DNA of 64,000 bases from the IMG/VR virus record IMGVR_UViG_3300050132_000248, positions 32,001 to 96,000 of that record; one strand, given 5' to 3'. Source of the DNA: a virus. The notes beneath the pieces were generated by a model. It had not been told where the DNA came from and made no database searches. It saw nothing but the letters and a program-made list of their open reading frames with translations. The position numbers and the translations under genes are program-made. The first letter of the stretch is position 1. The number at the start of each line of letters is the position of its first letter. This document shows positions 1-64,000 of the stretch, piece after piece.

Positions 1-73
1 AATCTACCTGGAATTTCAATACCTATTCTTGTAGCTACTCCAGAGATGTAATCAATTGTATATTTCATATTAG

Positions 74-328
74 TTAGTTTTTAATTCTTACACCAAACAT
101 CTGCCAATACCATTCAAAATTCTGTAATGCTTTATTCTTATTACATCTGAATGTTTTCATCATCAAGGAAACAGCATAGTCTTTAAAAATTATATACTGT
201 TCCCTTGTCATGGTAAAATGATAAAACCAACGATCATCATCAATTATATCTAATCTTGTCTTTCCTATGATATCCAATTCAAAGGTAAAAAGATGATCAC
301 CAATATTCTCTCTTTTAACTTTTTCCAT
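74..328 (-). CDS. hypothetical phage protein (84 aa)
   Basis: ORF track; co-directional and tightly packed with neighbouring minus-strand genes. Confidence 0.7.
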   Translation of the reverse strand: MEKVKRENIGDHLFTFELDIIGKTRLDIIDDDRWFYHFTMTREQYIIFKDYAVSLMMKTFRCNKNKALQNFEWYWQMFGVRIKN

Positions 329-501
329 TATTCAGAAGGATAAATATCATCATCAAATGCTTGTAAAAGAACTTTTGACAGATCCTTCACTTGAGTTCTT
401 GTAAGTTGAATGTAAGAAGATCCTTCATCATTAGTAATTGTAAGTTGTAACATTCTTCCATTCCCTTTTCTTCCAATTATTTCTTTTATATCTGTACTCA
501 T
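328..501 (-). CDS. small hypothetical protein (57 aa, MSTDIKEIIGRKGNGRMLQL...)
   Basis: Read manually (below track cut-off); fills the gap, and its TAA overlaps the ATG of 74..328. Confidence 0.65.
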   Translation of the reverse strand: MSTDIKEIIGRKGNGRMLQLTITNDEGSSYIQLTRTQVKDLSKVLLQAFDDDIYPSE

Positions 502-509
502 AACTTTAT

Positions 510-1010
510 TTATAAGTAAACATTATCAATTTCTCCATTTTCTATTTTCTGAAGAGTTTCGTTCATACGAACAAGATCTCTTTTACAAGACTCAATATTA
601 TGCTCAGTATCATCTATTTTGTTTTTTATAATATAGAGCATTCTATCTTTATCTCTTAGTGCAGTTTTTCGTTTAGCCCATACTGTATAACATCCATGTT
701 GATGAGATAGATTAAACAGATCATCATAGGAATAATATTCTGTCTCCCACTCTTTAATATATTCAACATCATCCAAATTACATTTAAAAGTAAGAGTTCC
801 TTGTTTCAATGCTTCTTCAAGTGTAAAAGTTCTGTTATCATTTTCTCCCCAATATGTATCAACTAGCATTAATCCATCTTTATAATCTTTTACCACAAGT
901 TGCCTATCAAAACAATGATAAGGTTCAAATCTCTTTTTTACTTCACTATCATTATATCTAAAGGAGTAGACATCATTAATTTTTAGCTGTATTTTCTGTT
1001 CTTCGTTCAT
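510..1010 (-). CDS. hypothetical phage protein with C-terminal coiled coil (166 aa)
   Basis: ORF track; directly downstream of the polymerase. Confidence 0.75.
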   Translation of the reverse strand: MNEEQKIQLKINDVYSFRYNDSEVKKRFEPYHCFDRQLVVKDYKDGLMLVDTYWGENDNRTFTLEEALKQGTLTFKCNLDDVEYIKEWETEYYSYDDLFNLSHQHGCYTVWAKRKTALRDKDRMLYIIKNKIDDTEHNIESCKRDLVRMNETLQKIENGEIDNVYL

Positions 1011-1020
1011 AATTTTTACT

Positions 1021-3012
1021 TTAAAAAAGTGAAAGTTGATTTGCTACTGTCTTATTATTTCTCTTTTTTCCTTGAAATTCTACCTTGAAGATGATATTAT
1101 TAGCTTTCTCAATGTAATATGAAAAGTTAATATCCGCATCTTTCACTTGTGTAGTTTTTGGAAGATAATTACAAATAGTCATAACCCACTCACCTGCTTC
1201 TACTTGTGATTTAGCTGCTGCATTAGTTGTGCAACTTGGATTCTTAATTTTATACACCTTCTCTCCATGGTTTGAAACATAATAACGAATAAGTTTGTTA
1301 TAAATATGTTTCTCTCCTGTGGAAAGGATTGTTCCTTCATAATGAAAATCACGAGAAGCTTTTTTCCTAATGCAGAAATCATAAATGTTTGTATGATTCT
1401 TGATTGTCTCTTCAACAGGGATGTTATTAACAAAATATTCCTTGAGAGTAATGGGAATAATTCTCATTGAACTATTCTTGTGCAGAAGTTTGTCAATCTC
1501 AAAATCTCCCTTTTCTTTGGTAGTTCCATCAAGTTTAAGAGCAAGATAATCATTAACAGATGTCTGAGCAATCCATTTAAACTCAGTATATTCAAAATTA
1601 CCAAGAATATCATTTCCAATTATCTTTTCCCATTCAGTTAGAATAGCTTTAAATTCTTCTTCTCTGGAGATTGATATGATTGTATCCCAGCCATCAGTGT
1701 TAATCGAGACAACATTAAAACCCTTCAGAACTAAATCCTCAACAATCATTAATATTTCCATCTGTCCACCAATAGTTACCTGAAGCATTCCGTAAGGATA
1801 TTCCTGAAAATCTCCTTTACTATTTAAACGACCAAAACATCCCCCATTGAGACTTAATTTTCCCATTTCCTGCATAGAGTTATATTTAGGATCTCCTGTC
1901 GCCTTTCCAAGTTTCTTATATTTTAATCGTCTATCAATTTTACTAACAATTAAACTATTCCATCCCGGGAGATGTGAAGGTTCAACTTTATACTTACGAA
2001 TTGCATTTGGATATTGGCTGCCTATATCGCAGGATATGTATTTTTCATCTTCTTTTGGTTGCAGGAATCTACCTACTTCATTACTGTGTGCACCACCTTT
2101 AGCAATAGTAACTATAAGCTTATTAGGAAATGTAAATTTGAATTCCTGTTGCTGGGCAAGAGCATAAGTATTGCCAAATTCTTTTACAAACTTCTTGAGT
2201 TCAGGAGTTTGATAACTTATCCATTTAGGAAAGAACTTCTTGAATGGTTTTCCATAGAATGTAATTATCTGCTTGGGTTTAATATCCTTCTCCAACTTTC
2301 TACTCATCTTCAAATAATCAAGCTTATTCCATTCAGCTCCTATTTTTACATCACTCCAATTAAGACATTTTAGACCAAATTCCTGTTCCATAATAAGTCT
2401 ATCTTCTATCTTATTCTTTCCTTTATATAGAGACATTTCTGTCTTACCAATAGTAATTTTATAGAACTGATAAGTAGCAAAGACATCATTGTGACAATAT
2501 TTAATAACATCATCCATTTGATCATCAGTCATTTCTTTCATCCAATGATCTATTGGCATTTCCTCAATATTTTCAAGACACATGGAAAATTCTAATGATT
2601 TTAATGAGGTACGAAGATTAAGATTTTCATATCCAGAGATTGTAAATAAATCAATCTGTTTGAAAGATAGATATTCTTCTCTATATTGAGGAAGTACACC
2701 ATAATTCCCATCATCAATTACATCTTGTGCCTTCTGATAGATTAGTCCCACTATTTCATCTACAGGGGTATCAATCCACTGTTCATGATTTCTGATTATC
2801 CATTCAATCACCTGACTGTCAAAATGTAAACCATTAAAAGAGATATAGTAGTAATCCTCATGTGTGTCTATGAACTTGATAAGACTATCAAGCTGATTCT
2901 TTCTCCTACTCACCTCAAAATCATAAGTCTTGTCTTCTATAGGATCATAAACACACACAAGGAACATACATCTAATGGTTTCAATGTCATAACATAAAAC
3001 CTTGTCTATCAT
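1021..3012 (-). CDS. polB: DNA polymerase family B with 3'-5' exonuclease domain (663 aa)
   Basis: ExoI YDIET, ExoII FNGLHFD, ExoIII YCHND; motif A SCDIGSQYP, motif B KLSLNG, motif C NTDG; C-terminal QLSLF. Confidence 0.93.
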   Translation of the reverse strand: MIDKVLCYDIETIRCMFLVCVYDPIEDKTYDFEVSRRKNQLDSLIKFIDTHEDYYYISFNGLHFDSQVIEWIIRNHEQWIDTPVDEIVGLIYQKAQDVIDDGNYGVLPQYREEYLSFKQIDLFTISGYENLNLRTSLKSLEFSMCLENIEEMPIDHWMKEMTDDQMDDVIKYCHNDVFATYQFYKITIGKTEMSLYKGKNKIEDRLIMEQEFGLKCLNWSDVKIGAEWNKLDYLKMSRKLEKDIKPKQIITFYGKPFKKFFPKWISYQTPELKKFVKEFGNTYALAQQQEFKFTFPNKLIVTIAKGGAHSNEVGRFLQPKEDEKYISCDIGSQYPNAIRKYKVEPSHLPGWNSLIVSKIDRRLKYKKLGKATGDPKYNSMQEMGKLSLNGGCFGRLNSKGDFQEYPYGMLQVTIGGQMEILMIVEDLVLKGFNVVSINTDGWDTIISISREEEFKAILTEWEKIIGNDILGNFEYTEFKWIAQTSVNDYLALKLDGTTKEKGDFEIDKLLHKNSSMRIIPITLKEYFVNNIPVEETIKNHTNIYDFCIRKKASRDFHYEGTILSTGEKHIYNKLIRYYVSNHGEKVYKIKNPSCTTNAAAKSQVEAGEWVMTICNYLPKTTQVKDADINFSYYIEKANNIIFKVEFQGKKRNNKTVANQLSLF

Positions 3013-3022
3013 TTAGTTAGTA

Positions 3023-3256
3023 TTATTTTGGTAAAATTGAGTTAAGAATATTAAAGTTTTCTTCATCATAATCACAACAGAACTTATTACCATCTACATA
3101 GAATATAATATCAGAAGATTTGTCTTCATCATTTCTGGCAATCCACCATCCAGATAGTTTATCAGGACGAAAGATGAATGTAGTATATTCATCATCTTGA
3201 GATATACCAAGATCTCTCAGTTCAGCATTCTCTATTGCTATTTCTATTTGACTCAT
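3023..3256 (-). CDS. hypothetical protein (77 aa)
   Basis: ORF track; ATGA overlap with the upstream gene. Confidence 0.7.
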   Translation of the reverse strand: MSQIEIAIENAELRDLGISQDDEYTTFIFRPDKLSGWWIARNDEDKSSDIIFYVDGNKFCCDYDEENFNILNSILPK

Positions 3257-3663
3257 TCTTCCTCCTCAATTAGTTTAATAATAATCTTTTCTTCATCATA
3301 AACAGGAATAATCATTTTTTCCTTTTCATAGAGTTTATCCTTGATTTGTATCATACAACGATGTTTGTTTGCAAGAATAATATTAATGTCATCAACAGTT
3401 ATTTCATGCATGTCTTCAGAATCTTCTCCTTCATCTACCCAAGCTATTTCTTCATGTTTAGCCAATAGTATTTCCAGAGATGTATCAAAGAGTTGTAACT
3501 CAACAGGATGTCCATTATTAAATATAAATGCATTCATGTCATAAATTTTATGATTCAACTCAAAAACCTCAACACTATCTTCTCCCTTTATGACAAATAA
3601 CATTCCTTGTTGTAATTTACGAGGACTGTAAGCAGTGAGTACTAATTCAGCAGTTATGTACAT
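3253..3663 (-). CDS. hypothetical acidic protein (136 aa)
   Basis: ORF track; GGAGG ribosome-binding site upstream. Confidence 0.75.
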   Translation of the reverse strand: MYITAELVLTAYSPRKLQQGMLFVIKGEDSVEVFELNHKIYDMNAFIFNNGHPVELQLFDTSLEILLAKHEEIAWVDEGEDSEDMHEITVDDINIILANKHRCMIQIKDKLYEKEKMIIPVYDEEKIIIKLIEEEE

Positions 3664-3895
3664 GGTTTTCCTCCGTTATTTCTTCATTCCACCATTCTTC
3701 AAAGATTAACTTTTCTCCTCTATCGTAAGGAGTATTTCTGTTTTTATACCAATCTATAGTTGCTCTTTTCCATGCCTGCCAAGCAGATTCCTTACAAAAT
3801 TCTTTAAGAGTTTGCATAGAAACATATCCTAAATTATCATTACCAGACATGTAATAAGGTTCAATATTTTCTAATATTTTTTCATATCTTTTCAT
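3647..3895 (-). CDS. hypothetical protein (about 82 aa, MKRYEK...)
   Basis: Track ORF 3647..3955; the later ATG at 3895 avoids overlap with 3906..4112. Confidence 0.6.
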   Translation of the reverse strand: MKRYEKILENIEPYYMSGNDNLGYVSMQTLKEFCKESAWQAWKRATIDWYKNRNTPYDRGEKLIFEEWWNEEITEENHVHNC

Positions 3896-3905
3896 ATCTC
3901 TGGAG

Positions 3906-4112
3906 TTATGTACATAATGCATTATGATTTGCAAGACACATTTCAATATACTCAATCAAATATTTAGCATAAGAACAAAGAATTTCCTGTCCACCAAATA
4001 TAAATATTCCTGTTCTATCTTTATGAAATTCATATTCCTGTTTCAACACAGATAGATATGCATTTGCTGCTTCTGGAGTAAGCGATTGCCCATTTATAAT
4101 AATATTTTTCAT
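3906..4112 (-). CDS. hypothetical protein (68 aa)
   Basis: ORF track; operon context. Confidence 0.65.
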   Translation of the reverse strand: MKNIIINGQSLTPEAANAYLSVLKQEYEFHKDRTGIFIFGGQEILCSYAKYLIEYIEMCLANHNALCT

Positions 4113-4133
4113 ACATCTCTGGAGTTTAAAATT

Positions 4134-4170
4134 AAAAAAAGAGTGAACAGAAACATTCTCTGCTCACTCT
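4134..4170 (-). terminator. intrinsic terminator
   Basis: Minus-strand stem AGAGUGAGCAG/CUGUUCACUCU (G-U pair only on the minus strand) followed by U7, just after the stop at 4185. Confidence 0.75.
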
Positions 4171-4184
4171 CAACATGAAAACAA

Positions 4185-4397
4185 CTATATATTGTCCTGA
4201 ATTAAACCAAAATGATCTATGCATTCCTGTTCACCTATTTCATCAAGTAGTTTATTATGATCAAAATGATGAACAATCTCTGATTCAGTAAAATGATCTA
4301 AAATTTCATCACCATCTACGTGTGAGATTTCTAAATCTACAGCATTAGTATTCCATGCTGTTATTTGAAGTGATTTGCACTTGATATTTATATCCAT
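4185..4397 (-). CDS. hypothetical acidic protein (about 70 aa, MDINIK...)
   Basis: Track ORF 4185..4481; start at 4397 abuts the upstream stop at 4399. Confidence 0.6.
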   Translation of the reverse strand: MDINIKCKSLQITAWNTNAVDLEISHVDGDEILDHFTESEIVHHFDHNKLLDEIGEQECIDHFGLIQDNI

Positions 4398-4398
4398 A

Positions 4399-4716
4399 TC
4401 ACTTTTTATTAAATTCTGATAGAAACTTTCCATCAGAAATAACAAGCTTTCCATTATAATAAGCTTTCTTAATTTTACCACAATTCACAGAGCCATCTCC
4501 TCTACATTCTTCAAATTGCTTGAGAATTATAAGAGCTTCATCCAAAGACATTACATCCTTGAAAGTATATGTTGTTCTGAAATCTTTGGATCCTTTTCCT
4601 GTCAAAGAGTCTTTTCTTGCAGGATTGTATAAATATACAACTACACGATGCATATTTGGAGAAATTAATTCTCCTTCTCCATGAATTTTACGATTTAATT
4701 TTGTCTTTGTTTCCAT
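4399..4716 (-). CDS. hypothetical protein (105 aa)
   Basis: ORF track. Confidence 0.7.
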   Translation of the reverse strand: METKTKLNRKIHGEGELISPNMHRVVVYLYNPARKDSLTGKGSKDFRTTYTFKDVMSLDEALIILKQFEECRGDGSVNCGKIKKAYYNGKLVISDGKFLSEFNKK

Positions 4717-4742
4717 CCTTAAATGATTTTGTATTAGTTTAA

Positions 4743-5390
4743 TTAATGTTTATAATTATATATCCAAAAAGAAGCTTGCCTTCCGCTATCGAAGCATATC
4801 CAACTTATAATAGCTTTCCCTGCGATAACGTACCACTTTCTATTGCTGTGAATATCAGCTAAATTAAATACTAATCCTCCTGTTAAGAATAGGTTTCTGC
4901 CCATTTGAATCCCATGATATTTGTCCGTTGTCCAGACAAGGAATGAAGTTGAACCCAGGAATTTAGCACCCTGTTTAGGATCGTGATTTTTGTATTTGTT
5001 AGTCCATGTCAGAGCAGGGTCACACCTATAAGCAGGACAGTTCCATAACTTTTCAAAACGTTGTGGTGAGTGATCTAATGTCTGCATAGATCCATCACTC
5101 AGACCACTAATGAACCACGAGGCACACCCCGCAATAAATAATGGTGTGATAATGGGCTTCTTTTCGATCTTCACTACTGCATACCGTTGGGAAAACTCCC
5201 TGCGGTCTCTGGTTATTATAGAATCAGGTAAAACACAATCACCGGGTCTTCCGTAATACAATTTTGCTGTATCTATTCCAGTTCCTTTTATTTGTGGAAA
5301 CATTCTGTATTTCCCTACTATTGAATCCTGTGAATGTCCTGTAATGCCAATCAATACGAATAGCATCATAATGCTTAAAATTGTTTTCAT
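4743..5390 (-). CDS. secreted/membrane protein with Sec signal peptide (215 aa)
   Basis: MKTILSIMMLFVLIGITGHS|QDSI signal peptide with Gln at +1; hydrophobic segments in the C-terminal half. Confidence 0.75.
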   Translation of the reverse strand: MKTILSIMMLFVLIGITGHSQDSIVGKYRMFPQIKGTGIDTAKLYYGRPGDCVLPDSIITRDRREFSQRYAVVKIEKKPIITPLFIAGCASWFISGLSDGSMQTLDHSPQRFEKLWNCPAYRCDPALTWTNKYKNHDPKQGAKFLGSTSFLVWTTDKYHGIQMGRNLFLTGGLVFNLADIHSNRKWYVIAGKAIISWICFDSGRQASFWIYNYKH

Positions 5391-5408
5391 TTTTTTGTTT
5401 TTAAAGGT

Positions 5409-5639
5409 TTATTTCTTTAGATATTCAATAAATTCATCAATATCTGCTACCTCTATCCACAATGTTGATCCTGAATGTCTTTGGTTAAAATACTGCATAA
5501 ACTTGACTAATCCATCTCTTGGTTCAACCTTTGAAGCATAAGCTACCATTAATCTCATAACTTCACTTATAGGAACAAATGAACCATCATGTTTGCATCC
5601 ATTTGTGAATTTTTTTGCATTATCAATCGTGTTTTCCAT
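5409..5639 (-). CDS. hypothetical protein (76 aa)
   Basis: ORF track. Confidence 0.65.
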   Translation of the reverse strand: MENTIDNAKKFTNGCKHDGSFVPISEVMRLMVAYASKVEPRDGLVKFMQYFNQRHSGSTLWIEVADIDEFIEYLKK

Positions 5640-5657
5640 ATCTCTTATTCCTTTCTG

Positions 5658-6350
<693 letters not shown>

Positions 6351-6371
6351 GTTTCCCTTTCTGTTATTTGG

Positions 6372-7499
6372 TTAATCCCCTGTGTGATTGCCGTAACAGG
6401 CATTTGTTCTCTCAAAATTGGTTTGTTCGTCTTCCTTTTCCCCCTTATCCTCAACATGTTGCACAACTCCATCCTTATCAGGATTCCCCCATTTCCTTTT
6501 CTTATTAACCTCCATTTTAGTCTTTGAAAATTCAACAAGATCATCAAATGTTAATTTGAATTGTGATGCTGTGTTTAACAGTAATATAAAACAATCCGCA
6601 AACTCAGATCCAATCTCATCTTTTGAATGTTCGTGAAATATTGCCTGTTTTAATTCCTCAACTTCTTTAAGCAAATGAATACAATGAGAAATTGGTGTTG
6701 CATTTGGAAAGGTTTTATTTCGCCATTCATCCCAATCTTCCATTAATTTTTGTATTTCCCCCTTATCCTTCACATTAACAGCGTCTTGTGCCGTTACCCA
6801 TTTTGCATGAGGTGAATATGGGTCAAGGAATGAGTTTTTACCCAAAGTTACAGGCTTATCCTCAATAGGCTTATTCAGCAATGTTAACTTGTCAGGATTG
6901 GTATTGCCTTCTAATAATGCTTTAAATGGCTTAACCAAAACACTTTCTGGCTTATCATTAATGTATTTTTCTGCATAAGCACGAACATCAATACCCCTTC
7001 CCTGTAATCCTTTTTCAAGAATTTTAACAATTTCAGTATATCCCATTAAGCCATAAAACATAGAATAAAGACCATCATTAACACCACTCATATAATCAAC
7101 TGAGCCTGAAAACTTGTCTTTAATTCTTTGAATGTACGGATCGGAAATGATGAATTTGCCTTTTTCGTATTTATCTTCATCACCTTCCTCCATAGGTAAG
7201 TTTTCTTTCTTATCCTCAACTCTGGATAGGAGATGGGATTGAAACTTTATATTGCTTTGAACCTGTCTATAAATCAAATTATCCCAAATCTCTGTATTTC
7301 CATATATATTTTCTATGAATGGATATTCTTTTATGACATATTCCCTTATCTCCTCCTCAGACATAGGAGAGGATTGATTGCGGTAGGATTCCATTGCTTG
7401 TAAGGTATCTTCATAAAGCATATACTTTTCATTCTTACCATTCAGATGAAGAGTAAATGTCTTGTATTTACCAGAAATAATTTCTTCTTTTGTTGTCAT
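6372..7499 (-). CDS. mosaic protein with C-terminal DUF550/MazG-like dATP/dGTP pyrophosphohydrolase domain (375 aa)
   Basis: WRNKTFP..HLLKEVEEL..EIGSEFADCFILL..KMEVNKKRKW matches the all-alpha NTP pyrophosphatase (DUF550-type) pattern. Confidence 0.7.
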   Translation of the reverse strand: MTTKEEIISGKYKTFTLHLNGKNEKYMLYEDTLQAMESYRNQSSPMSEEEIREYVIKEYPFIENIYGNTEIWDNLIYRQVQSNIKFQSHLLSRVEDKKENLPMEEGDEDKYEKGKFIISDPYIQRIKDKFSGSVDYMSGVNDGLYSMFYGLMGYTEIVKILEKGLQGRGIDVRAYAEKYINDKPESVLVKPFKALLEGNTNPDKLTLLNKPIEDKPVTLGKNSFLDPYSPHAKWVTAQDAVNVKDKGEIQKLMEDWDEWRNKTFPNATPISHCIHLLKEVEELKQAIFHEHSKDEIGSEFADCFILLLNTASQFKLTFDDLVEFSKTKMEVNKKRKWGNPDKDGVVQHVEDKGEKEDEQTNFERTNACYGNHTGD

Positions 7500-7572
7500 T
7501 TTGCTTGTTTTTATTGGTTTATATTTCGTGTCCTGAAAACTTTTCCCAGTCTTTTTCTTCCCCGAAGGGAGG

Positions 7573-7881
7573 TTAATTAATACTCAATGTCTTAACTTTA
7601 CTTTTATCTGGAGAATAACTGATGTGCGATAGATTTACACAGCATCCTGATTTGCCATTACGAGGTTTATAACCATCACACCACTTACCGCAAGGCTTAT
7701 CTTCTATATCATAGAAGGCCTCATATTCTCTGCACCAAAATACATCTCCGATTTTTTCAGGTATAGCAGGATGAAGTTTTACCTCTTTTACTTCTTCGTA
7801 ACTCAGAAACCACCTCCAATATTCAAGAGTATAACAATTTTCAGGATCGGATTCTTCTGCATTAAAATAGAGCTTCTTCAT
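7573..7881 (-). CDS. Cys-rich hypothetical protein (102 aa)
   Basis: ORF track; CGKWCDGYKPRNGKSGCC cluster. Confidence 0.7.
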   Translation of the reverse strand: MKKLYFNAEESDPENCYTLEYWRWFLSYEEVKEVKLHPAIPEKIGDVFWCREYEAFYDIEDKPCGKWCDGYKPRNGKSGCCVNLSHISYSPDKSKVKTLSIN

Positions 7882-8144
7882 TTTTTATGTTTTTTTGGAT
7901 AATAAAGTCCGTATGTTGTTGTATCGGCAGGCTGTATCTTGAAGTTTAAAGCCCCTCCGGTGATCTGTAATGCGTTTATCTTCTTTTGCTGGTACATTCT
8001 GTCGCCCAACTGGAGGGCATTGAGAAGAACACTTAAAATAAGAAATGTACCCAATGCCCAGTCTATTGCAATTTGAATTTTTAATTTTCGTTTATAATCA
8101 AAATTGGAGTCTATCATTATACTATTCTTTGCGAATTTTATCAA
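7878..8144 (-). CDS. single-pass membrane protein (88 aa)
   Basis: Hydrophobic WALGTFLILSVLLNAL segment. Confidence 0.65.
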   Translation of the reverse strand: MIKFAKNSIMIDSNFDYKRKLKIQIAIDWALGTFLILSVLLNALQLGDRMYQQKKINALQITGGALNFKIQPADTTTYGLYYPKKHKK

Positions 8145-8625
8145 GAATATTAGTATACAGAGTCATTAAATCAATTTCTGAGTCTATACTCTGAAGAGCC
8201 ATTACAGCAAGTGTCATGGCTTCGGCTTTCATATTAACTTTTTTATATTTTCCCTCTATAATAGCTGTTTGATTTCTACTGATGTTCAGCTTTTCTTCAA
8301 GATCATCCACCTGAGAAGACTTGATTATCCATTTTTGTTTCCATTCTTCAACTTTTTTTGTTGATGTTTCTATTTCATCAGAGAGAGTTTTAATAGCTTT
8401 CTCATTTTGAATGAATACATTATTCAACTGATTACACCATTTTTTAATTTCATCTTTTAGTTTATTAATGAGAATTTTTCTTCTGACATTCTTTGCCATT
8501 ATTATCCCCATCCATATGATATAGACAATAATAAAGAGAATAGAAAGTATAAATATCCAATTATGTACTGTTGTTGGCGTCTTTAACCATTGTATAATAT
8601 TGTTCCAAATATCTGTTGCATTCAT
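8122..8625 (-). CDS. membrane-anchored coiled-coil protein (167 aa)
   Basis: N-terminal TM (WIFILSILFIIVYIIWMGII) followed by heptad-like helix. Confidence 0.7.
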   Translation of the reverse strand: MNATDIWNNIIQWLKTPTTVHNWIFILSILFIIVYIIWMGIIMAKNVRRKILINKLKDEIKKWCNQLNNVFIQNEKAIKTLSDEIETSTKKVEEWKQKWIIKSSQVDDLEEKLNISRNQTAIIEGKYKKVNMKAEAMTLAVMALQSIDSEIDLMTLYTNILDKIRKE

Positions 8626-8643
8626 TTTTGTTTGTTTTAGATG

Positions 8644-8856
8644 TTATTTTTCATGTCCTGAGAATTTTTCCCAAGACTTTTCTTCCTTCAATGCTTTATT
8701 CTTTTCATCACTGAGAAGAAGTTTATCATTAAATTCCTTTTCACCTTCATATTCTTCCTCTTCTTCCACACCTGTATGTTCGTGGCATAAGGGACATAAA
8801 TCTGAATCAGGCCAATTAATCATTTCCTCAGCACAGCATTCTGAATAGTATTTCAT
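8644..8856 (-). CDS. small Zn-ribbon-like protein (about 70 aa, MKYYSECC...CPLCHEH)
   Basis: CC and CxxC motifs; ATGA overlap with 8853..9086 supports start at 8856. Confidence 0.6.
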   Translation of the reverse strand: MKYYSECCAEEMINWPDSDLCPLCHEHTGVEEEEEYEGEKEFNDKLLLSDEKNKALKEEKSWEKFSGHEK

Positions 8857-9086
8857 AGTAAACGATGATGAGTGATATGTTTCTCCCAAAGTGCTCTTAC
8901 TCTATCTACATCTTCTAATGATTTAGCAAATACAACTGTTTTTCCATCAGAAAGATAAACTGGTATTTTATTAGTGATATCTCCAGCAATACGTTGTTCG
9001 GGAGTGAGTTTATTTTGGATTAAATGATTAATAGCAGATCCTAATCCTTTGGCTGTCTTACGACTACTTACTCTTGGATGTCTCAT
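8853..9086 (-). CDS. hypothetical protein (77 aa)
   Basis: ORF track; overlapping stop/start. Confidence 0.7.
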   Translation of the reverse strand: MRHPRVSSRKTAKGLGSAINHLIQNKLTPEQRIAGDITNKIPVYLSDGKTVVFAKSLEDVDRVRALWEKHITHHRLL

Positions 9087-9307
9087 ATCTTTTTACTTTT
9101 TCCTGCAAGTTTACGATTATAACCACTCTGATCATACATCATCATTGATTTTTGAATCTCTAATGCTCCTATAATTTCCTGATAGTTTGGCTGAAAACCT
9201 TTCTCAAGACTATTTACATTAATAGTTTGACAGTTCTCACCCACTGTTATAACAATTTCAAATTTCTGTTTGTTGAAATCTGGTTTCATTAGTTTATTTA
9301 AACTCAT
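9083..9307 (-). CDS. hypothetical protein (74 aa)
   Basis: ORF track; AAGGAGG upstream. Confidence 0.75.
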   Translation of the reverse strand: MSLNKLMKPDFNKQKFEIVITVGENCQTINVNSLEKGFQPNYQEIIGALEIQKSMMMYDQSGYNRKLAGKSKKI

Positions 9308-9329
9308 AATATTCCTCCTTAAGTTTTAT

Positions 9330-9381
9330 AAGGGAAAAGATTCCAAAATTACTAATAATTTCAATTAGAATCTTCTCCCTT
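9330..9381 (-). other. intergenic RNA stem-loop (14-bp stem)
   Basis: AAGGGAGAAGAUUC/GAAUCUUUUCCCUU; fully paired only on the minus strand (G-U). Confidence 0.65.
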
Positions 9382-9405
9382 CAAATTTAATAATGGTTTT
9401 CATAC

Positions 9406-9576
9406 TTATACTCCTTCCTCAAGTTTGAAGATGATTCTTTCTGTTAATGATACTTCAGGATTTACAAGTTTTTCTGTTCTTACAATTCTTGCTGCCTGAC
9501 GAATTAATGATTCTTGATTGCCTGCTGCTCTCAGCTTCTTGTTAATGACAAGAGTTTTCATTATTACTGTTTTCAT
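9406..9576 (-). CDS. small basic protein (56 aa, MKTVIMKTLVINKK...)
   Basis: Read manually; fills the gap. Confidence 0.6.
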   Translation of the reverse strand: MKTVIMKTLVINKKLRAAGNQESLIRQAARIVRTEKLVNPEVSLTERIIFKLEEGV

Positions 9577-9606
9577 GTTTTTGCTTTTTTAGTTGTTTAC
9601 TTATAA

Positions 9607-9822
9607 TTATTGTTTTTTAACATTGTTCCACCATATTTCAAATTCCCCTCGATGAAAGCTTAATAAGGAAGCTTGTCTGCAGAGAACCTTCACCTCTTCT
9701 TCAGAATAGAAGAATTTCTTTGCATGTTTGGCATTGTGCTCAGAGAGCATTTCATGAACTCCTTCAATAAGAGTGACATCTTTATCAGAGACATCACTCT
9801 TAACAGATTTGGGTGTTATCAT
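9607..9822 (-). CDS. hypothetical protein (71 aa)
   Basis: ORF track; GGAGGTGA upstream. Confidence 0.7.
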   Translation of the reverse strand: MITPKSVKSDVSDKDVTLIEGVHEMLSEHNAKHAKKFFYSEEEVKVLCRQASLLSFHRGEFEIWWNNVKKQ

Positions 9823-9923
9823 TTTCTCACCTCCAAATATCCATTTTTCATTCTGAGCATCATCTCATCAATTTTACGAATTAGCTGTTCAACAGCTTTT
9901 TCTAATTTGATTTGTTCTTTCAT
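9819..9923 (-). CDS. small protein (34 aa, MKEQIKLEKAVEQLIRK...)
   Basis: Read manually; AGGAGG upstream, ATGA overlap downstream. Confidence 0.55.
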   Translation of the reverse strand: MKEQIKLEKAVEQLIRKIDEMMLRMKNGYLEVRK

Positions 9924-10144
9924 TATTTTGTCCTCCTATTTGATTTGTAAATTGTGTTTTTAGAAGCTTTTTCCCATTTGCTTGTTTCAGGAAATGAGTT
10001 ATACATATGATTGATTTGAATTCTATGAACAGGAGCAAAATATGATTTATATTTGCTCTTAGAAGAATGATGATGACGTGGAGCTGGAAAAGCTGGTTCA
10101 CATCCCCATAGAAAAATGAGTATGATAATTAATAGTGTTTTCAT
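9923..10144 (-). CDS. putative small lipoprotein (73 aa)
   Basis: MKTLLIIILIFLWG|C lipobox-like; AAGGAG upstream. Confidence 0.6.
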   Translation of the reverse strand: MKTLLIIILIFLWGCEPAFPAPRHHHSSKSKYKSYFAPVHRIQINHMYNSFPETSKWEKASKNTIYKSNRRTK

Positions 10145-10187
10145 TATTATTCTCCTTATTAGTTAAGATTTAATTGATAATGCTATA

Positions 10188-10523
10188 TTACTTGCTGAAT
10201 TTCTTTTCCCAAAGAGCAATAGCATCTTTGACATTTTTGATTCTTGAGTCATAATCATCATCCTCATACCAAGCATACTTTGCATCTGTAGGACGTTGCT
10301 TTGCCAATTCTGGTAGAAATAGCAAATGACTATTACAACCATGTATGAAGAATCTATTACCCTTCAATATATCATGTTCTATAATAACACACATGAAACA
10401 AAACTCGTTGTCTCTTTTGGCAATTTTCAATTCTTTCAATAATTCCCTGTATATGAGAATTCTGTATTTAGGAAGAATGATTCCTTTCCTGAATTTGACA
10501 TTCTTTAATTCTGTGTTTTTCAT
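10188..10523 (-). CDS. hypothetical protein (111 aa)
   Basis: ORF track. Confidence 0.7.
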   Translation of the reverse strand: MKNTELKNVKFRKGIILPKYRILIYRELLKELKIAKRDNEFCFMCVIIEHDILKGNRFFIHGCNSHLLFLPELAKQRPTDAKYAWYEDDDYDSRIKNVKDAIALWEKKFSK

Positions 10524-10646
10524 GTTATTTTCTCTTTAAAGTTTTAATTTATAAATAGTTGTAACAAGAGGAATAGTTGAAATTCCATCAAAGACTTTCT
10601 ACTTCGATTATCTTTAGCACTCCCGTTGTGCTATCTTGTTAAAAAA

Positions 10647-10736
10647 CAAACTCTCACAAGGTTGTAATCCTTGATAGTAAATAACTTTTAGTTCTCTACT
10701 ACTCAAATAAGATCGTTCAATTTGAATGAGAGTTTG
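10647..10736 (-). ncRNA. tRNA-like structured element, copy 1
   Basis: 10-bp closing stem CAAACUCUCA/UGAGAGUUUG with adjacent 5-bp CAAGG/CCUUG hairpin; related to 14561..14684. Confidence 0.5.
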
Positions 10737-10743
10737 ATATTGA

Positions 10744-10905
10744 TTAACTTTCTATCAAATAGTTATTGAATTCATCTTCATCTCCTTCAACAGAACAAAT
10801 AGTATCCTTTTGTCCTATTCCATGGAGTAATAAATATAACAGCCAGAACTCAAGAATAAGAGCAAAGGTTGATAAAATTGGATGATTGCTTACAAGTGTT
10901 TCCAT
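10744..10905 (-). CDS. small membrane protein (53 aa)
   Basis: Read manually (METLVSNHPILSTFALILEFWLLYLLLH...); AGGAGG upstream. Confidence 0.6.
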   Translation of the reverse strand: METLVSNHPILSTFALILEFWLLYLLLHGIGQKDTICSVEGDEDEFNNYLIES

Positions 10906-10923
10906 AATTTTCCTCCTAAAAGT

Positions 10924-11493
10924 TTATTTGTATTTTAAAGCTCTTTTTGCTATGATTATTAATTTTTTAGTAGTTACAGCAGCAGCATCAGCAGCAGCAG
11001 CATCAGCAGCAGCAGCATAAGCAGCATCAGCAGCATAAGCAGCAGCATAAGCAGCAACAGCAGCATTAGCAGCAGCATAAGCAGCAGCATCAGATCTATC
11101 TTTATCACTCAACCAATCATTTGCCCATTTATTCCATTTCTTGTCTTTATAAACTAATTTTCCCATAAGAATGGCAAAAGCAACTCTTTGATTAGTAGTA
11201 AGTTTTGGAAGTTTTATTCTCTTAATAATAGTCATATGAGTATACGCTTCCTTTAATTTATCTGATTTTGACTCTCCACTTACTTCACACTCATAAAGTC
11301 TTGGATTCTTAATATTAGCATGTATAGGATTTAGTAAAACAGCTAATAATGGATGTGAATAACAATGTAACCACCCATCTGAGCACATTTCTCCTATACC
11401 AGAAGTTGTTACTTCTTTATTTAGTTTCCATTGAAAGTCATTATGTGTTGTTAATGACTGTGTTGTAAGTTTATATCTAATTATAGGTTTCAT
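10924..11493 (-). CDS. phage protein with C-terminal Ala-rich (AAYAAD) repeat (189 aa)
   Basis: N-terminal CSDGWLHCYSHPLLA domain; same Ala repeat type as 5658..6350; GGAGG upstream. Confidence 0.8.
   Translation of the reverse strand: MKPIIRYKLTTQSLTTHNDFQWKLNKEVTTSGIGEMCSDGWLHCYSHPLLAVLLNPIHANIKNPRLYECEVSGESKSDKLKEAYTHMTIIKRIKLPKLTTNQRVAFAILMGKLVYKDKKWNKWANDWLSDKDRSDAAAYAAANAAVAAYAAAYAADAAYAAAADAAAADAAAVTTKKLIIIAKRALKYK
10977..11093. repeat. (GCA)n tract, second copy of the Ala-repeat type
   Basis: Directly visible. Confidence 0.9.
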
Positions 11494-11519
11494 AATTTTC
11501 CTCCGTAAAGTTTAAATTA

Positions 11520-11774
11520 TTAATTTTCAGTTAGTTCTATTGTGCCTTTAAATGGTGTGTAAAATTGTGAACTCCATCCTTCTGCATATAGTCCTATATC
11601 TGTTGGAGCACCACTGTTTACAACACAGGTTCCTGCTAATTTAGAATCAGAATTTTCTGTACAAAGTACAATAAGAAAATCCTCATCATCAGTCTTAGAG
11701 AAAGTGTAAAGCTTTCCTTTTTGAAATTTTTGGCAGCTTTTATTATATTTTGATGAGATAACTTTTGATTTCAT
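11520..11774 (-). CDS. hypothetical protein (84 aa), paralogue of 13051..13308
   Basis: Shared MKS-I-S..KxQxGKxY..LIxLCT..W..G-IEL-E pattern. Confidence 0.75.
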   Translation of the reverse strand: MKSKVISSKYNKSCQKFQKGKLYTFSKTDDEDFLIVLCTENSDSKLAGTCVVNSGAPTDIGLYAEGWSSQFYTPFKGTIELTEN

Positions 11775-11794
11775 AATTATTCCTCTTTAAATTG

Positions 11795-12166
11795 TTAATA
11801 GTTAATAACATTTCTTATTTTAACCCATTGCCAATTATCTGGATAGGTCCCTATTGGATCATCATTAGGAAGTCCATTGATGGTGTCCTGAATGAAAGCT
11901 CTCCAATGTGTGTCAAAAGTTGGTTGTCCATTTGCTGAAGGACAATTGATTGAATCATAAGGCAATAGTTGGATTTTTGTGCAGCCTTCATCTAATTGAA
12001 ATACTACATGTCTATTGCCTGAATTGACAAACCATATATTCCAAGTCATTAACTCAGAATTGTTTATCTTATTTGTGCAGCCAGAGAAGAGCAATGCAAA
12101 TATTATCAATACAATGAGTGCAATCCAACAAGCAATATTTTCCGCTTTGTTGTAAGTTGTTTTCAT
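11795..12166 (-). CDS. putative lipoprotein (123 aa)
   Basis: Hydrophobic stretch ending LLFSG|C; AGGAGG upstream. Confidence 0.65.
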   Translation of the reverse strand: MKTTYNKAENIACWIALIVLIIFALLFSGCTNKINNSELMTWNIWFVNSGNRHVVFQLDEGCTKIQLLPYDSINCPSANGQPTFDTHWRAFIQDTINGLPNDDPIGTYPDNWQWVKIRNVINY

Positions 12167-12187
12167 GATAGTCCTCCTAAAGGATGA

Positions 12188-12352
12188 TTAATGTGAAAGC
12201 CAATAGAGCCATCCCCACATAAGACAGATAACAGCTACAATAATGACATCAAGCCAATGACTTTCATTCATATTTATAACACGATTAATCTCCATTTCAA
12301 TATATCCTATAGAAAGGAATAAAGAAAATACAAATACGATAGTTGGTAGCAT
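12188..12352 (-). CDS. small two-TM membrane protein (54 aa)
   Basis: Read manually: MLPTIVFVFSLFLSIGY...VIIVAVICLMWGWLYWLSH. Confidence 0.55.
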   Translation of the reverse strand: MLPTIVFVFSLFLSIGYIEMEINRVINMNESHWLDVIIVAVICLMWGWLYWLSH

Positions 12353-12356
12353 AGTT

Positions 12357-12530
12357 TTAAAAATTAGGATTGAATGAATAATTAACCTTATAACTCTGAA
12401 ATTCAGTAGTTACACCTACAGAATCACAAGGAAAATTAAGAAATGGTGTGAGAAAATACTTTCTCTGTCTTCCTGAATAAGCAAGATCATAGCCATATTT
12501 TCTTGCAATGTTGAATAGTTTCTTTTTCAT
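12357..12530 (-). CDS. small hypothetical protein (57 aa, MKKKLFNIARKYG...)
   Basis: Read manually; fills the gap. Confidence 0.55.
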   Translation of the reverse strand: MKKKLFNIARKYGYDLAYSGRQRKYFLTPFLNFPCDSVGVTTEFQSYKVNYSFNPNF

Positions 12531-12573
12531 AATATTAGTTTAAATTGTTAATAATCAATCATATATCAAAAGG

Positions 12574-12657
12574 AATGTGTAAAAATGAGAGAAGACAAAA
12601 TACAAAACACATTGTTCAACATAATACAAAATGTCTTCTCTCATAAATTTACACATT
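12574..12657. repeat. long intergenic inverted repeat (about 23-bp stem with internal loop)
   Basis: AATGTGTAAA-A-ATGAGAGAAGACA ... TGTCTTCTCTCAT-AAA-TTTACACATT. Confidence 0.85.
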
Positions 12658-12698
12658 GGTGTCATTCTGCACTACCTTCATTTCACTAATTCATTTAA

Positions 12699-13031
12699 TC
12701 AAAAGAACTCTTCACAATCACAATTTATATACAATAAATCATGATGGAAAGTAGGAGCATGTTCTGGGTAACATCCTTCATGAATTCTACAAAAATCTTT
12801 TGCCCATTCAAAAGCTTCAAATGTCCATTCTTTATTACAGTTTGGAAGAGGAATTTTAATATATCTTTTTTCTATTTCAATATCCCGTCCACAAATTCTT
12901 GAACCAAGAGCATCTACAGCATCAGATAGAGAAGGTTTTCTCTTCTGTTTGAATTTAATACATTCAAGAGTTGAATGTTCTTTGTCAATTTCATAACCAT
13001 CAGGTGCAATGATTTTAATTTCTTTTTCCAT
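12699..13031 (-). CDS. hypothetical phage protein (110 aa, MEKEIKIIAPDGYEIDKE...)
   Basis: ORF track. Confidence 0.75.
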   Translation of the reverse strand: MEKEIKIIAPDGYEIDKEHSTLECIKFKQKRKPSLSDAVDALGSRICGRDIEIEKRYIKIPLPNCNKEWTFEAFEWAKDFCRIHEGCYPEHAPTFHHDLLYINCDCEEFF

Positions 13032-13050
13032 TTTGTTTAGTTTTAAGACG

Positions 13051-13308
13051 TTATTCTGTTTCTAATTCAATTTTTCCTGTCCAAAGTTCTGGTGTAGATC
13101 CCCAACCCATTGAAAAATAACCCACAATATAATTTTCCTCATTCTCATTTTTCCTAATGACATTGATTATGACTCCTATTAATGATTCATGATCTATTGT
13201 ACATAGAATAATGAGTTTATTACCATTTATATTCCACAAATAGCACTTCCCTCTTTGATATTTGGAAGGATTGGAATTAGTTGTTGTTGATAAAATTGTT
13301 GATTTCAT
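13051..13308 (-). CDS. hypothetical protein (85 aa), paralogue of 11520..11774
   Basis: ORF track; visible similarity. Confidence 0.7.
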   Translation of the reverse strand: MKSTILSTTTNSNPSKYQRGKCYLWNINGNKLIILCTIDHESLIGVIINVIRKNENEENYIVGYFSMGWGSTPELWTGKIELETE

Positions 13309-13562
13309 AATAGATTGATTAAGTTTAACTTATAAATATATTGAGTTTTATTGTTGTATTGATAAATATCAACGATATCAATGACAAATATCAATCAAAC
13401 CATTGATATATATCAATGGACTAATTGACAACTCTCATTAAATTATTGATATATCTCATTCTCAATTCCTTGTGTATGTCAAAAATTTCACCGACCTTTG
13501 CCAGCAGTGAGCGGAGTGGAATAAAGCGAACACCGCTTATCTAAAAGCTGAAGGAACAGTCT

Positions 13563-13808
13563 CTAACTATAATACTCCCGAGATAGGAATCCAACACTCT
13601 TCAAATAGAATCTTTTATTATGAGTTCTTGACAACATTGTACGAGGTTTACCATTTTTCTTGAGCCTATCTCTTATTGGATTACCACCTATTGTGTTTCT
13701 CCAGCCAAACAACTTTCTATTGGCTTCCATGGAGCTTGAAAACTCACCAATATATTCTCCATCCTCCCAATAAGCTATAACACGAATAGAATTATCAATT
13801 TCTTTCAT
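13563..13808 (-). CDS. NUMOD1-like small DNA-binding protein (81 aa)
   Basis: VIAYWEDGEYIGEFSSSMEANRKL resembles the NUMOD1 motif; basic C-terminus; no nuclease domain. Confidence 0.5.
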   Translation of the reverse strand: MKEIDNSIRVIAYWEDGEYIGEFSSSMEANRKLFGWRNTIGGNPIRDRLKKNGKPRTMLSRTHNKRFYLKSVGFLSREYYS

Positions 13809-13914
13809 ATATCCTCCAATTGATTAAATTGATTAACAATAAGCTGCTGAACAGCCACTAATAATACTCTTATATCTAAAGGAATAGAACAACTCTATTC
13901 TCATAATAATCAAC

Positions 13915-14055
13915 TCATTCATTATCACAAATGCCCAAAACAAGAACAAGAGCAATAACACAAATCACTGCCCAGACACTATGCCATATAAACTCATAGA
14001 ACACAATACCTATAATAGAGAGTATTAATAAGAATAACCATTTACTTTTAGACAT
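13915..14055 (-). CDS. small membrane protein (46 aa)
   Basis: Read manually: MSKSKWLFLLILSIIGIVFYEFIWHSVWAVICVIALVLVLGICDNE; AAGGAGG upstream. Confidence 0.6.
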   Translation of the reverse strand: MSKSKWLFLLILSIIGIVFYEFIWHSVWAVICVIALVLVLGICDNE

Positions 14056-14210
14056 ATGTATTCCTCCTTATTTGTCAATATAAAGCCATATTAAACTCAA
14101 CATGATTGATTATTGTGTTTGGAATGAGTAAGTTTTTTACTCAATGTGGATACATCCACATCAATTATTCTCACTCAAACACATTGATAATCAATAATTT
14201 ATAACAATCA

Positions 14211-14390
14211 TTAGAGATGTGAATGATTCACTCTGTATATCCACATTCTCTTATAAATTGTTCTCTTGTTAGAGAGCTTTTTATACCTTAATAGGTATTG
14301 ATACTTCATCCACTTCTCCATTTTACAGGCAAATTTTAATGTTGGATAGGCTTTAAAGTCTCCATTTATAGGATTTATGACTATTATCAT
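14211..14390 (-). CDS. small basic protein (59 aa, MIIVINPINGDFKAYPTLKFAC...)
   Basis: Read manually; immediately downstream of a TAnnTTTG promoter element. Confidence 0.5.
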   Translation of the reverse strand: MIIVINPINGDFKAYPTLKFACKMEKWMKYQYLLRYKKLSNKRTIYKRMWIYRVNHSHL

Positions 14391-14405
14391 GGTAGAAATT
14401 TCTTA

Positions 14406-14413
14406 CAAAGATA
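14406..14413 (-). promoter_or_regulatory. Bacteroidota-type -7 promoter element TATCTTTG (early arm)
   Basis: Exact TAnnTTTG on the minus strand in a non-coding region. Confidence 0.55.
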
Positions 14414-14560
14414 CATTAAAGTGACGTTTTCTCTGCATATAGTATCAACTATTTCTCTATTTAGAATGAGTAAGCATTAGTGATACTTAAGTGTACACCT
14501 TACTTATATAGAGAAATAATCAAAACATTATTCTTTATTCCTCTCTATATAGAAAGAATA

Positions 14561-14684
14561 AAAGACTCTCACAAGGTTGCACCTTGACTAACTAGAATGC
14601 AAAATATTCTGCACAAGATTAGTTTCAGCCATATGGCTTATTACCAGAGCTATTAGTTATCCTTGCAATTGGATGAGAGTCTTT
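14561..14684 (-). ncRNA. tRNA-like structured element, copy 2
   Basis: 11-bp closing stem AAAGACUCUCA/UGAGAGUCUUU, D-like hairpin AUCC/GGAU, UAACUA/UAGUUA arm with inserted hairpins, CAAGG-UGCAA-CCUUG hairpin. Confidence 0.55.
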
Positions 14685-14867
14685 GTGCTCCTGCAAACAT
14701 CACTGCTCACAGAAGCGTTAATACATAGCATACAAATCAAATGTTAGAACAACAAAGACGTGCTACAAAATATTGTAATTCAAATGATTATTCTTATTCT
14801 CTATATATGGAACAACTAAGAGTAGATGTGTTACAATTATAAGCCCACCCACACCGCCCAATATATA

Positions 14868-14900
14868 AGAAAAAGAAAAGGGGGAATTTCTTCCCCCTTC
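14868..14900 (-). terminator. intrinsic terminator after 14903..15247
   Basis: AAGGGGGAA/TTCCCCCTT 9-bp stem with U-rich tail on the minus strand. Confidence 0.75.
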
Positions 14901-14902
14901 TA

Positions 14903-15247
14903 TTAGCCAATTGCGTTTTCAAGATCAACAACACCAATCTTCACATTTTCCACTGTGATGGCGTCATAGGTTATCTGATGTTTCTTTTGAGCAATAGCTC
15001 TGTTCCAGGTCAGGTGATTAGCCAGGCTCCAACCTTCATCAGTTACAGTGATAAGGACTGATTTAACATTTCCGTCGGCAAAGTCCTTGTTGAAACCATC
15101 ATCTTCGTGAACTGCAAATGCCTCATCTCCAAAGGCGTAAATGCGGTATTTCTTACCTGCGAAGCCTTCAGTTGTTGATTTGTAATCCCTTACGAGGTTA
15201 GTCCTTTTGATCATCAGGACATCTTCCCCTTCAAGTTTTCTTTCCAT
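14903..15247 (-). CDS. first gene of the left arm, hypothetical (114 aa)
   Basis: ORF track; own terminator; visibly more C-ending codons than its neighbours. Confidence 0.8.
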   Translation of the reverse strand: MERKLEGEDVLMIKRTNLVRDYKSTTEGFAGKKYRIYAFGDEAFAVHEDDGFNKDFADGNVKSVLITVTDEGWSLANHLTWNRAIAQKKHQITYDAITVENVKIGVVDLENAIG

Positions 15248-15289
15248 TGTTTAAAGTTTTAAAATTGTTTTTAGATTAGTTTTAGTGAC

Positions 15290-15301
15290 GGGGGTACCCC
15301 C
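15290..15301. other. perfect GC palindrome GGGGGTACCCCC at the strand-switch point
   Basis: Directly visible; related GGGGGTCCCC at 15441..15450. Confidence 0.9.
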
Positions 15302-15474
15302 AACCACGCTAACCCAAGGTGGGGTTGTTGTTGGCAGTGAACTACTCTCATTATCACATACTTAATTTTCAATTCCAAAAAATTAATAGTAATTTAGACC
15401 CAAGGGGGGATGTTCACAGTCCCACAAAATTTAGAAATTTGGGGGTCCCCACTCTATTTTTAAAAAATAAAATC

Positions 15475-15526
15475 TAACTATTTTAGTTAAACCCTATTGA
15501 CATTTCATGAAATATGTTTATCTTTG
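15475..15526 (+). promoter_or_regulatory. palindromic operator TAACTA-N3-TAGTTA plus -33/-7 promoter (ATTG...TATCTTTG) of the structural arm
   Basis: Operator 15475..15489, ATTG 15496..15499, TAnnTTTG 15519..15526, first ATG 15557. Confidence 0.65.
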
Positions 15527-15556
15527 TGTCGGAAATTGAGAATGAACTAACTACAT

Positions 15557-15907
15557 ATGGAAATGATTGTTCAAAGATTGAAAAAAGAGAATGAAGACTC
15601 TCAACAACTTGCTGAGAGGTATTATGAAATCCTGTCTTCATTGAATTCGCTTAGTCTTACTAAGAGAGAAATTCAACTGGTTGCTTATACAGCTATACAT
15701 GGAAATATTTCCTATCCTCATCTCAAGGAGGAATTTTGTATAAGGTATAAAACGTCTATTCAGACAATTTATAATATGGTGTCAAGGCTGATGAAGCTCA
15801 AGGTGATGGTGAAGAACAATGGAAATATAAAAGTGAATCCTGTTCTTGTTTTAAAATTTGATGAAACAATCGTAATGCAAATTTCTCTTATATATGGAAT
15901 TAGATAA
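15557..15907 (+). CDS. putative winged-helix DNA-binding protein (116 aa)
   Basis: LTKREIQLVAY...SIQTIYNMVSRLMKLKVMVKNNGNIKV resembles HTH plus wing. Confidence 0.5.
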   Translation: MEMIVQRLKKENEDSQQLAERYYEILSSLNSLSLTKREIQLVAYTAIHGNISYPHLKEEFCIRYKTSIQTIYNMVSRLMKLKVMVKNNGNIKVNPVLVLKFDETIVMQISLIYGIR

Positions 15908-16391
15908 ACCTGTTTCTCTTACAATGAAGGCATGGATTATTAGGAACATGTCTGTGAGAATATTAATGCAAGAGAGTGTGATAGAAACAGTTGTCAATCA
16001 TCAATTTGAAACGGCTTTAGCTGCTCTTGAAACATGTAATAGTCTTGAGTTCTCGGGATTTGGAAAGTTCTTCTTTAACAGACCAAAGGCAATTAAAAAG
16101 CTGGAGAGTCTAAAAGAGGTGTTAAAAAAATTGAATGATGTTTTAGAGGATTCTTCTATTACAGATATTAAGAGAAAGAATACAGAAGTAAAATCAGAGA
16201 TGATAAAAAAGATTTTTGAAAATCTAAATATAAAGGTGAATGGATGTATTTCAGATATGGGAGGGGTGGCACAACAAACTATTGCCTCCGAAGGAATTAA
16301 AGGAACAAATAAAGAGGGTGGCAGAGATGAGAATGGAGATTTGCAAGGATTGTCCAAGCAACTCCAAATTCCACAAGACTCTCAGACCTGA
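15894..16391 (+). CDS. HU/IHF-like DNA-binding protein
   Basis: NSLEFSGFGKFFF matches the HU/IHF GFGxF signature; C-terminal 50 codons overlap the next gene. Confidence 0.6.
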   Translation: MELDKPVSLTMKAWIIRNMSVRILMQESVIETVVNHQFETALAALETCNSLEFSGFGKFFFNRPKAIKKLESLKEVLKKLNDVLEDSSITDIKRKNTEVKSEMIKKIFENLNIKVNGCISDMGGVAQQTIASEGIKGTNKEGGRDENGDLQGLSKQLQIPQDSQT

Positions 16392-16566
16392 TGAACATTG
16401 TGTCATATGTGGATGTACATTGTCAGCTAAGACAGCCTGTCTTTCATGTGCTTGTCCTTTATGTAAATGGGATCATGTAATGAGTTCCAAACAGGAAGAA
16501 GAAATAAAAAAGGAGAATGAACAACAAATTAACAGTGAAGAAAATCTTAATGGAGGATTTCATTAG
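16240..16566 (+). CDS. Cys-rich Zn-finger-like protein (108 aa)
   Basis: CKDC...CVICGC...CLSCACPLCKW. Confidence 0.7.
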   Translation: MDVFQIWEGWHNKLLPPKELKEQIKRVAEMRMEICKDCPSNSKFHKTLRPDEHCVICGCTLSAKTACLSCACPLCKWDHVMSSKQEEEIKKENEQQINSEENLNGGFH

Positions 16567-16738
16567 GATATTGACAGAGCTCTATAACGATGGGATAGAT
16601 TGTGTCAGCATGACTGTGGAGAAAGGTGAACATCAGGATTCTATTTATTTTAGTGAATACAAACCAGTTGACAACATTTTGTCGACAACTGAAAGCAAAC
16701 AAAAGAATGAAATAAAGAACGTGGAGGATTTTCTATAA
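16517..16738 (+). CDS. hypothetical protein (73 aa)
   Basis: ORF track; TAATG coupling to the next gene. Confidence 0.65.
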   Translation: MNNKLTVKKILMEDFIRILTELYNDGIDCVSMTVEKGEHQDSIYFSEYKPVDNILSTTESKQKNEIKNVEDFL

Positions 16739-17046
16739 TGACTGTAAAGAAAAATACATACATAACCGCAGAACTTGATTGGGCTGAAAATCAATTAGAA
16801 TCATGGAAGACATATGTGAATGATCATCCTCTTCACACTATGGTCGATAGAATTGAGTGGAAGCCAACAGCAAAAGGAGGATTGATGCCAATGGTTATTG
16901 CATCTATTGAAGCTCAAGGAAAGTTTATACAGGAGACAATGAAGAATTATCTTTCTCTTCTTGAGGTAGTTGATAAACTTAGAGAGAAGGAAGAAGCTAA
17001 AAAAGAAGCAAGAGGATCAGGTAGTGTTCCTCTAAGGATGGGATAA
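16738..17046 (+). CDS. hypothetical protein, candidate terminase small subunit (102 aa)
   Basis: Translationally coupled (TAATG) directly upstream of terL; function by position only. Confidence 0.4.
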   Translation: MTVKKNTYITAELDWAENQLESWKTYVNDHPLHTMVDRIEWKPTAKGGLMPMVIASIEAQGKFIQETMKNYLSLLEVVDKLREKEEAKKEARGSGSVPLRMG

Positions 17047-19067
17047 TGGAAATAAAAACTACCGAGTTCTTTAGAAATATGAAATCTCTTCCTCCTGAGG
17101 GATCTGATGAATTCAAACAATTAGTTGATTGGGAAATACAAAAGATAACAGGAGGAATTACCATCAATGGAGTGTTTATTTCCGGGTGGTTATATTGGCA
17201 CATTAATCATTGGTGGATAAGAGTGGATGATTTGGATGAATACAAGAACATCATACGAAAGCCACAACTAGCTGAACTACGTGATAATGAATGGATAAGA
17301 GCTGAATATCTTGAGAGGTGCAAAGCTGAGAAGAAAGGATATATGGAAGTGGGAGCAAGGCAGACAGGAAAAAGTGAGATGGAAGCCTCTTATTTTGGAA
17401 TGAATAGTATAGTGTTTGAAAATACTCAAAATCTAATTGTCTGTGGAAATGATGATGACTTATCTCTCTTAAAGGATAAGGTAGACTTTGGTCTCAAGAG
17501 ATTGTGGAATGGAATATCAATTCCTCGTCTTGATAAAACATGGAGACTTAATCAAATTCGTCTTGGTTATAAAGACACAGCTGGAGAGGATCATGTATGG
17601 AGCTACATTATTATTCGTAATGCTCAGGAAGGACGTAAAACAGAAGCAGGAGCAGGAACTACAGCCAAGACAGTAATATTTGACGAGGTGGGTAAATATT
17701 TATTTGCAAGTTCATTTGCAGCAGTTGAACCAGCTATAAAGAGTCAATTTGGTTGGAGAACAGTTCCTATTCTTGTTGCTACAGGAGGATCATTTGAGAA
17801 TGGAAGAGATGCTGAAAACTTTTATTACAATCCTGATTCTAATAACTTTCTGAGTGTTGAGAATATTGAGAAACATCAAAAGACAACTATCTTTCTCTCT
17901 GGACTTTATAGACTTGATTGTAAGGAGAAGATGCCTCTTGGTGAATGGTTAAGATCAAGGGGAATACAAATTGAAGATATAAATGAACTAAATAAAATTA
18001 CAATAGCTGTATCTAATAAAGAGAAAGCAAATGCACTTATTGAGGATGAACGTGAGAAAGCAAAACATAATCCAGACAGGACAATATTCCTTAAAAAGAA
18101 AATGTATTATCCTCTTAGTGAGGATGAATGTTTCTTAAGAGAGACACAGAATATATTTGATATTGAAGCAGCTAAGAGACAGAAGTTTAGATTGATAGAG
18201 CAAGGAAGAACAGGAACACCTGTAATATTGTTTCATGATGGAGAAAAAATTAAGCATGAATTTAGTGATAAACAAGCAATTACAAACTTTCCGTTAAGAC
18301 CAAATGATTCAAAAGATGCTCCTGTAATCATATATGAGTTTCCAATAGAAAATCCTCCATATGGATTGTATGTTGCTGGTGTTGACCCATATAGGCAAGG
18401 ACAAGCAGCATATAGTTCTTCTCTTGGATCTATTTATATATACAAGAGGATGCATTCTATTAATGATGAGAAGTTTCAGAATATGTTTGTGGCTTCTTAT
18501 TGTGCAAGACCTGATAAAAAAGAAACATGGGAAGAGCAGGCAAGACTGTTAATTAAATACTATAATGCCAGAACATTATGTGAGAATGATGACATCTCTT
18601 TTATAGAATATATGAAAGCAAAAGGAGATGCTCGCTTTTTGGAAAAACAACCAGAGTGGCTGAAAGAAATAGTTCCTAATAGTACAGTACATCGTGATTA
18701 TGGTGTACACAGAAGTGCACAGAAGATAATAGACTTTCTTCATAATGGATTTAAGGCATATATGGAGGAAGTAGTTTATAGTGAAAAGGACGATAAAGGA
18801 GTTATAATAAAAGAAGTGTATGGAGTTTCTACAATATTTGATCCTGTTCTTCTTGAAGAGGTGATACAATATAATGATGATGGAAATTTTGATAGAATAA
18901 TTGCAGCAGAACTTGCTGTAGCTCAAGCAGTGAAGATGGATCCAATAATAGGAAGAGTGGGAGGAAGTGGTGATCCGAGAATTAACTCAATGAAAAGAAA
19001 TGTATTAAATCCTCTGTTTCTTCCAGCAAGAGTGATGAAGGGTAAACAAAGAAAACTATTTACTTAA
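17046..19067 (+). CDS. terL: terminase large subunit (673 aa)
   Basis: Walker A-like GARQTGKS, Walker B VIFDEVG, coupling motif ATGG, nuclease VAGVDPY and DRIIA; upstream of portal. Confidence 0.92.
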   Translation: MEIKTTEFFRNMKSLPPEGSDEFKQLVDWEIQKITGGITINGVFISGWLYWHINHWWIRVDDLDEYKNIIRKPQLAELRDNEWIRAEYLERCKAEKKGYMEVGARQTGKSEMEASYFGMNSIVFENTQNLIVCGNDDDLSLLKDKVDFGLKRLWNGISIPRLDKTWRLNQIRLGYKDTAGEDHVWSYIIIRNAQEGRKTEAGAGTTAKTVIFDEVGKYLFASSFAAVEPAIKSQFGWRTVPILVATGGSFENGRDAENFYYNPDSNNFLSVENIEKHQKTTIFLSGLYRLDCKEKMPLGEWLRSRGIQIEDINELNKITIAVSNKEKANALIEDEREKAKHNPDRTIFLKKKMYYPLSEDECFLRETQNIFDIEAAKRQKFRLIEQGRTGTPVILFHDGEKIKHEFSDKQAITNFPLRPNDSKDAPVIIYEFPIENPPYGLYVAGVDPYRQGQAAYSSSLGSIYIYKRMHSINDEKFQNMFVASYCARPDKKETWEEQARLLIKYYNARTLCENDDISFIEYMKAKGDARFLEKQPEWLKEIVPNSTVHRDYGVHRSAQKIIDFLHNGFKAYMEEVVYSEKDDKGVIIKEVYGVSTIFDPVLLEEVIQYNDDGNFDRIIAAELAVAQAVKMDPIIGRVGGSGDPRINSMKRNVLNPLFLPARVMKGKQRKLFT

Positions 19068-19078
19068 TAATCAATAAC

Positions 19079-21664
19079 ATGGCAATAATTCGTTATACTA
19101 AGGATGCTACAATTAGGTATGCTTATTTGAATATCTTCCCTGATCAGTTTAAAACAGAGAAAGAGAAGCAGGATGAAAGCTGGGTGAAGAATACCATGGA
19201 CTATTTTGCTAACAAAGCTTATGCAGAATATACAAAGAATAGAGATCCTAAGAGTGGCTTTGTAAAAAATTATGATTTGGTAAAAGGAATTCTTCATGCT
19301 GAAGATTTTTATCAGGAACCTGAGGTGAAATCTTTTGTAGAAATTCTTGAAAAGAATTTAGAGCTTCCTGCGTATGTAAAACATTATTCTATCATGAGTA
19401 CTCCTCTTAATGAACTAATAGGAGAAATAAGCAAGAGACCAGATACTTATAGAATAAAAGCTTTTGATGATGATAGTAGATCAGAAGAACTACAGGCTAA
19501 AACAGATTTGCTTCAGGCATATGTTGTAAATGAAGCAAAGAATCAAATTCTTTTGAAAGCTGCAAAACAGGGACAGAAAATTCCTGATGATCAATTACAA
19601 CAAATGGCTTTTGCAGATGTTAAAGATCAAATAGATACATATACATCAGTGGCTGAGAAATGGGGAAATCATATTCTCACTTCCTGTAAAGCCGAGTTTA
19701 ATACTAAGGAAAAAAGTGAGGACACATTCAGAGATCTTAATATTGCATCCCGGGAGTTCTTTCATATATATGAAGACAATTCAAAAACTGGATTTAATAT
19801 AAATGTGGAGAATCCAAAGAATGTTTGGTTCCTCACCACTCCAGATAGAAAGTATATAAGTGATCCTTCAGGAAGAGCACAGGGAGCATATGCTGCAGGA
19901 ACTGTTAAGGTGATGGAACTTTCAGAAATTATAGAAACCTATCCTGATTTAACTAAGGATGAGATAGATCACTTGAGGAGTAGTCTTCAGGACTATGGAC
20001 TTATCAATGTAAGAGAATCCAATTTAGGAAATTCTAATGTAACTCCTGGAACTGACAGTGTTGAATATGATACATATGATCCTCTGGTTTTACAAACCAG
20101 GATGATGATTGAGTCTGAAATGAAAGAGAATTCTGATACATTAAAAGATTTCTTAGGACTGACATCAAATGTTTCCTCCTTTGGATATAAATATGTGGTT
20201 GTCCATGGATATTGGATTTCCAAAAGAAAGGTGGGGAAGGTAATATATAAGGATGAATTTGAGAATGAGCAATCACAACTTGTTGATGAATCATATAAGA
20301 AAGGAATGATACCCACAGAAATAAGTCTTGAATGGGGATGGATAAATCAATGGTATTATGGAGATAAGATTGGTCCAGATGTTTATCATGTAAAACCTTT
20401 TAAACTATTAAGTTATTGTCCTATCATAGGAACTGTGTATGAAATAAAAAATACTGAAGCTCGTTCTACAGTAGATTTAATGAAACCTTTTCAAGTGATA
20501 TACAATGTATGTATGAATCAACTCTTTAAACTCCTTGAGAAGGAAATAGGAAAGGTGTATTTAACATCTATAAGACATATTCCTATTCCTAAAGATGGTG
20601 ATGCCCAAGATGCTTTAGATGTATGGGAAATGGAAGCAAGGAATAGGGGAGTGGTATTTATTGATGACTCCCCGGAAAATTTAAAGAGTCCAAGTGGGTT
20701 TAATCAATTTCGTGATATTGATTTAACAAGAACAGCAGAAATCCAATCTCGATACACTCTTGCACAACAGATGAAGAATGAATGTTGGGAACTTATAGGT
20801 CTCTCTAAACAGCGTTTAGGTAGTGTATCAGCAAGTGAATCTGCTACAGGTACTAATACAGCAGTGCAACAGAGTTATTCACAGACAGAGCCCTTGTTCG
20901 TTGCACATGAATATATCCTTGGTCAGCTGTATCAAGCAATCATTGATGCTGCTCAATATGTGGAAAGTTCAAAACCCTCTTCCACTATTTCTTATATAAC
21001 AGATGAAGGAGAGAATGCTTTTATTAGTGTCAATGGAACAGATTTAAAATTCCGTGACTTAAAGGTGTTTCCAACCAATCGTCCTGAGGATACTCAGATG
21101 TTTAATGAAATCAGACAGTTGTCTCAAGCTGTTCTTCAGAATGGTGGAACTATTTATGATGTAATAGAACTCTATTCTACGAATTCATTGAGAGCAATGA
21201 AGAAGACATTTAAAGATTTGCAGGATAGGACAATACAACAGCAACAGACAGCACAACAGCAACAACAGCAACAAATTGATCAACAACAGAAACAATCTGA
21301 AGCACAATTGCAGCAACAACAACAACAGGCAGAAGAACAGATGCAGAATGACAATGCTCAGAAAGAACTTGATAGAATTAATAAGAAAGAGATTGCAATC
21401 ATTATGGCAACCAAAGATACTGGTGGACCAGAAGAAGGTGACACAGGTCCTAATGCTGCTGAAATGGGAAAACTTGAGAATGAAAGAGTTAGAGTGACAA
21501 AGGATAACCTTACCAAATTAGCAGAGTTGACAAATAAAGCAAAAGCAGATAATCAGAAGAATGATATTGAAAAGGAAAAGCTTAAAGTGGAAAGAGAAAA
21601 GATAAAAGCAGATATTTCTGTAGCAAAACTCAATGCTAGGAATAGAGGAGGTAAAAAGAACTAA
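19079..21664 (+). CDS. portal protein (861 aa), crAss-like, with Gln-rich C-terminal coil
   Basis: Position after terL, size, SASESATGT segment, helical C-terminus. Confidence 0.8.
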   Translation: MAIIRYTKDATIRYAYLNIFPDQFKTEKEKQDESWVKNTMDYFANKAYAEYTKNRDPKSGFVKNYDLVKGILHAEDFYQEPEVKSFVEILEKNLELPAYVKHYSIMSTPLNELIGEISKRPDTYRIKAFDDDSRSEELQAKTDLLQAYVVNEAKNQILLKAAKQGQKIPDDQLQQMAFADVKDQIDTYTSVAEKWGNHILTSCKAEFNTKEKSEDTFRDLNIASREFFHIYEDNSKTGFNINVENPKNVWFLTTPDRKYISDPSGRAQGAYAAGTVKVMELSEIIETYPDLTKDEIDHLRSSLQDYGLINVRESNLGNSNVTPGTDSVEYDTYDPLVLQTRMMIESEMKENSDTLKDFLGLTSNVSSFGYKYVVVHGYWISKRKVGKVIYKDEFENEQSQLVDESYKKGMIPTEISLEWGWINQWYYGDKIGPDVYHVKPFKLLSYCPIIGTVYEIKNTEARSTVDLMKPFQVIYNVCMNQLFKLLEKEIGKVYLTSIRHIPIPKDGDAQDALDVWEMEARNRGVVFIDDSPENLKSPSGFNQFRDIDLTRTAEIQSRYTLAQQMKNECWELIGLSKQRLGSVSASESATGTNTAVQQSYSQTEPLFVAHEYILGQLYQAIIDAAQYVESSKPSSTISYITDEGENAFISVNGTDLKFRDLKVFPTNRPEDTQMFNEIRQLSQAVLQNGGTIYDVIELYSTNSLRAMKKTFKDLQDRTIQQQQTAQQQQQQQIDQQQKQSEAQLQQQQQQAEEQMQNDNAQKELDRINKKEIAIIMATKDTGGPEEGDTGPNAAEMGKLENERVRVTKDNLTKLAELTNKAKADNQKNDIEKEKLKVEREKIKADISVAKLNARNRGGKKN

Positions 21665-21730
21665 TGCTATATTACCCAAAAAAGTAATATCATTCTTCAT
21701 CAAAAATGTTTTTTTTAATTAAATTTATTA

Positions 21731-21738
21731 TAATTTTA
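21731..21738 (+). promoter_or_regulatory. possible -7 promoter element TAATTTTA for the scaffold/capsid genes
   Basis: One-mismatch TAnnTTTG in the intergenic gap, about 30 nt before ATG 21767. Confidence 0.35.
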
Positions 21739-21766
21739 CATCACAATTTGATTTAAACAACTACAT

Positions 21767-23026
21767 ATGGCTGAGAAACAAAATGATAGTCCTTCCTTTA
21801 GTATTGAGGAAACGATGACTGCAGGTGCCGGTGATCAACAACTCTTTAATGATTTGATATCACCTGAAACAGTATCTGGAAATGCAGATGATCTTAAACC
21901 TGTTGAAGAAAAAAAGAAAGAGGAAATTCCTGAAAAGAAAAACATTGAGAAGAAAACTCCTGAGAAAAAACTTCCTGAGAAGAAAGAAGAAATAATTCCA
22001 GAAACAGAGGAAGACGAGACTAAGAAAGGTCAGAATGCAATTTCTAGTTTTCTTGAGAAAGAAGGAGATGAAGAAGAGGAAGAGGAAGAAGTAATTCCAG
22101 AGAAGAAAGAAAAAATAGAAGGAGAAGAAGAACCAGAACCTTCTAAATTTAATGCTCTTGCAAAAGACCTTTTCAAACTTGGAGTATTTACAAAGGAAGA
22201 TGATGATGATGAACCAGTTATTTCAACTCCTGAAGAATTCCTTGAGAGATTTCAGAATGAAGGAAAGAAAAGAGCAACAGAAGCTTTACAAACCTTTATA
22301 GGAAAATTTGGTGATGACTATCAGAATGCATTTGATGCCATATTTGTAAAGGGAGCAGATCCTAAAGAATATTTTGCAGCATATAATGCTGCTGTGGATT
22401 ATGCTCAAATGGACATGACGAAGGAATCAAATCAAGAAGCTGTCATTCGTCAAGCTCTTACAGATCAGGGACTTGATCCTGAGGATGTAAAAACAGAATT
22501 AGAAAGACTAAAGAACTATGGTGATTTAGAAACTGTTGCTGCCAAACATCACAAGGTATTAGTGAAAAAGGAAGCACTTAAACTTCAACAGATAGAACAA
22601 AAGGCTGAAGAAGATTCTAAACAGAAAACAATCATCAAGAATCAATATATAACTAATGTGCAGAATGTTCTGCAAGAAAAAGTAAAAGCAAAGGAGTTTG
22701 ACGGCATACCAATCAACTCTAAATTAGCAAACGAACTACAAGATTTTTTATTGGTGGATAGATGGAAGACTTCTTCCGGGGAAACACTCACTGACTTTGA
22801 TCGTGCTATTTTGGAGTTAAAGCGTCCTGAGAATCACGCAAATAAGGTTAAACTTGGTCTTCTCTTGAAAATCATGGAAAAGGATCCCACACTATCTGTC
22901 ATTCAAAAATCTGGTATTACAAAAAAGACGAATGAGATATTCAGCGAAACTGCCAAACAAGTAACTAAAGGAAAGGCAAATGTAGCTGATGGATCAGTGA
23001 AAAAGAATTCATGGTTTATTCAATAA
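21767..23026 (+). CDS. acidic scaffold-like protein (419 aa)
   Basis: Glu/Lys-rich disordered N-half and helical C-half, between portal and capsid genes. Confidence 0.6.
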   Translation: MAEKQNDSPSFSIEETMTAGAGDQQLFNDLISPETVSGNADDLKPVEEKKKEEIPEKKNIEKKTPEKKLPEKKEEIIPETEEDETKKGQNAISSFLEKEGDEEEEEEEVIPEKKEKIEGEEEPEPSKFNALAKDLFKLGVFTKEDDDDEPVISTPEEFLERFQNEGKKRATEALQTFIGKFGDDYQNAFDAIFVKGADPKEYFAAYNAAVDYAQMDMTKESNQEAVIRQALTDQGLDPEDVKTELERLKNYGDLETVAAKHHKVLVKKEALKLQQIEQKAEEDSKQKTIIKNQYITNVQNVLQEKVKAKEFDGIPINSKLANELQDFLLVDRWKTSSGETLTDFDRAILELKRPENHANKVKLGLLLKIMEKDPTLSVIQKSGITKKTNEIFSETAKQVTKGKANVADGSVKKNSWFIQ

Positions 23027-23055
23027 TTAATTATTAACCTTAACACTTAAATAAA

Positions 23056-24609
23056 ATGGCTATTCAAACAGTTCCCGGGTTAACGGGTTTTGTCTACTCC
23101 CGTGTGGCTTCAATGGACAAACGTGCAGTGGGTAAATTAACAGACGCAAATCACTTGGAATCATTTCACAGTACAGAGCCTGCGGACTATGATAAAAAAA
23201 TCATTAGTCTATATACCCAGAGCTCTTTGTATAGTAATGACTTCCTTGACATGATCAACAAAAGTACTCCCTATTACATCGACAACAATTCTGATGCATG
23301 GAAATGGGATGTACAGGTACCTTACAAATTTCCAAAAATCATCGACATTCCTGCAGCTACATTGAACTTATCAAAGCCGGGGATTGATGGTCAGGAATTT
23401 CAAATTGTTCTAGATACTAATGAGTTCTCCAAGAATGCAATTGTATCTGTGGGTTCTCGTCAGTATGGTCCTCGTTGGTATGTTACCAAAGATCCTATGC
23501 CTTACAATGTTGGATATCTTTACAACTTTACACTTGTAAGTGATAATCCTATAATTGATTACGTCAGTAGTACATTCCTTCAGGTAGGTGTTGAACTTGA
23601 ACTCATTGATGGTGTAATAGGTGAATTTGATCAGGATCTCTTAGGACTTCCTAGGTTGGGTGAAAAAATCACAATGTTTGAATCTCTTGGTTCAGCATAT
23701 GGTTTTGAACACAAAATTACACAATGGGCTGATGAGAAGATGATGAGGGATGCTTCTGGTAAAGCTTTAGACATTCTTGTATATGCTCCTCAGCGTAGGA
23801 ATCAACTTCCTCTTACAAGAAATGATATTAAATGGGAACCCTTTATTGAGTTCTGGATGCGTAAATCAATGCTTGAATTAAAGGTGAAGCGTATGATTTG
23901 GAGTAAGCCAGGAACTGTAAAAACAGGGGGTACCAAACAAGAATTAAAACGTGTATCTGCTGGTGTATACCATAGAATGCGTAACAATGGAAACCTTGTT
24001 CAATACAACAGGGGAGAATTCTCTGCTAATCTAATTCGTTCTGTCTTTGGTGATTTGTTCTATAGAAGGGTCGATGTAAAAGACCGTCATGTGAAAATGT
24101 ATACCAATGAATCAGGATTTGATGTTTTCCAACAGGCTCTTAAGAATGATGCTCTCAATTCTGGATTAACTTTCATGGCAGATTCTGGTAACAGATATTT
24201 GCAGGGTGAAGGTCAGCACATCACTTATAACTTTGCATTTGATGCAATGGTTACAAGGGAAACTGGTAGAGTGGAACTTATTCACTTAAAAGAACTTGAC
24301 CTGCCACAGAGCAATCTTGAATTTGGTCAGAATAAAAAATCTACACCTGTATTCATGGTGTTTGATGTCTCTCCAATGAGTGATGGATCAATGGTAAACA
24401 ATATTCGTGAGGTAAGGATGCAAGGTGCTCCTTCGATGACATGGGGATATATTGATGGTACTGCTCATCACTTAGGCTTTGCAAAGAGTCAGGGTATGAG
24501 CTCTGCAAATAAATTCCCGGGATATGAACTCTGGATGAAAGACCGTTGTGATGTATTTATTGAAGATCTATCTCGTACAGTGTTGATTGAAGAAATTCCA
24601 CAACTCTGA
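23056..24609 (+). CDS. major capsid protein (517 aa), crAss-like HK97 fold
   Basis: Position, size, optimised codon usage, strong terminator immediately downstream. Confidence 0.8.
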   Translation: MAIQTVPGLTGFVYSRVASMDKRAVGKLTDANHLESFHSTEPADYDKKIISLYTQSSLYSNDFLDMINKSTPYYIDNNSDAWKWDVQVPYKFPKIIDIPAATLNLSKPGIDGQEFQIVLDTNEFSKNAIVSVGSRQYGPRWYVTKDPMPYNVGYLYNFTLVSDNPIIDYVSSTFLQVGVELELIDGVIGEFDQDLLGLPRLGEKITMFESLGSAYGFEHKITQWADEKMMRDASGKALDILVYAPQRRNQLPLTRNDIKWEPFIEFWMRKSMLELKVKRMIWSKPGTVKTGGTKQELKRVSAGVYHRMRNNGNLVQYNRGEFSANLIRSVFGDLFYRRVDVKDRHVKMYTNESGFDVFQQALKNDALNSGLTFMADSGNRYLQGEGQHITYNFAFDAMVTRETGRVELIHLKELDLPQSNLEFGQNKKSTPVFMVFDVSPMSDGSMVNNIREVRMQGAPSMTWGYIDGTAHHLGFAKSQGMSSANKFPGYELWMKDRCDVFIEDLSRTVLIEEIPQL

Positions 24610-24620
24610 TAATATTGAGA

Positions 24621-24654
24621 AAGCTCCCTCTTATTGAGGGGGCCTTCTTCTTTT
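24621..24654 (+). terminator. intrinsic terminator after the capsid gene
   Basis: GCTCCCTC-ttatt-GAGGGGGC followed by CTTCTTCTTTT. Confidence 0.75.
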
Positions 24655-24684
24655 GAATTTAATTAATTTAAACTACATATTTAT

Positions 24685-25653
24685 ATGGGAAAAATAGGAA
24701 AGATTTCTACTATTAAGAAGGACTATTCAGTTAGTGGATTAGAAACAATGCAAGGAGGATTATCAAAACATGGACTCACAAGAATTCCGGGTACAGGTGT
24801 TTTTAAATATCCTTATAAGGAAATGGATGGAAAGTATAGAACAGGATTAGACAAAGATGCTTCCTACATTAAAAGGATAAGTGATCCTACAGAACAAGAT
24901 ATTGAACGAAAGAGAGTGGAGGATTTAAAGCAGAAATTAGAGAGTGCTCTTGGGGATGTTAAACTTGGTCCTCGTTCAACTTTCTGGAATTATGCACTTT
25001 CTACATCAACTGACGATACTCTTCATGTTCAACCTATGAAGTTAATAGATGGAGATAACTATTTTGACTTAAATATTCCTAGTCAGGAACTTGCTTTTTC
25101 TTGGTTAAGAGTGCATCCTACAATTGCAAGTTCTTATGGAGCTTGGGAAAGAGGAGACTATCCTGCTGAGACACAGTTTTATGTTGTTGATGATGACATT
25201 GAAAATTTGGTAGTATTTAAAAAGAAGGTGTTAATCAATAAGGCAATCTCAAAGTTTGACAGTATGACTCCTGATAAGAAGAAGAAGGTAGCCAGACTTT
25301 TAGGACTTCCTGTTACTGATAGTACAACAGAAGAATCTGTCTATAATCAGGTGGATAATGTTCTTAAACAAACTGAATTCAAATCTGGAAAATATCAAGG
25401 ATTATCAACAGTTGAGGTATTCAACAGATTTGCAGATATGAAAGAAAACCTACTCCATATAAAAGATGTAATTAAACAAGCCGTTCAATTCTCTATATAT
25501 AGGGTGAAACCTAATGGCAAAATATATGAAGGTGAATTTGAAGTGGCTACAGATGAAGATGAACTTCTAAAATTTCTTGCAGATGATGATCATCAGGAGG
25601 ATTTGATGACATTAGAAGGTAAACTTAAAATGAAGAAAATTGCTTCCGTATGA
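24685..25653 (+). CDS. hypothetical protein of the head module (322 aa)
   Basis: ORF track; synteny with crAss-like head modules (inference). Confidence 0.75.
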   Translation: MGKIGKISTIKKDYSVSGLETMQGGLSKHGLTRIPGTGVFKYPYKEMDGKYRTGLDKDASYIKRISDPTEQDIERKRVEDLKQKLESALGDVKLGPRSTFWNYALSTSTDDTLHVQPMKLIDGDNYFDLNIPSQELAFSWLRVHPTIASSYGAWERGDYPAETQFYVVDDDIENLVVFKKKVLINKAISKFDSMTPDKKKKVARLLGLPVTDSTTEESVYNQVDNVLKQTEFKSGKYQGLSTVEVFNRFADMKENLLHIKDVIKQAVQFSIYRVKPNGKIYEGEFEVATDEDELLKFLADDDHQEDLMTLEGKLKMKKIASV

Positions 25654-26381
25654 TACCTGTAGATAGTTTATTGTATAAAATAGATCAGAAACTAAATAAG
25701 CTATCGACAAACGATCACCAGCGTATTCAATTGGAAGATAAGATATTAGCCTTAAATGAGGCTCAATTAAAACTAATTAAGGAAAAAGTTGATGGTCCTC
25801 CCACTCCTTCAGGAGCAGGAATGGATGCAACAAGAAAGAGATATGAAGATCTTCAGAAACTCATAGAGTATTGGGAAGATCATCCTCTTGATCTAAAACT
25901 CACGAACAAAGAATTAAATAAGTGGACTGCTTCTTTGTCAACTATAAGTCCTGCATATATGCTTTATGTTGATGCATATGTTCTTGCTGATAAAGGAAAA
26001 TGCAAAGACAGGAAAATATGGATAAACAGAGACTTATTGGCTCATGGAGATATTCAGTTTGTATTAAATAATGTTCATTACAAACCATCATTTGAATATC
26101 AGGAGACATGTAGTTATGTAGCTTCAGATCAGATTGACATCTTTACAGATGGTACATTTACACCTACAAAACTATTTCTATCTTATTTACGTTATCCCCT
26201 TTATATAGATAAGGAGGGATATGTAAAATTAAATGGAAAAGATTCTGTCACTCAGGATTGTGAATTAAAGAATTACTTAGAAGATGAACTCGTTGATTTA
26301 GCTGTACAAGATCTTGCTGGCTATACAGAAAATGCAGGTGCAATGAGTACAGCACAAAGTAGAATACAAAAAAATGAATAA
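25650..26381 (+). CDS. putative head-tail ring/adaptor protein (243 aa)
   Basis: Helical N-terminus (ILALNEAQ) and C-terminal ELVDLAV helix as in crAss-like ring proteins; position. Confidence 0.55.
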   Translation: MIPVDSLLYKIDQKLNKLSTNDHQRIQLEDKILALNEAQLKLIKEKVDGPPTPSGAGMDATRKRYEDLQKLIEYWEDHPLDLKLTNKELNKWTASLSTISPAYMLYVDAYVLADKGKCKDRKIWINRDLLAHGDIQFVLNNVHYKPSFEYQETCSYVASDQIDIFTDGTFTPTKLFLSYLRYPLYIDKEGYVKLNGKDSVTQDCELKNYLEDELVDLAVQDLAGYTENAGAMSTAQSRIQKNE

Positions 26382-26411
26382 TTTATTATTAACCCTTAAA
26401 TCTTAAACAAA

Positions 26412-27593
26412 ATGGCTGATTTTTCTTTGACTACCGTCTTTGTAGTACCTGTTGGGAACACTGTTCCAAGCACAGGATCTACACAGAATTTGGCTGCTGG
26501 TCAAGTGGGAATTTTTCTCAATGATTACAGTGCTGCAACTGCCGGAAATGTTGCTGCTGCTCCTTATTTCTACATTGCTCAAGGTAGGACTAACACCTAT
26601 CTGCAAGGTAGTAAACGCTCTGCTAAAATAAAAGGTTGTCCTTCAGGAACTGGCTGCAATAGCAATGTAACTGAATGGTACAAGGTAACAGGATGCCCTA
26701 CACCAGTTAATCAGATAATTGATATTGGTAGTTGGAATGTACAATGTGGTGATATAGTCACATTAACAATTCGTGCTCATTCAAGTTATATTGATACTCT
26801 GTATTTCAATGGTTTAACTCGTAGTGTAACTGTTAATGCTCCTTGTTGTGCATGTGGTGCAGATCCTTGTACTCAAGTTGATTACAATGCTCTTATTAAT
26901 GCATTCATTGTAAAACTGAATGCTACTGCTTCTGATTTCCTATTACCCGGAAGTACAGGAAGTAATCCTGATAATATTTATTTGTCACAATTCTTCACCT
27001 TCACTAATGTTGGTGGAACAGTTTTGGAAATCCAAGGTAAACCTCTTACCAAATATGGTCAGCCTTGTGATGTCTCTGCTTTTCCATTTGAATATGACAG
27101 AATGTGGTTCAGGACATTTGTTTATAGTGGACCTGCTACTACAGCTGACTTTATTGTTAGTGATGCTTGTAACATCGTAGCTACATCTACAACTACACAG
27201 AACTCCAACTTTGCAAAAGGTACTGATGCTGAAATTCAACAGTTGGAAAAGAATTATTACAGTTATCAGGCTGGTTATCTGAAACATATGTATAGGTTGA
27301 TGGGATACAATGGTAACTATGAAGATTGGGTTACTGCTGGAACTATCTATAATACATATTATATCAAATTCAATGGACTTGATAGAAATGAAGAAAATTG
27401 GGGTGACTATATTCCTGAGGATAGTATGGTGATAATTGCTGTTCAGAAGAGTAGTGCTGCAGAGACAGCTATTGTAAATATTCTTACACCTGCTCTTGGT
27501 TCTCCTACTGACGATAGTGGTGCATGTATTACTACAACATCTACTACTACAATTGCTCCAACAACTACTACTACAACCACTGGGATAGGCTAA
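26412..27593 (+). CDS. abundant virion structural protein with Thr-rich C-terminal tail (393 aa)
   Basis: Beta-rich composition, strong terminator downstream, position in the structural module. Confidence 0.6.
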   Translation: MADFSLTTVFVVPVGNTVPSTGSTQNLAAGQVGIFLNDYSAATAGNVAAAPYFYIAQGRTNTYLQGSKRSAKIKGCPSGTGCNSNVTEWYKVTGCPTPVNQIIDIGSWNVQCGDIVTLTIRAHSSYIDTLYFNGLTRSVTVNAPCCACGADPCTQVDYNALINAFIVKLNATASDFLLPGSTGSNPDNIYLSQFFTFTNVGGTVLEIQGKPLTKYGQPCDVSAFPFEYDRMWFRTFVYSGPATTADFIVSDACNIVATSTTTQNSNFAKGTDAEIQQLEKNYYSYQAGYLKHMYRLMGYNGNYEDWVTAGTIYNTYYIKFNGLDRNEENWGDYIPEDSMVIIAVQKSSAAETAIVNILTPALGSPTDDSGACITTTSTTTIAPTTTTTTTGIG

Positions 27594-27610
27594 CTAAATA
27601 ATTAACTTAT

Positions 27611-27662
27611 AAGAACCGTTAAGGGTAAGGGGATTCCCAAATTCCTTAACGGTTCTTTTTTT
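27611..27662 (+). terminator. strong intrinsic terminator
   Basis: 14-bp perfect stem AAGAACCGTTAAGG/CCTTAACGGTTCTT plus T tract. Confidence 0.85.
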
Positions 27663-27675
27663 AAATAAAACAACA

Positions 27676-28224
27676 ATGGCAAACATCATAAATATATTAA
27701 CCATTCCTACTTATGACCTTAATACATTAGCTGTTGTTGACAACTCAGTGTATGATGGCACACCTCCTTCTGTTACATTAACAATAGATGTACCTGGATT
27801 TGGACAAGCTATGGGATTGGCTTTTAATGTTAATTCTGTAAATATTTATAACTCAATAAACTTGGGTATATCTTCAGCACTTGAACCTCTTCCTGATGGT
27901 AATTATTGCATCTCATATATGATAACTGGAAATCCTGTTCCAGCGATAGAGAAGAGAATAATGAGAGTTGATAGGCTTCAGCAAAAATTTGATGAAGCTT
28001 TTCTTACCCTTGATATGATGGAAAATGATAGAGCAATAAAGACGCAATCAAAAATTGATCTTATGAGCATTTATTTCTTCATACAGGGAGCAATTGCTTC
28101 AGCAAATAATTGTGCTGTTGCAGAGGCAACCAAACTTTATATTCAAGCAGACAGGATGTTGAATTCATTTATAGGAAAGAATTGTGGATCTTCAGGAAAC
28201 AATTACATTATAAATTTTTCATAA
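27676..28224 (+). CDS. putative virion structural protein (182 aa)
   Basis: ORF track; tail module context. Confidence 0.7.
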   Translation: MANIINILTIPTYDLNTLAVVDNSVYDGTPPSVTLTIDVPGFGQAMGLAFNVNSVNIYNSINLGISSALEPLPDGNYCISYMITGNPVPAIEKRIMRVDRLQQKFDEAFLTLDMMENDRAIKTQSKIDLMSIYFFIQGAIASANNCAVAEATKLYIQADRMLNSFIGKNCGSSGNNYIINFS

Positions 28225-28225
28225 T

Positions 28226-28363
28226 ATGAAGTGTATAGGATGCCACAAATCAGTTTCATGCAGTTGCCAATTAGTAGATGGCTTATGCTTACAATGTAGA
28301 AAACTTAAGAAAGGAATAATCAATGCTGCACTCACGACTTACAAATTGTTCAGGAGCTACTGA
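28226..28363 (+). CDS. small Cys-rich protein (45 aa, MKCIGCHKSVSCSCQLVDGLCLQC...)
   Basis: Read manually; starts 1 nt after the previous stop; six Cys. Confidence 0.6.
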   Translation: MKCIGCHKSVSCSCQLVDGLCLQCRKLKKGIINAALTTYKLFRSY

Positions 28364-28919
28364 CATATCTATATTATTAAATGATATAGATTGCAAGTTG
28401 GTAAAACTTGGGAATGCATTATATGGGAATGCAGTCTATATGATGAATAATGATATTTCAGCAGTTGACATAATTGATTTATTAACATACAAAAGAATTC
28501 TTACCTTTAAACAGGTAAATCCTAATTATGCTTCAGTTGGAAGTTCATGGGGAGCAGAAATGATTGGTGATGTTATTCAATGGAACCAAACCAATCTTAT
28601 TTATAGAACACCTTACATCTTCTGGTGGAACAGAATAATCAAAGATGCTATTTCAACAGATACAATATTTCCTGATCTTATTCCACAAAAGACAGTTATC
28701 ACCACCATTAGTGTTGATAATTTAACTACTAATGGATTTCAACTTGTCATTCAGTTATCAGACACTACTGAGTTACTTAATGAATATATAAATCCATCTG
28801 GATTTTTAACATTAACACTTAACACACCAGTTAATTCATTGAGTGGAATTAATATCACATCTCCTTCATGGAATGGTGCAGAAATAAATCTTTCACTAAC
28901 TATTGAAAATCCATTTTAA
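28323..28919 (+). CDS. hypothetical tail-module protein (198 aa)
   Basis: ORF track; stop abuts ATG 28920. Confidence 0.7.
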   Translation: MLHSRLTNCSGATDISILLNDIDCKLVKLGNALYGNAVYMMNNDISAVDIIDLLTYKRILTFKQVNPNYASVGSSWGAEMIGDVIQWNQTNLIYRTPYIFWWNRIIKDAISTDTIFPDLIPQKTVITTISVDNLTTNGFQLVIQLSDTTELLNEYINPSGFLTLTLNTPVNSLSGINITSPSWNGAEINLSLTIENPF

Positions 28920-31900
28920 ATGAGAAAGATTTTAATATTTATATTGCTTTTATGGACAGGATTTCTTGTTGCTCAGAATCCTTTTAAAACTTCTAAGCTA
29001 ACTACTCCACTTATTTTTATACCTGATAATATAACTGCTCCTTCTCCTTCAACAGATTTTATATATCATATAGGGAGTGGTCTTTACTGGGGTAATCAAC
29101 TTCTTAATTTTGATACAACAGGAGTTGCAAAGAGAGGATGGGTAACAGCTACTTTTGAACCTAAGTTGGGAAATCCTCTTGTGAATGGATGTATATTATC
29201 TTCTACAACAGGAGGGTTAAGATCATGGATTCCTAAAAGTGGTATAATAGACACTACAATTTTAACAACCCTCTGGCATTTCAATCATTATGCTACATGG
29301 ACAGACAATGGCAATAATAAGCAAACCAGCAAGAGGGATACTGTACAAGTAGAATTTCTCAAACTTCCTAATGATGGACTTTCTGCAATAGACTTTGATA
29401 ATTACGATAGCACAACTATTTACAGTGATCGAAGTGGAAATTTGGTTTTATCAACCGATATGTACAATGGAAATTATTTTAATTTATCCAGACCAGCACC
29501 AGGTTATTCTGGATTCAGGATAGCAGCTCAAAATAAAATGAGCCCGATTACCGAAGAAATAAGTGGCAATTCAAATTTCGATAACCCATTTATAGATTTG
29601 TCTATTGTTTCAAAGGGTGAAAATACTTCTGATTTAAGATTTGATTCAACCGGAATGTGTTTTTACTTTTCAACACCCGGAATACATAGAATGAATTTAA
29701 TGAAAGACACGTTACCTTGTGATACCATATTTTCAAAACACTTAAAACTTGAAGATTTGTCAGGTTCAGGAACTTCATTGGGATTGGATTCTCACAATAA
29801 CGTAATAAAGACAAGTGTTGGTGATTATGATTCCATCTGGACTGAAGATTTAACATTAGGTCACCATTGGTTATATTTAAGACGTTTTAATGATAGTGTG
29901 GGAATAGGACTATCGCAACCAACTGCTAAATTAGACGTAAACGGAGAAATTAAAGCAACTGTAAATAGTGGGGATGCCATAAATGCAACTTCAATAACAG
30001 GAATTGGAGTTTATGCTAATGCTCCTGACAATGTAGGTGTATGGGGTGCGTCTTATAATGGTTCTGGGGTATATGGTTCTTCTACAAATAGCTATGGGGT
30101 ATACGGAAATAGTTATGCAAGCGATGGAGTTAAAGGCATTTCAATAACAGGATTTGCGGGTGAATTTATTGGTCTTACAAAGATGGATAGTGTTATTATT
30201 ACCCACGTCAAACTTCGCACAGGATTAGATACTATAATGGTAATAAATCACGATAGCTTGTATAAGCAACTATTACCCACCATCCCTGCTGGACAGATTC
30301 AATCTGATTGGAACCAGACAAATAATGTTTATCTCGACTTCATTAAGAATAAACCCAACCTTTCAATTTATCGTACATTGGGTAATCATGATTCACTTTC
30401 ACAGTTAAAGGAAAAAAGTTATAATGATCTGACTGATAAACCATCTTTCGTTAGCGGAACTGGCCCCCAAAATTATTTACCAGTGTGGTTATCAGGAGGA
30501 ATAAGTTTAGGTACGAGTATAATAAGTACAACGGGAACAGATATAACTTCTATTTCTACTTATAAAGGATTACATTCTGATGGACATAATATTTTTATGG
30601 GTGGTGGTGGTCAAAATTCCATAGGACAAGTGGGGTCAACTTATCTTGGAAGTAATAATACTGTTTATGGGAATCAATCTTTTATGAATAATACTAATGG
30701 TTATATGAATGTCGCCATTGGTAATACATCGTTATATAGTAATACAACGGGGATTGGTAATGTCGCCATTGGCGGTCAATCTTTGTTTAACAATAGTACA
30801 GGAAATTATAATATTGCCATTGGCTATGGTTCAATGATGCCTTCTAATGGTGACAATAATACTGCTATTGGGAAATCAACACTTATGACTAATACCACTG
30901 GAAGTCATAATACAGCAATAGGGTTTTTTTCTATGGAGGGAAACGAAACAGGATTTTATAATACCGCAATTGGAGAAAATAGTTTGGGAGAAGTATTATA
31001 TGGTTGGGGTAATACAGGATTGGGTAGTTATTCTTTATGGTTAAATTTTAATGGAAGTGACAATATTGGAATAGGAGATAGTGCTGGATTTAATGAAACA
31101 AGTTCATTTAATCTTTATATTGGTAAAGGAGATTCTACGACAGCTCCTATTTATGGAAAAATGTCTAAAAACAGATACAGAATAAACGGCAATTTACTTG
31201 TAAAAACCATTCCAATAGCAGGTTCACGGCCCAATTATGTTTTATCTCCAGACGCAAATAATAATATACAAAAATATTCATTTCCTTCTTATTCAGCCGG
31301 ATATGGATTAGGACTATCAGGAACTACCTTCTATAATTCACGTTATTGGGGAACACAGGATAGTCTTAAAACATCATTATCGGGATTGGTATTGGCAACA
31401 GCAGGTAAGCTGACAGCAATTACTAATAATTCTTCAAATTGGGATAGCGGATATGCTTACCGATTGACAGGAGCAACAGGTTCAGCACCCTTGACATTGG
31501 GATTAAGTGGTAATGCTTTAACAGGTTCGATAGATACCTCAACAGCAAAGACAGGTTTGGCAAACTTATATCAACTTGGATTGAAGGCTAATAAAGCCAC
31601 TACGATAACAATAAACGGAACAGGGTATGATCTATCCACCAATAGGAGTTGGTCTATTGCAGGTAGTGATACTTCGTTACTCAAGCACAAAAATGATACC
31701 GTGAATACCAAAACCGGATTCACTACTTTATACCAAAACGGTTTGAAGGCAAACAAATCAACCATCTTAACTATTAATGGTACGGCATACGATATTTCGG
31801 CTAATAGAAGCTGGACAATTGCCACTACCGACACCTCGCTTTTGAAGCACAAAAACGACAGTATAAATGCAAAGACAGGGTTCACTACCTTGTACCAAAA

Positions 31901-33134
31901 TAGTCTAAAGCAGAATAAGATCACCACTTCAGCCGACACTTCTAAGTTTGCATGGCATGACTTAACTATGCACAAAATTTATTACAGTAATATTCAGGCT
32001 ACTCCATTTACTTGGAGTTCGGATTATGGAGCTTGGCAATCTTCCAATCCATTTATATTCACTAATCCGGTTACTCTTTTCAACGGGTTGACAGTGCATG
32101 GAACACAGACGTGGGATGCTACCTATGCTGCCTCTTCGTTTGATTCAATAATAGGATTGACAAGCGGCACTGTTGGTAGGATGAAATGGTACTTACCTTT
32201 TTATGTTAAAGACAGTAACAAACAAGGTAATCCTATCACACTGAAATATGGTTATACTCATTATCAGCCTATTGGGAGTTATGGTACGGGATCAGTAACC
32301 AACATCACAATGGGTTACGGGTTATCTTCAACTCAATCACCGCTGACTACAACAGGAACGATGAAGGTTGATAGTACGGTGTTGGTTTCAACAGTAAGAT
32401 TAGGGCATCTTACAAGTTACCCGACTTTAAATCAATCCACAACAGGTAGTGCCGGAAGTGTTACTAATGCTCTTTCTAATGGATACGGAATTAACTCATT
32501 AACATATAATGGGAGTTCTGCATTATCAATAGTAGTAGATACTTCGCATATTTGGAGTTCTGTCAGGGCGGGACATCTGACGGCTTATCCTACATTGAAT
32601 CAGAATACCACAGGCACGGCTAACGTGGCTGGTGGAACCGTTGGGGCAGTGCCCTATCAAAGTGCGGCGAATACAACAGGAGTAGTAGCAGCAACAGCAA
32701 CAGCAGGATTACCTTTAATATCTGGCGCAAATGCCATACCAACTTGGGCAACCTCACCCCCACTTTATAAATCTACTATCAGGGAGTTGTTTCCGCCTGT
32801 ATTTGTTGATACCTCTGCATTAATTAGTACCGGAAAAGTTTTAATCGGTTATTCAGGAAATATAACGATTGACACTTTAATTTATGTTCTTAACAGACGT
32901 GCAGGAACACCATCAATAACACCTACTATTAAATATGGAACAGATTGGACGGCATCAGGCACATCAGTAGTGACAGCACCGGGGGCAGTAACTTCTTATT
33001 CAACACCGACAAAAGTATCAGGAGGTACATTAAACAATATCACTATTTCAGCAGGTAATCTTATCTGGATGACTTGGACAGAAACAGTAGCACCTAAAGA
33101 ATTATATGTAATTATTCTGGGACATTATAATTAA
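28920..33134 (+). CDS. tail-fibre/adhesin-like protein with Sec signal peptide (1404 aa)
   Basis: MRKILIFILLLWTGFLVA|Q signal; GVYG and NTAIG beta-roll repeats; QSDWNQ and YNDLTDKP fibre motifs; TINGTxYDLSxNRSW repeats. Confidence 0.75.
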   Translation: MRKILIFILLLWTGFLVAQNPFKTSKLTTPLIFIPDNITAPSPSTDFIYHIGSGLYWGNQLLNFDTTGVAKRGWVTATFEPKLGNPLVNGCILSSTTGGLRSWIPKSGIIDTTILTTLWHFNHYATWTDNGNNKQTSKRDTVQVEFLKLPNDGLSAIDFDNYDSTTIYSDRSGNLVLSTDMYNGNYFNLSRPAPGYSGFRIAAQNKMSPITEEISGNSNFDNPFIDLSIVSKGENTSDLRFDSTGMCFYFSTPGIHRMNLMKDTLPCDTIFSKHLKLEDLSGSGTSLGLDSHNNVIKTSVGDYDSIWTEDLTLGHHWLYLRRFNDSVGIGLSQPTAKLDVNGEIKATVNSGDAINATSITGIGVYANAPDNVGVWGASYNGSGVYGSSTNSYGVYGNSYASDGVKGISITGFAGEFIGLTKMDSVIITHVKLRTGLDTIMVINHDSLYKQLLPTIPAGQIQSDWNQTNNVYLDFIKNKPNLSIYRTLGNHDSLSQLKEKSYNDLTDKPSFVSGTGPQNYLPVWLSGGISLGTSIISTTGTDITSISTYKGLHSDGHNIFMGGGGQNSIGQVGSTYLGSNNTVYGNQSFMNNTNGYMNVAIGNTSLYSNTTGIGNVAIGGQSLFNNSTGNYNIAIGYGSMMPSNGDNNTAIGKSTLMTNTTGSHNTAIGFFSMEGNETGFYNTAIGENSLGEVLYGWGNTGLGSYSLWLNFNGSDNIGIGDSAGFNETSSFNLYIGKGDSTTAPIYGKMSKNRYRINGNLLVKTIPIAGSRPNYVLSPDANNNIQKYSFPSYSAGYGLGLSGTTFYNSRYWGTQDSLKTSLSGLVLATAGKLTAITNNSSNWDSGYAYRLTGATGSAPLTLGLSGNALTGSIDTSTAKTGLANLYQLGLKANKATTITINGTGYDLSTNRSWSIAGSDTSLLKHKNDTVNTKTGFTTLYQNGLKANKSTILTINGTAYDISANRSWTIATTDTSLLKHKNDSINAKTGFTTLYQNSLKQNKITTSADTSKFAWHDLTMHKIYYSNIQATPFTWSSDYGAWQSSNPFIFTNPVTLFNGLTVHGTQTWDATYAASSFDSIIGLTSGTVGRMKWYLPFYVKDSNKQGNPITLKYGYTHYQPIGSYGTGSVTNITMGYGLSSTQSPLTTTGTMKVDSTVLVSTVRLGHLTSYPTLNQSTTGSAGSVTNALSNGYGINSLTYNGSSALSIVVDTSHIWSSVRAGHLTAYPTLNQNTTGTANVAGGTVGAVPYQSAANTTGVVAATATAGLPLISGANAIPTWATSPPLYKSTIRELFPPVFVDTSALISTGKVLIGYSGNITIDTLIYVLNRRAGTPSITPTIKYGTDWTASGTSVVTAPGAVTSYSTPTKVSGGTLNNITISAGNLIWMTWTETVAPKELYVIILGHYN
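31547..31920 (+). repeat. about 2.3 copies of a 162-bp (54-aa) degenerate tandem repeat
   Basis: KTGxxxLYQxxLKxNK..TINGTxYDxSxNRSWxIA..DTSLLKHKND repeated. Confidence 0.85.
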
Positions 33135-33146
33135 AAACGAGCAATT

Positions 33147-33641
33147 ATGAAAACATTATTTGTAATTTATTTATTGTTTACAACAGGATTCATTAGTTTG
33201 ATTCTTTATCACGATTATAAGGATCATCATTATACAGGAGAGTGTAAAGGAGTGTTATCTGAAAAGGTTGAAAATTCATACTCGGTTACATCTATTGGAA
33301 GTGATGGATTAGATTGTTCTAAATGTAAAATACTAAAAAATAATGGTCATGCCTACATTGGCAGTCAGGCTATTAGTATTGATAAGAAAAAATGCAAACT
33401 ATTAAAAAACTTTAATCCACCCGAGGAACTTTATGGTATAACTATTCCTAAAAACGTTAAACTGATTAAGGTAAATTTCGATTGGTCAAAAGTTACAATA
33501 TCAAAATCAGATACATTTGAGTTACCAAAAAAGGTTACGCCTTATCTTTTTAATCATGGGTATCCTTATGCAACCGATAAATATGGAAGACCATTAGACA
33601 GTAATATTGAAGTTGATTCTATAATTTTTATAGATAAATAA
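33147..33641 (+). CDS. membrane-anchored hypothetical protein (164 aa)
   Basis: N-terminal hydrophobic MKTLFVIYLLFTTGFISLILY. Confidence 0.7.
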   Translation: MKTLFVIYLLFTTGFISLILYHDYKDHHYTGECKGVLSEKVENSYSVTSIGSDGLDCSKCKILKNNGHAYIGSQAISIDKKKCKLLKNFNPPEELYGITIPKNVKLIKVNFDWSKVTISKSDTFELPKKVTPYLFNHGYPYATDKYGRPLDSNIEVDSIIFIDK

Positions 33642-33679
33642 AAGTAAAATGAATTTCACACACACACTCACACACGCTT

Positions 33680-35113
33680 ATGAAAAGGGTAACTATTTTA
33701 TATAGGGTAATAGCTGTATGCGTTGCCCTTTTCTTTCTTCCCTTGCTCTCAATAGGGCAGCACTATCAGGCAGGTTCAGGTTCTACTCCTTCCACCGGCT
33801 GGACGCCTCCTGCTGCATGGGTTGATAGTACAGGTGCTATCACCACTTCTGTGATGGGTGCTGATGGAACTCTTGCTGCATCTACTATTAAAATCCTTGT
33901 CGATACACGTATGGCTAACCGTACCATTGCTTTCACTGTGACGGCTGCTAATGGCTATACGGTGAATTGGGGAAGGAAAGAAAGCGGGGTTAATTATGCT
34001 AACGGTGCTTTAGCAGAAAGAACTTATGATAGTACAAAATGTCAACGATATTGTGTTATCACTATAACCAAAACAGGTGCAGGGGCAATAACAGCCTTTA
34101 CAGTATCTCGTAGTACAACCTATGTAGCAACTCAAACTCAATATCCTCAATATCTATGGATAGCCGCTAATTATTCAGGTGCTGCACCTGTGATGTATAT
34201 TTCAAATTGTTATACTTGTAATTTAAAGGCAGCTTATTTAATAACTGTAACCTCGTTGGGGTCACAATGCTTTTACGATTGCTACGCCTTGCAGTCGGTG
34301 ACAATACCCAGTAGTGTAACCTCGTTGGGGACATATTGCTTTTCCTATTGCTACGCCTTGCAGTCGGTGACAATTCCGTCAGGCGTAACCTCGTTGGGGA
34401 CATATTGCTTTTCCTATTGCTACTCTTTACAGTCGGTGACAATACCCAGTAGTGTAACCTCGTTGGGGCCACAATGCTTTTACAGTTGCTACGCCTTGCA
34501 GTCGGTGACAATACCCAGTAGTGTAACCTCATTGGGGACAAATTGCTTTGCCAATTGCACCGCCTTGCAGTCGATAACTATCCTCAGTTCTGTAACCTCG
34601 ATTGGGGCAAATTGCTTTCAATATTGCTACGCCTTGCAGTCGATAACTATCCCATCAGGAACCACAAGCATACCAGCATCTATGTTTACAGGTGATGTAT
34701 CACTTAATAACGTAACTTATACGGGAACAGAAACAAGTGCAGAAGATCACGGAACAAATATGTTTTATCAATGCGAACAGCTTGACACCTTAAAAATGGC
34801 AGGGTTGAAAACTCAAAGATTTGCATTTTACGGACAAGCTGGTCAATTGAATAAATTAGGTTCAGTAGGCAACCTTCATAATGACAGCATACCTGTAAGG
34901 ATAAACTGGGCCGCTTCTACTTTTGCAAGTGGAACCGCACCGCAACTAGACCTATCTTATTGCTCGATGACCGAATTACAAATGAGGGCAATATTAAACT
35001 GTCTACCTACCGTTGTAGGAAAGCAAGTAAAATTATCGGGTAATCCCGGATATGCTTCATTAACAACGGCAGATAAAGCTAAAGCAGTAGCAAATGGATG
35101 GACAATAAATTAA
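33680..35113 (+). CDS. BspA-type (LRR_5/TpLRR) leucine-rich repeat protein with Sec signal peptide (477 aa)
   Basis: Six 23-aa repeats VTSLGxxCFxxCxALQSVTIPSS; signal ..LFFLPLLSIG|Q. Confidence 0.88.
   Translation: MKRVTILYRVIAVCVALFFLPLLSIGQHYQAGSGSTPSTGWTPPAAWVDSTGAITTSVMGADGTLAASTIKILVDTRMANRTIAFTVTAANGYTVNWGRKESGVNYANGALAERTYDSTKCQRYCVITITKTGAGAITAFTVSRSTTYVATQTQYPQYLWIAANYSGAAPVMYISNCYTCNLKAAYLITVTSLGSQCFYDCYALQSVTIPSSVTSLGTYCFSYCYALQSVTIPSGVTSLGTYCFSYCYSLQSVTIPSSVTSLGPQCFYSCYALQSVTIPSSVTSLGTNCFANCTALQSITILSSVTSIGANCFQYCYALQSITIPSGTTSIPASMFTGDVSLNNVTYTGTETSAEDHGTNMFYQCEQLDTLKMAGLKTQRFAFYGQAGQLNKLGSVGNLHNDSIPVRINWAASTFASGTAPQLDLSYCSMTELQMRAILNCLPTVVGKQVKLSGNPGYASLTTADKAKAVANGWTIN
34247..34660 (+). 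repeat. six 69-bp tandem repeats encoding the LRRs
   Basis: Units start GTAACCTC at 34247 and every 69 nt to 34592. Confidence 0.95.
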
Positions 35114-35230
35114 CCAACTAAAGAGAACACTGAATAAAGGATAACTCATTAAAATAACTGATATGGCACTACTCGAAACAGCCCAGCCTTAGATAAGATT
35201 TAAAAGTCAAACAAAATAAATTTATAAATT

Positions 35231-36352
35231 ATGACAACCTGCACAAATTGTTTTAGTGGTTGTGTGGAGACCACATCAGATAAATGTGTGAAATACACTG
35301 GGAACGATATTACGTTTCTGAATATTCATACAGGAGATTCCCTTGAATCAATTGAGGAACATATCACGGATTATATAGCTACTGTATTTAGTGGGATAGG
35401 TATAATGCCTGTAATTGAATCAACATTGATTTGTACTACTGTGAAGCAATTTCTTCCTTGTGATGATTGTGGTGCTCCTACATTAGTAGATATTCTCACT
35501 GCTATCATAGAAGCAATATGCTCACTTGAAACTCAGATTGTCGCTAATACAGCATCAATTAATACTATAGAGGCAACTTATGATGTAAGCTGTTTCAGTG
35601 GTACACCAATTGTAGGAACTCATGCTGTTCTTCAAGCAGCTATTACAACTCTCTGTGCAGCAATAGGAAATATAACAACATTGCAAAATCTTTTTGCAAC
35701 GTGTATTACAACCAGTAATATTAATACCTATATCCAGAATTATATAAATGCTCAGTCAAATGTCAATATGTATACCAAAATGGTACCATATGTCATTTAT
35801 CCTTTTTATCCAAGCACAACAATTATGTCAGGAGCATTTGACATCAATGGAATAGGATTGGGAACATGGCAGAATATATATCTCTGTAATGGATATGGTG
35901 GCTTCACTCCTGACTTAAGAGGAAGAAGTTTAATTGGAACAACAGATATGGGTGGTGGACCATTTAATCCTAATGTGGATCCCGGGAGTGGTAATCCAAC
36001 TTACAATCTAGGTACTCTGAATGGACAGAATTCTGTAACTCTTTCTTCTCCACAAATACCAGCACATACACATACAACTAATGTTGTAGTAACTGATCCT
36101 ACGGGTCTTGCAGAAATTCCATTTGGAGGTGGTGAGATTTTTACAACCATGAGTGGTGGTCAGTTCGCAATTACTGAAATTAATGGTGTAGGTAGTAGTG
36201 TAGCACCTGAGCAGAAATCAACTACTGTTCCAGTAACTATGACAGATCTTTCTGTAAGTGTTTCAATTAATCCAAATTCACCAGCAGGAAGTGCTCATAC
36301 AAATGTTCATCCTGTACTTGGTGTATATTATATTATGTTCATACCTTCTTAA
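35231..36352 (+). CDS. tail-collar domain protein (373 aa)
   Basis: LCNG..TPDLRGRSLIGT..G..SVTLSSPQIPAHTH..HTNVHPVLGVYYIM is the phage tail-collar pattern. Confidence 0.8.
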   Translation: MTTCTNCFSGCVETTSDKCVKYTGNDITFLNIHTGDSLESIEEHITDYIATVFSGIGIMPVIESTLICTTVKQFLPCDDCGAPTLVDILTAIIEAICSLETQIVANTASINTIEATYDVSCFSGTPIVGTHAVLQAAITTLCAAIGNITTLQNLFATCITTSNINTYIQNYINAQSNVNMYTKMVPYVIYPFYPSTTIMSGAFDINGIGLGTWQNIYLCNGYGGFTPDLRGRSLIGTTDMGGGPFNPNVDPGSGNPTYNLGTLNGQNSVTLSSPQIPAHTHTTNVVVTDPTGLAEIPFGGGEIFTTMSGGQFAITEINGVGSSVAPEQKSTTVPVTMTDLSVSVSINPNSPAGSAHTNVHPVLGVYYIMFIPS

Positions 36353-36365
36353 TAATTAGACAGTT

Positions 36366-37364
36366 ATGAGTGTAGTTGATTTTAGACAGTGTAAATATTT
36401 CTTTCTTCCTTTGAATCCAAAATGTACTACAACCACTAGTAGCACTACTATTTTTGTTCCTACTACTACAACATCAACTACTATCACAACGTCAACAACA
36501 AGTACAACTACAACAGTTTATCCTCCCATCACTACAACAACCACCACTACTACAACTTGTCATTGCTATACAGGATATATAGTAACGCCAGATGGAACTA
36601 AATGTTCAAAAACAATAACAACATTAGTCACTCCTCCAACTAATTTACAAGTGTCTGTTTCTAAGACTTACTCTCAGTATAGTAATTATGGAAGTATTCT
36701 GTTTAATCCTGGGTATAATTTAAATGGAACTACCTCAGCAGGATATCAAGTGTTACACACTAATCTATGGCAGAATATTCCAAATGATTTAGTGAGTGGT
36801 CCTATGAATAGATGTGGACTTTGGACTCCTACATATAATAATAATCAGGATGTTGGTTTTACTCATTGTATTACTGTTGGTACTACAAAGACATATTATA
36901 TTGCTGTAGGCTGTGATAATTATGCAATCATTCGTGTAGATGGAACTACTATAGTTTCTCAAGATGTTTCTGCTCTCACTACTCAATTTGGTGCAGGAGC
37001 ATCAGTAACCTTTAAATACTGGTTTATATATCCAATACAGTTAAATGCAGGATCTCATGTGATTGAAATGATTGGTCATAATATTTCAAGTATTGCAGCA
37101 TTAGGTACTGAAATTTATGATGCTACCTCAGATGATATTATTAATGCAACTGACTATACTACTTTTTATAATGCTCATATTATATTCAGTACAAAGGATA
37201 TGATAGGACAGGATATTGAAATTGGTACTGGTGGATTTGGTTGGACATGCCCAGATGGATATTCTTTAATCATGTGTAATGGAGCACCATATTGTACTAA
37301 TACAAGTTATCTAAACTGCGGTGCCACACCTCCAATTACAACTACTACAACCTTATTATTATAG
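36366..37364 (+). CDS. Thr-linker protein with PA14-like beta domain (332 aa)
   Basis: Poly-Thr tracts; YIAVGCDNYAIIRVDG..IQLNAGSHVIEM resembles PA14-type domains. Confidence 0.6.
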   Translation: MSVVDFRQCKYFFLPLNPKCTTTTSSTTIFVPTTTTSTTITTSTTSTTTTVYPPITTTTTTTTTCHCYTGYIVTPDGTKCSKTITTLVTPPTNLQVSVSKTYSQYSNYGSILFNPGYNLNGTTSAGYQVLHTNLWQNIPNDLVSGPMNRCGLWTPTYNNNQDVGFTHCITVGTTKTYYIAVGCDNYAIIRVDGTTIVSQDVSALTTQFGAGASVTFKYWFIYPIQLNAGSHVIEMIGHNISSIAALGTEIYDATSDDIINATDYTTFYNAHIIFSTKDMIGQDIEIGTGGFGWTCPDGYSLIMCNGAPYCTNTSYLNCGATPPITTTTTLLL

Positions 37365-37387
37365 AATAATTAATAACACTTAACCAA

Positions 37388-37918
37388 ATGAATGTATATA
37401 TTAAACTTTTAGTAGCAGGAGCAAATGTTGGTCCATTTGATCTATATTCAAATGTAGACAGTTTTGCAACAGCATTTGAAACAGGAGTGGCAAAAGCATC
37501 TCTTGTTAGTGGATATACAGCCACTGATGTACCAAATGAAACAACACAAATTAAGATAGTGTCTACGGGTAATTGCACTAATTTCATTATTCTTGATATT
37601 GGAATACCTACAACTACTACAACCACCTTATATCCTCCTACTACATCAACTACTACAACTCATGCTACAACCACTACAACCACTACTGCTCGTCCTTATT
37701 ATACAATAAAAGATTGTAACTCAGAGACAGAGTATTGTGTCTCAACATATTGCCCTCCTACAATAGGAGATGTGGTTCAATATCAAATGGGATATCCAAT
37801 TCCTTCAGGAACAATTCTTTGTGGAACTATTGAAGGAACTTCTGTAGATACACCCGTTGGTGTTATATATGATTGTGCTCCACGTATTTGTGGAGAAACT
37901 CCTTGTGGTATAGAATAA
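37388..37918 (+). CDS. two-domain Thr-linker virion protein (176 aa)
   Basis: N-domain (AGANVGPFDLY..KIVSTGNC) paralogous to the N-terminus of 46060..46923. Confidence 0.7.
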   Translation: MNVYIKLLVAGANVGPFDLYSNVDSFATAFETGVAKASLVSGYTATDVPNETTQIKIVSTGNCTNFIILDIGIPTTTTTTLYPPTTSTTTTHATTTTTTTARPYYTIKDCNSETEYCVSTYCPPTIGDVVQYQMGYPIPSGTILCGTIEGTSVDTPVGVIYDCAPRICGETPCGIE

Positions 37919-37930
37919 CAAGTCTTGATA

Positions 37931-38006
37931 TAACTAATTTAGTTAAATGAGTTAATGATTTTAGTTAAATTAGTTTTGGTTCTTCCAAATAGAGTTCGTA
38001 CCTTTA
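37931..38006 (+). promoter_or_regulatory. tandem palindromic operators plus -33/-7 promoter
   Basis: TAACTA-ATT-TAGTTA 37931..37945, TAATGA-TTT-TAGTTA 37953..37967, TTTG 37975..37978, TACCTTTA 37999..38006. Confidence 0.6.
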
Positions 38007-38028
38007 TGTCGTTTTTAATATCATATCT

Positions 38029-38766
38029 ATGGCAATCCTTCGTAAGCTCGTAAGTGATGTCCGCAGTCTTCATAAATTGCTTTCTACAGATAGTATAGCA
38101 ACGGATAGGATGATAGCTAGTGAATTGAAAGTAAATGCACTTTTATTACTCAAGAGGGAAACAAACCTAAGAAGGTTGTGGGCTACAGACACAATTTTTA
38201 CCACTATACCCTGTCTTCAGATGATTGAAGTACCTATCTCAGAATGTTGTGATTATGCTGATCCCTGCAATATAGCAAGAAGTAAATTACATCTTCCACG
38301 GATATGTGAAGGAAACTATCAATATCTCATACAGGGAGTCTATTCAATAAATGCCATGAGAGGCAAAGCCACAAAACTCAAAGAGGTTACAATCAATAGA
38401 TATATCAACCTCCTGAAACTTCCAATTGTAAAGAAAGAGAATTATTATTGGATAGCAAATGATTATCTATATGTAACCAATCCAATGGTGCAAAAGGTAA
38501 GAATGGCTGCTTTGTTTGAAGAAGATGTTCCTAATGAATTAATGTATCCAGAATGTGAATGTGGAGAAGCTCCTCCTTTAGATGAATTATGCAAGAATCC
38601 TTTGGATAAGGAATCTTTCATTCCCGGGTATTTGGAAAAACAAGTTCTTCAACTGACATCACAAACATTATTAAGTACATACTTTGGAGTAAGGATGGAA
38701 ACAGAACCTTTGAGTGGTGTAGATGAACAGGTAGCTGCACCTCCACAAAATCAAAGAGGGAGATAA
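38029..38766 (+). CDS. putative tail ring/adaptor protein (245 aa)
   Basis: ORF track; position in the crAss-like ring-HU-ring-muzzle order. Confidence 0.55.
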   Translation: MAILRKLVSDVRSLHKLLSTDSIATDRMIASELKVNALLLLKRETNLRRLWATDTIFTTIPCLQMIEVPISECCDYADPCNIARSKLHLPRICEGNYQYLIQGVYSINAMRGKATKLKEVTINRYINLLKLPIVKKENYYWIANDYLYVTNPMVQKVRMAALFEEDVPNELMYPECECGEAPPLDELCKNPLDKESFIPGYLEKQVLQLTSQTLLSTYFGVRMETEPLSGVDEQVAAPPQNQRGR

Positions 38767-38770
38767 TACT

Positions 38771-39262
38771 TTGAGTAGAACAGCAACTGATTACAGAAGT
38801 GCAAGTAAAACTAATTACGATGATTTTTGTAAACGTCATCCAAGTGTAATTCTTACATTTGATCAATGGAAATCTATCATCTATGACTTCAATGAATCAT
38901 TTAAAGAATATATTCTTGAGACAGGTGATAGAATAAAGTTTCCATTTGGATTTGGAGAGTTTTCAATTAACAAGAAGAAGCGAAAGAAGATTCTAAAATT
39001 CAATGGGCAAGAAAAAGTTGGCCTTCCTATTGATTGGAAGAAGACAAAAGAAAAAGGAAAAACTATCTACAATTTTAACTTTCATACAGAAGGTTATTTT
39101 TTTGGCTGGAAGTGGTTTAAAACTACAGCAAGATTTAAGAATGTAGACCTTTGGTATTTTAAGCCAACTAGAGCTACATCAAGATTGCTTGGTCATTACA
39201 TTAATATAGATAAGAAATATCAGAATATTTATCGTGAATGGAAGCTTGCTAATGCAACATAA
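38771..39262 (+). CDS. HU/IHF-like protein (163 aa, TTG start)
   Basis: IKFPFGFGEFSINKKK HU-like signature. Confidence 0.6.
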   Translation: MSRTATDYRSASKTNYDDFCKRHPSVILTFDQWKSIIYDFNESFKEYILETGDRIKFPFGFGEFSINKKKRKKILKFNGQEKVGLPIDWKKTKEKGKTIYNFNFHTEGYFFGWKWFKTTARFKNVDLWYFKPTRATSRLLGHYINIDKKYQNIYREWKLANAT

Positions 39263-39273
39263 AATAGAACAAG

Positions 39274-40236
39274 ATGTATTATTATCGTTATAATTTCGTA
39301 TCCCCAGAATCCTCATTTGCTACAATTAAGGAGGAATTCAAGTCATATTTTGATACCTCTGCGATAGACGACCTAATGTTTCCTACATGGTTAAATAAGG
39401 CTCTAAACAAATTGGGTAAGTCTTCATATATAATCAGTGAAGAGATTTTGTACATTAAAGATTTTGAAGACAGACTTCCTGATAATTTTTATGCTGTAAG
39501 AGAAGCATGGGCATGTACAGAGATGGTAGGATATCCTTATCAGACTGCTAATTCATTTTATTCTCAGGCAGCCTCTGCAACAACTATTCAGGTGTCTCCA
39601 ATGGTAGTGGATGGACAACCTTGCAATGATCCTGTATGTCCAAACGATGCATGTGACCCATGTATGCCAAATCTGGTACAGGCTATCTATAAAACTAATA
39701 ATGAGTTCACAAGAACATTTCATAAGGAATATTTACTACAACCCGGGAATATATCTGTTAGACAACATTGTGATGTAGAATATACATCTGCTTGGGATAG
39801 AGTTTCAAAGATACATCAGAGTACACCTTTCTCTTCTTCTTATGATTCTTTTGATATCAGAGATAATAAATTTGTCACTAATTTCAGAGATGGGATTGTT
39901 CATCTTGTATTTTATGCCACTGAATATGATAATTTGGGTAGTCAGATGATTCCTGATAATTTTCGTATAAAGGAATATGTAGAAGCATATATTAAGATGA
40001 AGTTAATTGAAATGCTTGTAAATCAAGTAACTGATGAAACTTTTAATCAACTTCAACAGAAACTCGTTTATTATACAAAGCTACATGACGAAGCTCTTAT
40101 TCTAGCGTTCTCAGAAATAAAATCACAAGATATTTGGACAAAGCAGAGAAGAATAAAAAAGGATTTAAATCGTTTTAACATGTATGAACTCCCGGGAAGT
40201 ATACCTAATAGACATTCTTGGAAACGTAATGTTTAA
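39274..40236 (+). CDS. putative tail ring protein (320 aa)
   Basis: ORF track; C-terminal IPDN..KEYVEAYIKMK helix; precedes the muzzle-like gene. Confidence 0.55.
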   Translation: MYYYRYNFVSPESSFATIKEEFKSYFDTSAIDDLMFPTWLNKALNKLGKSSYIISEEILYIKDFEDRLPDNFYAVREAWACTEMVGYPYQTANSFYSQAASATTIQVSPMVVDGQPCNDPVCPNDACDPCMPNLVQAIYKTNNEFTRTFHKEYLLQPGNISVRQHCDVEYTSAWDRVSKIHQSTPFSSSYDSFDIRDNKFVTNFRDGIVHLVFYATEYDNLGSQMIPDNFRIKEYVEAYIKMKLIEMLVNQVTDETFNQLQQKLVYYTKLHDEALILAFSEIKSQDIWTKQRRIKKDLNRFNMYELPGSIPNRHSWKRNV

Positions 40237-40241
40237 TTGAA

Positions 40242-43200
40242 ATGACTGAGGAAGAAGGAAATATAAAGCAGGAATTTAACTTTGCTCAAACAGGACTTAA
40301 TCTTGATTTGACCCCATCACAAGTCAAAGAAGGAATGACAACTTTTTGCCTTAATGGTTCTGTTGAAAATTTTGATGCAAACGGAATATCTTATCAAAAT
40401 GAACAGGGCAATGAATTTTGTATTTCTTTTCCTGAAGGATTTGTTTTAATTGGAAAGCATTTCATTAATGAGCAAAGCAGACATATTTTCTTTATTACTA
40501 ATCCAAATGAACCTGCTTATCCAGATCAGATTGGTTATATGGATAATAATGATGGCTTATACCATATAATGATACAGGGTGCTTTTGGTTTTAACATTCA
40601 TTATCCTATTCATAAATGTGTACATAAAATAAATAATTGCTCCACAGAAATATACTGGACAGATGGCCTTAACTCAAGACGCTATCTCAATTTTGATAAA
40701 ATCCCATATGTATTAATTGGAGGAACACCTGCGTGTAATCCCATCTATGGAACTGATATTGATGTTAATCAATTAAAGCTTCAGCCTAATTTTAATATTC
40801 CTGAGCTTTCTGTAAGTGATGTAACTAATGTAGGAACTCTTGTTGAGGGTACATATCAGTTTGCTATTCAGTATTGTGACATCTCTGGCAATGAATACAC
40901 CTCTTATTATTCTGTTACAAATCCCACACCTATTACTGATACATCTATAGTTTCAGTTAATTTTAATAATCAAATAGGAAAGTCAATTGTCCTTGATATA
41001 ACTAATCTTGATCTAAGTGGACAGTTTCAGTATTTCAATTTAGCTGTTATAAAAACTATTAATGCTATTTCTTCTGTAGAATTAGTAGGAACTTATTTCA
41101 TAGAGGGAGATAGTAAACAAATAATCTATACAGGACAGTCTTCCAGTAATACAACTACAAATATTCGACTTTCAATAAATGATATATTTGAGAAGTTTCC
41201 CTATTATGATATTGCTAATGATCTAACAGCTGTTCAGGATGTTCTTGTATGGGACGATCTTATATCTATTGATAGGATTAATTATCAAGGGATTGCGAAT
41301 GGAATTACTCTGCAATGGCAAACTTGGAGAATTCCTGCAGATGAGAATTATTCCAATGAATTGAATGCAACTAATTATCGTTCTTATTTAAGAGATGAAG
41401 TGTATCCATTTGAAATAGTTTTCTTATTGAAGAATGGAAAACAAACAGATGGATTTCATATCCCGGGAAGAGCAAAGGATTTTAATGAATTACATCAACC
41501 TGATGTTCCCAACACTGATGCTGATTTCATAGGAACTCCTGATTACTATGATAGTGAAATAGGTTATTCTCCTTTTTGGAAAATTTACAATACAGCAAGT
41601 GTTGTAGAGAATGATCCTGAATATACAACTGATCCTGAGTATAAAGGACCTTATCAAACAGGAGAATTTGCATATTGGGAATCTACTGAACAATATCCCT
41701 GTAATAAAGATGTGTGGGGAGAGCTTGCAGGACAAAATATAAGACATCATAAATTTCCTGATATTCTTGTTTCTCCAATTTTTGAATCACAGATATTCAC
41801 TGGAATGAGTGGAATGGTAATGAGTAATGAAGCCATTTTTCCAATAGGTATTAAAATTGATGTAGATCAGATAAAGACATTGATTAATATATCCTCTCTT
41901 ACAACTGAACAGAAAGGTGATATTGTTGGATTTAAAATAGTTAGAGGAGACAGATCAACAAACAAATCTGTTATAGCAAAAGGCATATTAAGGAATGTAG
42001 GTATTTATACAAGAGAAAATGATATAGGAGAAAACAATTCATTCTATTTTCCAAATTATCCTTATAATGATTTGAATGAAGATGTGTTTATTAATAGAAC
42101 TAATAATGCATATACAGATGAATGTGCTTCCTATGATATTACAATAGATAATATTCCTCCGACAAGCCCAATAAACCCTCCTGATCCTATCACAGGAAAA
42201 CCTTATGCTGAGGTAAGTTATGTTGATTGCAGTACTAATAACAATACAACTATAAAATACTTTACTATAGGATCAACTGATCCTATAACAGGAAATCCTT
42301 ATAGAATTTGTTCTATTGGCAGACCTTCATTTGATCAGGGAACTGGAACTGTATGTACATCTTCTTATGAGGTGTGGAATGTACATTCAGGAGGATGGCT
42401 TAGCAGAGGATATAGATATGGTTGGTATGACAGATGCAAGGGTTGGAGTGAAGATTGGATGCCGGGAAATGAATGGGGAGGAACTGCGGTGAGTGTTCAG
42501 GTGGTTCCTAATACAGGAGGGGTAACACAGGTAGAAGGACCAGGAAGTATTCATACATCTTATGTAGAAACTATAACCCCAGAAGGTATTTCATGTTCAG
42601 AGGCACAAGGTCTTCCTCCAATTAGAAGCAATCCTTCTCTTGCATATAGACAAATATTTAACTCTCCTGAAACATCTTTCAGTAAGCCTTTCTTAGGAAA
42701 CATTCTTAAACTTGAGAATGTTATATTTGGAGCTGGAATAGCTCATTTTGCAGAAGTGAAAAACAATGCAAAATACAGACTGATTACAGAGGAAGCTCAG
42801 CATGATGCTTTAACTGCTTCTGAAATAATGGCAGCTATGGCTAGTCCATTTGATCCTCAGGTAATGTTTAGTGCCTATCAGACTTATCTTCAAATATATC
42901 TTAATGGTATCACAAGAAAGAATTTTGCTTATTCATATAACTCAATAGCAAATTATGACTATTGGGCAGATATTCCAAATGGTCAGGGAGTAAAACAACG
43001 CAACCTTGATATTAAAACATATTTGGTACCAAATGTGGTATCTACTACTGATGACAATCCTTTAAATAATTGGGAGAGGGAAACCTCTATTTATTTAAGA
43101 ACGGTAGGAGCATTAGATGATAGTGTTCCTCCATTGCCATTTCCAGACCAGAGTCCTGATATACCTATAGCCAATCCTCCTCTAATAGAAAAATCAAGAG

Positions 43201-46058
43201 TAACAGCAAGTGGATGTGATGATTGTAATTATCCTAATAGGAATGTACCCATCACTGTTGTTTCTTATTATGCTTCTATCAAAGATGATTTTGTAAATCA
43301 ATGGGGACAAATTTATTCATATACCACTATTGATACAGGATATCAGAATACACTTACGAATATAGCCTATAATACTATTTTTGGAGGAGACACCTTTATT
43401 AATAGATTTGCATTTAAAATCAAACTTCCATTCTTTCTTGACAATAGAGTGAATGCTCCTGATGATAGTGATATATTCTATGATGAAATTGGAAATGTTG
43501 GTTTTCCTGTTTATTGGCATTCAGCAAGATCTATACTGAAAGATTATGTGATACAGAAAGTTGGAAGAAATGCTGCAAAAGACGCTGAACCCTTAACTAA
43601 TATCATATCATACAAGGCTCATAATTTTGATTGTCCTAATAGTCAAGGAGAGACATATGATTCATCAGGAAATGTAATTAGTACTGATACAACTGCTCCC
43701 GGGAGAACATATTATTCTGGATATTATTATCTGTTTGCATATGGCATTCCTAACTTTTATTGTGAGAGTTCTGTGAATGTCGATCTTAGACAGGCTTTCA
43801 ATAGTAAGGAAGGAGATTTCTTTCCCCATGTAACAAATCATATTCCTGATGATTGGGTACAGGAAAGCAAGGTTTCTATTGCTAATGATAATACCTATTA
43901 TTATAATACAACCTTTTCAAAGCAAAATAAAGAAAATGTATTTACACATCTTCCTCCAGATTGGGAATCTGACCTTTGTTATACTCTCTATCCTTTTAGA
44001 GCCATCTATTCTGATTCACAAAATACAGATGCTGATAACAGAGTGAATGCATGGCTTAATTATAGGGCTCTTTCATATTTTGATTTTCCTCAGAACTATG
44101 GAAATCTTATATCCCTTGATGGTATTCAGAACAGAGCTATTCTGGCAAGGTTTGAAGATAAGACTTTAATGTATGATAACCTATTGACAATTGATACAAG
44201 TAATCCTCAGGCAGCTTATGTAGGAAATCCTAATATGTTTAGGAAGTCTCCACCAATTGATTTTGCTGAAACTGATCTTGGTTATCTTGGGAGTCAGAAT
44301 ACAATGCTTTTAAAAATTCCACAAGGACAATTAACTGTAGATGCAAAGAGAGGACAAGTGTTTCTATTAAATGGATCCTCTAATGCTGTTGATCTTTCTG
44401 GATTTGGTTCTGGATTAAATAGATTTTTCACCGATCATTTAGCTTTTGAAATCCTTCGATGGTTTCCCGATGTAGATACAGATAATAATTATAATGGCAT
44501 TGGTTTACATGGAGTGTATGACAGTAAGTTTGACAGACTCATTCTTACTAAACTTGATTATATACCTATTGATAAAAATGTAAAATACGATTCTGTTACA
44601 AGAGATTTCTATATTGAGAATATTACATCAATGCATGTTTGTGATTGTGCATTATTTGGAATTGCTTATGGAATAGATCCTTTCACATTAGAAGGAGAAG
44701 CATGGCAGGGAGGATCTCCTCCTGAAGTTCCTATGGCACCTTATACACAACAACCTTGTGCTTCTCATCAATTTACTCAAAGAGTAATTGTGTCTCTAAA
44801 TGATCCTAATTATTTCTGTAATAAGTCATGGACTCTTTCATATAATGTAAATACAAAGAGTTGGATTAGCTTCCATAGTTATATTCCTAATTGGTATATT
44901 GGAGAGAATAATTTCTTCTATTCAGGAATAAATGGTTGCTGTGGAGATTTTGATTTTATTGCAGGAACAATGGTCACTACTACAAGCACCACAAGTACAA
45001 CGAGTACTACAACTACTCTACATCCTCCTACAACAACTACTACATCAACTAGTACATCAACAACATCTACCACCACTACAGCAACTACGAGTACAACTAC
45101 TACATTATATCCACCAACAACAACCACCACTACGACAATTTGTCAAAGACCTATGGGACTAACTAATTATCCACTTGTTACAGGATATACACTCACCACT
45201 CCTCCAGTTGAATTTGGTTCAACAGGTAGTGAAGCAGAAGCCTGTAGTGCTGAATACTTCTTATCAACTTATGATATTTCAAAGGATCCAAACGGATTGT
45301 TAGTAAATATTCTACGTGCTCAAGCATTTTCATTATCCTTATGGCAAAAAGTTTACAATGGATGGGTAGCTACTGATTGTAATGTTGTTCCTGATGGATG
45401 GTATTTCACTGAAGAACTTATGTACTCCAATCTGGTATTCAATGTTATAAGTGGAATAATTGTTGAAATAGATTCATGTATATCAAGTACGACAACTACA
45501 TCTTCTACAACAAGTACTACCACCACTCTATATCTGAATAATTGTGGAGACATTATTTTGTATAATAGTGGACTTATGTATGAGAAGGATTATTCAATTT
45601 CAGTAGGTAGTGTAACAGGGACAACCTTATTTGATTTTAATACTGATGTTGACCCAGTTAGGTTCATAGTAATATGGAATTCATCCAATGTTATAGATAC
45701 AGGATATCATGGTGATGTAGATTATGATTTTGGTGGAGCAAATAGATCAATGTTCAATTTTGGTTTATTAGGAAAAATTGATCCTGTAACACATAATGCA
45801 TATCCCGATGCTATAACATATACTGATGATGGATATCCAAGAATAAGTTCTGCCACAGTTGCTACTTATTCATTTAGCAAATCAACAGCAAGTCCAACTA
45901 ATGTTGAGGTATCTATATATTCATCAATAGATGATTCAACAGGAAAATTCAGACTTTATTGCCCGGGAGTAACCACTACAACTACAATAACTCTCACACC
46001 TACAACTACTACTACCACTACACATATAGCAACCACTACGACAACAACAACACATTAA
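40242..46058 (+). CDS. tail muzzle/stabilisation-like protein with Thr-linked C-terminal domains (1938 aa)
   Basis: IYWTDG, IRHHKFP, FGGDTFI, VYDSKFDRLILTK, WTLSY..WISFHSYIP segments typical of crAss-like muzzle proteins. Confidence 0.72.
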   Translation: MTEEEGNIKQEFNFAQTGLNLDLTPSQVKEGMTTFCLNGSVENFDANGISYQNEQGNEFCISFPEGFVLIGKHFINEQSRHIFFITNPNEPAYPDQIGYMDNNDGLYHIMIQGAFGFNIHYPIHKCVHKINNCSTEIYWTDGLNSRRYLNFDKIPYVLIGGTPACNPIYGTDIDVNQLKLQPNFNIPELSVSDVTNVGTLVEGTYQFAIQYCDISGNEYTSYYSVTNPTPITDTSIVSVNFNNQIGKSIVLDITNLDLSGQFQYFNLAVIKTINAISSVELVGTYFIEGDSKQIIYTGQSSSNTTTNIRLSINDIFEKFPYYDIANDLTAVQDVLVWDDLISIDRINYQGIANGITLQWQTWRIPADENYSNELNATNYRSYLRDEVYPFEIVFLLKNGKQTDGFHIPGRAKDFNELHQPDVPNTDADFIGTPDYYDSEIGYSPFWKIYNTASVVENDPEYTTDPEYKGPYQTGEFAYWESTEQYPCNKDVWGELAGQNIRHHKFPDILVSPIFESQIFTGMSGMVMSNEAIFPIGIKIDVDQIKTLINISSLTTEQKGDIVGFKIVRGDRSTNKSVIAKGILRNVGIYTRENDIGENNSFYFPNYPYNDLNEDVFINRTNNAYTDECASYDITIDNIPPTSPINPPDPITGKPYAEVSYVDCSTNNNTTIKYFTIGSTDPITGNPYRICSIGRPSFDQGTGTVCTSSYEVWNVHSGGWLSRGYRYGWYDRCKGWSEDWMPGNEWGGTAVSVQVVPNTGGVTQVEGPGSIHTSYVETITPEGISCSEAQGLPPIRSNPSLAYRQIFNSPETSFSKPFLGNILKLENVIFGAGIAHFAEVKNNAKYRLITEEAQHDALTASEIMAAMASPFDPQVMFSAYQTYLQIYLNGITRKNFAYSYNSIANYDYWADIPNGQGVKQRNLDIKTYLVPNVVSTTDDNPLNNWERETSIYLRTVGALDDSVPPLPFPDQSPDIPIANPPLIEKSRVTASGCDDCNYPNRNVPITVVSYYASIKDDFVNQWGQIYSYTTIDTGYQNTLTNIAYNTIFGGDTFINRFAFKIKLPFFLDNRVNAPDDSDIFYDEIGNVGFPVYWHSARSILKDYVIQKVGRNAAKDAEPLTNIISYKAHNFDCPNSQGETYDSSGNVISTDTTAPGRTYYSGYYYLFAYGIPNFYCESSVNVDLRQAFNSKEGDFFPHVTNHIPDDWVQESKVSIANDNTYYYNTTFSKQNKENVFTHLPPDWESDLCYTLYPFRAIYSDSQNTDADNRVNAWLNYRALSYFDFPQNYGNLISLDGIQNRAILARFEDKTLMYDNLLTIDTSNPQAAYVGNPNMFRKSPPIDFAETDLGYLGSQNTMLLKIPQGQLTVDAKRGQVFLLNGSSNAVDLSGFGSGLNRFFTDHLAFEILRWFPDVDTDNNYNGIGLHGVYDSKFDRLILTKLDYIPIDKNVKYDSVTRDFYIENITSMHVCDCALFGIAYGIDPFTLEGEAWQGGSPPEVPMAPYTQQPCASHQFTQRVIVSLNDPNYFCNKSWTLSYNVNTKSWISFHSYIPNWYIGENNFFYSGINGCCGDFDFIAGTMVTTTSTTSTTSTTTTLHPPTTTTTSTSTSTTSTTTTATTSTTTTLYPPTTTTTTTICQRPMGLTNYPLVTGYTLTTPPVEFGSTGSEAEACSAEYFLSTYDISKDPNGLLVNILRAQAFSLSLWQKVYNGWVATDCNVVPDGWYFTEELMYSNLVFNVISGIIVEIDSCISSTTTTSSTTSTTTTLYLNNCGDIILYNSGLMYEKDYSISVGSVTGTTLFDFNTDVDPVRFIVIWNSSNVIDTGYHGDVDYDFGGANRSMFNFGLLGKIDPVTHNAYPDAITYTDDGYPRISSATVATYSFSKSTASPTNVEVSIYSSIDDSTGKFRLYCPGVTTTTTITLTPTTTTTTTHIATTTTTTTH

Positions 46059-46059
46059 A

Positions 46060-46923
46060 ATGAAAACAATATTTATAAAGCTTACTAAAGCAGGGCCTAC
46101 CTCTGGACCATTTAACATCTATGATCAAGCTGAGAATATCATAGACTCAAATGTTTCCAAGAAGGACTTGGTTTCAGGTATGGCTTTTATTGTAAATGAC
46201 AATGTGATTGCTGTGAAAATAGTCTCTACAGGAGATTGCAAATTTGAGAAGGTTGTTCTTGTTGAAGGCATTACCATACAGCAATATATGGCAACTCAAT
46301 ATGTTGAAATGAAAACCGGATGCTTGTGGAGACATTTAACAAACATACAACTCTATAATTCCTTCTATGGAAAGACAGAACCCTACATATTGGAGTACTC
46401 ATCCTCTTTCAAATTTCAAGATGAGATTCTTCAATCTTTTACAGATTATTCAAAAGCATATGAATATCTTCCAAATCCAGATGGGGTATTCAATCAGAAT
46501 ACAAGAATAGAAACAGATGATAAGTATTTCTCAAATATGATTGTTTATAATGGTCAGCAATGTTCAGGAATGTTAAATCTCTTTCCTAAGCCATTGCATA
46601 ACATGCAAGCATACATGAGCTTTCCAAAATTCAATTCAGACAGTAAGGATATTTTATTTACAAAGAGTGATAATTTTTATAAAGTGAATACCTTCTTTGA
46701 TGTTTTAAAAGATGTCAGAGTTCAAATGTTTAATACTTCTTGTGAGAGTTTATCCATAGATAAAGTATTGAATCAGAGTAATATGGATTATGGTGTTAGA
46801 AGTTTTAAGAAAAGTCAGCTTCGTTCAAAGGATCTCAAAATCAGAATGATCCTAAATAATTCCTGTACAACACATTTGGTAAGTAATTTTATAATTTCTT
46901 CAAATCAAATAAGTTATAAGTAA
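46060..46923 (+). CDS. probable C-terminal part of the muzzle protein fused to a small beta domain (287 aa)
   Basis: LWRH..YNSFYG..PYILEY continues the muzzle-type pattern; starts 1 nt after the previous stop. Confidence 0.55.
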   Translation: MKTIFIKLTKAGPTSGPFNIYDQAENIIDSNVSKKDLVSGMAFIVNDNVIAVKIVSTGDCKFEKVVLVEGITIQQYMATQYVEMKTGCLWRHLTNIQLYNSFYGKTEPYILEYSSSFKFQDEILQSFTDYSKAYEYLPNPDGVFNQNTRIETDDKYFSNMIVYNGQQCSGMLNLFPKPLHNMQAYMSFPKFNSDSKDILFTKSDNFYKVNTFFDVLKDVRVQMFNTSCESLSIDKVLNQSNMDYGVRSFKKSQLRSKDLKIRMILNNSCTTHLVSNFIISSNQISYK

Positions 46924-46924
46924 T

Positions 46925-48859
46925 ATGAGTGGGTGGCTAGACAAATATGAAGATGGTGGAAAGATGCAAGAGCATCAGGCAAACTTCAACAACAGTGTTG
47001 TAAAGATTCCTGATGGATTTGTTGGTCAAGGAGAAACTATGCCTAATTGGAAATCCCCAGCTTGGAAAGGTCAATTTCAATATGGTGGAATTCTCGATAC
47101 TAAAGAATTTAATCCTATCCCCGGGAGCAAGGGAAATGATGAATACAAAGGACAGGAAGCAAACAGTTATTGGACTGATGAAAAGACACTTCCTCGTAAT
47201 TTAAGAAATAGAGCAAAGATTGGAAGAAGACCTTCTCCACAGGAAGAACAACAGATTAACCAATCAAAAGAATATGTAGGAAGTGATCCTAAAACAGAAA
47301 GTGATGTATACAGAATAAATGGTGAACTCATTAGGAAGTATGCCTACCCTGATTTCAATGATGGTGGGAATGATCATGCCTATCCAAATTTTGTACCCAA
47401 AGGAGAAGTTTGGTTAGATAAAGACAATGTAGGACAAGATGGAAAGACAACATTAGCTCATGAGCTTCTTGAGAGAGAAAAAATGATGGGGGGAATGTTC
47501 TATGACAAATATGGCAAGGATGGAAAAGAAGCTGGAGCTCATGTTCAGGCTTTAAAATTTGAGAATGAAATAAGGAATGGAAAAGCTGAGGTGCCTCAAT
47601 TGATTAATAATCAGACACAATCCCCAGATCAGCAATTACAACCTTTGTCTCAACCTCAAATGAAGAATGGAGGATGGTTAGAGAAATATGAGAATGGTGG
47701 AGAAATGTCCTATTATCAAAATGGATTGGATTTTAAACCAAGAACAATTAGTCAGAATGGTTCTATCACTCCTCCAAGTATAAAAGAAGCTTCTCAGAAT
47801 GAATTCAAATCACCTGAGAATATAAATTCATTAATGAATATATCAGATCCATTAATTACTCCTCAATTTGACAAAGATGGATTACCTTTATATAATGTAA
47901 ATGATGTTCATAATACTTTATTAGAGGCAGTGTCTCCAATGATAAATTTACAGGATAATAGAAAAATACAACAAACAACAGGTAAACCACTTCCTTCTAC
48001 CGACAGAGTATCAAGAAATATTCCTTCATATGGAGTAAGACAATTATTAGATAGATCAATAAATAAAGGATTAAATAGAGAGGATGCTTGGAATGTATTA
48101 GGTATAGCATTACAGGAATCAGGATTCGGGCAAGAAGCTAATGGAGATATAAATATAGGTCATGTAAAATTACATAATGAGAATGATGATGATCCATTTA
48201 CTGATCTAGTTAATACATATAAAGATAAGATGCAACTTGCTACTGATGTAGGATATACTAATCCTTTGCGTAGATTGCAAGTATATAATGGGGATAAGAA
48301 ACTCTATCGTAATACAGAACAGAATTATTATGGACATACAAATGATAAGTATTATGGAGTTCCTATTCCTCCTGAAGGTATAGATGTAAAAAAGAATCCT
48401 TTGTTTGGAAAACAAATAACTGATCTAAAAGAAAATGTTTTAAAGAGGAATCCTGATCTTTATGATATTATGGAAGAGTATTATCCAAGCTCTTCAGATA
48501 AACATCCTGCTAAACAATCTACTAATCAAGATCAATATGATCAAGGAGGAGTAGTAAAAGATAATATGGGCTATTGGAATCCAATGAATAGAGGAAGAGT
48601 TGTTGAAATTGATTCTCCCAATATAACAATGAGAAATATTACTGAGCCTCTCCTTGGAATTTCAGACTCTGGAGATAAACAAATGATGTATCCCGGGAAT
48701 GATTATAAGTTTATTGGAAAGAAAGTGAGAGAATATCCTATTGCTCAGAAGGGAGGAAAATATCCTTCTACAAGATACGGTATCAATGAATTACATCAAT
48801 TACAAGATTTTACTAATAAACCATCTAGTAAAAATTGGTTGAATAAATATAACTCGTAA
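46925..48859 (+). CDS. virion cargo/ejection protein with HExxE metal-motif domain and lysozyme-like domain (644 aa)
   Basis: LAHELLERE..AH; IALQESGFG..VYNG transglycosylase-like motifs; repeated xxGG motifs. Confidence 0.55.
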   Translation: MSGWLDKYEDGGKMQEHQANFNNSVVKIPDGFVGQGETMPNWKSPAWKGQFQYGGILDTKEFNPIPGSKGNDEYKGQEANSYWTDEKTLPRNLRNRAKIGRRPSPQEEQQINQSKEYVGSDPKTESDVYRINGELIRKYAYPDFNDGGNDHAYPNFVPKGEVWLDKDNVGQDGKTTLAHELLEREKMMGGMFYDKYGKDGKEAGAHVQALKFENEIRNGKAEVPQLINNQTQSPDQQLQPLSQPQMKNGGWLEKYENGGEMSYYQNGLDFKPRTISQNGSITPPSIKEASQNEFKSPENINSLMNISDPLITPQFDKDGLPLYNVNDVHNTLLEAVSPMINLQDNRKIQQTTGKPLPSTDRVSRNIPSYGVRQLLDRSINKGLNREDAWNVLGIALQESGFGQEANGDINIGHVKLHNENDDDPFTDLVNTYKDKMQLATDVGYTNPLRRLQVYNGDKKLYRNTEQNYYGHTNDKYYGVPIPPEGIDVKKNPLFGKQITDLKENVLKRNPDLYDIMEEYYPSSSDKHPAKQSTNQDQYDQGGVVKDNMGYWNPMNRGRVVEIDSPNITMRNITEPLLGISDSGDKQMMYPGNDYKFIGKKVREYPIAQKGGKYPSTRYGINELHQLQDFTNKPSSKNWLNKYNS

Positions 48860-51800
48860 TGAAAAAAGAAATATTAAAGATGGCTCACGTTAGATCGGAA
48901 GAGGCCTTCTATCGCAAATACCCTACTGAAGCTGCCTTCATGAAAGAGCATTCTAAAGAATTTAAAAAAGCTTTACGTGGTACTGCTATTAAGAAAGCAC
49001 AACAGGGTGCTAATCAATCTGCATACAATCAACAGAATGCAGGAATGAATGCTATGGCTGCAGGTGAATCTGAGGTTCAGGATGCTATTGCAAATTTGTC
49101 AACAGGAACTCCAAAGAAAACTGTAGGGCAAGATATTGAGAGTGTTACTAATGATATTCCTGTTGTTGGTGGACTTGTCAAGGATGTAGTGGGTATATTT
49201 GATGCAAGTAATGAAGCAAAGCAACAGAAGAGAGCTGGAGCATTAAGTGATCTTCAAGTGAAGGCAGCAATGTCTCAACCAAGACCACAGAATAGAAAAT
49301 ACAACAGACCTGACTTAGATGCTAATGTAGATGATGTTAATTCATTAACGCCAGCACAGGGAACAGGAACCAATCTACTTGGAAGAAATGGAATCATATT
49401 ATCCAGAGGAGGAGAAATTACAAATACATATGCTCCAAATGATATATACACAAATGGAGGATATAGTCCTCTTAGTGATGAAGATAGAATGAAAGCTTAT
49501 TATTATGGTGGACATATTCCTAAATCAGATGCTGGGAGTATTATAAGTAGTGTTCTTGGTAGTAGTGGAGGAAGTGGTGGTGGAGGAGGAATATTAGGTG
49601 GTCTTCTTGGCGGTGGAGGGGGTAGTACTACTACAGATACAACTACTCAGGATCCAGCTAATCGAGTGATTAGATATGTTCAAGCACAAGATGGAACTAC
49701 CACTACAGGTATATCCACTACATCTTTTGGAAATACATGGATTGGAAAAGTTCTTCAAGGTCAAAATGTTAACAGCAGTTTAATAAAGAATCCAACAGTT
49801 GCTAATAATGTTTCTCAAATAGGTCAAACTTTACAAACAGGTGTATCTGCTATCCCGGGAGGAGATAATAAAATGTCCAGCTCTATTAAAGGATTGGGAA
49901 ATACAGTAGGTAGTGCAATTCCTCTTCCGGGGGCAAGTGAAGCTCTTGGAATTGCAGGAAGTCTTATAGGAGATACTATAACGAATAATATGGGTGGAAC
50001 AAAAGCAATGGCAAGAGTACAAAGAAATAATGATCGACTCTCTGCCATATCAGCTTCTAAACTAATGCAAAGCAATCAGAATAAATATATGAGGACAGGT
50101 GGAAACCTGAGACAGAACTATTCTCCAGATATGGAAAGAAGTGGAGAGTTAACACCTCTCTGGGGAGGACATGCTGAACCTATCTCCTATAATCCTTATT
50201 CACCTAATGGAGGAGAAACTGTGATGTTCAGAGGAAAATCTCATGAAGAGTCTGCTGGTAATGGAAGAACAGGAATTGGTGTGAGATATGGAGAAGGAGC
50301 ACCACTACAGTCTTATCAGGATGGTGGTAATACCAATGCTAATGTAGAGGTGGAAAGAGGTGAACCTGCTATGCAGATGCCTGACAATACAGGAACTAGT
50401 AATCTGGTTGTCTTTGGTAATCTACCTATTCCAAATCAATTCATTAGTCAATTAGGAGATCCTAATGCAAAGGGAAAGAAATTCAAAAGCTATGTTGCTG
50501 ATTTGTCAAAACAGGAAGACAAACAGAATAAACTCATAAAGAATACAAGCAGTCAATTACAGGACTTGGATCCTAAGACACCATTTGATAAACTTAAATT
50601 CAATAGTCTTTCTCTTGCTCTCAATGGAGCCAATGATAAATTGAAAGACCTTGCACAGAAGAAACAGAATACTGCTCATTTACAACAGGCAATTAATGAC
50701 ACAGCAGAAGAACAGGGAATAGATGCTGATGCTCTTGCAAAAGGAAAAATACAAACAGCAAAGAAAGGAACTAAAGTTTCTAAAGCACAGTTAGGTAAGA
50801 ATGTAAAAACAGACCCTGAACTTGATGAAGGTGAAACCTATGAAGGATTAAGATCAAGTGAAAATAAACTTACAACAGACTTGGATAATATGCGAAGAAC
50901 AGATCCAAGACAATATGAACCAAAGGGTAGTGATAGATATAATCAATATAAAAATGAGTTTCTTGATAAGCAAACAGATTTGAATAGCCTAAGAGATAAG
51001 ATTATAAGAGTAGGAAGAAGACAGGATGCTGATAAAGAGGATTACACAAATGATACTTATGGTGGGGTTCCTGGTTCACAAACAGTAGCAAATGATCTTA
51101 ATCGTGTTAGAGATTTCTTTAATATTGTTCCTAGATCAGAGGCAGCAGTTAATATTAATTCTCGTAGAGGGCCTATTGTTTTAGGTAGAAACAATTCAGT
51201 AAGTAATAATTCAGGTATAGGTTTTCCTATAGGAGAGGGGAATGGATATGTACCTTCAGATGGATCAACAGTTTCTAATCCAACAGTTGTTTCTATACCA
51301 AATAGACAGAGTTATGCAGCAGCTCCTTCTGATGCACAATCAAAAAAAGCTTCTATAGAACAATCTATGAATCTTCGTACTATCCCAGATGTATCAGTTG
51401 CAAATATTGATCAAACTGATCCCATGCAATATCAGAGTGTGATACCAATGCAGTCACCTAGTGAGAGTTGGATTCATGATAAACAAGTAGGTTCATCTTA
51501 TGCACCAATAATGCCAATAGATTCTTCAGATTGGAATAATACTCATATGTCTAAGCTTGATTCTCAATCTGCAAAGAAACAGATTCCTCAATACTTTAAT
51601 CCTATTGGGAATTACCTACCAAGCAATAAAGAGCAATTGGATCCACGTCAGCTTACAGGAGAATATTATGCATTGTCTACTAATGATTTAGAACCTGTTC
51701 CTGCTCAACAATATCATCCTAATTTACTCACGCCTTACGAAATCTCAATGCAGGATATTCTGAATGAGAATACAGCAGCTACAAGAGGAGCCCAGAAATA

Positions 51801-52329
51801 TATGGGATACAATCCTGCAGCTCAGAGCAATTTAATGGCTCAACAATATGGTGCTAATGAGAAGGTGTTAGGAGATCAATTCAGGATTAATCAGGAAGAG
51901 AAAGATAAGGTATATGGACAAAATGTTAATACTCTTAATGATGCACAATTGAAGAATCTGGGTATTCTTGATCAGCAATATACAAGACAGGCACAGGCTC
52001 TCTCAAATACAAAGAGAACAGCACAGGATGCATTGTCTTCAATATCAGATAAATACCTACAGAATAAATTACAGAATGATACTAATGCTATTTACCAGAA
52101 CATGTATAACTACAGATATGACAGAAATGGTCATGCATGGAATATGAATGGTCCTGCTAATTTTAATATGCAGGGGAATGGTAACAATCAATCATCTGGT
52201 ATGGATGAACTAACTCCTGATGAACAACAGATTGCTATTTATCAAAATAGAATAGATGATCTAAAGAAAAAGAAGACTAAGGAACAGAGTAGGAATGGAT
52301 CAATTCTTAAAGCAATGCGAAATATATAA
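48859..52329 (+). CDS. virion cargo/ejection protein (1156 aa)
   Basis: Gly/Ala/Gln-rich; GKSHEE..GIGV..NVEVERGE domain; crAss-like position. Confidence 0.6.
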   Translation: MKKEILKMAHVRSEEAFYRKYPTEAAFMKEHSKEFKKALRGTAIKKAQQGANQSAYNQQNAGMNAMAAGESEVQDAIANLSTGTPKKTVGQDIESVTNDIPVVGGLVKDVVGIFDASNEAKQQKRAGALSDLQVKAAMSQPRPQNRKYNRPDLDANVDDVNSLTPAQGTGTNLLGRNGIILSRGGEITNTYAPNDIYTNGGYSPLSDEDRMKAYYYGGHIPKSDAGSIISSVLGSSGGSGGGGGILGGLLGGGGGSTTTDTTTQDPANRVIRYVQAQDGTTTTGISTTSFGNTWIGKVLQGQNVNSSLIKNPTVANNVSQIGQTLQTGVSAIPGGDNKMSSSIKGLGNTVGSAIPLPGASEALGIAGSLIGDTITNNMGGTKAMARVQRNNDRLSAISASKLMQSNQNKYMRTGGNLRQNYSPDMERSGELTPLWGGHAEPISYNPYSPNGGETVMFRGKSHEESAGNGRTGIGVRYGEGAPLQSYQDGGNTNANVEVERGEPAMQMPDNTGTSNLVVFGNLPIPNQFISQLGDPNAKGKKFKSYVADLSKQEDKQNKLIKNTSSQLQDLDPKTPFDKLKFNSLSLALNGANDKLKDLAQKKQNTAHLQQAINDTAEEQGIDADALAKGKIQTAKKGTKVSKAQLGKNVKTDPELDEGETYEGLRSSENKLTTDLDNMRRTDPRQYEPKGSDRYNQYKNEFLDKQTDLNSLRDKIIRVGRRQDADKEDYTNDTYGGVPGSQTVANDLNRVRDFFNIVPRSEAAVNINSRRGPIVLGRNNSVSNNSGIGFPIGEGNGYVPSDGSTVSNPTVVSIPNRQSYAAAPSDAQSKKASIEQSMNLRTIPDVSVANIDQTDPMQYQSVIPMQSPSESWIHDKQVGSSYAPIMPIDSSDWNNTHMSKLDSQSAKKQIPQYFNPIGNYLPSNKEQLDPRQLTGEYYALSTNDLEPVPAQQYHPNLLTPYEISMQDILNENTAATRGAQKYMGYNPAAQSNLMAQQYGANEKVLGDQFRINQEEKDKVYGQNVNTLNDAQLKNLGILDQQYTRQAQALSNTKRTAQDALSSISDKYLQNKLQNDTNAIYQNMYNYRYDRNGHAWNMNGPANFNMQGNGNNQSSGMDELTPDEQQIAIYQNRIDDLKKKKTKEQSRNGSILKAMRNI

Positions 52330-52347
52330 TTAAATTAGTGAAATGGA

Positions 52348-52401
52348 TTTAATCAAATTGATTAAAAATATTTCATTGTATAACTTTTTTTATTAAATTT
52401 G
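52348..52401 (+). promoter_or_regulatory. palindromic operator plus -7 promoter element
   Basis: TTTAATCA-AAT-TGATTAAA 52348..52366; TAAATTTG 52394..52401; ATG 52422. Confidence 0.6.
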
Positions 52402-52421
52402 TCACTCTAAAGAATATCACA

Positions 52422-55094
52422 ATGGCCTCGTGGACAGATAGTAATCAACCATCACAATTTACTCCCTACATTCAACAGATTCCTATTGAAGCAGAAACCC
52501 AAGTTGGGCAAACAAAGCAGGCTCAGTATGATCAGGGATATCAAAGGATTCAATCTCAGATAGATAAGGTTGCAGGACTCTCTGTTATGAGAGATGTTGA
52601 CAAGAATTATCTACAATCAAAGATGAATGAATTGGGAAATAATCTCAAGATGGTATCTATGGGAGATTTCTCCAATTATCAATTAGTGAATTCTGTTGGA
52701 GGAATGGTTAATCAGGTAGGGAATGATCCTTATGTACAAGCTGCTGTAGAATCCACAGCAAAGATTAGTAATGAAATGAGTGCAATGAAGACTGCTCGTG
52801 CTGCTGGAAAGTCTGATGCAAACAATGAAGAGTATTTCAATGAGAAGGTGTTAGCTCCCTACATGAATGCAGGACTGAAAGATAGTAATGGAGATCCTGT
52901 TTCTTTCAACGGAAACTATACACCATATGTAGACATTACCAGTGAGGTACAGAAACTTGCAAAGGATGCAGGGGTAGATGATAATGTATTACAACAGATG
53001 TATGTCACTGATGCAAATGGTAAGATAATGTTTGATAAGCAAGGTAATGCCATCCCTGCAAGAACAATGACACAGGTAGAAAACTCTTCTAATGCAAAAG
53101 CTCTACAAGGCATTATGACCACTGTCCTATCCAGAGGAGATGTTCAAAATCAAATGAGTATAGATGCTTGGGCTAATACAAGAGGACAGGATCCAAATGC
53201 TCTTCTTGCTGGATATAAACAAGACTATAATGACAGGTTTAATGCAATTGATGATCAGATTGTTAAATGGAATACCTTATTAGCAGGGAATGTAAGTGAT
53301 GATCAAAAAGCCGATCTCCAGAATAATATAAAACAATTAACAGATAGCAAAGCCAAATATCAGAATCAGCTTAAACAATTAACAGCTCTTGCTCAAAGTA
53401 ATCCAGATGCATTTAAGGAACAAATCTATAAGAACAATTATGAGAACAGCTTGATGGACATGTTTCTTAAAACAAAGAAAGAAGAGAAGAATCTTGAAAG
53501 CCCCATCACTAAACAAATGGATTGGGAAGCTGATTATAAACTTAAGTCTGAAATGGAGAGAGCTAATCTTGCTGTCGCTCAAGGACATCTTGCATTAGAT
53601 AAAGAAATATTTTCTGCTGAATGGATTAAGAATCCTGATGGTACTTATACCAAGAATACTGCAACAGGAAAACCCGGAGATGGAGGTGAATTTACTGGTC
53701 ATAATCCACAAGAAACAAAAGTAGCTGCTGTTCAAAATGCTAATGATATAAACTCTCTTAAACAGAAAAGTGATGACATTGGTTTATCTTTAATGTATGA
53801 TATATATACGAGAGCTCCAAATATGCCAAAACAGACTATGGAACAGTTTACAGAGTCTATTAATCAAAAAGCGAAAGCTGAAGGTATATCTCCAGAGGAT
53901 GAAGTATATTCATTTTTGAAGGATGCTGACAATCATGCAAAACTAATGGGAGTTCAATTAAGTGGTAGAGATAGAGGAACATTAGGGGCATATATTAATA
54001 CTCATGATGATTATACAAATAGACTGGCTATTACTAGTCAGGTGAGAGACGAGTCTTATAAACATGCTGGTATTAATATTGATGATTATACATCTGCTTT
54101 ATTGCCAGTAAGTTTCGTGAGACCAGATGGAACTACAGAAAGTTATAGTAAAGAGGATATATTCAATGCAGTAGTAAATAAAAACACTGATGTTCTTAAC
54201 AGAATAGATGAAGGATTAAAAGATAAATATGGAGCTGGAACATCTGTTGGTCTTCCTTTTGGAACTGGGTCTCCACCTCCTACATCAACTTATGCATATC
54301 GTGGGCCAGAAGGAATGGCTATACAAGAACTTAGAAATAAATTTGGGACTGATGGTAAACTGAAATCAGCATCAGAGGAACAAGAGAAAGAGTTTCAGAA
54401 GTTTATACCTACTGATGATGTTATTACATTACCACCAGATGCAAAGAAAGAAGATAGAGAAGCAGTAAAACAAAGACTTGCTGCTTTACTGCAAGGATCA
54501 CAAAAAGGTGATCTTACTGGAGATAATTATAATCCTGAAGCAATGATATCAGCTCTTGGTGATGAGAAGAGTGTGGTTAGTTATAATATACATAAACCAT
54601 TTACAACAGGAGCTCCCACTACAGGAACTGCTCATGTAAGTCTTGGAAAAACCACTTATAATGTTGATATAAATAATCAGTCTAATCTTGAAACTGCTAC
54701 TGGAAAAAAGTTTGAGGGATATAATTTTAACAGTTATTATGCAAGAGCTATTACTAATAAGAGTTATTCAACTAATCTAGGTGCTGACCCAACTGAGAAG
54801 GATGCTTATAAAACATGTATGATTAATCCAAGCAATCCAGAATACGCAGGGGTATTAAGTCAACTTCAAAACTCTAAGAGATATATTCCTCTTGGAGCAG
54901 ATCTTAAATTAGCATATGGAGATAAGAATTGGAATACTTTTGTTTATCTATATGATAAGCAGATAGGAGATGTAAGATATGTTGAATTAGATCATCCTTA
55001 TCCTCTTGGAAGTGAAAATCAGATAATAAATCATTTGAGCACACAACTTGATGATGCTCAGGTTAATAAGATACTTGAAGACAGAAAAAAATAA
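52422..55094 (+). CDS. virion cargo/ejection protein (890 aa)
   Basis: Helical N-half (FTPYIQQIP..Q.QYDQ); precedes the giant ORF. Confidence 0.6.
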   Translation: MASWTDSNQPSQFTPYIQQIPIEAETQVGQTKQAQYDQGYQRIQSQIDKVAGLSVMRDVDKNYLQSKMNELGNNLKMVSMGDFSNYQLVNSVGGMVNQVGNDPYVQAAVESTAKISNEMSAMKTARAAGKSDANNEEYFNEKVLAPYMNAGLKDSNGDPVSFNGNYTPYVDITSEVQKLAKDAGVDDNVLQQMYVTDANGKIMFDKQGNAIPARTMTQVENSSNAKALQGIMTTVLSRGDVQNQMSIDAWANTRGQDPNALLAGYKQDYNDRFNAIDDQIVKWNTLLAGNVSDDQKADLQNNIKQLTDSKAKYQNQLKQLTALAQSNPDAFKEQIYKNNYENSLMDMFLKTKKEEKNLESPITKQMDWEADYKLKSEMERANLAVAQGHLALDKEIFSAEWIKNPDGTYTKNTATGKPGDGGEFTGHNPQETKVAAVQNANDINSLKQKSDDIGLSLMYDIYTRAPNMPKQTMEQFTESINQKAKAEGISPEDEVYSFLKDADNHAKLMGVQLSGRDRGTLGAYINTHDDYTNRLAITSQVRDESYKHAGINIDDYTSALLPVSFVRPDGTTESYSKEDIFNAVVNKNTDVLNRIDEGLKDKYGAGTSVGLPFGTGSPPPTSTYAYRGPEGMAIQELRNKFGTDGKLKSASEEQEKEFQKFIPTDDVITLPPDAKKEDREAVKQRLAALLQGSQKGDLTGDNYNPEAMISALGDEKSVVSYNIHKPFTTGAPTTGTAHVSLGKTTYNVDINNQSNLETATGKKFEGYNFNSYYARAITNKSYSTNLGADPTEKDAYKTCMINPSNPEYAGVLSQLQNSKRYIPLGADLKLAYGDKNWNTFVYLYDKQIGDVRYVELDHPYPLGSENQIINHLSTQLDDAQVNKILEDRKK

Positions 55095-55100
55095 TAAGTA

Positions 55101-58100
55101 ATGCAAGATGAACCTATTGTAAATCTATCAGGAGCACCTGATTATTCTGTGAAGGGAACAGCTATTTCTCCTCCAGCAGATCCTACATATACACCCTTGA
55201 ATGATCCTAATCCTTTTCCCAATGAGTTGAAGAATAAACCTATAGGTGGATCTGATATAACAATGGCTGAAGCTGCTCAGTATAATCCCAGTAAGCTTTC
55301 TGGTGGTATTATGTATGGAGAGACTAGTGAGAATACTCGTGCTCAGAATCAGAGTGCCATAAGTAGAATAGGAAATGCTGGAATTAATCTTGTAAATAAA
55401 ACAGGGGCATATATTATTCAGAATGCAGGATTTATTGGAGGAGCTGCATTTTCGGCATTAGGAGGACTTGTCAATTATGGAAATGAAGCTCTTGGAGGAG
55501 AGGGGAAGATAGTAGCAAATGGAAATGCTGTTTCATTAATGAGTGATAATTTTCTTACACAAATTGGTGATGCATGGAAGGAAGCTGTACAGGAAGCAAA
55601 TCCTATATATAAAACAGATAAATATACAAATGGAAACATTTGGCAGAAGCTTGCTACTACAAGTTGGTGGTTGGATGATGCAATAGACAGAGCTGCTCTT
55701 ACAGGAGCTATGCTTATTCCGGGAATGTTAGAATCAAAAGGATTATTCGGAGTTGCTGGATTAGCTATGAGAGAAGGAGGAGCAATAGAAGCATCTGGTA
55801 TGATTCCTAAGGTAGCTAAATATCTTGCAGATAATCCTAAGATGTATGGAACAATAGGAAGAGCTTTAGGCAGTGATGTATATGAGGCTGCTGCTACAGG
55901 TGTTGTTGATGAAAGCACAGCAGCAGGTTTGGCTTTTAAGAAGGCTGTTCAAACAGCTCAGAATTTAGAAATCACAAGTTTTAATGTAATAGGACAGAAT
56001 GCTTTAAATGGAAGAGAGTCTCAAACAGCTATTGTCAAATCCTTAAATGAACAAAGAGACAAGGGATTAAATACTTATACAGATGATGAAATAAAGGATA
56101 TGGCAGCTGAAGGAGCAAAAGCATCCTTTTGGTATAATATGCCATTGACATTATTATCCTCTATGTGGGAAATGCCTCAGGTATTTGCATCATTTAAAGG
56201 AGCTACAAATCTTTTAAAGAAAATTACAGGAGCACAAACATCAGAAGAATTAGAACAGGGAATAACAGGCGCTATAGGAAAGTCATCAGCACCTTCTTTT
56301 TGGAATCTTGCATGGAAAGCCCCAATTACAGCTTTAGAACATGGGCAGTTAGAAAGCTCACAGGTTGCTATTGGTAGATATGTTGAAGAAGCTATTGCTG
56401 GAAAGATGGTTGATGGGCATCTTGAAAAGAAAGGACAAGGTGAAGCATTTAATCCTTGGAATATAAGTGATGCTATGACAGGATCTTTTGGAGAGTATAT
56501 TAATAACTTTCATGATCCCAATGGAGAAAATAATATTGCTCTTGGTACTATCCAAGGTTTATTGACAACTATCTTTGGTAGAGCCTTTAAAGGATTTACA
56601 GGAGAATATTCCAAGCAGGATAAAGCTAATGATAATCTATTAAAAGGAATGAATGAAGCTCTCGCAAGCAGGAGACTGTTCAATCCTATTAGTGATATGG
56701 TAGAGACAGATAAGGAAGGAAACATTGTAACTGTTAAGGGAGACGATGGAAAGCAACATGTTAAATTAGATCAAGATAAACTTGCACAACTTGGTGTCAG
56801 TTATGTAGATGCTATTAAGAATTACGAAGACAGACTTAAATATATTGCCAATGGAGATAAGGTGTCTGTTGATATGATGAACTTCAATTCGTTAAAAGCA
56901 TTGGCTGCTAATTTCTTTCAGGATGCCCATGGAAAAGAGTATTTAAAAAATGTGTTAAGATGGGAAGCAAAACAACAGAATCAAAACCCAGAGAGACAGA
57001 ATGATGTAACAGGAACCGAAGAAGAAACTCCTGATGTTAAATTACAAGAGAATCTTGAGTATGTAGATCATTTATATAAAATCTATAATGCTATTGATCA
57101 ACGTCATGCAGGCTTTCTTAATTTAGATGTTAATTACAAAGATAAAACTGAAGCTGCTCTTGCTCAAGTATTTACAGAGAAATATAAAACTCTTCAATAT
57201 AATAATGGAGCAGATCAAGTGTTCTATAATAATCAAATAGCTAAGAACAATACTGAACTTGGAGGTATTACTGAAAAATCAACAGATGATGGTGTAGTAG
57301 CTCAAAGGAATAATAATTTATTAGATCAGAATGAAATATTAAACAACAAACTTGATATATCAAAACAAGAATATAAGAACTCAATAGATAGAGATTTAAT
57401 TAATCAAGCATGGACAGAGGAGAAAGCTCATTATCAAGATATTAAGAATACAATTGAAAAAATAAAACAGGATGCTATTGATGAATCAACAGAGAGTAAA
57501 TCTGTAACAAAGATTCCAATCAATACTAAATATGGGGAGAGACAGATTGAAACCAATACTGACTATGTTGTAGGAAAGGTAATTGATAAAGATGAACAGG
57601 GGAATGATGTATTTAGTGCTCCTATTATCAGAGTGTTGGGAAAGAATGAAGATGGAACAATCAAAATACAATATAACAATAATAAAGGACAATGGGTAAA
57701 CAGTGATATCAGTGAAGATCATCTTGATAATTATAGTCTTACTAAACGTTCTGATTTACAGAAGAATAAGAAAGCCAATTATGTTTTTGAGCATTGGAAT
57801 ACAATGTTTCAACATTGGGGAATAAAAGATAATAAAGGAAATCCTGTTACAGGAAGGCTTGAATATAATCAAGCTAAGAACCAAATTCTTTTCAAATATA
57901 TTGATGACAAAGGAAAAGAAAGAAGAAGAGAAATAATAGGAAGAAATGTTGTAACACAGGATGGATATAATCATCCTATGCTTCAAGCTGTTGGAGAATT
58001 AAAAGCTTCTCAGAAACAAGCAACAGATGAATTTGCAAAAACTCCTACATCTCTCTCTGACAAATTGACACTTAGGAATAATGTAATTGCTTCTCTCTAT

Positions 58101-61100
58101 GAGAATGGAGTTGCCCGTATTGAACAGATTAAGAAAACCCTTGAGACAAATAAAGAAAGTCTTTCCAAATATGAAGAAACTCTTAAGGAGGAAACAACAA
58201 AACTTGAGAAAGAGACAACAAGGAAAAGAGTTATTAAGAAACAGGTTAGAGCAGTTGAAGCAAGTATAAAGAATCTTACGGATCTACATGAGAGAATTGA
58301 GAAGGAAAATATAGAACTTCAGAATGAGAAAGAAGAAATTGAATACAACCTTCCTATATTCGAGGAATTACTTAACAGTATTGATTCATCTGCTGAAGAA
58401 TCAAAAGATATTTTACAACAGCTTAAAGATGATGTTGATAATTCCGAAAAGCTGATTGATGTTATTTCAAAGCAATTGAAAGCTAATAAAGCTCTTACTG
58501 ATCAAATACAAAAAGTTCTTTCTGAGAATCTATCCATTTTAAAAGATTATATAAAAAGACTGCAGGAAGGGAATCCTAATCTTCCTCTCTCCATAGATGA
58601 ATTTCAGGATAATATAGAGAAGTATCTTGGGGAAGAAGGGGCAAAACAACTTATTGCTGAGAGAGGAGGATTTACAGAACAAGTAATGGCATTGGAAAAT
58701 GATATACTTGATTTTGAAGAGGAACTTAATATTCCTTCTCTTTCAAAAGAGGTAGTTACCCTTCAAAAGGAAGCTACCGTTCTTAATGAACAACTTGATG
58801 ATGCTATAAAACTTCAAATGGCTAAGGATAAAATCTATGAGGCATTCAAAGAGTTTGTTGATAAACTTGCTCAGGAGGAGAAAGAAGAACAAGAATTTGA
58901 GAAAAATGAGGAATTGAAGAAACAATATATTGGCACAATGGATGATAGTATGCAGAATGTACTTAGTGAAATACATTATGAACCTGCATCAAAGAAATCC
59001 TTCTGGTCAGTAATTCGTGGAACAAGACCTTTCACTCTAAGTAAGAGACAAATAGAAAGAGGAGAGGAAGAGAAACCTCATAATGTAAGAGCTAATAGGT
59101 TTGGATTTAAATTTTCTAAATTCAGTGAAGAGAAACAAGCAGCAATCAGAGGAATAGTAGTTACCCAGAATACTCAAAATGATATTCTTCCCGGACTTAC
59201 TGATTTTCTCATGAAGGATGCTACTCCAGAACAATTAAGAAAATATAAGAAGGAAGAGATTATTGCACTTGCCATGGTGCAGATGAATGACGATGGACAA
59301 ACATACTCTCTTGTAGATGAAAATGGAGATGTCATTCCAGAGAAAGATGAAACTGGTAATACTGTTAATCCTCTTGATAGAGCAATCTTCCAGACCTTCC
59401 CTATGAGGGATTTAAAAGGTTTTTATAAGAGTAAAGATGCTGTAGATGATGAAGACATGGAAGAACAAACCATGTTCAGAGATGATGTTCCAGAGAAGAA
59501 GAGACTTGCTGCAGAAGAACAATATCAGAAATGGAGAGATGCCACTTTACAGAAAACAACATTGGATCCTCCTGAAAAAATAAAGGTATCTTTTGGTATT
59601 CCTGAACTTGCAAAAAGAACTGATGAAAAAGGAAATTTAGTACCAGATAAGGGAGCAAGAACCTCTGCAAAGAAAGCAGGTTTTGTATCAGATGAAGATT
59701 TAGACTCCCATCAGGTAATTACTGTTTCTACAGAGGATGAAGCTAATGAAGGAGAGGTTACATTTAATAATAGTAAGGGAAGAGTATTCTTAAGAGTTCC
59801 AGGGCAAGGACTTGTAAAACTTTTTAATAGAAAATTTTCTGATGTAGAAGCTAATACAATATTTGATGTTATTCAACAGATATGTAAAAATGGTGCAAAG
59901 AAAGGACAGATAACTCCTGAGACCAATCTACTTATCAATTGGCTTAAGACAGTTGTATATTGGGGAATAGCAAAAGATCCAAATACAAATGAAAGAAAAG
60001 CCGCAGGATATAATAATATATGGTTTGAAACAACAAAAGAAGAAGGAAAGCCAGTAACTAGACTTTACATCTCTGGAATCACTAAAGATAAGAGTCAGGC
60101 TTTCATGTTTACACCAACAGGATTACAGGAGAGTAAGTATGAGATTGTTTCTCTCCTTCAGAACCTATATCATAATACATTTGCCACAAAGGTAAATCAG
60201 GATAGTTGGCAGAACAAATATTATGAAATCAAAGGAATAGATAAAGAGGGCAATCCTATAACAGAGGAATGGCCAAATTATCAAACCTATTTACTTTCTG
60301 ATAAGTCAGTAAAGGATGGAAAGCTTAGTGGAGAAAGGAATGAAAAAGAAATTCCATTAGTAACTCAATATAAACCAATAACTAATGAGAATGATGTAAA
60401 TAGAAAGAGTATTTATTTCACATTAAACTCTCCTACAAGCGATTATAATTTTGAAGCAGAAGAACAGAAAGCAGAAACACCAAAGACAAAGAAAGAAGCT
60501 AAGAAACCAGCAACAGAAGAATCAAAAACCAAAACAAAGAAAGAAGAGACAGCTTATAAACCTGCTCTATTGAAACTTGATGGTTCAGATGAAATGATTC
60601 ACTTTGATTCATTTGGTGGATTTGATATGATGTTTAAACTTAATGCTAAAACTTCTAAAGAAAAAGGAACTATTGATTCCATCTCTTATCCTCAGAAAGC
60701 TCTTGATGCATTACAGAATCAAGGAAAGACATTAGATCAAGCAAAAGCAGAGCTTAAGAATGCTCTTCTTGCTAAATTGAAAGATCAACTTAATCTGGCT
60801 AATGTTCCTAAAGCAGCACCTATAGCAGATGCTCTTCCAGTTGCTGAAAAAACTGAAGTAAAAGAGAATAATATTGAGCAAAAGAAAAAAGATATAGAAA
60901 AAAGAATTCCTGCTTATGTTGACTTTAGTAAAGGAAAAACAAATAGTCTAAATACATTTAGAAATGAAGCAAGAAGAAAGTGGGAAGGCATTGAAGAAGA
61001 TGTTATTACTGGAGGTAGACTTCTTAACTTACAAACAGGAATAAATTTCTTAGCAGAAGCTTTTCCAGAATTTTCAAATCTTAAAGACATGTTCTTTAAG

Positions 61101-64000
61101 AAATCAGATAGTCAAGCTATTGGTATTAAATTTTCTGATTTAGTAGAATTAATAGATACCTTAAGAAAACAAGGTATTGATACAGAAGAAGATATAGGTA
61201 ATAAAATTAAATCTAAATATGAAAATGAAATATCTGAATTAGATAAGACTTCTAAAGAAACTAAACAGGAACCTAAACAAGAATCCACTACAATTGAAGA
61301 TACCCCAATGGGTATAAAAGAGTCACAACAGACACTCAATACACCCGAAGAGGTACAAAATAAAACAGAAGAGGATGATGATATTCCTTCAATAGGAAAA
61401 GAAAATAATGAGGCAGCATTTAGAATTGTTCCATCAGAAAAACCTGTTATATATGAACAAGAAGATTGGGACAAGGTAGAGAAAGATCTTACAAAAATGT
61501 TTTCAGTACTCCCTGTATATAGAGTAAGGAATGCTATTAGAGCAACTAATGGTAGACAAATTTGGGGAATGCTTCATGAGGGAGGTATCTATCTTGATCA
61601 GAATGCAGAGGTTGGTACTATATATCATGAAGTGTTTGAAGCTGTGTGGAAAATGTTTGCTGGTCCAGAAGAGAAAGGAAAGGTATTAGATGAATTCAGA
61701 AGTAGGGATGGAAGTTATCGGGATAGGTTCAATCCCATGCATCCATTAATTGAGTATAAAAATGCTAAACCTGAACAGATAAAAGAAGAAATTGCCGAAG
61801 AGTTTAGAGATCTTAGATTATATGGAACAAGAATTGCTACACCAAGAGGACAGAATTTTATAGCCAGACTGTTCCAGAATATTATAGATTTCATCAAGAC
61901 ATTCTTCACTGGAGAGAAATCTCAGAGGAACACACAGGACTTATTTGATAAAATAGGAAATGGATATTATAACAGGTTCAATCCTTATGAAGCAAAATTA
62001 TCATTTGCTAAGAAGGGCTTTATAAATGTTGAGGATGCATTCCCTAATGAAGACTCTGAACTTAGAGAGAAAATTCCAACACAGCAAACTCATGATATCA
62101 TTCAACACATGACCTTTGCTTTTATGAGGGATGTAACTAAAACAAATCAGAGTTTATTCCAAATTGAGAAATTAAAGAAAGCAGAAATATATGCAAACTT
62201 AAGACTTGAGATTCTTGGAAGAATAAAAGGTGTAAGAGATGCTTATGCTCAAAGAGCACAAAATGGAGAACAAGCTGCAATAGATGGAGTGAATGCTACT
62301 CAACAATTATATGATAATACAAAAGCAGAATGGAATGCTCTTGTTGAAAGACATGAACAATTTCTAAATACCCGAGGGTACACCTTTGATGAGAATGATG
62401 AATTGAATATGGAGGATGAGAATAAAGGAAAAGATGAACCTTATGGAGATCCAAGAAAAGTAGACTCTTTCAGAAAATCTAATGCTGCTATTAAAAATCT
62501 TCTTGGATCAGTGGCTTATTCACAGAGAGTTAAAAGAATGATAAATGGAAAAGAGCAAATATCTACAGAGTTTGTTCCTTCTACAATAGGTGGTGCAAAA
62601 CTTCTTGCTCCTGATCAGGTGCATATTGATCTTGTAAATAAATTATCTAAGGCATGTGATCTGGATGATATGTTTAGTCTATTCAGAAAAGCAGCAATAG
62701 ATAATCCTAATTATGAATCTCTTTATCATAGAGTTGCAAAGCAGACTATTGCTGAGAATACAATAGACTATGATAAGTTTGAAGACTTTGATTGGCAACT
62801 TATATCTGCTTTCTGGAAATCTTTTAAACTCCAGAATCCTGATGCACTTACAGTATTTATTCTTTCTGATGGTAATGTTATTGTCAGTGATTCTTCTATG
62901 AACACTGCTACAAAGCAGTCAAAGAAAGAAATGTTCTATTCTATGGTTAACAAAATCAAGAGTGATGATTGGGAAAAAGGAAAAGAGTTCTTTACATATA
63001 ACAAGAAGAATGGAAAGTATACAGCTACAAAGACTTTGAAAGATATAAAGTTCTCAGGAACCTCTCTTACTAATTATATACTGTTCTTAAAAAAATTAGG
63101 TATTGATTTTAAAGAAGAAGATTTAAATGATTTAAGACCTACACAGCTTAAACATTTTAGGGATGCTGTTAAAGGGATGCACACAAGTCTTGCTAATCTT
63201 GGTCCAGTATTTAATAAGGTGGGAGAACCTATAGATGAAGATGGTTATGTAGTGGATAAGAATACACATCTAAGTAAGAAAAGAGAAGATGCTCCAGAAG
63301 GAAAACCACAGAATGACAAAAGTGTATATTCTCTCACATCTAAAACTCTTGACATTGAAGGAAGACTTACCCAACTTGGTGTAATAAAAGCTATTATTGA
63401 CAGACCTGAATTTGAGAGTACTTATTTTAATATCAATGGAGAGAGAACACAAACTTATATTGGTAGTAATGCTGCCAGCAGATTGTATGATACAATTTCT
63501 TCACTAAAGAATCTGAATGATCTTAATAGCGATGTAAAAGATTATAAGCAGTTTAGATATCTTCTAACAGATGCTTTTACTCAAGGATCAGTTATTCTGA
63601 ATAGAATTTTCCTTATGGATAGTACTAAAGCCAGAAGAGATGGAACAGAGAATATATTAAAAACTACCTTGGCTGATGGAATGAACGATGAAGAAAAAGG
63701 CAAGAGTAGAGAATCTTCAAAACAATCTTATAAACAAAGACTTATACAGGAAATCAATTTGAATACGAATGGATGTTATTTAAATCTGGTTCCTGCAGAT
63801 GCCTCTATGGAACATGCTACAAGAATGCATGAAGAAACTACTCCATTTGTAACTGATGATTCTTTTCTTACAGGTGGCTACCTCTCTATATTTAAAGACT
63901 ATTTCACTTCTGAACTTACTCTCTCCAGAGATAGGAATAGAAGAGTGGTAAAGGGAAAGAAGAAAAGCGATATGCGTTTCTTTAAGGATATCCTTGGGGA
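55101..64000 (+). CDS. giant virion protein, 3'-truncated (at least 2966 codons); candidate crAss-like virion RNA polymerase-associated polyprotein
   Basis: ATG 55101 (MQDEPIVNLSG...); same frame is open at 61620 (IYHEVFEAVWKMF) and at the window end (RFFKDILG); the track lists no complete long ORF here, consistent with no stop; RNAP DxDxD motif not identified in the window. Confidence 0.75.
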   Translation, partial: MQDEPIVNLSGAPDYSVKGTAISPPADPTYTPLNDPNPFPNELKNKPIGGSDITMAEAAQYNPSKLSGGIMYGETSENTRAQNQSAISRIGNAGINLVNKTGAYIIQNAGFIGGAAFSALGGLVNYGNEALGGEGKIVANGNAVSLMSDNFLTQIGDAWKEAVQEANPIYKTDKYTNGNIWQKLATTSWWLDDAIDRAALTGAMLIPGMLESKGLFGVAGLAMREGGAIEASGMIPKVAKYLADNPKMYGTIGRALGSDVYEAAATGVVDESTAAGLAFKKAVQTAQNLEITSFNVIGQNALNGRESQTAIVKSLNEQRDKGLNTYTDDEIKDMAAEGAKASFWYNMPLTLLSSMWEMPQVFASFKGATNLLKKITGAQTSEELEQGITGAIGKSSAPSFWNLAWKAPITALEHGQLESSQVAIGRYVEEAIAGKMVDGHLEKKGQGEAFNPWNISDAMTGSFGEYINNFHDPNGENNIALGTIQGLLTTIFGRAFKGFTGEYSKQDKANDNLLKGMNEALASRRLFNPISDMVETDKEGNIVTVKGDDGKQHVKLDQDKLAQLGVSYVDAIKNYEDRLKYIANGDKVSVDMMNFNSLKALAANFFQDAHGKEYLKNVLRWEAKQQNQNPERQNDVTGTEEETPDVKLQENLEYVDHLYKIYNAIDQRHAGFLNLDVNYKDKTEAALAQVFTEKYKTLQYNNGADQVFYNNQIAKNNTELGGITEKSTDDGVVAQRNNNLLDQNEILNNKLDISKQEYKNSIDRDLINQAWTEEKAHYQDIKNTIEKIKQDAIDESTESKSVTKIPINTKYGERQIETNTDYVVGKVIDKDEQGNDVFSAPIIRVLGKNEDGTIKIQYNNNKGQWVNSDISEDHLDNYSLTKRSDLQKNKKANYVFEHWNTMFQHWGIKDNKGNPVTGRLEYNQAKNQILFKYIDDKGKERRREIIGRNVVTQDGYNHPMLQAVGELKASQKQATDEFAKTPTSLSDKLTLRNNVIASLYENGVARIEQIKKTLETNKESLSKYEETLKEETTKLEKETTRKRVIKKQVRAVEASIKNLTDLHERIEKENIELQNEKEEIEYNLPIFEELLNSIDSSAEESKDILQQLKDDVDNSEKLIDVISKQLKANKALTDQIQKVLSENLSILKDYIKRLQEGNPNLPLSIDEFQDNIEKYLGEEGAKQLIAERGGFTEQVMALENDILDFEEELNIPSLSKEVVTLQKEATVLNEQLDDAIKLQMAKDKIYEAFKEFVDKLAQEEKEEQEFEKNEELKKQYIGTMDDSMQNVLSEIHYEPASKKSFWSVIRGTRPFTLSKRQIERGEEEKPHNVRANRFGFKFSKFSEEKQAAIRGIVVTQNTQNDILPGLTDFLMKDATPEQLRKYKKEEIIALAMVQMNDDGQTYSLVDENGDVIPEKDETGNTVNPLDRAIFQTFPMRDLKGFYKSKDAVDDEDMEEQTMFRDDVPEKKRLAAEEQYQKWRDATLQKTTLDPPEKIKVSFGIPELAKRTDEKGNLVPDKGARTSAKKAGFVSDEDLDSHQVITVSTEDEANEGEVTFNNSKGRVFLRVPGQGLVKLFNRKFSDVEANTIFDVIQQICKNGAKKGQITPETNLLINWLKTVVYWGIAKDPNTNERKAAGYNNIWFETTKEEGKPVTRLYISGITKDKSQAFMFTPTGLQESKYEIVSLLQNLYHNTFATKVNQDSWQNKYYEIKGIDKEGNPITEEWPNYQTYLLSDKSVKDGKLSGERNEKEIPLVTQYKPITNENDVNRKSIYFTLNSPTSDYNFEAEEQKAETPKTKKEAKKPATEESKTKTKKEETAYKPALLKLDGSDEMIHFDSFGGFDMMFKLNAKTSKEKGTIDSISYPQKALDALQNQGKTLDQAKAELKNALLAKLKDQLNLANVPKAAPIADALPVAEKTEVKENNIEQKKKDIEKRIPAYVDFSKGKTNSLNTFRNEARRKWEGIEEDVITGGRLLNLQTGINFLAEAFPEFSNLKDMFFKKSDSQAIGIKFSDLVELIDTLRKQGIDTEEDIGNKIKSKYENEISELDKTSKETKQEPKQESTTIEDTPMGIKESQQTLNTPEEVQNKTEEDDDIPSIGKENNEAAFRIVPSEKPVIYEQEDWDKVEKDLTKMFSVLPVYRVRNAIRATNGRQIWGMLHEGGIYLDQNAEVGTIYHEVFEAVWKMFAGPEEKGKVLDEFRSRDGSYRDRFNPMHPLIEYKNAKPEQIKEEIAEEFRDLRLYGTRIATPRGQNFIARLFQNIIDFIKTFFTGEKSQRNTQDLFDKIGNGYYNRFNPYEAKLSFAKKGFINVEDAFPNEDSELREKIPTQQTHDIIQHMTFAFMRDVTKTNQSLFQIEKLKKAEIYANLRLEILGRIKGVRDAYAQRAQNGEQAAIDGVNATQQLYDNTKAEWNALVERHEQFLNTRGYTFDENDELNMEDENKGKDEPYGDPRKVDSFRKSNAAIKNLLGSVAYSQRVKRMINGKEQISTEFVPSTIGGAKLLAPDQVHIDLVNKLSKACDLDDMFSLFRKAAIDNPNYESLYHRVAKQTIAENTIDYDKFEDFDWQLISAFWKSFKLQNPDALTVFILSDGNVIVSDSSMNTATKQSKKEMFYSMVNKIKSDDWEKGKEFFTYNKKNGKYTATKTLKDIKFSGTSLTNYILFLKKLGIDFKEEDLNDLRPTQLKHFRDAVKGMHTSLANLGPVFNKVGEPIDEDGYVVDKNTHLSKKREDAPEGKPQNDKSVYSLTSKTLDIEGRLTQLGVIKAIIDRPEFESTYFNINGERTQTYIGSNAASRLYDTISSLKNLNDLNSDVKDYKQFRYLLTDAFTQGSVILNRIFLMDSTKARRDGTENILKTTLADGMNDEEKGKSRESSKQSYKQRLIQEINLNTNGCYLNLVPADASMEHATRMHEETTPFVTDDSFLTGGYLSIFKDYFTSELTLSRDRNRRVVKGKKKSDMRFFKDILG

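What the first reader, a model, noticed from the sequence alone, without database searches (positions are those of the whole stretch)
1963..49860. Strong over-representation of the palindrome CCCGGG / TCCCGGGA in a CpG-poor genome
Manual count gives 14 CCCGGG (at 1964, 19749, 23074, 24516, 35981, 38623, 39742, 40191, 41462, 43698, 45962, 47120, 48692, 49854). Nine are the perfect octamer TCCCGGGA. A rough base-composition expectation at about 33% GC is 1-2 hexamers and well under 1 octamer. The site occurs in all three frames (CCC GGG, xxC CCG GGA, and TCC CGG GAG at 19748) using otherwise rare codons. Outside the fibre cassette roughly three quarters of Pro-Gly pairs use CCS-GG, although Pro is normally CCT/CCA here. 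CCWGG avoidance (Dcm/EcoRII-type R-M) explains the CCSGG shift but not the bias to the full palindrome. Inference: either positive selection for a methylation or protein-binding site, or a methylation-linked repair bias like cyanobacterial HIP1.
Basis: partly seen in the sequence, partly recalled or inferred. Interest (0 to 1): 0.75.

Follow-up and report, generated by a model that had tools for sequence, protein, structure and literature searches.

The report
TCCCGGGA surplus on Pro-Gly codons
A peat-soil crAss-like phage carries about six times more copies of the palindrome (T)CCCGGG(A) than a model that keeps its proteins, codon usage and restriction-site avoidance allows; nearly all copies lie across proline-glycine pairs, so avoidance of CCWGG explains the first step, and the cause of the last step, completing the palindrome, is unknown.

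Summary
The window holds 14 CCCGGG where 0.7 are expected, and 9 of them are TCCCGGGA. The whole 117-kb phage genome holds 20, of which 15 are the octamer.

The sites are not free-floating. Of the 19 coding sites, 18 encode Pro-Gly, either as CCC-GGG or as nnC-CCG-GGA.

Step 1 is shown. Pro-Gly (CCN-GGN) must contain either CCWGG or CCSGG. About 80% of related phages have no CCGG at all and write every Pro-Gly as CCW-GGN. This phage and its nearest relatives purge CCWGG instead, so Pro-Gly becomes CCS-GGN. That accounts for the whole CCGG surplus, but for only about 3 of the 19 hexamers in coding sequence.

Step 2 is real but unexplained. Synonymous changes complete the palindrome: GGA to GGG after CCC, and NTT to NTC before CCG. 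On the DNA both are TCCGGG to CCCGGG. They occur preferentially where the result is TCCCGGGA.

An independent relative that also avoids CCWGG has 33 CCS-GGN Pro-Gly pairs and no hexamer among them, so step 2 is lineage-specific. The phage has no DNA methyltransferase or Vsr gene. No host-like genome with the same surplus was found among 441 Bacteroidota genomes.

My best guess, at low confidence, is a host-linked biased-repair ratchet. Selection for a binding or methylation site is nearly as likely.

The parts
1963..1970 (.). TCCCGGGA. On the minus-strand gene 1021..3012 (DNA-polymerase-like) it reads CTC CCG GGA = Leu-Pro-Gly.
   Evidence: gene family
19748..19755 (.). TCCCGGGA in the portal gene 19079..21664, read TCC CGG GAG = Ser-Arg-Glu. 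This is the only coding site that is not Pro-Gly. It uses two rare codons (TCC 7%, CGG 0.8%). Relatives have TCT AGG / TCT AGA / GGA AGA here.
23074..23079 (.). CCCGGG (flanks T..T), read GTT CCC GGG TTA = Val-Pro-Gly-Leu in gene 23056..24609. Relatives that avoid CCWGG have ATT CCC GGT/GGA. Relatives that avoid CCGG have ATC CCA GGT.
24515..24522 (.). TCCCGGGA, read TTC CCG GGA = Phe-Pro-Gly. Here the flanking C is ancestral (TTC CCA GGA in CCGG-avoiding relatives). The hexamer is shared with relatives G1, G2, L084 and L087.
35980..35987 (.). TCCCGGGA, read GAT CCC GGG AGT = Asp-Pro-Gly-Ser in gene 35231..36352. Relatives mostly have GAT CCT GGT/GCT. The site is unchanged in a strain about 1% divergent (run X2).
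38623..38628 (.). CCCGGG (T..T), read ATT CCC GGG TAT = Ile-Pro-Gly-Tyr. G1 has CCC GGA and L170 has CCC GGC, so GGG is derived.
39742..39747 (.). CCCGGG (A..A), read CAA CCC GGG AAT = Gln-Pro-Gly-Asn. G1 has CCC GGA and L170 has CCC GGT.
40190..40197 (.). TCCCGGGA, read CTC CCG GGA = Leu-Pro-Gly. G1 has CTT CCT GGT and L170 has CTT CCG GGT.
41461..41468 (.). TCCCGGGA, read ATC CCG GGA = Ile-Pro-Gly in the 1938-aa structural gene 40242..46058. G1 has ATT CCC GGA. L170 shares ATC CCG GGA. CCGG-avoiding relatives have ATT CCT GGT.
43697..43704 (.). TCCCGGGA, read GCT CCC GGG AGA = Ala-Pro-Gly-Arg. G1 and L170 both have CCC GGA, so GGG is derived.
45962..45967 (.). CCCGGG (G..A), read TGC CCG GGA = Cys-Pro-Gly. 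G1 has TGT CCG GGA.
47120..47125 (.). CCCGGG (C..A), read ATC CCC GGG AGC = Ile-Pro-Gly-Ser in gene 46925..48859.
48691..48698 (.). TCCCGGGA, read TAT CCC GGG AAT = Tyr-Pro-Gly-Asn. The hexamer is shared with G1.
49853..49860 (.). TCCCGGGA, read ATC CCG GGA GGA = Ile-Pro-Gly-Gly in gene 48859..52329. G1 has ATC CCC GGA and L170 has ATC CCA GGA.

Best explanation
The explanation has two layers.

Layer 1 is shown. Pro-Gly is written CCN-GGN, so it must contain either CCWGG or CCSGG, and CCSGG contains CCGG. In this family of environmental crAss-like phages most genomes carry no CCGG at all and write every Pro-Gly as CCW-GGN. This phage and its nearest relatives are under the opposite pressure. 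CCWGG has been removed almost everywhere it can be removed cheaply, and 25 of the 30 sites that remain are Pro-Gly. As a result 33 of 58 conserved Pro-Gly pairs have been rewritten as CCC-GGN or CCG-GGN. Each of these already holds five of the six bases of CCCGGG.

Layer 2 is inferred. A strand-symmetric, lineage-specific force at the DNA level then completes the palindrome through synonymous third-position changes. These are GGA to GGG after CCC, and NTT to NTC before CCG. On the DNA both are the same change, TCCGGG to CCCGGG. They occur preferentially where the product is TCCCGGGA.

The mechanism I commit to, with low confidence, is a host-dependent, methylation-linked biased-repair ratchet of the VSP or HIP type. 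In that model T:G mismatches at the outer position of a methylated (T)CCCGGG(A) site are resolved to C:G, so precursors drift one way into the palindrome.

Layer 1 and the reality of layer 2 are each about 0.9 likely. The specific repair mechanism is about 0.35 likely.
For: Layer 1.
- After removing redundant loci, 98 of 123 related loci (1.75 Mb) have 0 CCGG against 583 expected, and CCWGG at 1.28x expectation. Seven loci have the reverse pattern: CCWGG 6 against 89 expected, CCGG 84 against 38.
- All 2151 Pro-Gly pairs in the CCGG-avoiding relatives are CCW-GGN.
- In the own genome 25 of the 30 CCWGG and 33 of the 53 CCGG are Pro-Gly.
- The constrained null reproduces the total CCGG count, 48-52 against 52 observed.

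Layer 2 is real.
- There are 19 hexamers in CDS against 3.3 +/- 1.7 in the null, and 14 octamers against 0.7.
- A C precedes CCG-GGN in 10 of 17 cases, against 4 of 21 for other CCG codons. GGG follows CCC in 8 of 16 cases, against 7 of 75 after other C-ending codons.
- G446 is an independent, complete relative that also avoids CCWGG. It has 33 CCS-GGN Pro-Gly pairs and none of them is a hexamer, against 18 of 33 here.

Direction of change.
- At 8 of the 11 own hexamer sites whose position is also Pro-Gly in relative G1, G1 has a non-hexamer CCSGG, mostly CCC GGA or ATT CCC GGA. Where L170 also aligns, two outgroups agree that GGG or the C ending is derived.

Pointers towards a neutral ratchet.
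- Both kinds of completing change are one and the same DNA-level transition.
- There is no positional conservation beyond chance: 2 of 11 sites are shared with G1, whose own hexamer share is 7 of 37.
- Two sites lie outside Pro-Gly. One is Ser-Arg-Glu built from two rare codons. The other is an intergenic 12-bp palindrome, AATCCCGGGATT, at genome position 15903.
- A precedent exists: Elhai proposed a methylation-dependent mismatch-repair ratchet for the iterated palindromes of cyanobacteria (PMC4390886).
Against: - No methyltransferase, Vsr or host has been identified. The phage itself lacks PF00145, PF01555, PF02086 and PF03852.
- The supposed precursor TCCGGG/CCCGGA is not depleted: 13 sites against 4.6-10 expected. 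It is, however, being fed by the ongoing CCW to CCS change.
- At three sites the relatives have GGT or GGC, so a transversion or two steps are needed.
- The preference for T..A flanks would require 8-bp specificity, which is unusual for Vsr partners. The evidence for it is 14 of 18 completed sites against 2 of 10 unconverted one-transition precursors, p = 0.005, and A after the hexamer on 35 of 40 strand-sides against 7 of 19 for non-hexamer CCGGG.
- The share of completed sites is uneven along the genome: 10 of 12 in genome 67.9-82 kb against 8 of 21 elsewhere, p = 0.03. A genome-wide mutation bias explains that only if the genome is a recombination mosaic.
- None of 441 sampled Bacteroidota genomes carries the octamer at HIP-like density. 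The maximum is about 60 per Mb, against 128 per Mb in the phage.
Confidence: 0.38

Rival explanations
1. There is positive selection for the octamer as a recognition site. A dimeric DNA-binding protein or a host methyltransferase needs many copies of TCCCGGGA in the phage genome. Possible roles are shielding, packaging or condensation, a Chi-like protective signal, or regulation. The copies accumulate where they are cheapest, at Pro-Gly pairs that already hold CCSGG.
For: - An 8-bp perfect palindrome with a flank preference is typical of a dimeric protein site.
- Completion is nearly saturated in the tail and structural module: 10 of 12 CCS Pro-Gly pairs, 10 sites in 14 kb.
- Two sites were made outside Pro-Gly, at a cost in rare codons or in intergenic DNA.
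- Any mutational path is allowed, including the transversions implied at 23074, 38623 and 39742.
- HIP1 itself is argued to be maintained by selection (PMC5861425).
Against: - Sites are not conserved in position between relatives.
- There is no regular spacing and no link to promoters or gene ends.
- Ten Pro-Gly pairs that are one transition away remain unconverted.
- No candidate binding protein is known.
- One version holds that embedding unavoidable CCGG in a methylated hexamer protects it from CCGG-specific restriction. That version predicts removal of non-Pro-Gly CCGG, but 19 are seen against about 19 expected.
Confidence: 0.3
2. The surplus is a by-product of one more, unidentified avoidance constraint. 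The host of this lineage restricts some word that overlaps the non-palindromic CCSGG variants, for instance a site containing CCCGGA/TCCGGG. CCCGGG would then be the only harmless way left to write Pro-Gly.
For: - This lineage, unlike relative G1, has also lost every TCCGGA (0 against 5-9 expected; G1 has 5) and nearly all GCGC, so its host has a different restriction repertoire.
- The completing changes all remove CCCGGA/TCCGGG.
- Many other palindromes are absent, including ATCGAT, TTCGAA, GCTAGC and GCATGC.
Against: - Thirteen CCCGGA/TCCGGG sites remain, more than expected.
- Retained and converted sites show no distinguishing flank. For example, CCC GGA TAT is kept at window 35045 and converted at 38623.
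- Adding a TCCGGA cap to the null changes nothing: 3.0 against 3.3.
- Alternatives such as CCC GGT are hardly used.
Confidence: 0.12
3. No extra force is involved. The hexamers follow from CCWGG avoidance together with inherited flanks, codon usage and chance.
For: - CCWGG avoidance raises the expectation from 0.7 to about 3.
- In CCGG-avoiding relatives 28% of CCA-GGN Pro-Gly pairs are already preceded by C, so a single A to G change gives the hexamer, as at 24516. This raises the expectation to roughly 6.
- G1 (7 of 32) and the other close relatives (7 of 41) are near that level.
Against: - 18-19 hexamers are observed against 3-6 expected.
- With the generous 28% baseline, P = 0.008 for C-CCG. 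With a 10% baseline, P = 6e-5 for CCC-GGG.
- G446 has 0 of 33.
- At least 7 of 9 testable sites have derived flanks, not inherited ones.
Confidence: 0.05
4. A phage-encoded DNA methyltransferase specific for CCCGGG makes the site harmless or useful.
For: The 209-aa product of genome 591-1220 matches Methyltransf_24. It has weak PHROG matches to families labelled DNA methyltransferase, and it contains an SPPT motif.
Against: - In this phage and in three relatives the gene lies inside a cluster of glycosyltransferases.
- Homologues are named O-methyltransferase or class I SAM methyltransferase.
- The motif lacks the aromatic residue of the (S/D/N)PP(Y/F/W) motif of amino-methyltransferases (my own knowledge).
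- There is no NCBIfam or PDB match.
- Phage loci that carry the homologue have 0 CCCGGG in 5-21 kb each.
- No PF00145, PF01555 or PF02086 match exists in the genome.
Confidence: 0.02

Closest known systems
Highly iterated palindromes of cyanobacteria (HIP1 GCGATCGC and variants GGCGCC, rCCGGy, GCsGC, GGGATCCC; Elhai 2015, PMC4390886; Xu et al. 2018, PMC5861425)
   Same: Both are short, GC-rich perfect palindromes (8 bp here) that are many-fold over-represented. Both are dispersed through coding sequence and built from non-preferred codons. Both have palindromic flank extensions. In both, one-off variants differ at the outer positions. The same two explanations compete: a methylation-linked repair ratchet, or selection.
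   Different: This case is in a virus rather than a cell. The density is about 10-fold lower: 170 hexamers per Mb against 1000-2000. Copies are confined almost wholly to one dipeptide (Pro-Gly) in two frames, not found in all frames. There is no cognate methyltransferase in the genome. Sites are not conserved in position between relatives, whereas HIP1 sites are. The motif contains no GC dinucleotide, which Elhai's specific model (mismatch repair keyed to a methylated cytosine in the dinucleotide GC) requires.
Very-short-patch (Vsr) repair footprint in E. coli: CCWGG enriched and CTWGG/CCWAG depleted (my own knowledge of Dcm/Vsr; not retrieved here)
   Same: Both involve a one-way T to C drift into a methyltransferase target, which gives a surplus of a palindrome and acts at synonymous positions.
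   Different: The effect in E. coli is mild. Here the precursor word is not depleted. No vsr gene or m5C methyltransferase is at hand. The methylated base would have to be the outermost C of CCCGGG, which I know of for no characterised enzyme.
Restriction-site avoidance in phage genomes (palindrome under-representation; my own knowledge)
   Same: Layer 1 is classic avoidance of CCWGG here and CCGG in the relatives. CTAG, GGCC, GCGC, TCCGGA, ATCGAT and TTCGAA are avoided as well.
   Different: Avoidance creates deficits. Here the avoidance of one site forces a surplus of another, because both are the only spellings of one dipeptide. I found no description of this CCGG/CCWGG dilemma at Pro-Gly in the two literature searches I ran.
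SmaI/XmaI-type restriction-modification target CCCGGG
   Same: The hexamer is identical.
   Different: A restriction target should be depleted in a phage, not enriched. The enriched unit is the octamer TCCCGGGA, for which I know of no characterised enzyme. No such system was found in the phage.

Membership tests
HIP-type highly iterated palindrome | A perfect short palindrome that is over-represented many-fold against composition- and codon-aware expectation. | tested here: met
   There are 20 hexamers against 0.7-1.1 under Markov order 1-2. In CDS there are 19 against 3.3 in the constrained codon null, and 14 octamers against 0.7.
HIP-type highly iterated palindrome | High absolute density, about 1000-2000 per Mb (Elhai 2015). 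| tested here: not met
   The phage has 170 hexamers, or 128 octamers, per Mb.
HIP-type highly iterated palindrome | Enriched in all reading frames and in non-coding DNA, independent of any peptide motif (Xu 2018). | tested here: not met
   18 of the 19 coding sites are Pro-Gly in two frames. One site is in the third frame and one is intergenic.
HIP-type highly iterated palindrome | A methyltransferase that recognises part of the palindrome is present in the same genome (Elhai 2015). | tested here: not met
   The phage has no PF00145, PF01555 or PF02086 match. The host is unknown, so the host side cannot be tested.
HIP-type highly iterated palindrome | Sites are conserved between related genomes more than control motifs are (Xu 2018). 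| tested here: not met
   2 of 11 alignable own hexamers are hexamers in G1. This is about what G1's overall share (7 of 37 Pro-Gly) predicts. Power is low at 63-79% nucleotide identity.
Vsr/VSP-repair footprint | Depletion of the T-containing deamination-product word next to enrichment of the target. | tested here: not met
   TCCGGG/CCCGGA occurs 13 times against 4.6-10 expected. CTCGGG occurs 6 times against 3-5. CCTGGG occurs 3 times against 18, but CCAGGG is equally low (4 against 18), so that is general CCWGG avoidance.
Vsr/VSP-repair footprint | A vsr gene with an m5C methyltransferase in the phage or host. | tested here: inconclusive
   The phage has none. The host has not been identified.
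Restriction-site avoidance (CCWGG, EcoRII/PspGI-type target) | Strong deficit of the site, with the remaining sites concentrated where no synonymous escape exists. | tested here: met
   There are 30 sites against 100-127 expected and about 80 in free codon shuffles. 25 of the 30 are CCW-GGN Pro-Gly. The closest relatives have o/e of 0-0.2.
Restriction-site avoidance (CCWGG, EcoRII/PspGI-type target) | A cognate restriction system in the host. | not testable with these tools
   The host is unknown. Only mis-binned relatives in Sediminibacterium, Cytophagales, Kapaibacterium and Flavobacteriaceae MAGs give a rough host range.

The most novel reading that the evidence does not exclude
TCCCGGGA is a true HIP-like element of a virus. 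On this reading it is an 8-bp palindrome actively maintained in a phage genome by a host methylation-linked ratchet or by selection for a protein-recognition site, and it rides on the one dipeptide whose spelling is squeezed between two restriction specificities. That would be the first iterated palindrome of this kind outside cyanobacteria. It would come in a system where the ancestral state, an intermediate state (G1) and an independent negative control (G446) are all available for comparison.
Probability: 0.3. Interest if true: 0.7.

Novelty: new variant of a known kind. Interest (0 to 1): 0.55.

Why it matters
The finding has two parts.

The first is solid. It shows cleanly how two restriction specificities, CCGG and CCWGG, can trap a phage at a single dipeptide, because Pro-Gly cannot be written without one of the two sites. 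The family splits into two nearly exclusive spellings. The spelling therefore records which kind of host defence a lineage faces, and may serve as a host-range marker for uncultured crAss-like phages.

The second part is the completion of the palindrome. It is a small, tractable analogue of the HIP1 problem, which has been open for decades. Because the ancestral, intermediate and control genomes are at hand, the question of repair ratchet against selection becomes testable with a methylome and strain-level SNPs.

Tried and rejected
1. Phage-encoded DNA methyltransferase or Vsr. There are no family matches. The Methyltransf_24 protein lies in a glycosyltransferase cluster in all relatives examined, and loci carrying it have no CCCGGG. 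A search for close relatives of it in viral contigs found nothing.

2. A GHKL-ATPase protein, which I took for a possible MutL. It is an rIIA homologue. The UDG-family protein is UNG-like, not a T:G glycosylase by name.

3. The idea that CCCGGG is a safe harbour from CCGG-specific restriction. The rare CCGG sites in CCGG-avoiding relatives occur in all contexts. The four loci whose only CCGG is CCCGGG share one orthologous site. Non-Pro-Gly CCGG is not depleted in the own genome.

4. HpaII-type Vsr (CTGG to CCGG) as the driver of the CCW to CCS change. CCAG/CTGG is not among the depleted tetramers, and non-Pro-Gly CCGG is not enriched.

5. A general T to C drift 5' of CCGG. TCCGG overall is at expectation, 25 against 24.

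6. Host with the same surplus. None of 41 Chitinophagales or 401 Bacteroidota species genomes has HIP-like density. This is only a sample of the phylum.

7. Strain-level SNPs from peat and permafrost runs. The list of differences was cut off at window 38364, so only the hexamer at 35981 could be checked, and it was unchanged.

8. Loss of Pro-Gly at the protein level. 30 of 67 Pro-Gly positions of CCGG-avoiding relatives are not Pro-Gly here. Without a baseline for dipeptide turnover at this divergence, that is uninterpretable.

9. No close relative (more than 85% nucleotide identity) was found in GenBank phages, IMG/VR or JGI metagenome contigs.

10. Other top-scoring 8-mers, such as GCTATGGC and GCTTATGC, are local tandem coding repeats and not dispersed motifs.

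Full report
**Observation.** The window holds 14 CCCGGG at exactly the listed positions, against 0.72 expected from dinucleotide-preserving shuffles. Nine of them are TCCCGGGA, against 0.07 expected. No shuffle reaches either count. The window is bases 32001-96000 of a single 117,331-bp IMG/VR virus record that CheckV rates complete. The record has the gene layout of a crAss-like phage, with 4609-aa and 2402-aa ORFs. Its closest named relatives are Cellulophaga phi4:1/phi17:2 and Flavobacterium Fpv phages, at 26-32% protein identity. Genome-wide there are 20 hexamers, 15 of them the octamer. GC is 33% and CpG o/e is 0.26. Of the 64 hexamer palindromes, CCCGGG is the only one strongly over-represented, and it has the top z-score of all hexamers. 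The other high-scoring 8-mers are local tandem coding repeats.

**Anatomy.** Of the 19 sites inside genes, 18 encode Pro-Gly. Eight are written CCC GGG and ten are written nnC CCG GGA. The one exception is TCC CGG GAG (Ser-Arg-Glu) in the portal gene. One site, at genome 15903 outside the window, is intergenic and sits in the 12-bp palindrome AATCCCGGGATT. The proteome has only 58 Pro-Gly pairs. Of these, 25 are CCW-GGN, which accounts for 25 of the 30 CCWGG left in the genome. The other 33 are CCS-GGN, although CCC and CCG make up only 8% and 3% of Pro codons.

**Layer 1: a coding dilemma between two restriction targets.** Portal, capsid and structural-protein searches brought in 240 related loci from IMG/VR and JGI metagenomes, at 46-80% protein identity.
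- After removing redundancy, 98 of 123 loci (1.75 Mb) have no CCGG at all where 583 are expected from a first-order model that already includes CpG depletion. In these loci CCWGG stands at 1.28x expectation.
- Seven loci, among them the closest relatives of this phage, show the reverse: 6 CCWGG against 89 expected, and 84 CCGG against 38.
- All 2151 Pro-Gly pairs of the CCGG-free loci are CCW-GGN.

The reason is arithmetic. CCN-GGN is either CCWGG or CCSGG, and CCSGG contains CCGG. A phage can therefore clear one site or the other from its Pro-Gly pairs, but not both.

Alignment of orthologous positions shows the same conserved Pro-Gly (IPGLT, KFPGY, VPGYL, KPGNI, HIPGR) spelled CCA/CCT-GGN in the one regime and CCC/CCG-GGN in the other.

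I then ran a Markov-chain null that swaps synonymous codons. It keeps every protein and the exact codon usage, and it caps CCWGG and CpG at their observed values. It gives 48-52 CCGG against 52 observed. The CCGG and CCSGG surplus is therefore fully explained.

**Layer 2: completion of the palindrome is not explained by layer 1.**
- The same null gives 3.0-3.3 +/- 1.7 hexamers (maximum 8 in 120 samples) against 19 in CDS. It gives 0.7 +/- 0.8 octamers (maximum 4) against 14. Adding caps on CTAG, GGCC, TCCGGA and GCGC changes nothing.
- The coupling is specific to the hexamer. CCG is preceded by C in 10 of 17 cases when Gly follows, but in 4 of 21 otherwise. GGG follows CCC in 8 of 16 cases, but follows other C-ending codons in 7 of 75.
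- A more generous baseline uses the flanks seen in the CCGG-free relatives, where 28% of CCA-GGN are preceded by C. It raises the expectation to about 6 and still leaves P = 0.008 and P = 6e-5 for the two spellings.
- The best control is G446. It is an independent, complete 118.7-kb relative with terminal repeats that also avoids CCWGG (10 against 52 expected). It has 33 CCS-GGN Pro-Gly pairs, the same number as here, yet none is CCCGGG, and the whole genome has a single hexamer.
- The closest large relative, G1 (66.9 kb, syntenic at 63-79% nucleotide identity), is intermediate: 7 hexamers, all at Pro-Gly, out of 32 CCS-GGN.

**Direction of change.** At the 11 own hexamers whose position is Pro-Gly in G1, G1 has the hexamer twice, another CCSGG eight times and CCWGG once. 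The typical pairs are CCC GGA (G1) against CCC GGG (here), and ATT CCC GGA or TGT CCG GGA against ATC CCG GGA or TGC CCG GGA. Where L170 also aligns, two outgroups agree that the completing base is derived in this lineage. Seen on the DNA, GGA to GGG after CCC and NNT to NNC before CCG are the same event, TCCGGG to CCCGGG. Ten further Pro-Gly pairs are still one such transition away.

**Flank preference.** Completion is biased towards sites that yield the full octamer: 14 of 18 completed sites against 2 of 10 uncompleted ones (P = 0.005). A follows the hexamer on 35 of 40 strand-sides, against a 48% base rate after GGG and 7 of 19 after non-hexamer CCGGG. Part of this flank bias comes from the local coding context, meaning hydrophobic residues before Pro-Gly, GGA as the main Gly codon, and A-starting codons after. 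I therefore rate the evidence for 8-bp specificity as moderate.

**Regional unevenness.** Completion is uneven along the genome: 10 of 12 CCS pairs in genome 67.9-82 kb against 8 of 21 elsewhere (P = 0.03). CCWGG and CCGG are also patchy. The 1404-aa fibre-like gene alone holds 8 CCGG, none of them a hexamer. This suggests a mosaic of modules with different histories.

**What could drive layer 2.**
- The phage has no C5, N4/N6 or Dam-type DNA methyltransferase and no Vsr.
- Its one SAM-methyltransferase (Methyltransf_24) always lies among glycosyltransferases, and relatives carrying it have no CCCGGG.
- Its repair-related genes are RecA, an UNG-like glycosylase, a ligase and an exonuclease.

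Any methylation-linked process must therefore be supplied by the host. This lineage differs from G1 in having also lost all TCCGGA (0 against 5-9 expected; G1 has 5) and most GCGC, so its host has a different restriction repertoire.

The phage occurs in peat and permafrost metagenomes of several studies. Relatives are mis-binned into Sediminibacterium, Cytophagales, Kapaibacterium and Flavobacteriaceae MAGs. In 41 Chitinophagales and 401 Bacteroidota species genomes the octamer never exceeds about 60 per Mb, against 128 per Mb in the phage. No HIP-like host was found among those searched.

**Weighing the explanations.**
- *Biased-repair ratchet.* A single DNA-level transition, no positional conservation and occasional sites outside Pro-Gly fit a neutral ratchet of the kind proposed for cyanobacterial iterated palindromes (PMC4390886). 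It also resembles what is known for Vsr in E. coli (my own knowledge). Against it stand the undepleted precursor word, the need for some transversions, the 8-bp flank preference, the regional unevenness and the absence of any identified enzyme.
- *Selection for a recognition site.* This explains the flank preference, the near-saturation in one module and the two costly non-Pro-Gly sites. It has no candidate protein and no positional conservation. Its shielding version is contradicted, because non-Pro-Gly CCGG is not depleted.
- *A further hidden avoidance constraint.* This is possible, but no discriminating word was found.
- *Pure by-product or chance.* This is close to excluded.

I put the repair ratchet at about 0.35-0.4, selection for a site at about 0.3, a hidden constraint at about 0.12, a by-product at about 0.05 and a phage methyltransferase at about 0.02.

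**Verdict.** The surplus of the full palindrome is real, lineage-specific and strand-symmetric, and it resembles HIP sequences in behaviour. It fails several membership criteria for HIP: density, frame independence, a cognate methyltransferase in the genome and positional conservation. Its cause remains open. A methylome and strain-level polarity of substitutions would decide it.

Noticed in passing
related loci L001-L243 (IMG/VR and JGI contigs): The whole phage family is extremely CpG-poor, with o/e from 0.01 to 0.5. About 80% of non-redundant loci contain no CCGG at all (0 against 583 expected in 1.75 Mb). Many also lack GCGC. This points to hosts with dense CG-targeting restriction.
   Followed up: partly
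whole genome (window and flanks): Many other palindromes are absent or nearly so: ATCGAT 0, TTCGAA 0, GCTAGC 0, TCCGGA 0, ACCGGT 0, GCATGC 1, TCTAGA 4 against 42-58 expected, CTAG o/e 0.16, GGCC 0.25, GCGC 0.2. TCCGGA and GCGC are not avoided in the closest relative G1.
   Followed up: partly
window 28920-33134 (1404-aa fibre-like gene) and 33680-35113: This cassette holds 8 CCGG in one gene, none of them a hexamer, and has locally higher GC (0.385). It looks like a recently exchanged module with a different avoidance history from the rest of the genome.
   Followed up: partly
genome 30604-30891 (just left of the window) and window 5536-5930: There are two tandem coding repeats. One is (GGC TAT/AAT/GAT)n, giving a Gly-Tyr/Asn/Asp repeat protein. 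The other is (GCT GCT TAT GCT GCT)n, giving an Ala-Ala-Tyr repeat in the 230-aa minus-strand gene. They account for the other top-scoring 8-mers.
   Followed up: partly
genome 15898-15909 (16.1 kb left of the window): The only intergenic CCCGGG lies in a perfect 12-bp palindrome, AATCCCGGGATT, between two minus-strand early genes.
   Followed up: no
genome 24919-27165 and 17813-18661 (left of the window): The DnaB-like helicase carries an intein (Hint plus a LAGLIDADG homing endonuclease). A free-standing LAGLIDADG gene lies next to the primase.
   Followed up: no
genome 591-2637 (left end): There is a Methyltransf_24 / GT2 / GT6 cluster. Homologous methyltransferases in other 120-kb phage contigs are also embedded in glycosyltransferase clusters, which suggests a phage-encoded glycan-modification module.
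   Followed up: partly
window 33000-52999 in public runs: The phage is present in peat and permafrost metagenomes from several studies. One permafrost run holds a strain about 1% divergent at about 130x contig depth. That run also shows a 57-bp deletion variant at 37615-37673 and a cluster of small deletions totalling 15 bases between 43557 and 43575.
   Followed up: no
G446 = IMGVR_UViG_3300022930_000001 (L262-L267): This independent CCWGG-avoiding relative writes Pro-Gly mainly as T CCG GGT (15 of 42). It has no hexamer at any of its 33 CCS-GGN pairs, slightly fewer than the roughly 3 expected. CCCGGG may be avoided there.
   Followed up: no

Follow-up and report, generated by a model that had tools for sequence, protein, structure and literature searches.

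An uncatalogued structured RNA family of crAss-like phages, with two copies in a peat and permafrost phage genome

Elements A and B in the leftward arm

The window, a 64,000-nucleotide (nt) stretch of viral DNA, comes from a 117-kb crAss-like phage of peat and permafrost. On its minus strand lie two structured elements, A (10647..10736, 90 nt) and B (14561..14684, 124 nt), with the positions, strand and shared sequence blocks that the original prediction had assigned to them. Element A begins 7 nt past a stop codon, and B is situated ~570 nt from the point where the two arms of the genome diverge. About 190 nt upstream of B, the opening gene of the leftward arm is followed by a canonical intrinsic terminator (14876..14901, minus strand); in two studies RNA contigs end at 14906, a weak hint. 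Since B lies behind a strong intrinsic terminator, its transcription would need read-through or another promoter, which counts against the early-transcript reading favored below. In two peat metatranscriptome runs, available as contigs only and viewed across 10000–15600, A and B are uncovered; with so little coverage in this region, and with small structured RNAs tending to escape such data, the result is neutral.

Element B is a typical copy of the short-loop subtype of the family described below (62.5 bits). Following the minus strand from 5′ to 3′, it opens with the 5′ strand of a closing helix, P1 (14674..14684), whose core (14674–14681) is extended to 11 bp. Directly inside lies the invariant, unpaired UCCAA junction (14669..14673), and then the strand UUGCA (14664..14668), which is complementary to loop nucleotides 14577–14581 and forms with them a pseudoknot that covaries across the family. 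A variable insert with two or three predicted hairpins (14587..14663) leads to the hairpin P3 (14572..14586; CAAGG/CCUUG), whose UGCAA loop supplies the pseudoknot's 3′ strand. The 3′ strand of P1 (14561..14571, read from the sequence) and a U-rich tail (14551..14560) complete the element. Element A is a more diverged copy, scoring 58 bits with the family model R1. The 5′ strand of its P1 (10727..10736) has an 8-bp core (10727–10734), extended to 10 bp, that agrees with the family pairs; P3 (10657..10673; CAAGG, loop AUUACAA, CCUUG) abuts the P1 3′ strand (10647..10656, again from sequence) with no spacer, and a six-U run right behind P1 (10641..10646) resembles a terminator tail. Most of the UCCAA...GCAGG block, intact in B, is gone from A, whose junction is thus degenerate and which may be a decaying copy. 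The pseudoknot, the U-tracts behind both elements and the size of the family go beyond what had been predicted.

The two elements share a 5′ block, ACUCUCAU(U/C)CAA, and a 3′ block in which the 5-bp hairpin CAAGG/CCUUG is followed directly by UGAGAGU. Their closing-stem extensions differ yet remain complementary, CAA/UUG in A and AAG/CUU in B, so that the covariation predicted for these two stems holds, and family-wide compensatory changes add to it. The likeness of A and B is not a matter of chance, since their exact 3′-terminal 12-mer occurs at these two sites only, both within the window and across the 117-kb genome, where ~0.01 matches would be expected; 12-mers with up to two mismatches occur at chance level. 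Both elements fold better than shuffled sequences (z of −4.2 for A and −3.2 for B). The opposite strand folds about equally well, and the strand is therefore not given by folding energy alone. No R1 copies other than A and B are present in this phage genome.

A phage-specific family with a pseudoknotted core

The covariance model R1 was built from relatives and run against IMG/VR viral contigs, where it matches at least 110 copies in at least 95 contigs. Each phage genome carries one to four copies, with interiors that differ within and between genomes. A crAss capsid gene is present in all 10 carrier contigs tested, and the carriers span crAss lineages with only distantly related capsids. Among 185,579 cellular genomes there are three matches, all on contigs of metagenome-assembled genomes, one of them 117,852 bp long, and all three are probably mis-binned phage DNA. 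BLAST searches of 50,697 GenBank phages with a 4.5-kb region and a minimal copy returned no match. Rfam 15 has no match in the window at the gathering threshold, nothing overlapping A or B at E up to 10, and none at E up to 1 for the family copies in 11 related loci; literature searches by motif letters and by topic found nothing relevant. The covariance-model and Rfam comparison that had been proposed as a check thus yields many covarying homologues and zero Rfam matches, bearing out the suggestion of an undescribed phage noncoding RNA family: the structured RNA family is real, widespread, and specific to uncultured environmental crAss-like phages.

Across the family, P1 comprises 8 bp, with the invariant, single-stranded UCCAA directly inside it. 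P3 is a 5-bp hairpin stacked without a spacer on the 3′ strand of P1, an arrangement noted at the outset for A and B and now seen in most copies. Its loop pairs with a 4–6-nt strand of the 5′ junction, (UU)GCAG, creating an H-type pseudoknot, and between that strand and P3 lies a variable insert of 1–150 nt, itself structured. The P3 loop has 7 nt in about 95% of copies and 5 nt in the short-loop subtype that includes B, while five variants insert two extra hairpins between P3 and P1. The smallest copy, almost free of insert, measures 44 nt, and junction and loop together hold about 30 near-invariant letters. In the family alignment 97.5% of cells are paired and, in 11 of 19 pairs, both partners have changed, a level of pairing and covariation that none of 500 shuffles attains and that collapses in slid controls. 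At least ten complementary versions of P1 occur among the copies, and in P3 two pairs covary. For the pseudoknot, columns 22/264 hold C-G in 100 copies and U-A in four; seven more copies with a junction U have a loop A (four) or a wobble (three), with none broken. These compensatory changes support all three helices, P1, P3 and the pseudoknot. On this strand there are ~16 G-U pairs against ~2 real A-C mismatches, and 102 of the 110 listed copies run the same way as their flanking open reading frames (ORFs); taken together, the G-U pairs and the gene orientation indicate an RNA read on the gene strand.

Two types of insert are conserved across contigs, each with compensatory changes of its own, and identical inserts are found behind different flanks. 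Conservation of the flanks stops ~3 nt outside the element, which is a discrete module. Copies occupy gaps free of genes or lie between small ORFs on their own strand, usually early in an operon and often, like B, close to the divergence point of two genome arms. In several relatives the element lies 28–60 nt ahead of a start codon; the spacing to the next gene varies. No neighboring protein is common to the family, the largest cluster occurring in 25 of the 95 listed loci, and neighbor proteins compared with Pfam and PHROG gave no informative match; no fixed promoter or other flank motif was found. Ro60 (TROVE) is absent from the five carriers examined, and a link to RtcB was rejected because RtcB occurs only in the window's own genome. 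An intron joining two reading frames was likewise discarded, the flanks being closed in all frames at 25 loci.

Comparison with tRNAs, ribozymes, terminators and DNA elements

The elements had been called tRNA-like, and as a statement on topology this stands in part. The 8-bp P1 and 5-bp P3 form a coaxial stack with no spacer, mostly capped by a 7-nt loop, as an acceptor stem does with a T arm, and the loop pairs with the 5′ junction in the manner of the T and D loops; the variable region occupies the place of the anticodon domain, and, like the tRNA-shaped small RNAs of phages, the element is phage-encoded and noncoding. A homology to tRNA does not follow. ARAGORN detects zero tRNA genes, whether run on the window or on the entire genome, and the Rfam tRNA model RF00005 matches neither A and B (E up to 10) nor the family copies of 11 related loci (E up to 1). 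The P3 loops GUUGCAA, UGCAA and AUUACAA fall outside the T-loop consensus UUCRANY, and no 7-nt anticodon loop occurs at a fixed place. That the element is a tRNA is rejected on these grounds, as the original prediction had already held; a linkage to tRNA genes is rejected too, since only 21 of the 95 listed loci have any, and these lie kilobases away. One might still envisage a mimic whose stack and loop–junction elbow attract RNase P, RNase Z or the CCA-adding enzyme, so that early transcripts are punctuated or a stable small RNA is released. Phage precedents matured by RNase P include T4 rnaC and rnaD, P1 C4 RNA and P4 CI RNA. Beyond the stack, the loop and its pairing, the discrete boundaries of the module suit such a mimic, as do a U after the seventh base pair and, in the main subtype, a C-N-A behind P1 (C 79%, A 72%) where tRNA has CCA. 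The tails of A and B, however, are U-rich and lack C-N-A; the 5-nt loops of B and its subtype depart from the pattern, the two hairpins of the five variants break the stack, and the outermost P1 pair covaries, making P1 a true 8-bp helix rather than 7 bp plus a discriminator. With the missing tRNA-model homology, T-loop consensus and anticodon arm, these features make a tRNA mimic unlikely, and the roles suggested earlier as RNase P/Z signals or decoys against anticodon nucleases find no support in this analysis. A self-cleaving RNA would account for other traits of the family: the compact 44-nt core with its near-invariant junction and loop, the pseudoknot, the optional variable arm, the one to four copies per phage, and the location between small phage genes. 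The junction letters UCCAAGC resemble those of the twister L4 loop, and in 30 of the 95 listed loci a twister-like module lies downstream on the same strand, 0–570 nt away. Hatchet, pistol and twister-sister were all found through their ribozyme neighborhood, although most RNAs found beside ribozymes proved to be non-cleaving. With twister the element shares its closing helix, the long-range pairing of a hairpin loop, and a variable arm that may be absent. Twister, however, is built of stems P1, P2 and P4, internal loops L1 and L2, and two pseudoknots, T1 and T2, made by loop L4 (PMC6154101), whereas the element consists of P1, a single hairpin and a single pseudoknot, lacks L1 and L2 and, the hairpin abutting P1, leaves no room for P2. 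The Rfam twister models (RF03160, RF02684 and RF03154) do not match it even at E up to 10, and its minimal copy, at 44 nt, is too small for a twister core; identity with twister is thus rejected on architecture. A further parallel is offered by the RAGATH-type orphan RNAs discovered next to self-cleaving ribozymes and by ribozyme-punctuated phage operons: the element, too, is a conserved motif of small size with a pseudoknot, placed among small genes of phages, and in the 30 loci named above it lies just upstream of a twister-like module. It matches no Rfam family of that kind. A new small self-cleaving class, or an obligate partner or helper of a neighboring ribozyme, that cuts the early transcript together with the twister-like ribozyme or a terminator and so excises defined small RNAs with varying payload domains from the first crAss transcripts, has to contend with the fit of no known class, with sequence-conserved helices unusual for ribozymes, with a window phage that has no ribozyme partner nearby, and with the lack of a nameable cleavage site; we consider it quite unlikely.

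The U-tracts invite a comparison with terminators and other cis control elements, such as a branched intrinsic terminator, a put-like antitermination RNA, or a leader by which the following gene is insulated or gated. Both window copies pair a long closing stem with such a tail (10 bp and six U in A; 11 bp and a U-rich tract in B), A follows closely on a stop codon, several relatives precede a start codon at short range, and the early-operon position is the usual one. Repeated folded elements between early genes are also familiar from T7, in whose early mRNA RNase III sites are intercistronic. P1, however, is too short for RNase III. U-rich tails occur in only ~16 of the 110 listed copies, which speaks against an intrinsic terminator for the family as a whole; a terminator scan does not call A or B, whose stems enclose 70–100 nt of branched RNA; the invariant junction and the pseudoknot would be superfluous for an ordinary terminator or an RNase III site, and the conserved payload for an ordinary terminator; and the distance to the next gene varies. 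We regard a control element of this sort as rather improbable. Conceivably, the feature could act as DNA: the virion RNA polymerase might use it as a single-stranded hairpin promoter, it might mark a site of replication or recombination, or it might be a miniature mobile element bounded by inverted ends. Its inverted-repeat ends, its variable interior and the recurrence of the same inserts behind different flanks would fit; in vitro, single-stranded DNA serves the crAss virion polymerase as a template, and no early promoter motif is known (bioRxiv 10.1101/2020.03.07.982082). Against this, the pseudoknot covaries, G-U pairs are strand-specific (although G-T also pairs in single-stranded DNA), almost every copy runs in the direction of the genes, no letters are common just outside P1, comparison of the flanks gives no sign of a target-site duplication, and each genome has only one to four copies with unlike interiors. 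A DNA-level role is accordingly very improbable, and a miniature inverted-repeat mobile element is rejected on the differing interiors, unconserved flanks and low copy number.

A candidate handle in early noncoding transcripts

The explanation that best accommodates these observations, held tentatively and at somewhat less than an even chance, is that A and B are uncatalogued structured RNAs in which a conserved “handle” presents variable payload hairpins within early noncoding transcripts. We infer that the element is transcribed as gene-strand RNA within the early, leftward arm of small genes. There it would form a self-contained RNA domain whose handle stabilizes the transcript, binds a conserved partner, or both, and carries lineage-specific payload hairpins. 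The element would tend toward the 3′ end of a noncoding or intercistronic early RNA segment. In the window's phage that end may come from the U-tract of the copy itself, for which P1 would serve as the terminator stem, and in many relatives by the downstream twister-like ribozyme. Consistent with this, five variants finish with an extended P1 and a five-U run, and in two of the loci with a twister-like module its cut site is at most ~5 nt from P1. In the majority of family members P1 is directly followed by neither a U-tract nor a ribozyme, so that a 3′-end role would hold for a minority only. A further point against the handle is the unusual conservation of the helix letters across copies, which could reflect either recent spread or an enzyme that recognizes the letters themselves.

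CrAss-like phages are among the most abundant phages, and their earliest gene expression is poorly understood. A precedent for the proposed transcripts exists in the crAss-like phage phi14:2, which produces abundant, persistent early noncoding RNAs from long intergenic regions, and for whose virion RNA polymerase no promoter motif was found (bioRxiv 10.1101/2020.03.07.982082). The settings are alike in that noncoding stretches lie among the first small genes. They differ in that R1, run with filters off over phi14:2 positions 1–12000, finds no copy, its best match (E 0.38) being devoid of the conserved core. A sharply defined, phage-specific RNA with strong covariation that is missing from Rfam offers a concrete object for ribozyme, RNase P or partner-binding tests. 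With a core as small as 44 nt and interchangeable structured inserts, it is also an interesting natural RNA scaffold.

Twin elements and their pseudoknotted fold

Two copies of a structured RNA lie on the minus strand of the window, element A at 10647-10736 and element B at 14561-14684. Both carry, on that strand, the 5′ block ACUCUCAU(U/C)CAA and a 5-bp hairpin, CAAGG/CCUUG, with the strand UGAGAGU immediately 3′ of it. The extensions of the closing stem differ in their letters between A and B and are complementary within each. The 12-mer at the 3′ end, matched exactly, has A and B as its sole sites, both in the window and in the whole genome, and each element folds better than its shuffled controls. 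The original observation of twin elements with compensatory stem changes is borne out.

From 5′ to 3′, the consensus of the family begins with P1, an 8-bp closing helix, whose 5′ strand is followed by an invariant, unpaired UCCAA. A (UU)GCAG strand comes next, then a G and a U or A, and then an insert whose length ranges from 1 to about 150 nt. The 3′ portion consists of P3, a 5-bp hairpin that abuts the 3′ strand of P1 with no spacer; its loop measures 7 nt, or 5 nt in a subtype to which B belongs. In the main subtype, a C-N-A sequence lies 3′ of P1.

This architecture is supported by extensive covariation. In a 110-copy alignment, whose fitting to the model favors P1 and P3 and leaves the pseudoknot outside the model, 97.5% of the cells are paired by pair count, and 11 of the 19 pairs exhibit changes on both sides. 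The observed pairing values were reached by none of 500 shuffles, and pairing drops to about 35% in slid controls. In P1, seven of the eight pairs covary, with at least 10 complementary versions of the helix, and P3 contributes two covarying pairs. A pseudoknot connects the junction strand to the P3 loop, and one of its pairs occurs as C-G in 100 copies and as U-A in four. A scan for junction variants produced seven further intact copies, in which a loop A compensates in four, a wobble forms in three, and the pair is broken in none. Five variants (L131, L134, L135, L169, and L178) bear two added hairpins that separate P3 from the 3′ strand of P1. There, that strand is able to form pairs with UCCAA, which is normally single-stranded, and the resulting extended P1 of 11 bp has five consecutive U behind it; this may represent an alternative, terminator-like state.

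The insert is variable yet structured. Two insert types recur across several contigs behind different P1 versions, each with compensatory changes in its own hairpins. One genome contains a copy of only 44 nt in total, almost devoid of insert; the conserved core is therefore able to exist by itself, and it behaves like a handle carrying different structured payloads. In the family copy at L006:9029-9155, the insert includes a hairpin whose sequence is that of a canonical tRNA T arm (stem GUGG/CCAC, loop UUCAAAU), giving the impression of a tRNA fragment transplanted into the scaffold.

An RNA family of crAss-like phages

A scan of viral contigs for the 3′ motif returned at least 118 loci, with the full architecture in about 45 among the matches listed, and a hairpin-only scan added, again among the matches listed, copies with other closing helices. 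R1, a home-made covariance model built from relatives, with rough E-values, recovered at least 110 copies in at least 95 loci, which makes the family size a lower bound. Carrier genomes contain one to four copies, and the window's genome exactly two. Each of the 10 carriers tested has a gene for a crAss capsid; the capsids fall into two very different score classes, and the family therefore spans distant crAss-like lineages. The motif was found three times in 185,579 genomes of bacteria and archaea, each time on a MAG contig; one of these contigs, 117,852 bp long and placed in the bin of a Chitinophagaceae MAG, resembles a phage genome. GenBank phages contain no copies, Rfam 15 holds no family matching the element, and no published description was found in the literature.

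The window itself comprises bases 32001-96000 of a 117,331-bp IMG/VR virus record, and its genome encodes a crAss-type major capsid and a P22-like portal. Near-identical DNA is present in peat and permafrost metagenomes from several studies, and two such DNA runs cover the stretch. A related strain, on a permafrost metagenome contig, lacks 462 bases at 12569-13032, with loss of a 110-aa ORF (12699-13031), and bears a 10-base insertion behind 14176.

Strand and genomic setting

Two divergent genome arms meet at about 15250-15550, and both elements reside on the leftward arm amid small ORFs without a match to any family. Element B is situated about 570 nt from the divergence point, downstream of the first leftward gene (14903-15247) and of the canonical G+C-rich intrinsic terminator that follows it (14876-14901, minus strand). 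Element A begins 7 nt downstream of the stop codon that closes a 53-aa ORF. Each has a U-rich tail after its extended P1. In two peat metatranscriptome studies, RNA contigs span the first leftward gene and both end at 14906, where DNA contigs continue, a weak hint that its transcripts end near this position. Nested inverted repeats occupy 14105-14560, downstream of B, an imperfect hairpin at about 14529-14559 among them. A weak Rfam isrG match at 10994-11076 (minus strand) proved not to be an RNA gene; it is a GCTGCT-type coding repeat within the ORF at 10924-11493 (Pfam DUF7666). In relatives, copies are situated in gaps devoid of genes or are flanked by small ORFs on the same strand, often a short way past the site of arm divergence.

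Several features bear on the level at which the element acts. Intact copies contain about 16 G-U pairs versus about two real A-C mismatches, 102 of the 110 copies share the orientation of the neighboring ORFs, no flanking letters are conserved beyond about 3 nt, and reading frames are not interrupted. Together, this excess of G-U pairs, co-orientation, unconserved flanks, and uninterrupted frames argue that the element is a discrete RNA module and that its reading strand is that of the genes. It has the look of neither a promoter-linked nor a DNA-level site, the latter being one of four rival explanations.

Proposed role and rival explanations

A second rival holds that the element is a tRNA-like substrate of RNase P/Z. 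As a tRNA proper it was rejected by both the finders and the tRNA model; its loop departs from the T-loop consensus, and it has neither an anticodon arm nor a CCA. The window's whole genome, a 117-kb crAss-like genome, encodes no tRNA genes; tRNA arrays are present in some other carriers, with 14 tRNAs in one of them (L092). A new self-cleaving ribozyme is a further candidate. Twister was rejected as the identity of the element, which has no P2, no internal loops, and a single pseudoknot. In 30 of the 95 loci, another conserved module follows the element on the same strand, at a distance of 0-570 nt. It combines a U-AA site with a covarying hairpin whose loop is of the CCCAAGG type, and further includes a variable arm and a 3′ GAGGG block. 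These parts fit a twister ribozyme (features from PMC6154101). Rfam twister models gave no match to the module at E up to 1. Examples are at L098:2170-2210 (minus strand), L074:1609-1649, and L198:11191-11230, and in two loci the predicted cut site is no more than about 5 nt away from P1. A module of this kind is missing from the window's phage. The remaining rival is a cis-acting transcription or translation signal. A terminator was rejected as the family-wide identity, since U-rich tails follow P1 in only about 16 of the 110 copies.

Most likely, early transcripts contain the element as a self-contained pseudoknotted RNA domain, which would act as a conserved handle, conferring stability, binding a conserved partner, or both, and would carry variable payload hairpins. 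In the window's phage, the element's own U-tract would also make the transcript 3′ end. The analysis demonstrates the family, its fold, its strand, and its phage specificity; that the element is transcribed, forms a 3′ end, and works as a handle is inferred. The nearest biological parallel is provided by the published early non-coding RNAs of the crAss-like phage phi14:2 (bioRxiv 10.1101/2020.03.07.982082), although the first 12 kb of phi14:2 contains no homologue of the element. As to a partner, no conserved neighboring protein emerged among the 95 loci, and Ro60 was not found in five carriers. RtcB is likewise not linked to the family, as four other carriers lack it. The window's phage does possess an RNA ligase of the RtcB type (Pfam PF01139, 151 bits), encoded on the minus strand at G000:C1:28486-29670, which is 2.3-3.5 kb before the window begins; it may be an RNA-repair or counter-defence gene.

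Follow-up and report, generated by a model that had tools for sequence, protein, structure and literature searches.

A mobile fibre-like gene with a predicted signal peptide and an excess of O-glycosylation sequons in a crAss-like phage from peat

We describe a fibre-like gene in a crAss-like phage that comes from peat. Its 1404-aa product (P0001) begins with a predicted Sec signal peptide and has a large excess of the Bacteroidota O-glycosylation sequon. The neighbouring genes encode a membrane protein and a leucine-rich-repeat (LRR) protein. This combination had been noticed from the letters of the DNA alone, and it was confirmed here. Tail fibres determine which bacteria a phage can infect, and the textbook view is that tailed phages assemble entirely in the cytoplasm. 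We conclude that P0001 very probably matures outside of the cytoplasm.

We analysed a window of 64,000 nucleotides, positions 32,001 to 96,000 of IMG/VR record IMGVR_UViG_3300050132_000248, whose complete genome is 117 kb. All coordinates below are in this window, and every feature is on the plus strand. By its terminase, portal, major capsid protein (MCP), ring proteins, and muzzle, the whole element classifies as a Crassvirales-like phage: PHROG matches identify crAss-type terminase, portal, and MCP, and Pfam identifies CrAss_Ring_2 (6e-14), Ring_1 (1e-11), and crAss_MUZ (2e-42). (The match to Ring_3_4, at 4e-4, is under the cut-off.) We infer a Bacteroidota host from these hallmarks, from the Q-rule, and from the link between sequons and export that is described below. 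Among the cultured relatives of the terminase, those ranking under the top match infect Bacteroidota, and a homologue of the fibre's N-terminal module sits in a Bacteroidales MAG. The terminase's nearest named relative (40%) comes from a phage whose reported host is a cyanobacterium, which is a point against our best explanation. No RVT_1 match was found in the complete 117-kb genome, so the fibre does not classify as a DGR target.

The fibre-like ORF spans 28920-33134. It matches the tail spike family phrog_4636 (E 1.7e-17), and by tblastn 75 phage records contain tail fibres that match it, but only across residues ~577-780. The part that matches the fibres or spikes of many phages is a region of beta-helix-type "NTAIG" repeats (residues ~554-740; 30579..31139). 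Within the tail module, which is crAss-like, the gene takes up the fibre slot, with AuxCP/ring-3/4 on one side and ring 2, ring 1, and the muzzle on the other. Its ATG directly adjoins the TAA stop (gap of 0 nt) of a small tail-module protein, p198 (28323..28919). Promoter- and terminator-like sites around P0001 were not above chance. On homology and on tail-module position with apparent co-transcription, we classify P0001 as fibre-like. An RNA library made from peat yielded contigs that cover the fibre gene, and one of them spans the end of the fibre, the next gene, and the start of the LRR gene, which hints that the block is expressed. Both structure models were poor. The C-terminal tip, a ~120-aa beta-sandwich (32769..33131), keeps 72% identity in a shorter fibre, P0064; its model (pLDDT of only 55-70) has a weak likeness to CBM/lectin jelly rolls, with a best Z of 8.1 that is in the background range.

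The original prediction was that P0001 has a classic signal peptide cleaved before Gln, and a rule-based scan that was written for this analysis reads the N-terminus the same way. The predicted Sec/SPase I signal peptide is 18 codons long (28920..28973) and has an MRK n-region, an uncharged hydrophobic core of 15 residues, and V-A at -3/-1; cleavage is predicted between LVA and QNP, with Gln at +1. Besides the ATG at 28920, the only start-type codons among the first 120 are TTG9, TTG83, and GTG88, and there is no other ATG for 180 codons. A start further downstream would therefore cost a conserved N-terminal domain. This domain (residues 19-107; 28974..29238) is a lineage-specific module that is homologous to the N-termini of two prophage fibres, P0020 and P0171, whose leaders are diverged homologues that end in VAA before Gln; in a Bacteroidales prophage, the tail-fibre gene opens with a homologous leader and domain. 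In the form of the fibre found in contigs L001 and L086, the N-terminus is non-homologous and is again a leader, ending in ASA before Gln. Another pair, L082 and L089, agrees in every leader codon but differs at 14 places in the 60 nt upstream. As the features of the leader persist across diverged or non-homologous N-termini, the leader is under selection.

We found no sign of a further secretion route, as had also been anticipated. Searches of P0001, P0003, and five homologues against NCBIfam (E<=0.1) and Pfam (E<=0.01) detected neither a T9SS C-terminal domain nor any other domain for secretion, and P0001 has no recognizable lipobox or outer-membrane barrel. The 50 best fold matches to a low-confidence model also included no T9SS domain, which by itself carries little weight. 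Both P0001 and the LRR protein have the features of Q-rule substrates of Sec and SPase I, with predicted cleavage. We consider export of the fibre to be highly likely.

The sequon is D-(S/T)-(A/I/L/V/M/T). Our recount agreed exactly with the 21 canonical sequons and six DTS that had been counted by hand in P0001. Just 5.8 canonical sequons are expected (3.6x chance, p 1e-7), and none of 20,000 shuffles reached 21; if S is allowed at the third position, there are 27 versus 7.5 expected. The density is 1.5 sequons per 100 aa. Most of them fall in the fibre body (residues 108-1404; 29239..33134), and just two of the 21 lie within one internal duplication. Ser or Thr follows 30 of the 63 Asp residues (48%, versus an S+T content of 23%; binomial p 2e-5), so the earlier estimate of about half against a quarter was accurate. 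Six control motifs were all at expectation, including E-S/T-h (1 versus 1.7), N-S/T-h (13 versus 11.2), the reversed motif (4 versus 5.8), D-S/T-non-h (9 versus 9.0), and D-A/G-h (4 versus 4.1). Across the genome, exported ORFs contain 34 sequons versus 10.1 expected (1.22 per 100 aa), and the other ORFs contain 67 versus 90.6 (0.21 per 100 aa). Small leader-bearing ORFs of this genome that are not fibres are enriched as well, as is gp27 of crAss001.

The same pattern appears across phages. Leader-bearing fibres at five other phage loci are enriched, and such fibres have more sequons than expected: 56 versus 13.8 in P0010, 23 versus 5.8 in L001, 16 versus 3.5 in P0064, 10 versus 3.1 in P0141, 7 versus 2.3 in P0171, and 10 versus 5.2 in P0020. 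Their leaderless neighbours are not enriched, and the ratio of observed to expected sequons (O/E) is 0.79 among 116 leaderless fibre-like matches. Proteins gp22-gp26 of crAss001 and gp047-054 of Cellulophaga phage phi17:2 resemble P0001 in gene slot, phage type, and beta-helix or fibre repeats, but they have neither a leader nor a sequon excess and so are conventional, cytoplasmic fibres. A sample of fibre-like proteins with a leader and Gln had an O/E of 1.47, which is below the value for P0001. Overall, the sequence comparisons support an excess that is specific to the three-residue motif and that tracks export, both within the genome and between phages.

Three outcomes had been named beforehand as counting against the finding (a missing leader, a start further downstream, and equal enrichment in leaderless fibres), and on all three the results went the finding's way.

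By its sequence, P0001 is a candidate Bacteroidota O-glycoprotein, with D-(S/T)-(A/I/L/V/M/T) sites in a protein predicted to be non-cytoplasmic. Like the known substrates of O-glycosylation and of the Q-rule, it has a leader with Gln at +1, has many D-S/T-hydrophobic sites, and would be soluble outside of the cytoplasm; those substrates are host proteins, whereas P0001 is encoded by a phage (PMC12871550; PMC5837995; PMC10653852). In exported proteins the sites are almost fully glycosylated, engineered motifs function, and glycosylation works across species (review PMC12871550, which mentions phages 0 times). If the fibre is exported, then it is likely to be glycosylated.

The other two genes of the block fit the earlier description. 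P0002 (33147..33641; 164 aa, four Cys) has a single N-terminal hydrophobic span for which our scan gave no cleavage site, so it is read as membrane-anchored, and it accompanies the fibre, being 100% identical in L001. P0003 (33680..35113; 477 aa) is a BspA-type LRR protein with a predicted signal peptide (33680-33757) that ends in SIG before QHY, and it has the four sequons that had been reported (1.2 expected). It matches Pfam LRR_5 (PF13306; E 9.8e-59, 197 bits versus a cut-off of 27.7) and PDB 4gt6 (E 2e-60). It shares LRR_5 repeats with BspA-type surface proteins such as 4gt6, but it is phage-encoded, has unrelated N- and C-terminal parts, and has no T9SS or choline-binding anchor. The gene after the block encodes a conserved tail protein, p373 (35231..36352; a PHROG tail protein with a weak match to the C-terminal domain of T4 Gp10), which has no leader and one sequon versus 1.4 expected.

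We compared this region to 80 phages whose MCPs are 90-96% identical, of which 78 were informative. In 78 of the 80 relatives, p373 follows directly after p198, and the two are 0-43 nt apart in 76; in this phage, the distance is 6311 nt. The three-gene block is absent from 78 of the 78 informative relatives, whose loci contain nothing that matches any part of the fibre. Relative to them, the insertion spans ~28581..35230 and includes a C-terminal extension of p198: the first ~86 aa of p198 are kept in the relatives, whose proteins are 87-141 aa (mostly 88 aa), and the last ~110 aa were found in this phage alone. The prediction that P0001 sits in the tail module thus held for its location in the fibre slot but not for core status. 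Judging from these comparisons, the three genes form a 6.3-kb accessory insertion, and P0001 is at most an accessory fibre.

The block is also mobile. The fibre body is 99% identical at the nucleotide level in L001, a contig from an unrelated phage, with a recombination junction at 29239. Between L001 and L086, and again between L082 and L089, the leader and N-terminal module are conserved and the distal parts are swapped, as in true tail fibres. This type of fibre moves as a cassette between unrelated phages of one habitat while each phage lineage retains its own leader and N-terminal module, and its sequon excess is motif-exact and export-linked. Its ORFs are intact, and peat sampled in at least 12 studies (2018-2025) contains the block. 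Exported fibres are not particular to this phage: at least six further phage loci have leader-bearing fibre genes, located where fibre or lysis genes lie. For example, P0020 is the sole large fibre-like gene past the baseplate genes of its prophage, with a DGR reverse transcriptase next to it. L087, a crAss-like relative, encodes its leader-bearing fibre past the giant proteins and outside of the fibre slot, adjoining the spot where the genome analysed here keeps its lysis genes.

Our best explanation is that this crAss-like phage, with a host among the Bacteroidota, carries a mobile, late-transcribed cassette of three genes whose products would all pass through the Sec translocon. Signal peptidase I would cut the fibre and the LRR protein before Gln, and a host glutaminyl cyclase would convert the N-terminal Gln to pyroglutamate. 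The fibre would reach the periplasm unfolded, where the host's general O-glycosylation system would load 21-27 D-S/T-hydrophobic sites, and it would then fold and trimerise. P0002 may aid in fibre assembly, as it is located at the usual place of fibre chaperone genes, just downstream of the fibre gene. The opening of the envelope by holin and endolysin would bring the glycosylated fibre together with the particles built in the cytoplasm, to which it would dock by its lineage-specific N-terminal module, serving as an additional fibre for receptor binding. To our knowledge, periplasmic proteins encounter virions only at lysis, and we know of no tailed phage that adds an exported protein to its particle; nor did we find a paper that describes exported, sequon-rich phage fibres.

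Of the route that was originally proposed, the leader, the Gln at +1, the sequon excess, and the fibre homology are supported, and we infer the joining to virions. The suggested roles in glycan camouflage, as a decoy, or in exclusion would be alternatives. Attachment of an exported fibre to the virion is about an even bet, and the explanation as a whole, with export, glycosylation, and attachment at lysis, falls slightly short of that. Still more tentatively, the host-recognition parts of some tailed phages of Bacteroidota may be exported by Sec, capped with pyroglutamate, coated with O-glycans in the periplasm, and joined to the particle at lysis. If so, then Caudoviricetes would have a second assembly compartment, virions could wear host-made glycans, and phage host range would be tied to the host's glycosylation locus. 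Fibres with host-type glycans, pyroglutamate caps, and possibly disulfides would have altered stability, antigenicity, and production, which would matter for engineering and structural work, and this would explain why recombinant fibres from such phages may misbehave in E. coli. Because cultured phages of Cellulophaga and Flavobacterium and genetically tractable hosts exist, these ideas are directly testable.

The only experimental hint of leader-bearing proteins in virions comes, by analogy, from gp085-gp087 of Cellulophaga phage phi18:3 (NC_021794.1), a cultured podovirus of a Bacteroidota host; the record annotates them, on the basis of MS/MS of particles, as virion or tail proteins. Like P0001, they are large, are made late, and start with classical leaders that end before Gln (after GYS, VSA, and LNA), and their detection favours attachment at lysis. 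Unlike P0001, to which they have no sequence similarity, they are sequon-poor (3 versus 9.6 expected) and their genes adjoin the lysis genes and do not occupy the fibre slot. Export into virions by itself therefore does not explain the enrichment, and the MS detection could reflect co-purifying proteins. We found no paper that comments on these leaders.

Several results weigh against attachment to the virion. The block is absent from all of the informative relatives and so is dispensable for the lineage, the fibre of L087 lies outside of the fibre slot, and the N-terminal module is common to podovirus-type and baseplate-type phages, which is odd for a virion-docking domain and would better suit a host-directed anchor. 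It is possible, but on balance somewhat improbable, that the fibre is exported and glycosylated yet never enters the virion, and acts with the LRR protein on or from the infected cell. It might stay on display at the envelope, or it might be released as a trimer that is soluble and binds glycans; it might mask receptors on debris or neighbours and so spare the progeny, block superinfection, or stick the cell or lysate to particles. All three genes of this accessory, mobile block encode exported products, and the closest solved relatives of the LRR protein are bacterial cell-surface proteins. There are also precedents. The MAT fibres of Bdellovibrio bacteriovorus are mosaic, fibre-like trimers with a signal peptide, a conserved N-domain of ~130 aa, and swapped tips, and can serve as cell-surface adhesins (Caulton et al. 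2024, PMC10769870). The likeness to P0001 is of architecture only (a leader, an N-domain directly after it, and exchanged tips): MAT fibres are cellular, lie on the predator's own surface, are not phage-encoded or linked to the Bacteroidota sequon, and many have an S74 chaperone domain, which Pfam did not find in P0001. The variable proteins of Bacteroides DGRs, which are adjacent to prophages, are pilin-like and periplasmic (bioRxiv 10.1101/2024.11.15.621889), and the Q-rule proteins of Porphyromonas gingivalis prophages are phage-borne and fitted to Bacteroidota export, as P0001 is, but the study that describes them gives their genes no known function (Matrishin et al. 2023, PMC10367356). 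Neither group consists of fibre homologues from a virion operon, and neither study reports a sequon analysis. Leaders are also present on about one-third of distant fibre-motif matches, some of which may be bacterial surface proteins. Four observations tell against a role on the cell: P0001 has no lipobox, T9SS domain, or barrel with which to cross or insert into the outer membrane; its gene is embedded without gaps in a late structural operon; a leader-bearing protein is the sole candidate for the receptor-binding fibre in the L082-type prophage; and MS found the leader-bearing proteins in phi18:3 virions.

It is highly improbable that the hydrophobic N-terminus fails to work as an export signal, or that translation starts elsewhere, so that P0001 is a cytoplasmic fibre whose D-S/T-hydrophobic excess is just a structural peculiarity of its fibre family. 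The leader call does come from a rule-based scan, for the L001 copy the JGI gene caller chose a GTG start that lies 29 codons downstream, and phi18:3 has leader-like N-termini on sequon-poor virion proteins. However, the n/h/c pattern and the Gln at +1 are kept in three unrelated or diverged leaders, the GTG and TTG starts would drop a conserved domain, and the excess is confined to the exact motif and to leader-bearing proteins, including ones that are not fibres, while leaderless fibres of the same repeat types lack it.

Bacteroidota genomes commonly encode LRR_5 proteins as well as fibre-like proteins with leaders, and the insertion is recent, but it is very unlikely that the block is a bacterial adhesin operon acquired by chance, a passenger without a role in the phage's life, given that its close relatives were found only in phage contigs, its ORFs are intact and persist in peat from study to study, and similar genes recur at other phage loci. 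Within the block, the number of repeats in the LRR protein differs between peat samples.

The virus record is a single sequence of 117,331 bp (rated complete by CheckV), of which the window is bases 32001-96000. By its gene content, it is a crAss-like phage. PHROGs identified the terminase (17046-19067), the portal (19079-21664), and the major head protein (23056-24609), while Pfam identified crAss ring 2 (38029-38766), crAss ring 1 (39274-40236), and the crAss muzzle protein (40242-46058), along with a weak match to ring-3/4 (25650-26381). The muzzle region is followed by giant proteins of 4609 and 2402 amino acids, with a lysis block beyond these. We found no close DNA relative among cultured phages. 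The nearest named relative of the terminase (40% identity) is from a phage (125 kb) for which the cyanobacterium Leptolyngbya boryana is the reported host, followed by crAss-like Cellulophaga phages (31%) and then by phages of Bacteroides, Flavobacterium, and Azobacteroides. All of the named terminase relatives except the Leptolyngbya phage infect Bacteroidota; either that host assignment or the host range of this lineage is noteworthy.

The three ORFs between the tail-module genes p198 (28323-28919) and p373 (35231-36352) were as originally described: a fibre-like protein of 1404 amino acids (28920-33134, + strand), P0002 (164 amino acids, 33147-33641), and the leucine-rich repeat (LRR) protein P0003 (477 amino acids, 33680-35113). 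The ATG of the fibre gene, at 28920, lies immediately 3' of the TAA of the upstream ORF. The next ATG is codon 181, and the only GTG or TTG codons within the first 120 are codons 9, 83, and 88. The predicted N-terminus has the form of a Sec leader, with MRK, a 15-residue uncharged hydrophobic core, and V-x-A before Gln (LVA|QNP). As p198 and the fibre share a frame, with one TAA between them, we considered read-through of this stop codon; we rejected it because table 11 gives a clean reading of the remaining genome, in which ORFs reach 4609 amino acids.

The original observation was that the fibre is dense in the O-glycosylation motif of Bacteroidota, D-(S/T)-(A/I/L/V/M/T), and its manual count was reproduced: there are 21 of these sequons plus 6 DTS, and 30 of the 63 Asp residues are followed by Ser or Thr. 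Just 5.8 sequons are expected from the protein's composition (binomial p = 1e-7), and when we shuffled the mature sequence, none of 20,000 shuffles reached 21 (mean 5.8, maximum 16). The excess is specific to the exact three-residue motif. Asp followed by Ser or Thr and a non-hydrophobic third residue occurs 9 times (9.0 expected), and the control motifs (E-S/T-h, N-S/T-h, D-A/G-h, D-N/Q-h, G-S/T-h, K-S/T-h, and the reversed motif) were all at expectation. One internal duplication explains only two of the 21 sequons. If Ser is accepted as the third residue, which the glycoproteomes in a recent review allow (PMC12871550), then there are 27 sequons versus 7.5 expected.

Sequon excess tracks export. 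Across the whole genome, the nine ORFs with a leader or an N-terminal membrane span contain 34 sequons versus 10.1 expected (1.22 per 100 amino acids), and the 100 other ORFs contain 67 versus 90.6 expected (0.21 per 100 amino acids). Even with the fibre removed, the exported set has 13 sequons versus 4.3 expected. In the large cytoplasmic virion proteins, sequons do not exceed chance (4 versus 8.6 for the muzzle protein, and 5 versus 8.4 for the first 2966 amino acids of a giant protein). In the leftward (early) arm, two small ORFs on the - strand are also sequon-rich: 4743-5390, with the leader HS|Q, has three sequons (0.5 expected), and 11795-12166, with a lipoprotein-type leader, has two (0.3 expected). 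So, the export-linked enrichment extends beyond the fibre block.

The same association was seen in other phages. One enriched leader-bearing fibre-like protein was P0010 (56 sequons versus 13.8 expected, p = 2e-20), from a phage with giant proteins that share 57% and 30% identity with those of this phage. Others were also enriched: 23 versus 5.8 in L001 (an unrelated phage with the same fibre body), 16 versus 3.5 in P0064 (from L086), 10 versus 3.1 in P0141, 7 versus 2.3 in P0171 (from a Bacteroidales MAG), and 10 versus 5.2 in P0020 (from a prophage) and P0044. Leaderless neighbours of these proteins were not enriched. Among 166 distant fibre-motif relatives, the ratio of observed to expected sequons was 0.79 for leaderless proteins, 0.99 for proteins with a leader but no Gln, and 1.47 for those with a leader followed by Gln. 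In Bacteroides phage crAss001, the fibres gp22-26 are leaderless and have no sequon excess, while gp27, the only late protein there with a leader, has four sequons versus 0.3 expected; in the crAss-like Cellulophaga phage phi17:2, every fibre is leaderless and unenriched. P0141 and P0044 belong to two further crAss-like phages, in which they lie after an auxiliary capsid gene and within clusters of five to six leader-bearing genes. These clusters (L093:10001-18854 and L095:2426-13704) include a Pel9A-like beta-helix and a BNR-like protein. In L093, the genes for ring 2, ring 1, and the muzzle protein come next, and a GT2+TPR glycosyltransferase gene lies in its structural module as well. According to the review, the O-glycosylation system modifies non-cytoplasmic proteins only, occupancy of its sites is nearly complete, it accepts engineered sites, and glycosylation functions across species; phages are never mentioned (PMC12871550).

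The best evidence that the fibre's leader is real is comparative. L001, a 12.7-kb JGI contig, matches the window at 99% nucleotide identity across 29239-34414 (from fibre residue 108 through P0002 and into the LRR gene), and upstream of this stretch it is wholly unrelated. JGI's gene call for the L001 fibre started at a GTG 29 codons in, but the full ORF has a different 66-residue N-terminus, likewise a classical leader (ASA|Q). L086, from a relative of the L001 phage (a third is in L091), retains the L001-type leader and the conserved post-leader domain, or N-module, on a shorter (769 amino acids), mosaic fibre. The leader and N-module of the window's fibre (residues 1-144) are homologous, at 33% identity, to the start of the 1516-residue P0020, which also shares its central repeat region (29% over about 500 amino acids). 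The P0020 gene follows tape-measure and baseplate-hub genes and precedes a reverse transcriptase of the type found in diversity-generating retroelements (DGRs). Its contig is prophage-like, with bacterial neighbour genes, and is also classified as viral in IMG/VR; this arrangement of a fibre with a Sec leader and then a DGR reverse transcriptase is at L082:10001-16213 (also in L083-L085 and L092). In L089, the Bacteroidales MAG, these prophage genes recur together with the same first ~90 residues, here fused to a 704-residue protein that looks like a pectate-lyase-type beta-helix (spike). Between L082 and L089, the 23 leader codons are identical, there are 14 differences in the 60 nt upstream, and past codon 89 the proteins diverge. 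Thus, one physico-chemical pattern, with Gln at +1, is kept in three leaders, of which two have no sequence relation. In two lineages, the N-terminal module is fixed and the distal parts are swapped, a pattern that is typical of tail fibres.

The comparisons also show that the three-gene cassette is accessory and mobile. A related capsid protein is present in at least 599 IMG/VR contigs, and we examined the best 80 of these (90-96% identical). Both flanking genes were found in 78 of the 80; the distance between the homologues of p198 and p373 was at most 43 nt in 76 of the 78 loci and 158 and 1036 nt in the remaining two, versus 6311 nt here. The insertion begins within p198, beyond the 86 residues that are conserved, and extends to just after the LRR gene; p198 has 198 amino acids here, and its homologues have 87-141 (mostly 88). 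Pieces of the fibre had no match in the loci of these relatives, and their structural regions contained no convincing leader-bearing ORF of 100 or more amino acids. The C-terminal extension of p198 was considered as a co-transferred docking partner and discarded, as it is not similar to any ORF of L001, L082, L086, or L087. The fibre gene is present in peat metagenomes of 12 or more studies (2018-2025). In peat runs, 29239 is a breakpoint at which contigs pass into the L001-type N-terminus at a depth of 10-20, and the window-type junction is present at a depth of about 3 in two of the same runs, so the phages co-occur and the fibre body was exchanged recently. The cassette's genes are tightly spaced (0, 12, 38, and 117 nt), with no excess over chance of promoter- or terminator-like sites around them, which implies transcription of the block as part of the late operon. 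Contigs from a peat RNA library cover the fibre, and one spans the fibre's end, P0002, and the start of the LRR gene, although DNA carry-over is possible. Other parts of the stretch had no coverage in this RNA run.

Of the other two genes of the cassette, P0003 encodes a BspA-type LRR protein (LRR_5, E = 1e-58; PDB 4gt6, E = 2e-60), and its leader (SIG|Q) and four sequons (1.2 expected) were confirmed. Within its repeats (34247-34700), stretches of 82-151 nt are missing from peat contigs or replaced in them, and repeat number and sequence differ between strains; DGR mutagenesis is ruled out as the source of this variation, as no reverse transcriptase is encoded in the complete genome. P0002 contains a single N-terminal span and four Cys; neither sequence searches nor the ESM Atlas gave an informative relative, and Pfam and NCBIfam had no match to it or to the fibre. 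It is 100% identical in L001 and is missing beside the L086 fibre.

There was no match to the fibre in the PDB (by sequence) or in a scan of IMG/VR, to its first 332 residues among cultured phages (tblastn), or to the window's own N-module in a metagenome scan; an IMG/VR scan with the N-module matched only the L083 contig. In the ESM Atlas, the fibre led (0.90) to "beta strand repeat" proteins of Bacteroidota that carry PTL_trimer. AlphaFold2 models were of too low quality for interpretation (pLDDT of 31 for residues 19-330 and 41 for residues 1168-1404), and only the last ~100 residues reached 55-70. A fold search with this low-confidence model of the C-terminal tip returned CBM- or lectin-like jelly rolls at Z of 8 or less, which is background level, so this resemblance is a weak hint at most. 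No T9SS domain was among the matches of this fold search, an absence that carries no weight by itself.

As originally noted for the fibre, we detected neither a T9SS C-terminal domain nor a barrel in it or in five homologues, nor did we detect a lipobox; by sequence, then, the fibre would be a soluble periplasmic protein. Whether it goes on to join the virion at lysis we consider about equally likely either way. Its fibre homology and tail-module slot, the fixed-N and variable-C pattern, and the status of P0020 as the sole large fibre-like gene in its prophage all favour joining. So do gp085-087 of the cultured Cellulophaga podovirus phi18:3 (L097:2892-8584), which have leaders before Gln and which the record labels virion or tail proteins, "based on experimental MS/MS proteomics analysis." However, these three are sequon-poor (3 versus 9.6 expected in total, or one each versus about three), which shows that export and dense glycosylation can be uncoupled. 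Further points against joining are that the cassette is dispensable, that the N-module is common to a podovirus-type and a baseplate-type phage, and that leader-bearing genes adjoin lysis genes in L087 and phi18:3. Two parallels also speak against it. The MAT fibres of Bdellovibrio, which similarly combine a leader, a conserved N-domain, and a mosaic trimer, show that such proteins can be cell-surface adhesins, and periplasmic prophage-adjacent DGR proteins exist in Bacteroides.

Several elements of this system are known: the Q-rule (PMC5837995), the O-glycosylation motif (PMC12871550), Q-rule proteins without assigned function in P. gingivalis prophages (PMC10367356), and leaderless crAss fibres. 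Benler and colleagues described phage DGR targets as lacking signal peptides (PMC6199706), and P0020 is an exception. In our literature search, tail fibres that both bear leaders and are rich in sequons were nowhere described, nor were leader-bearing fibres in work on crAss-like, Bacteroides, Flavobacterium, or Cellulophaga phages. We classify the finding as a tail-fibre-type protein that is putatively rerouted via the host's export and glycosylation pathway.

Beyond the giant proteins, the probable lysis block (L099:981-3861, genome 108980-111863) has an M15 peptidase endolysin between small ORFs with leaders or membrane spans, one of which has three sequons versus 0.9 expected. The ORF at L099:6215-7228 (genome 114214-115230), considered as a candidate glycosyltransferase, has no Pfam match at E ≤ 0.001, and the two ORFs after it have poly-Thr tracts. 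Each end of the record has an ORF of 81 amino acids rich in Lys, Pro, and Met (genome 30-275; L099:8990-9235, genome 116989-117234), and the two are near-duplicates, which suggests either that the genome is terminally redundant or that it is circularly permuted and its assembly overlaps.
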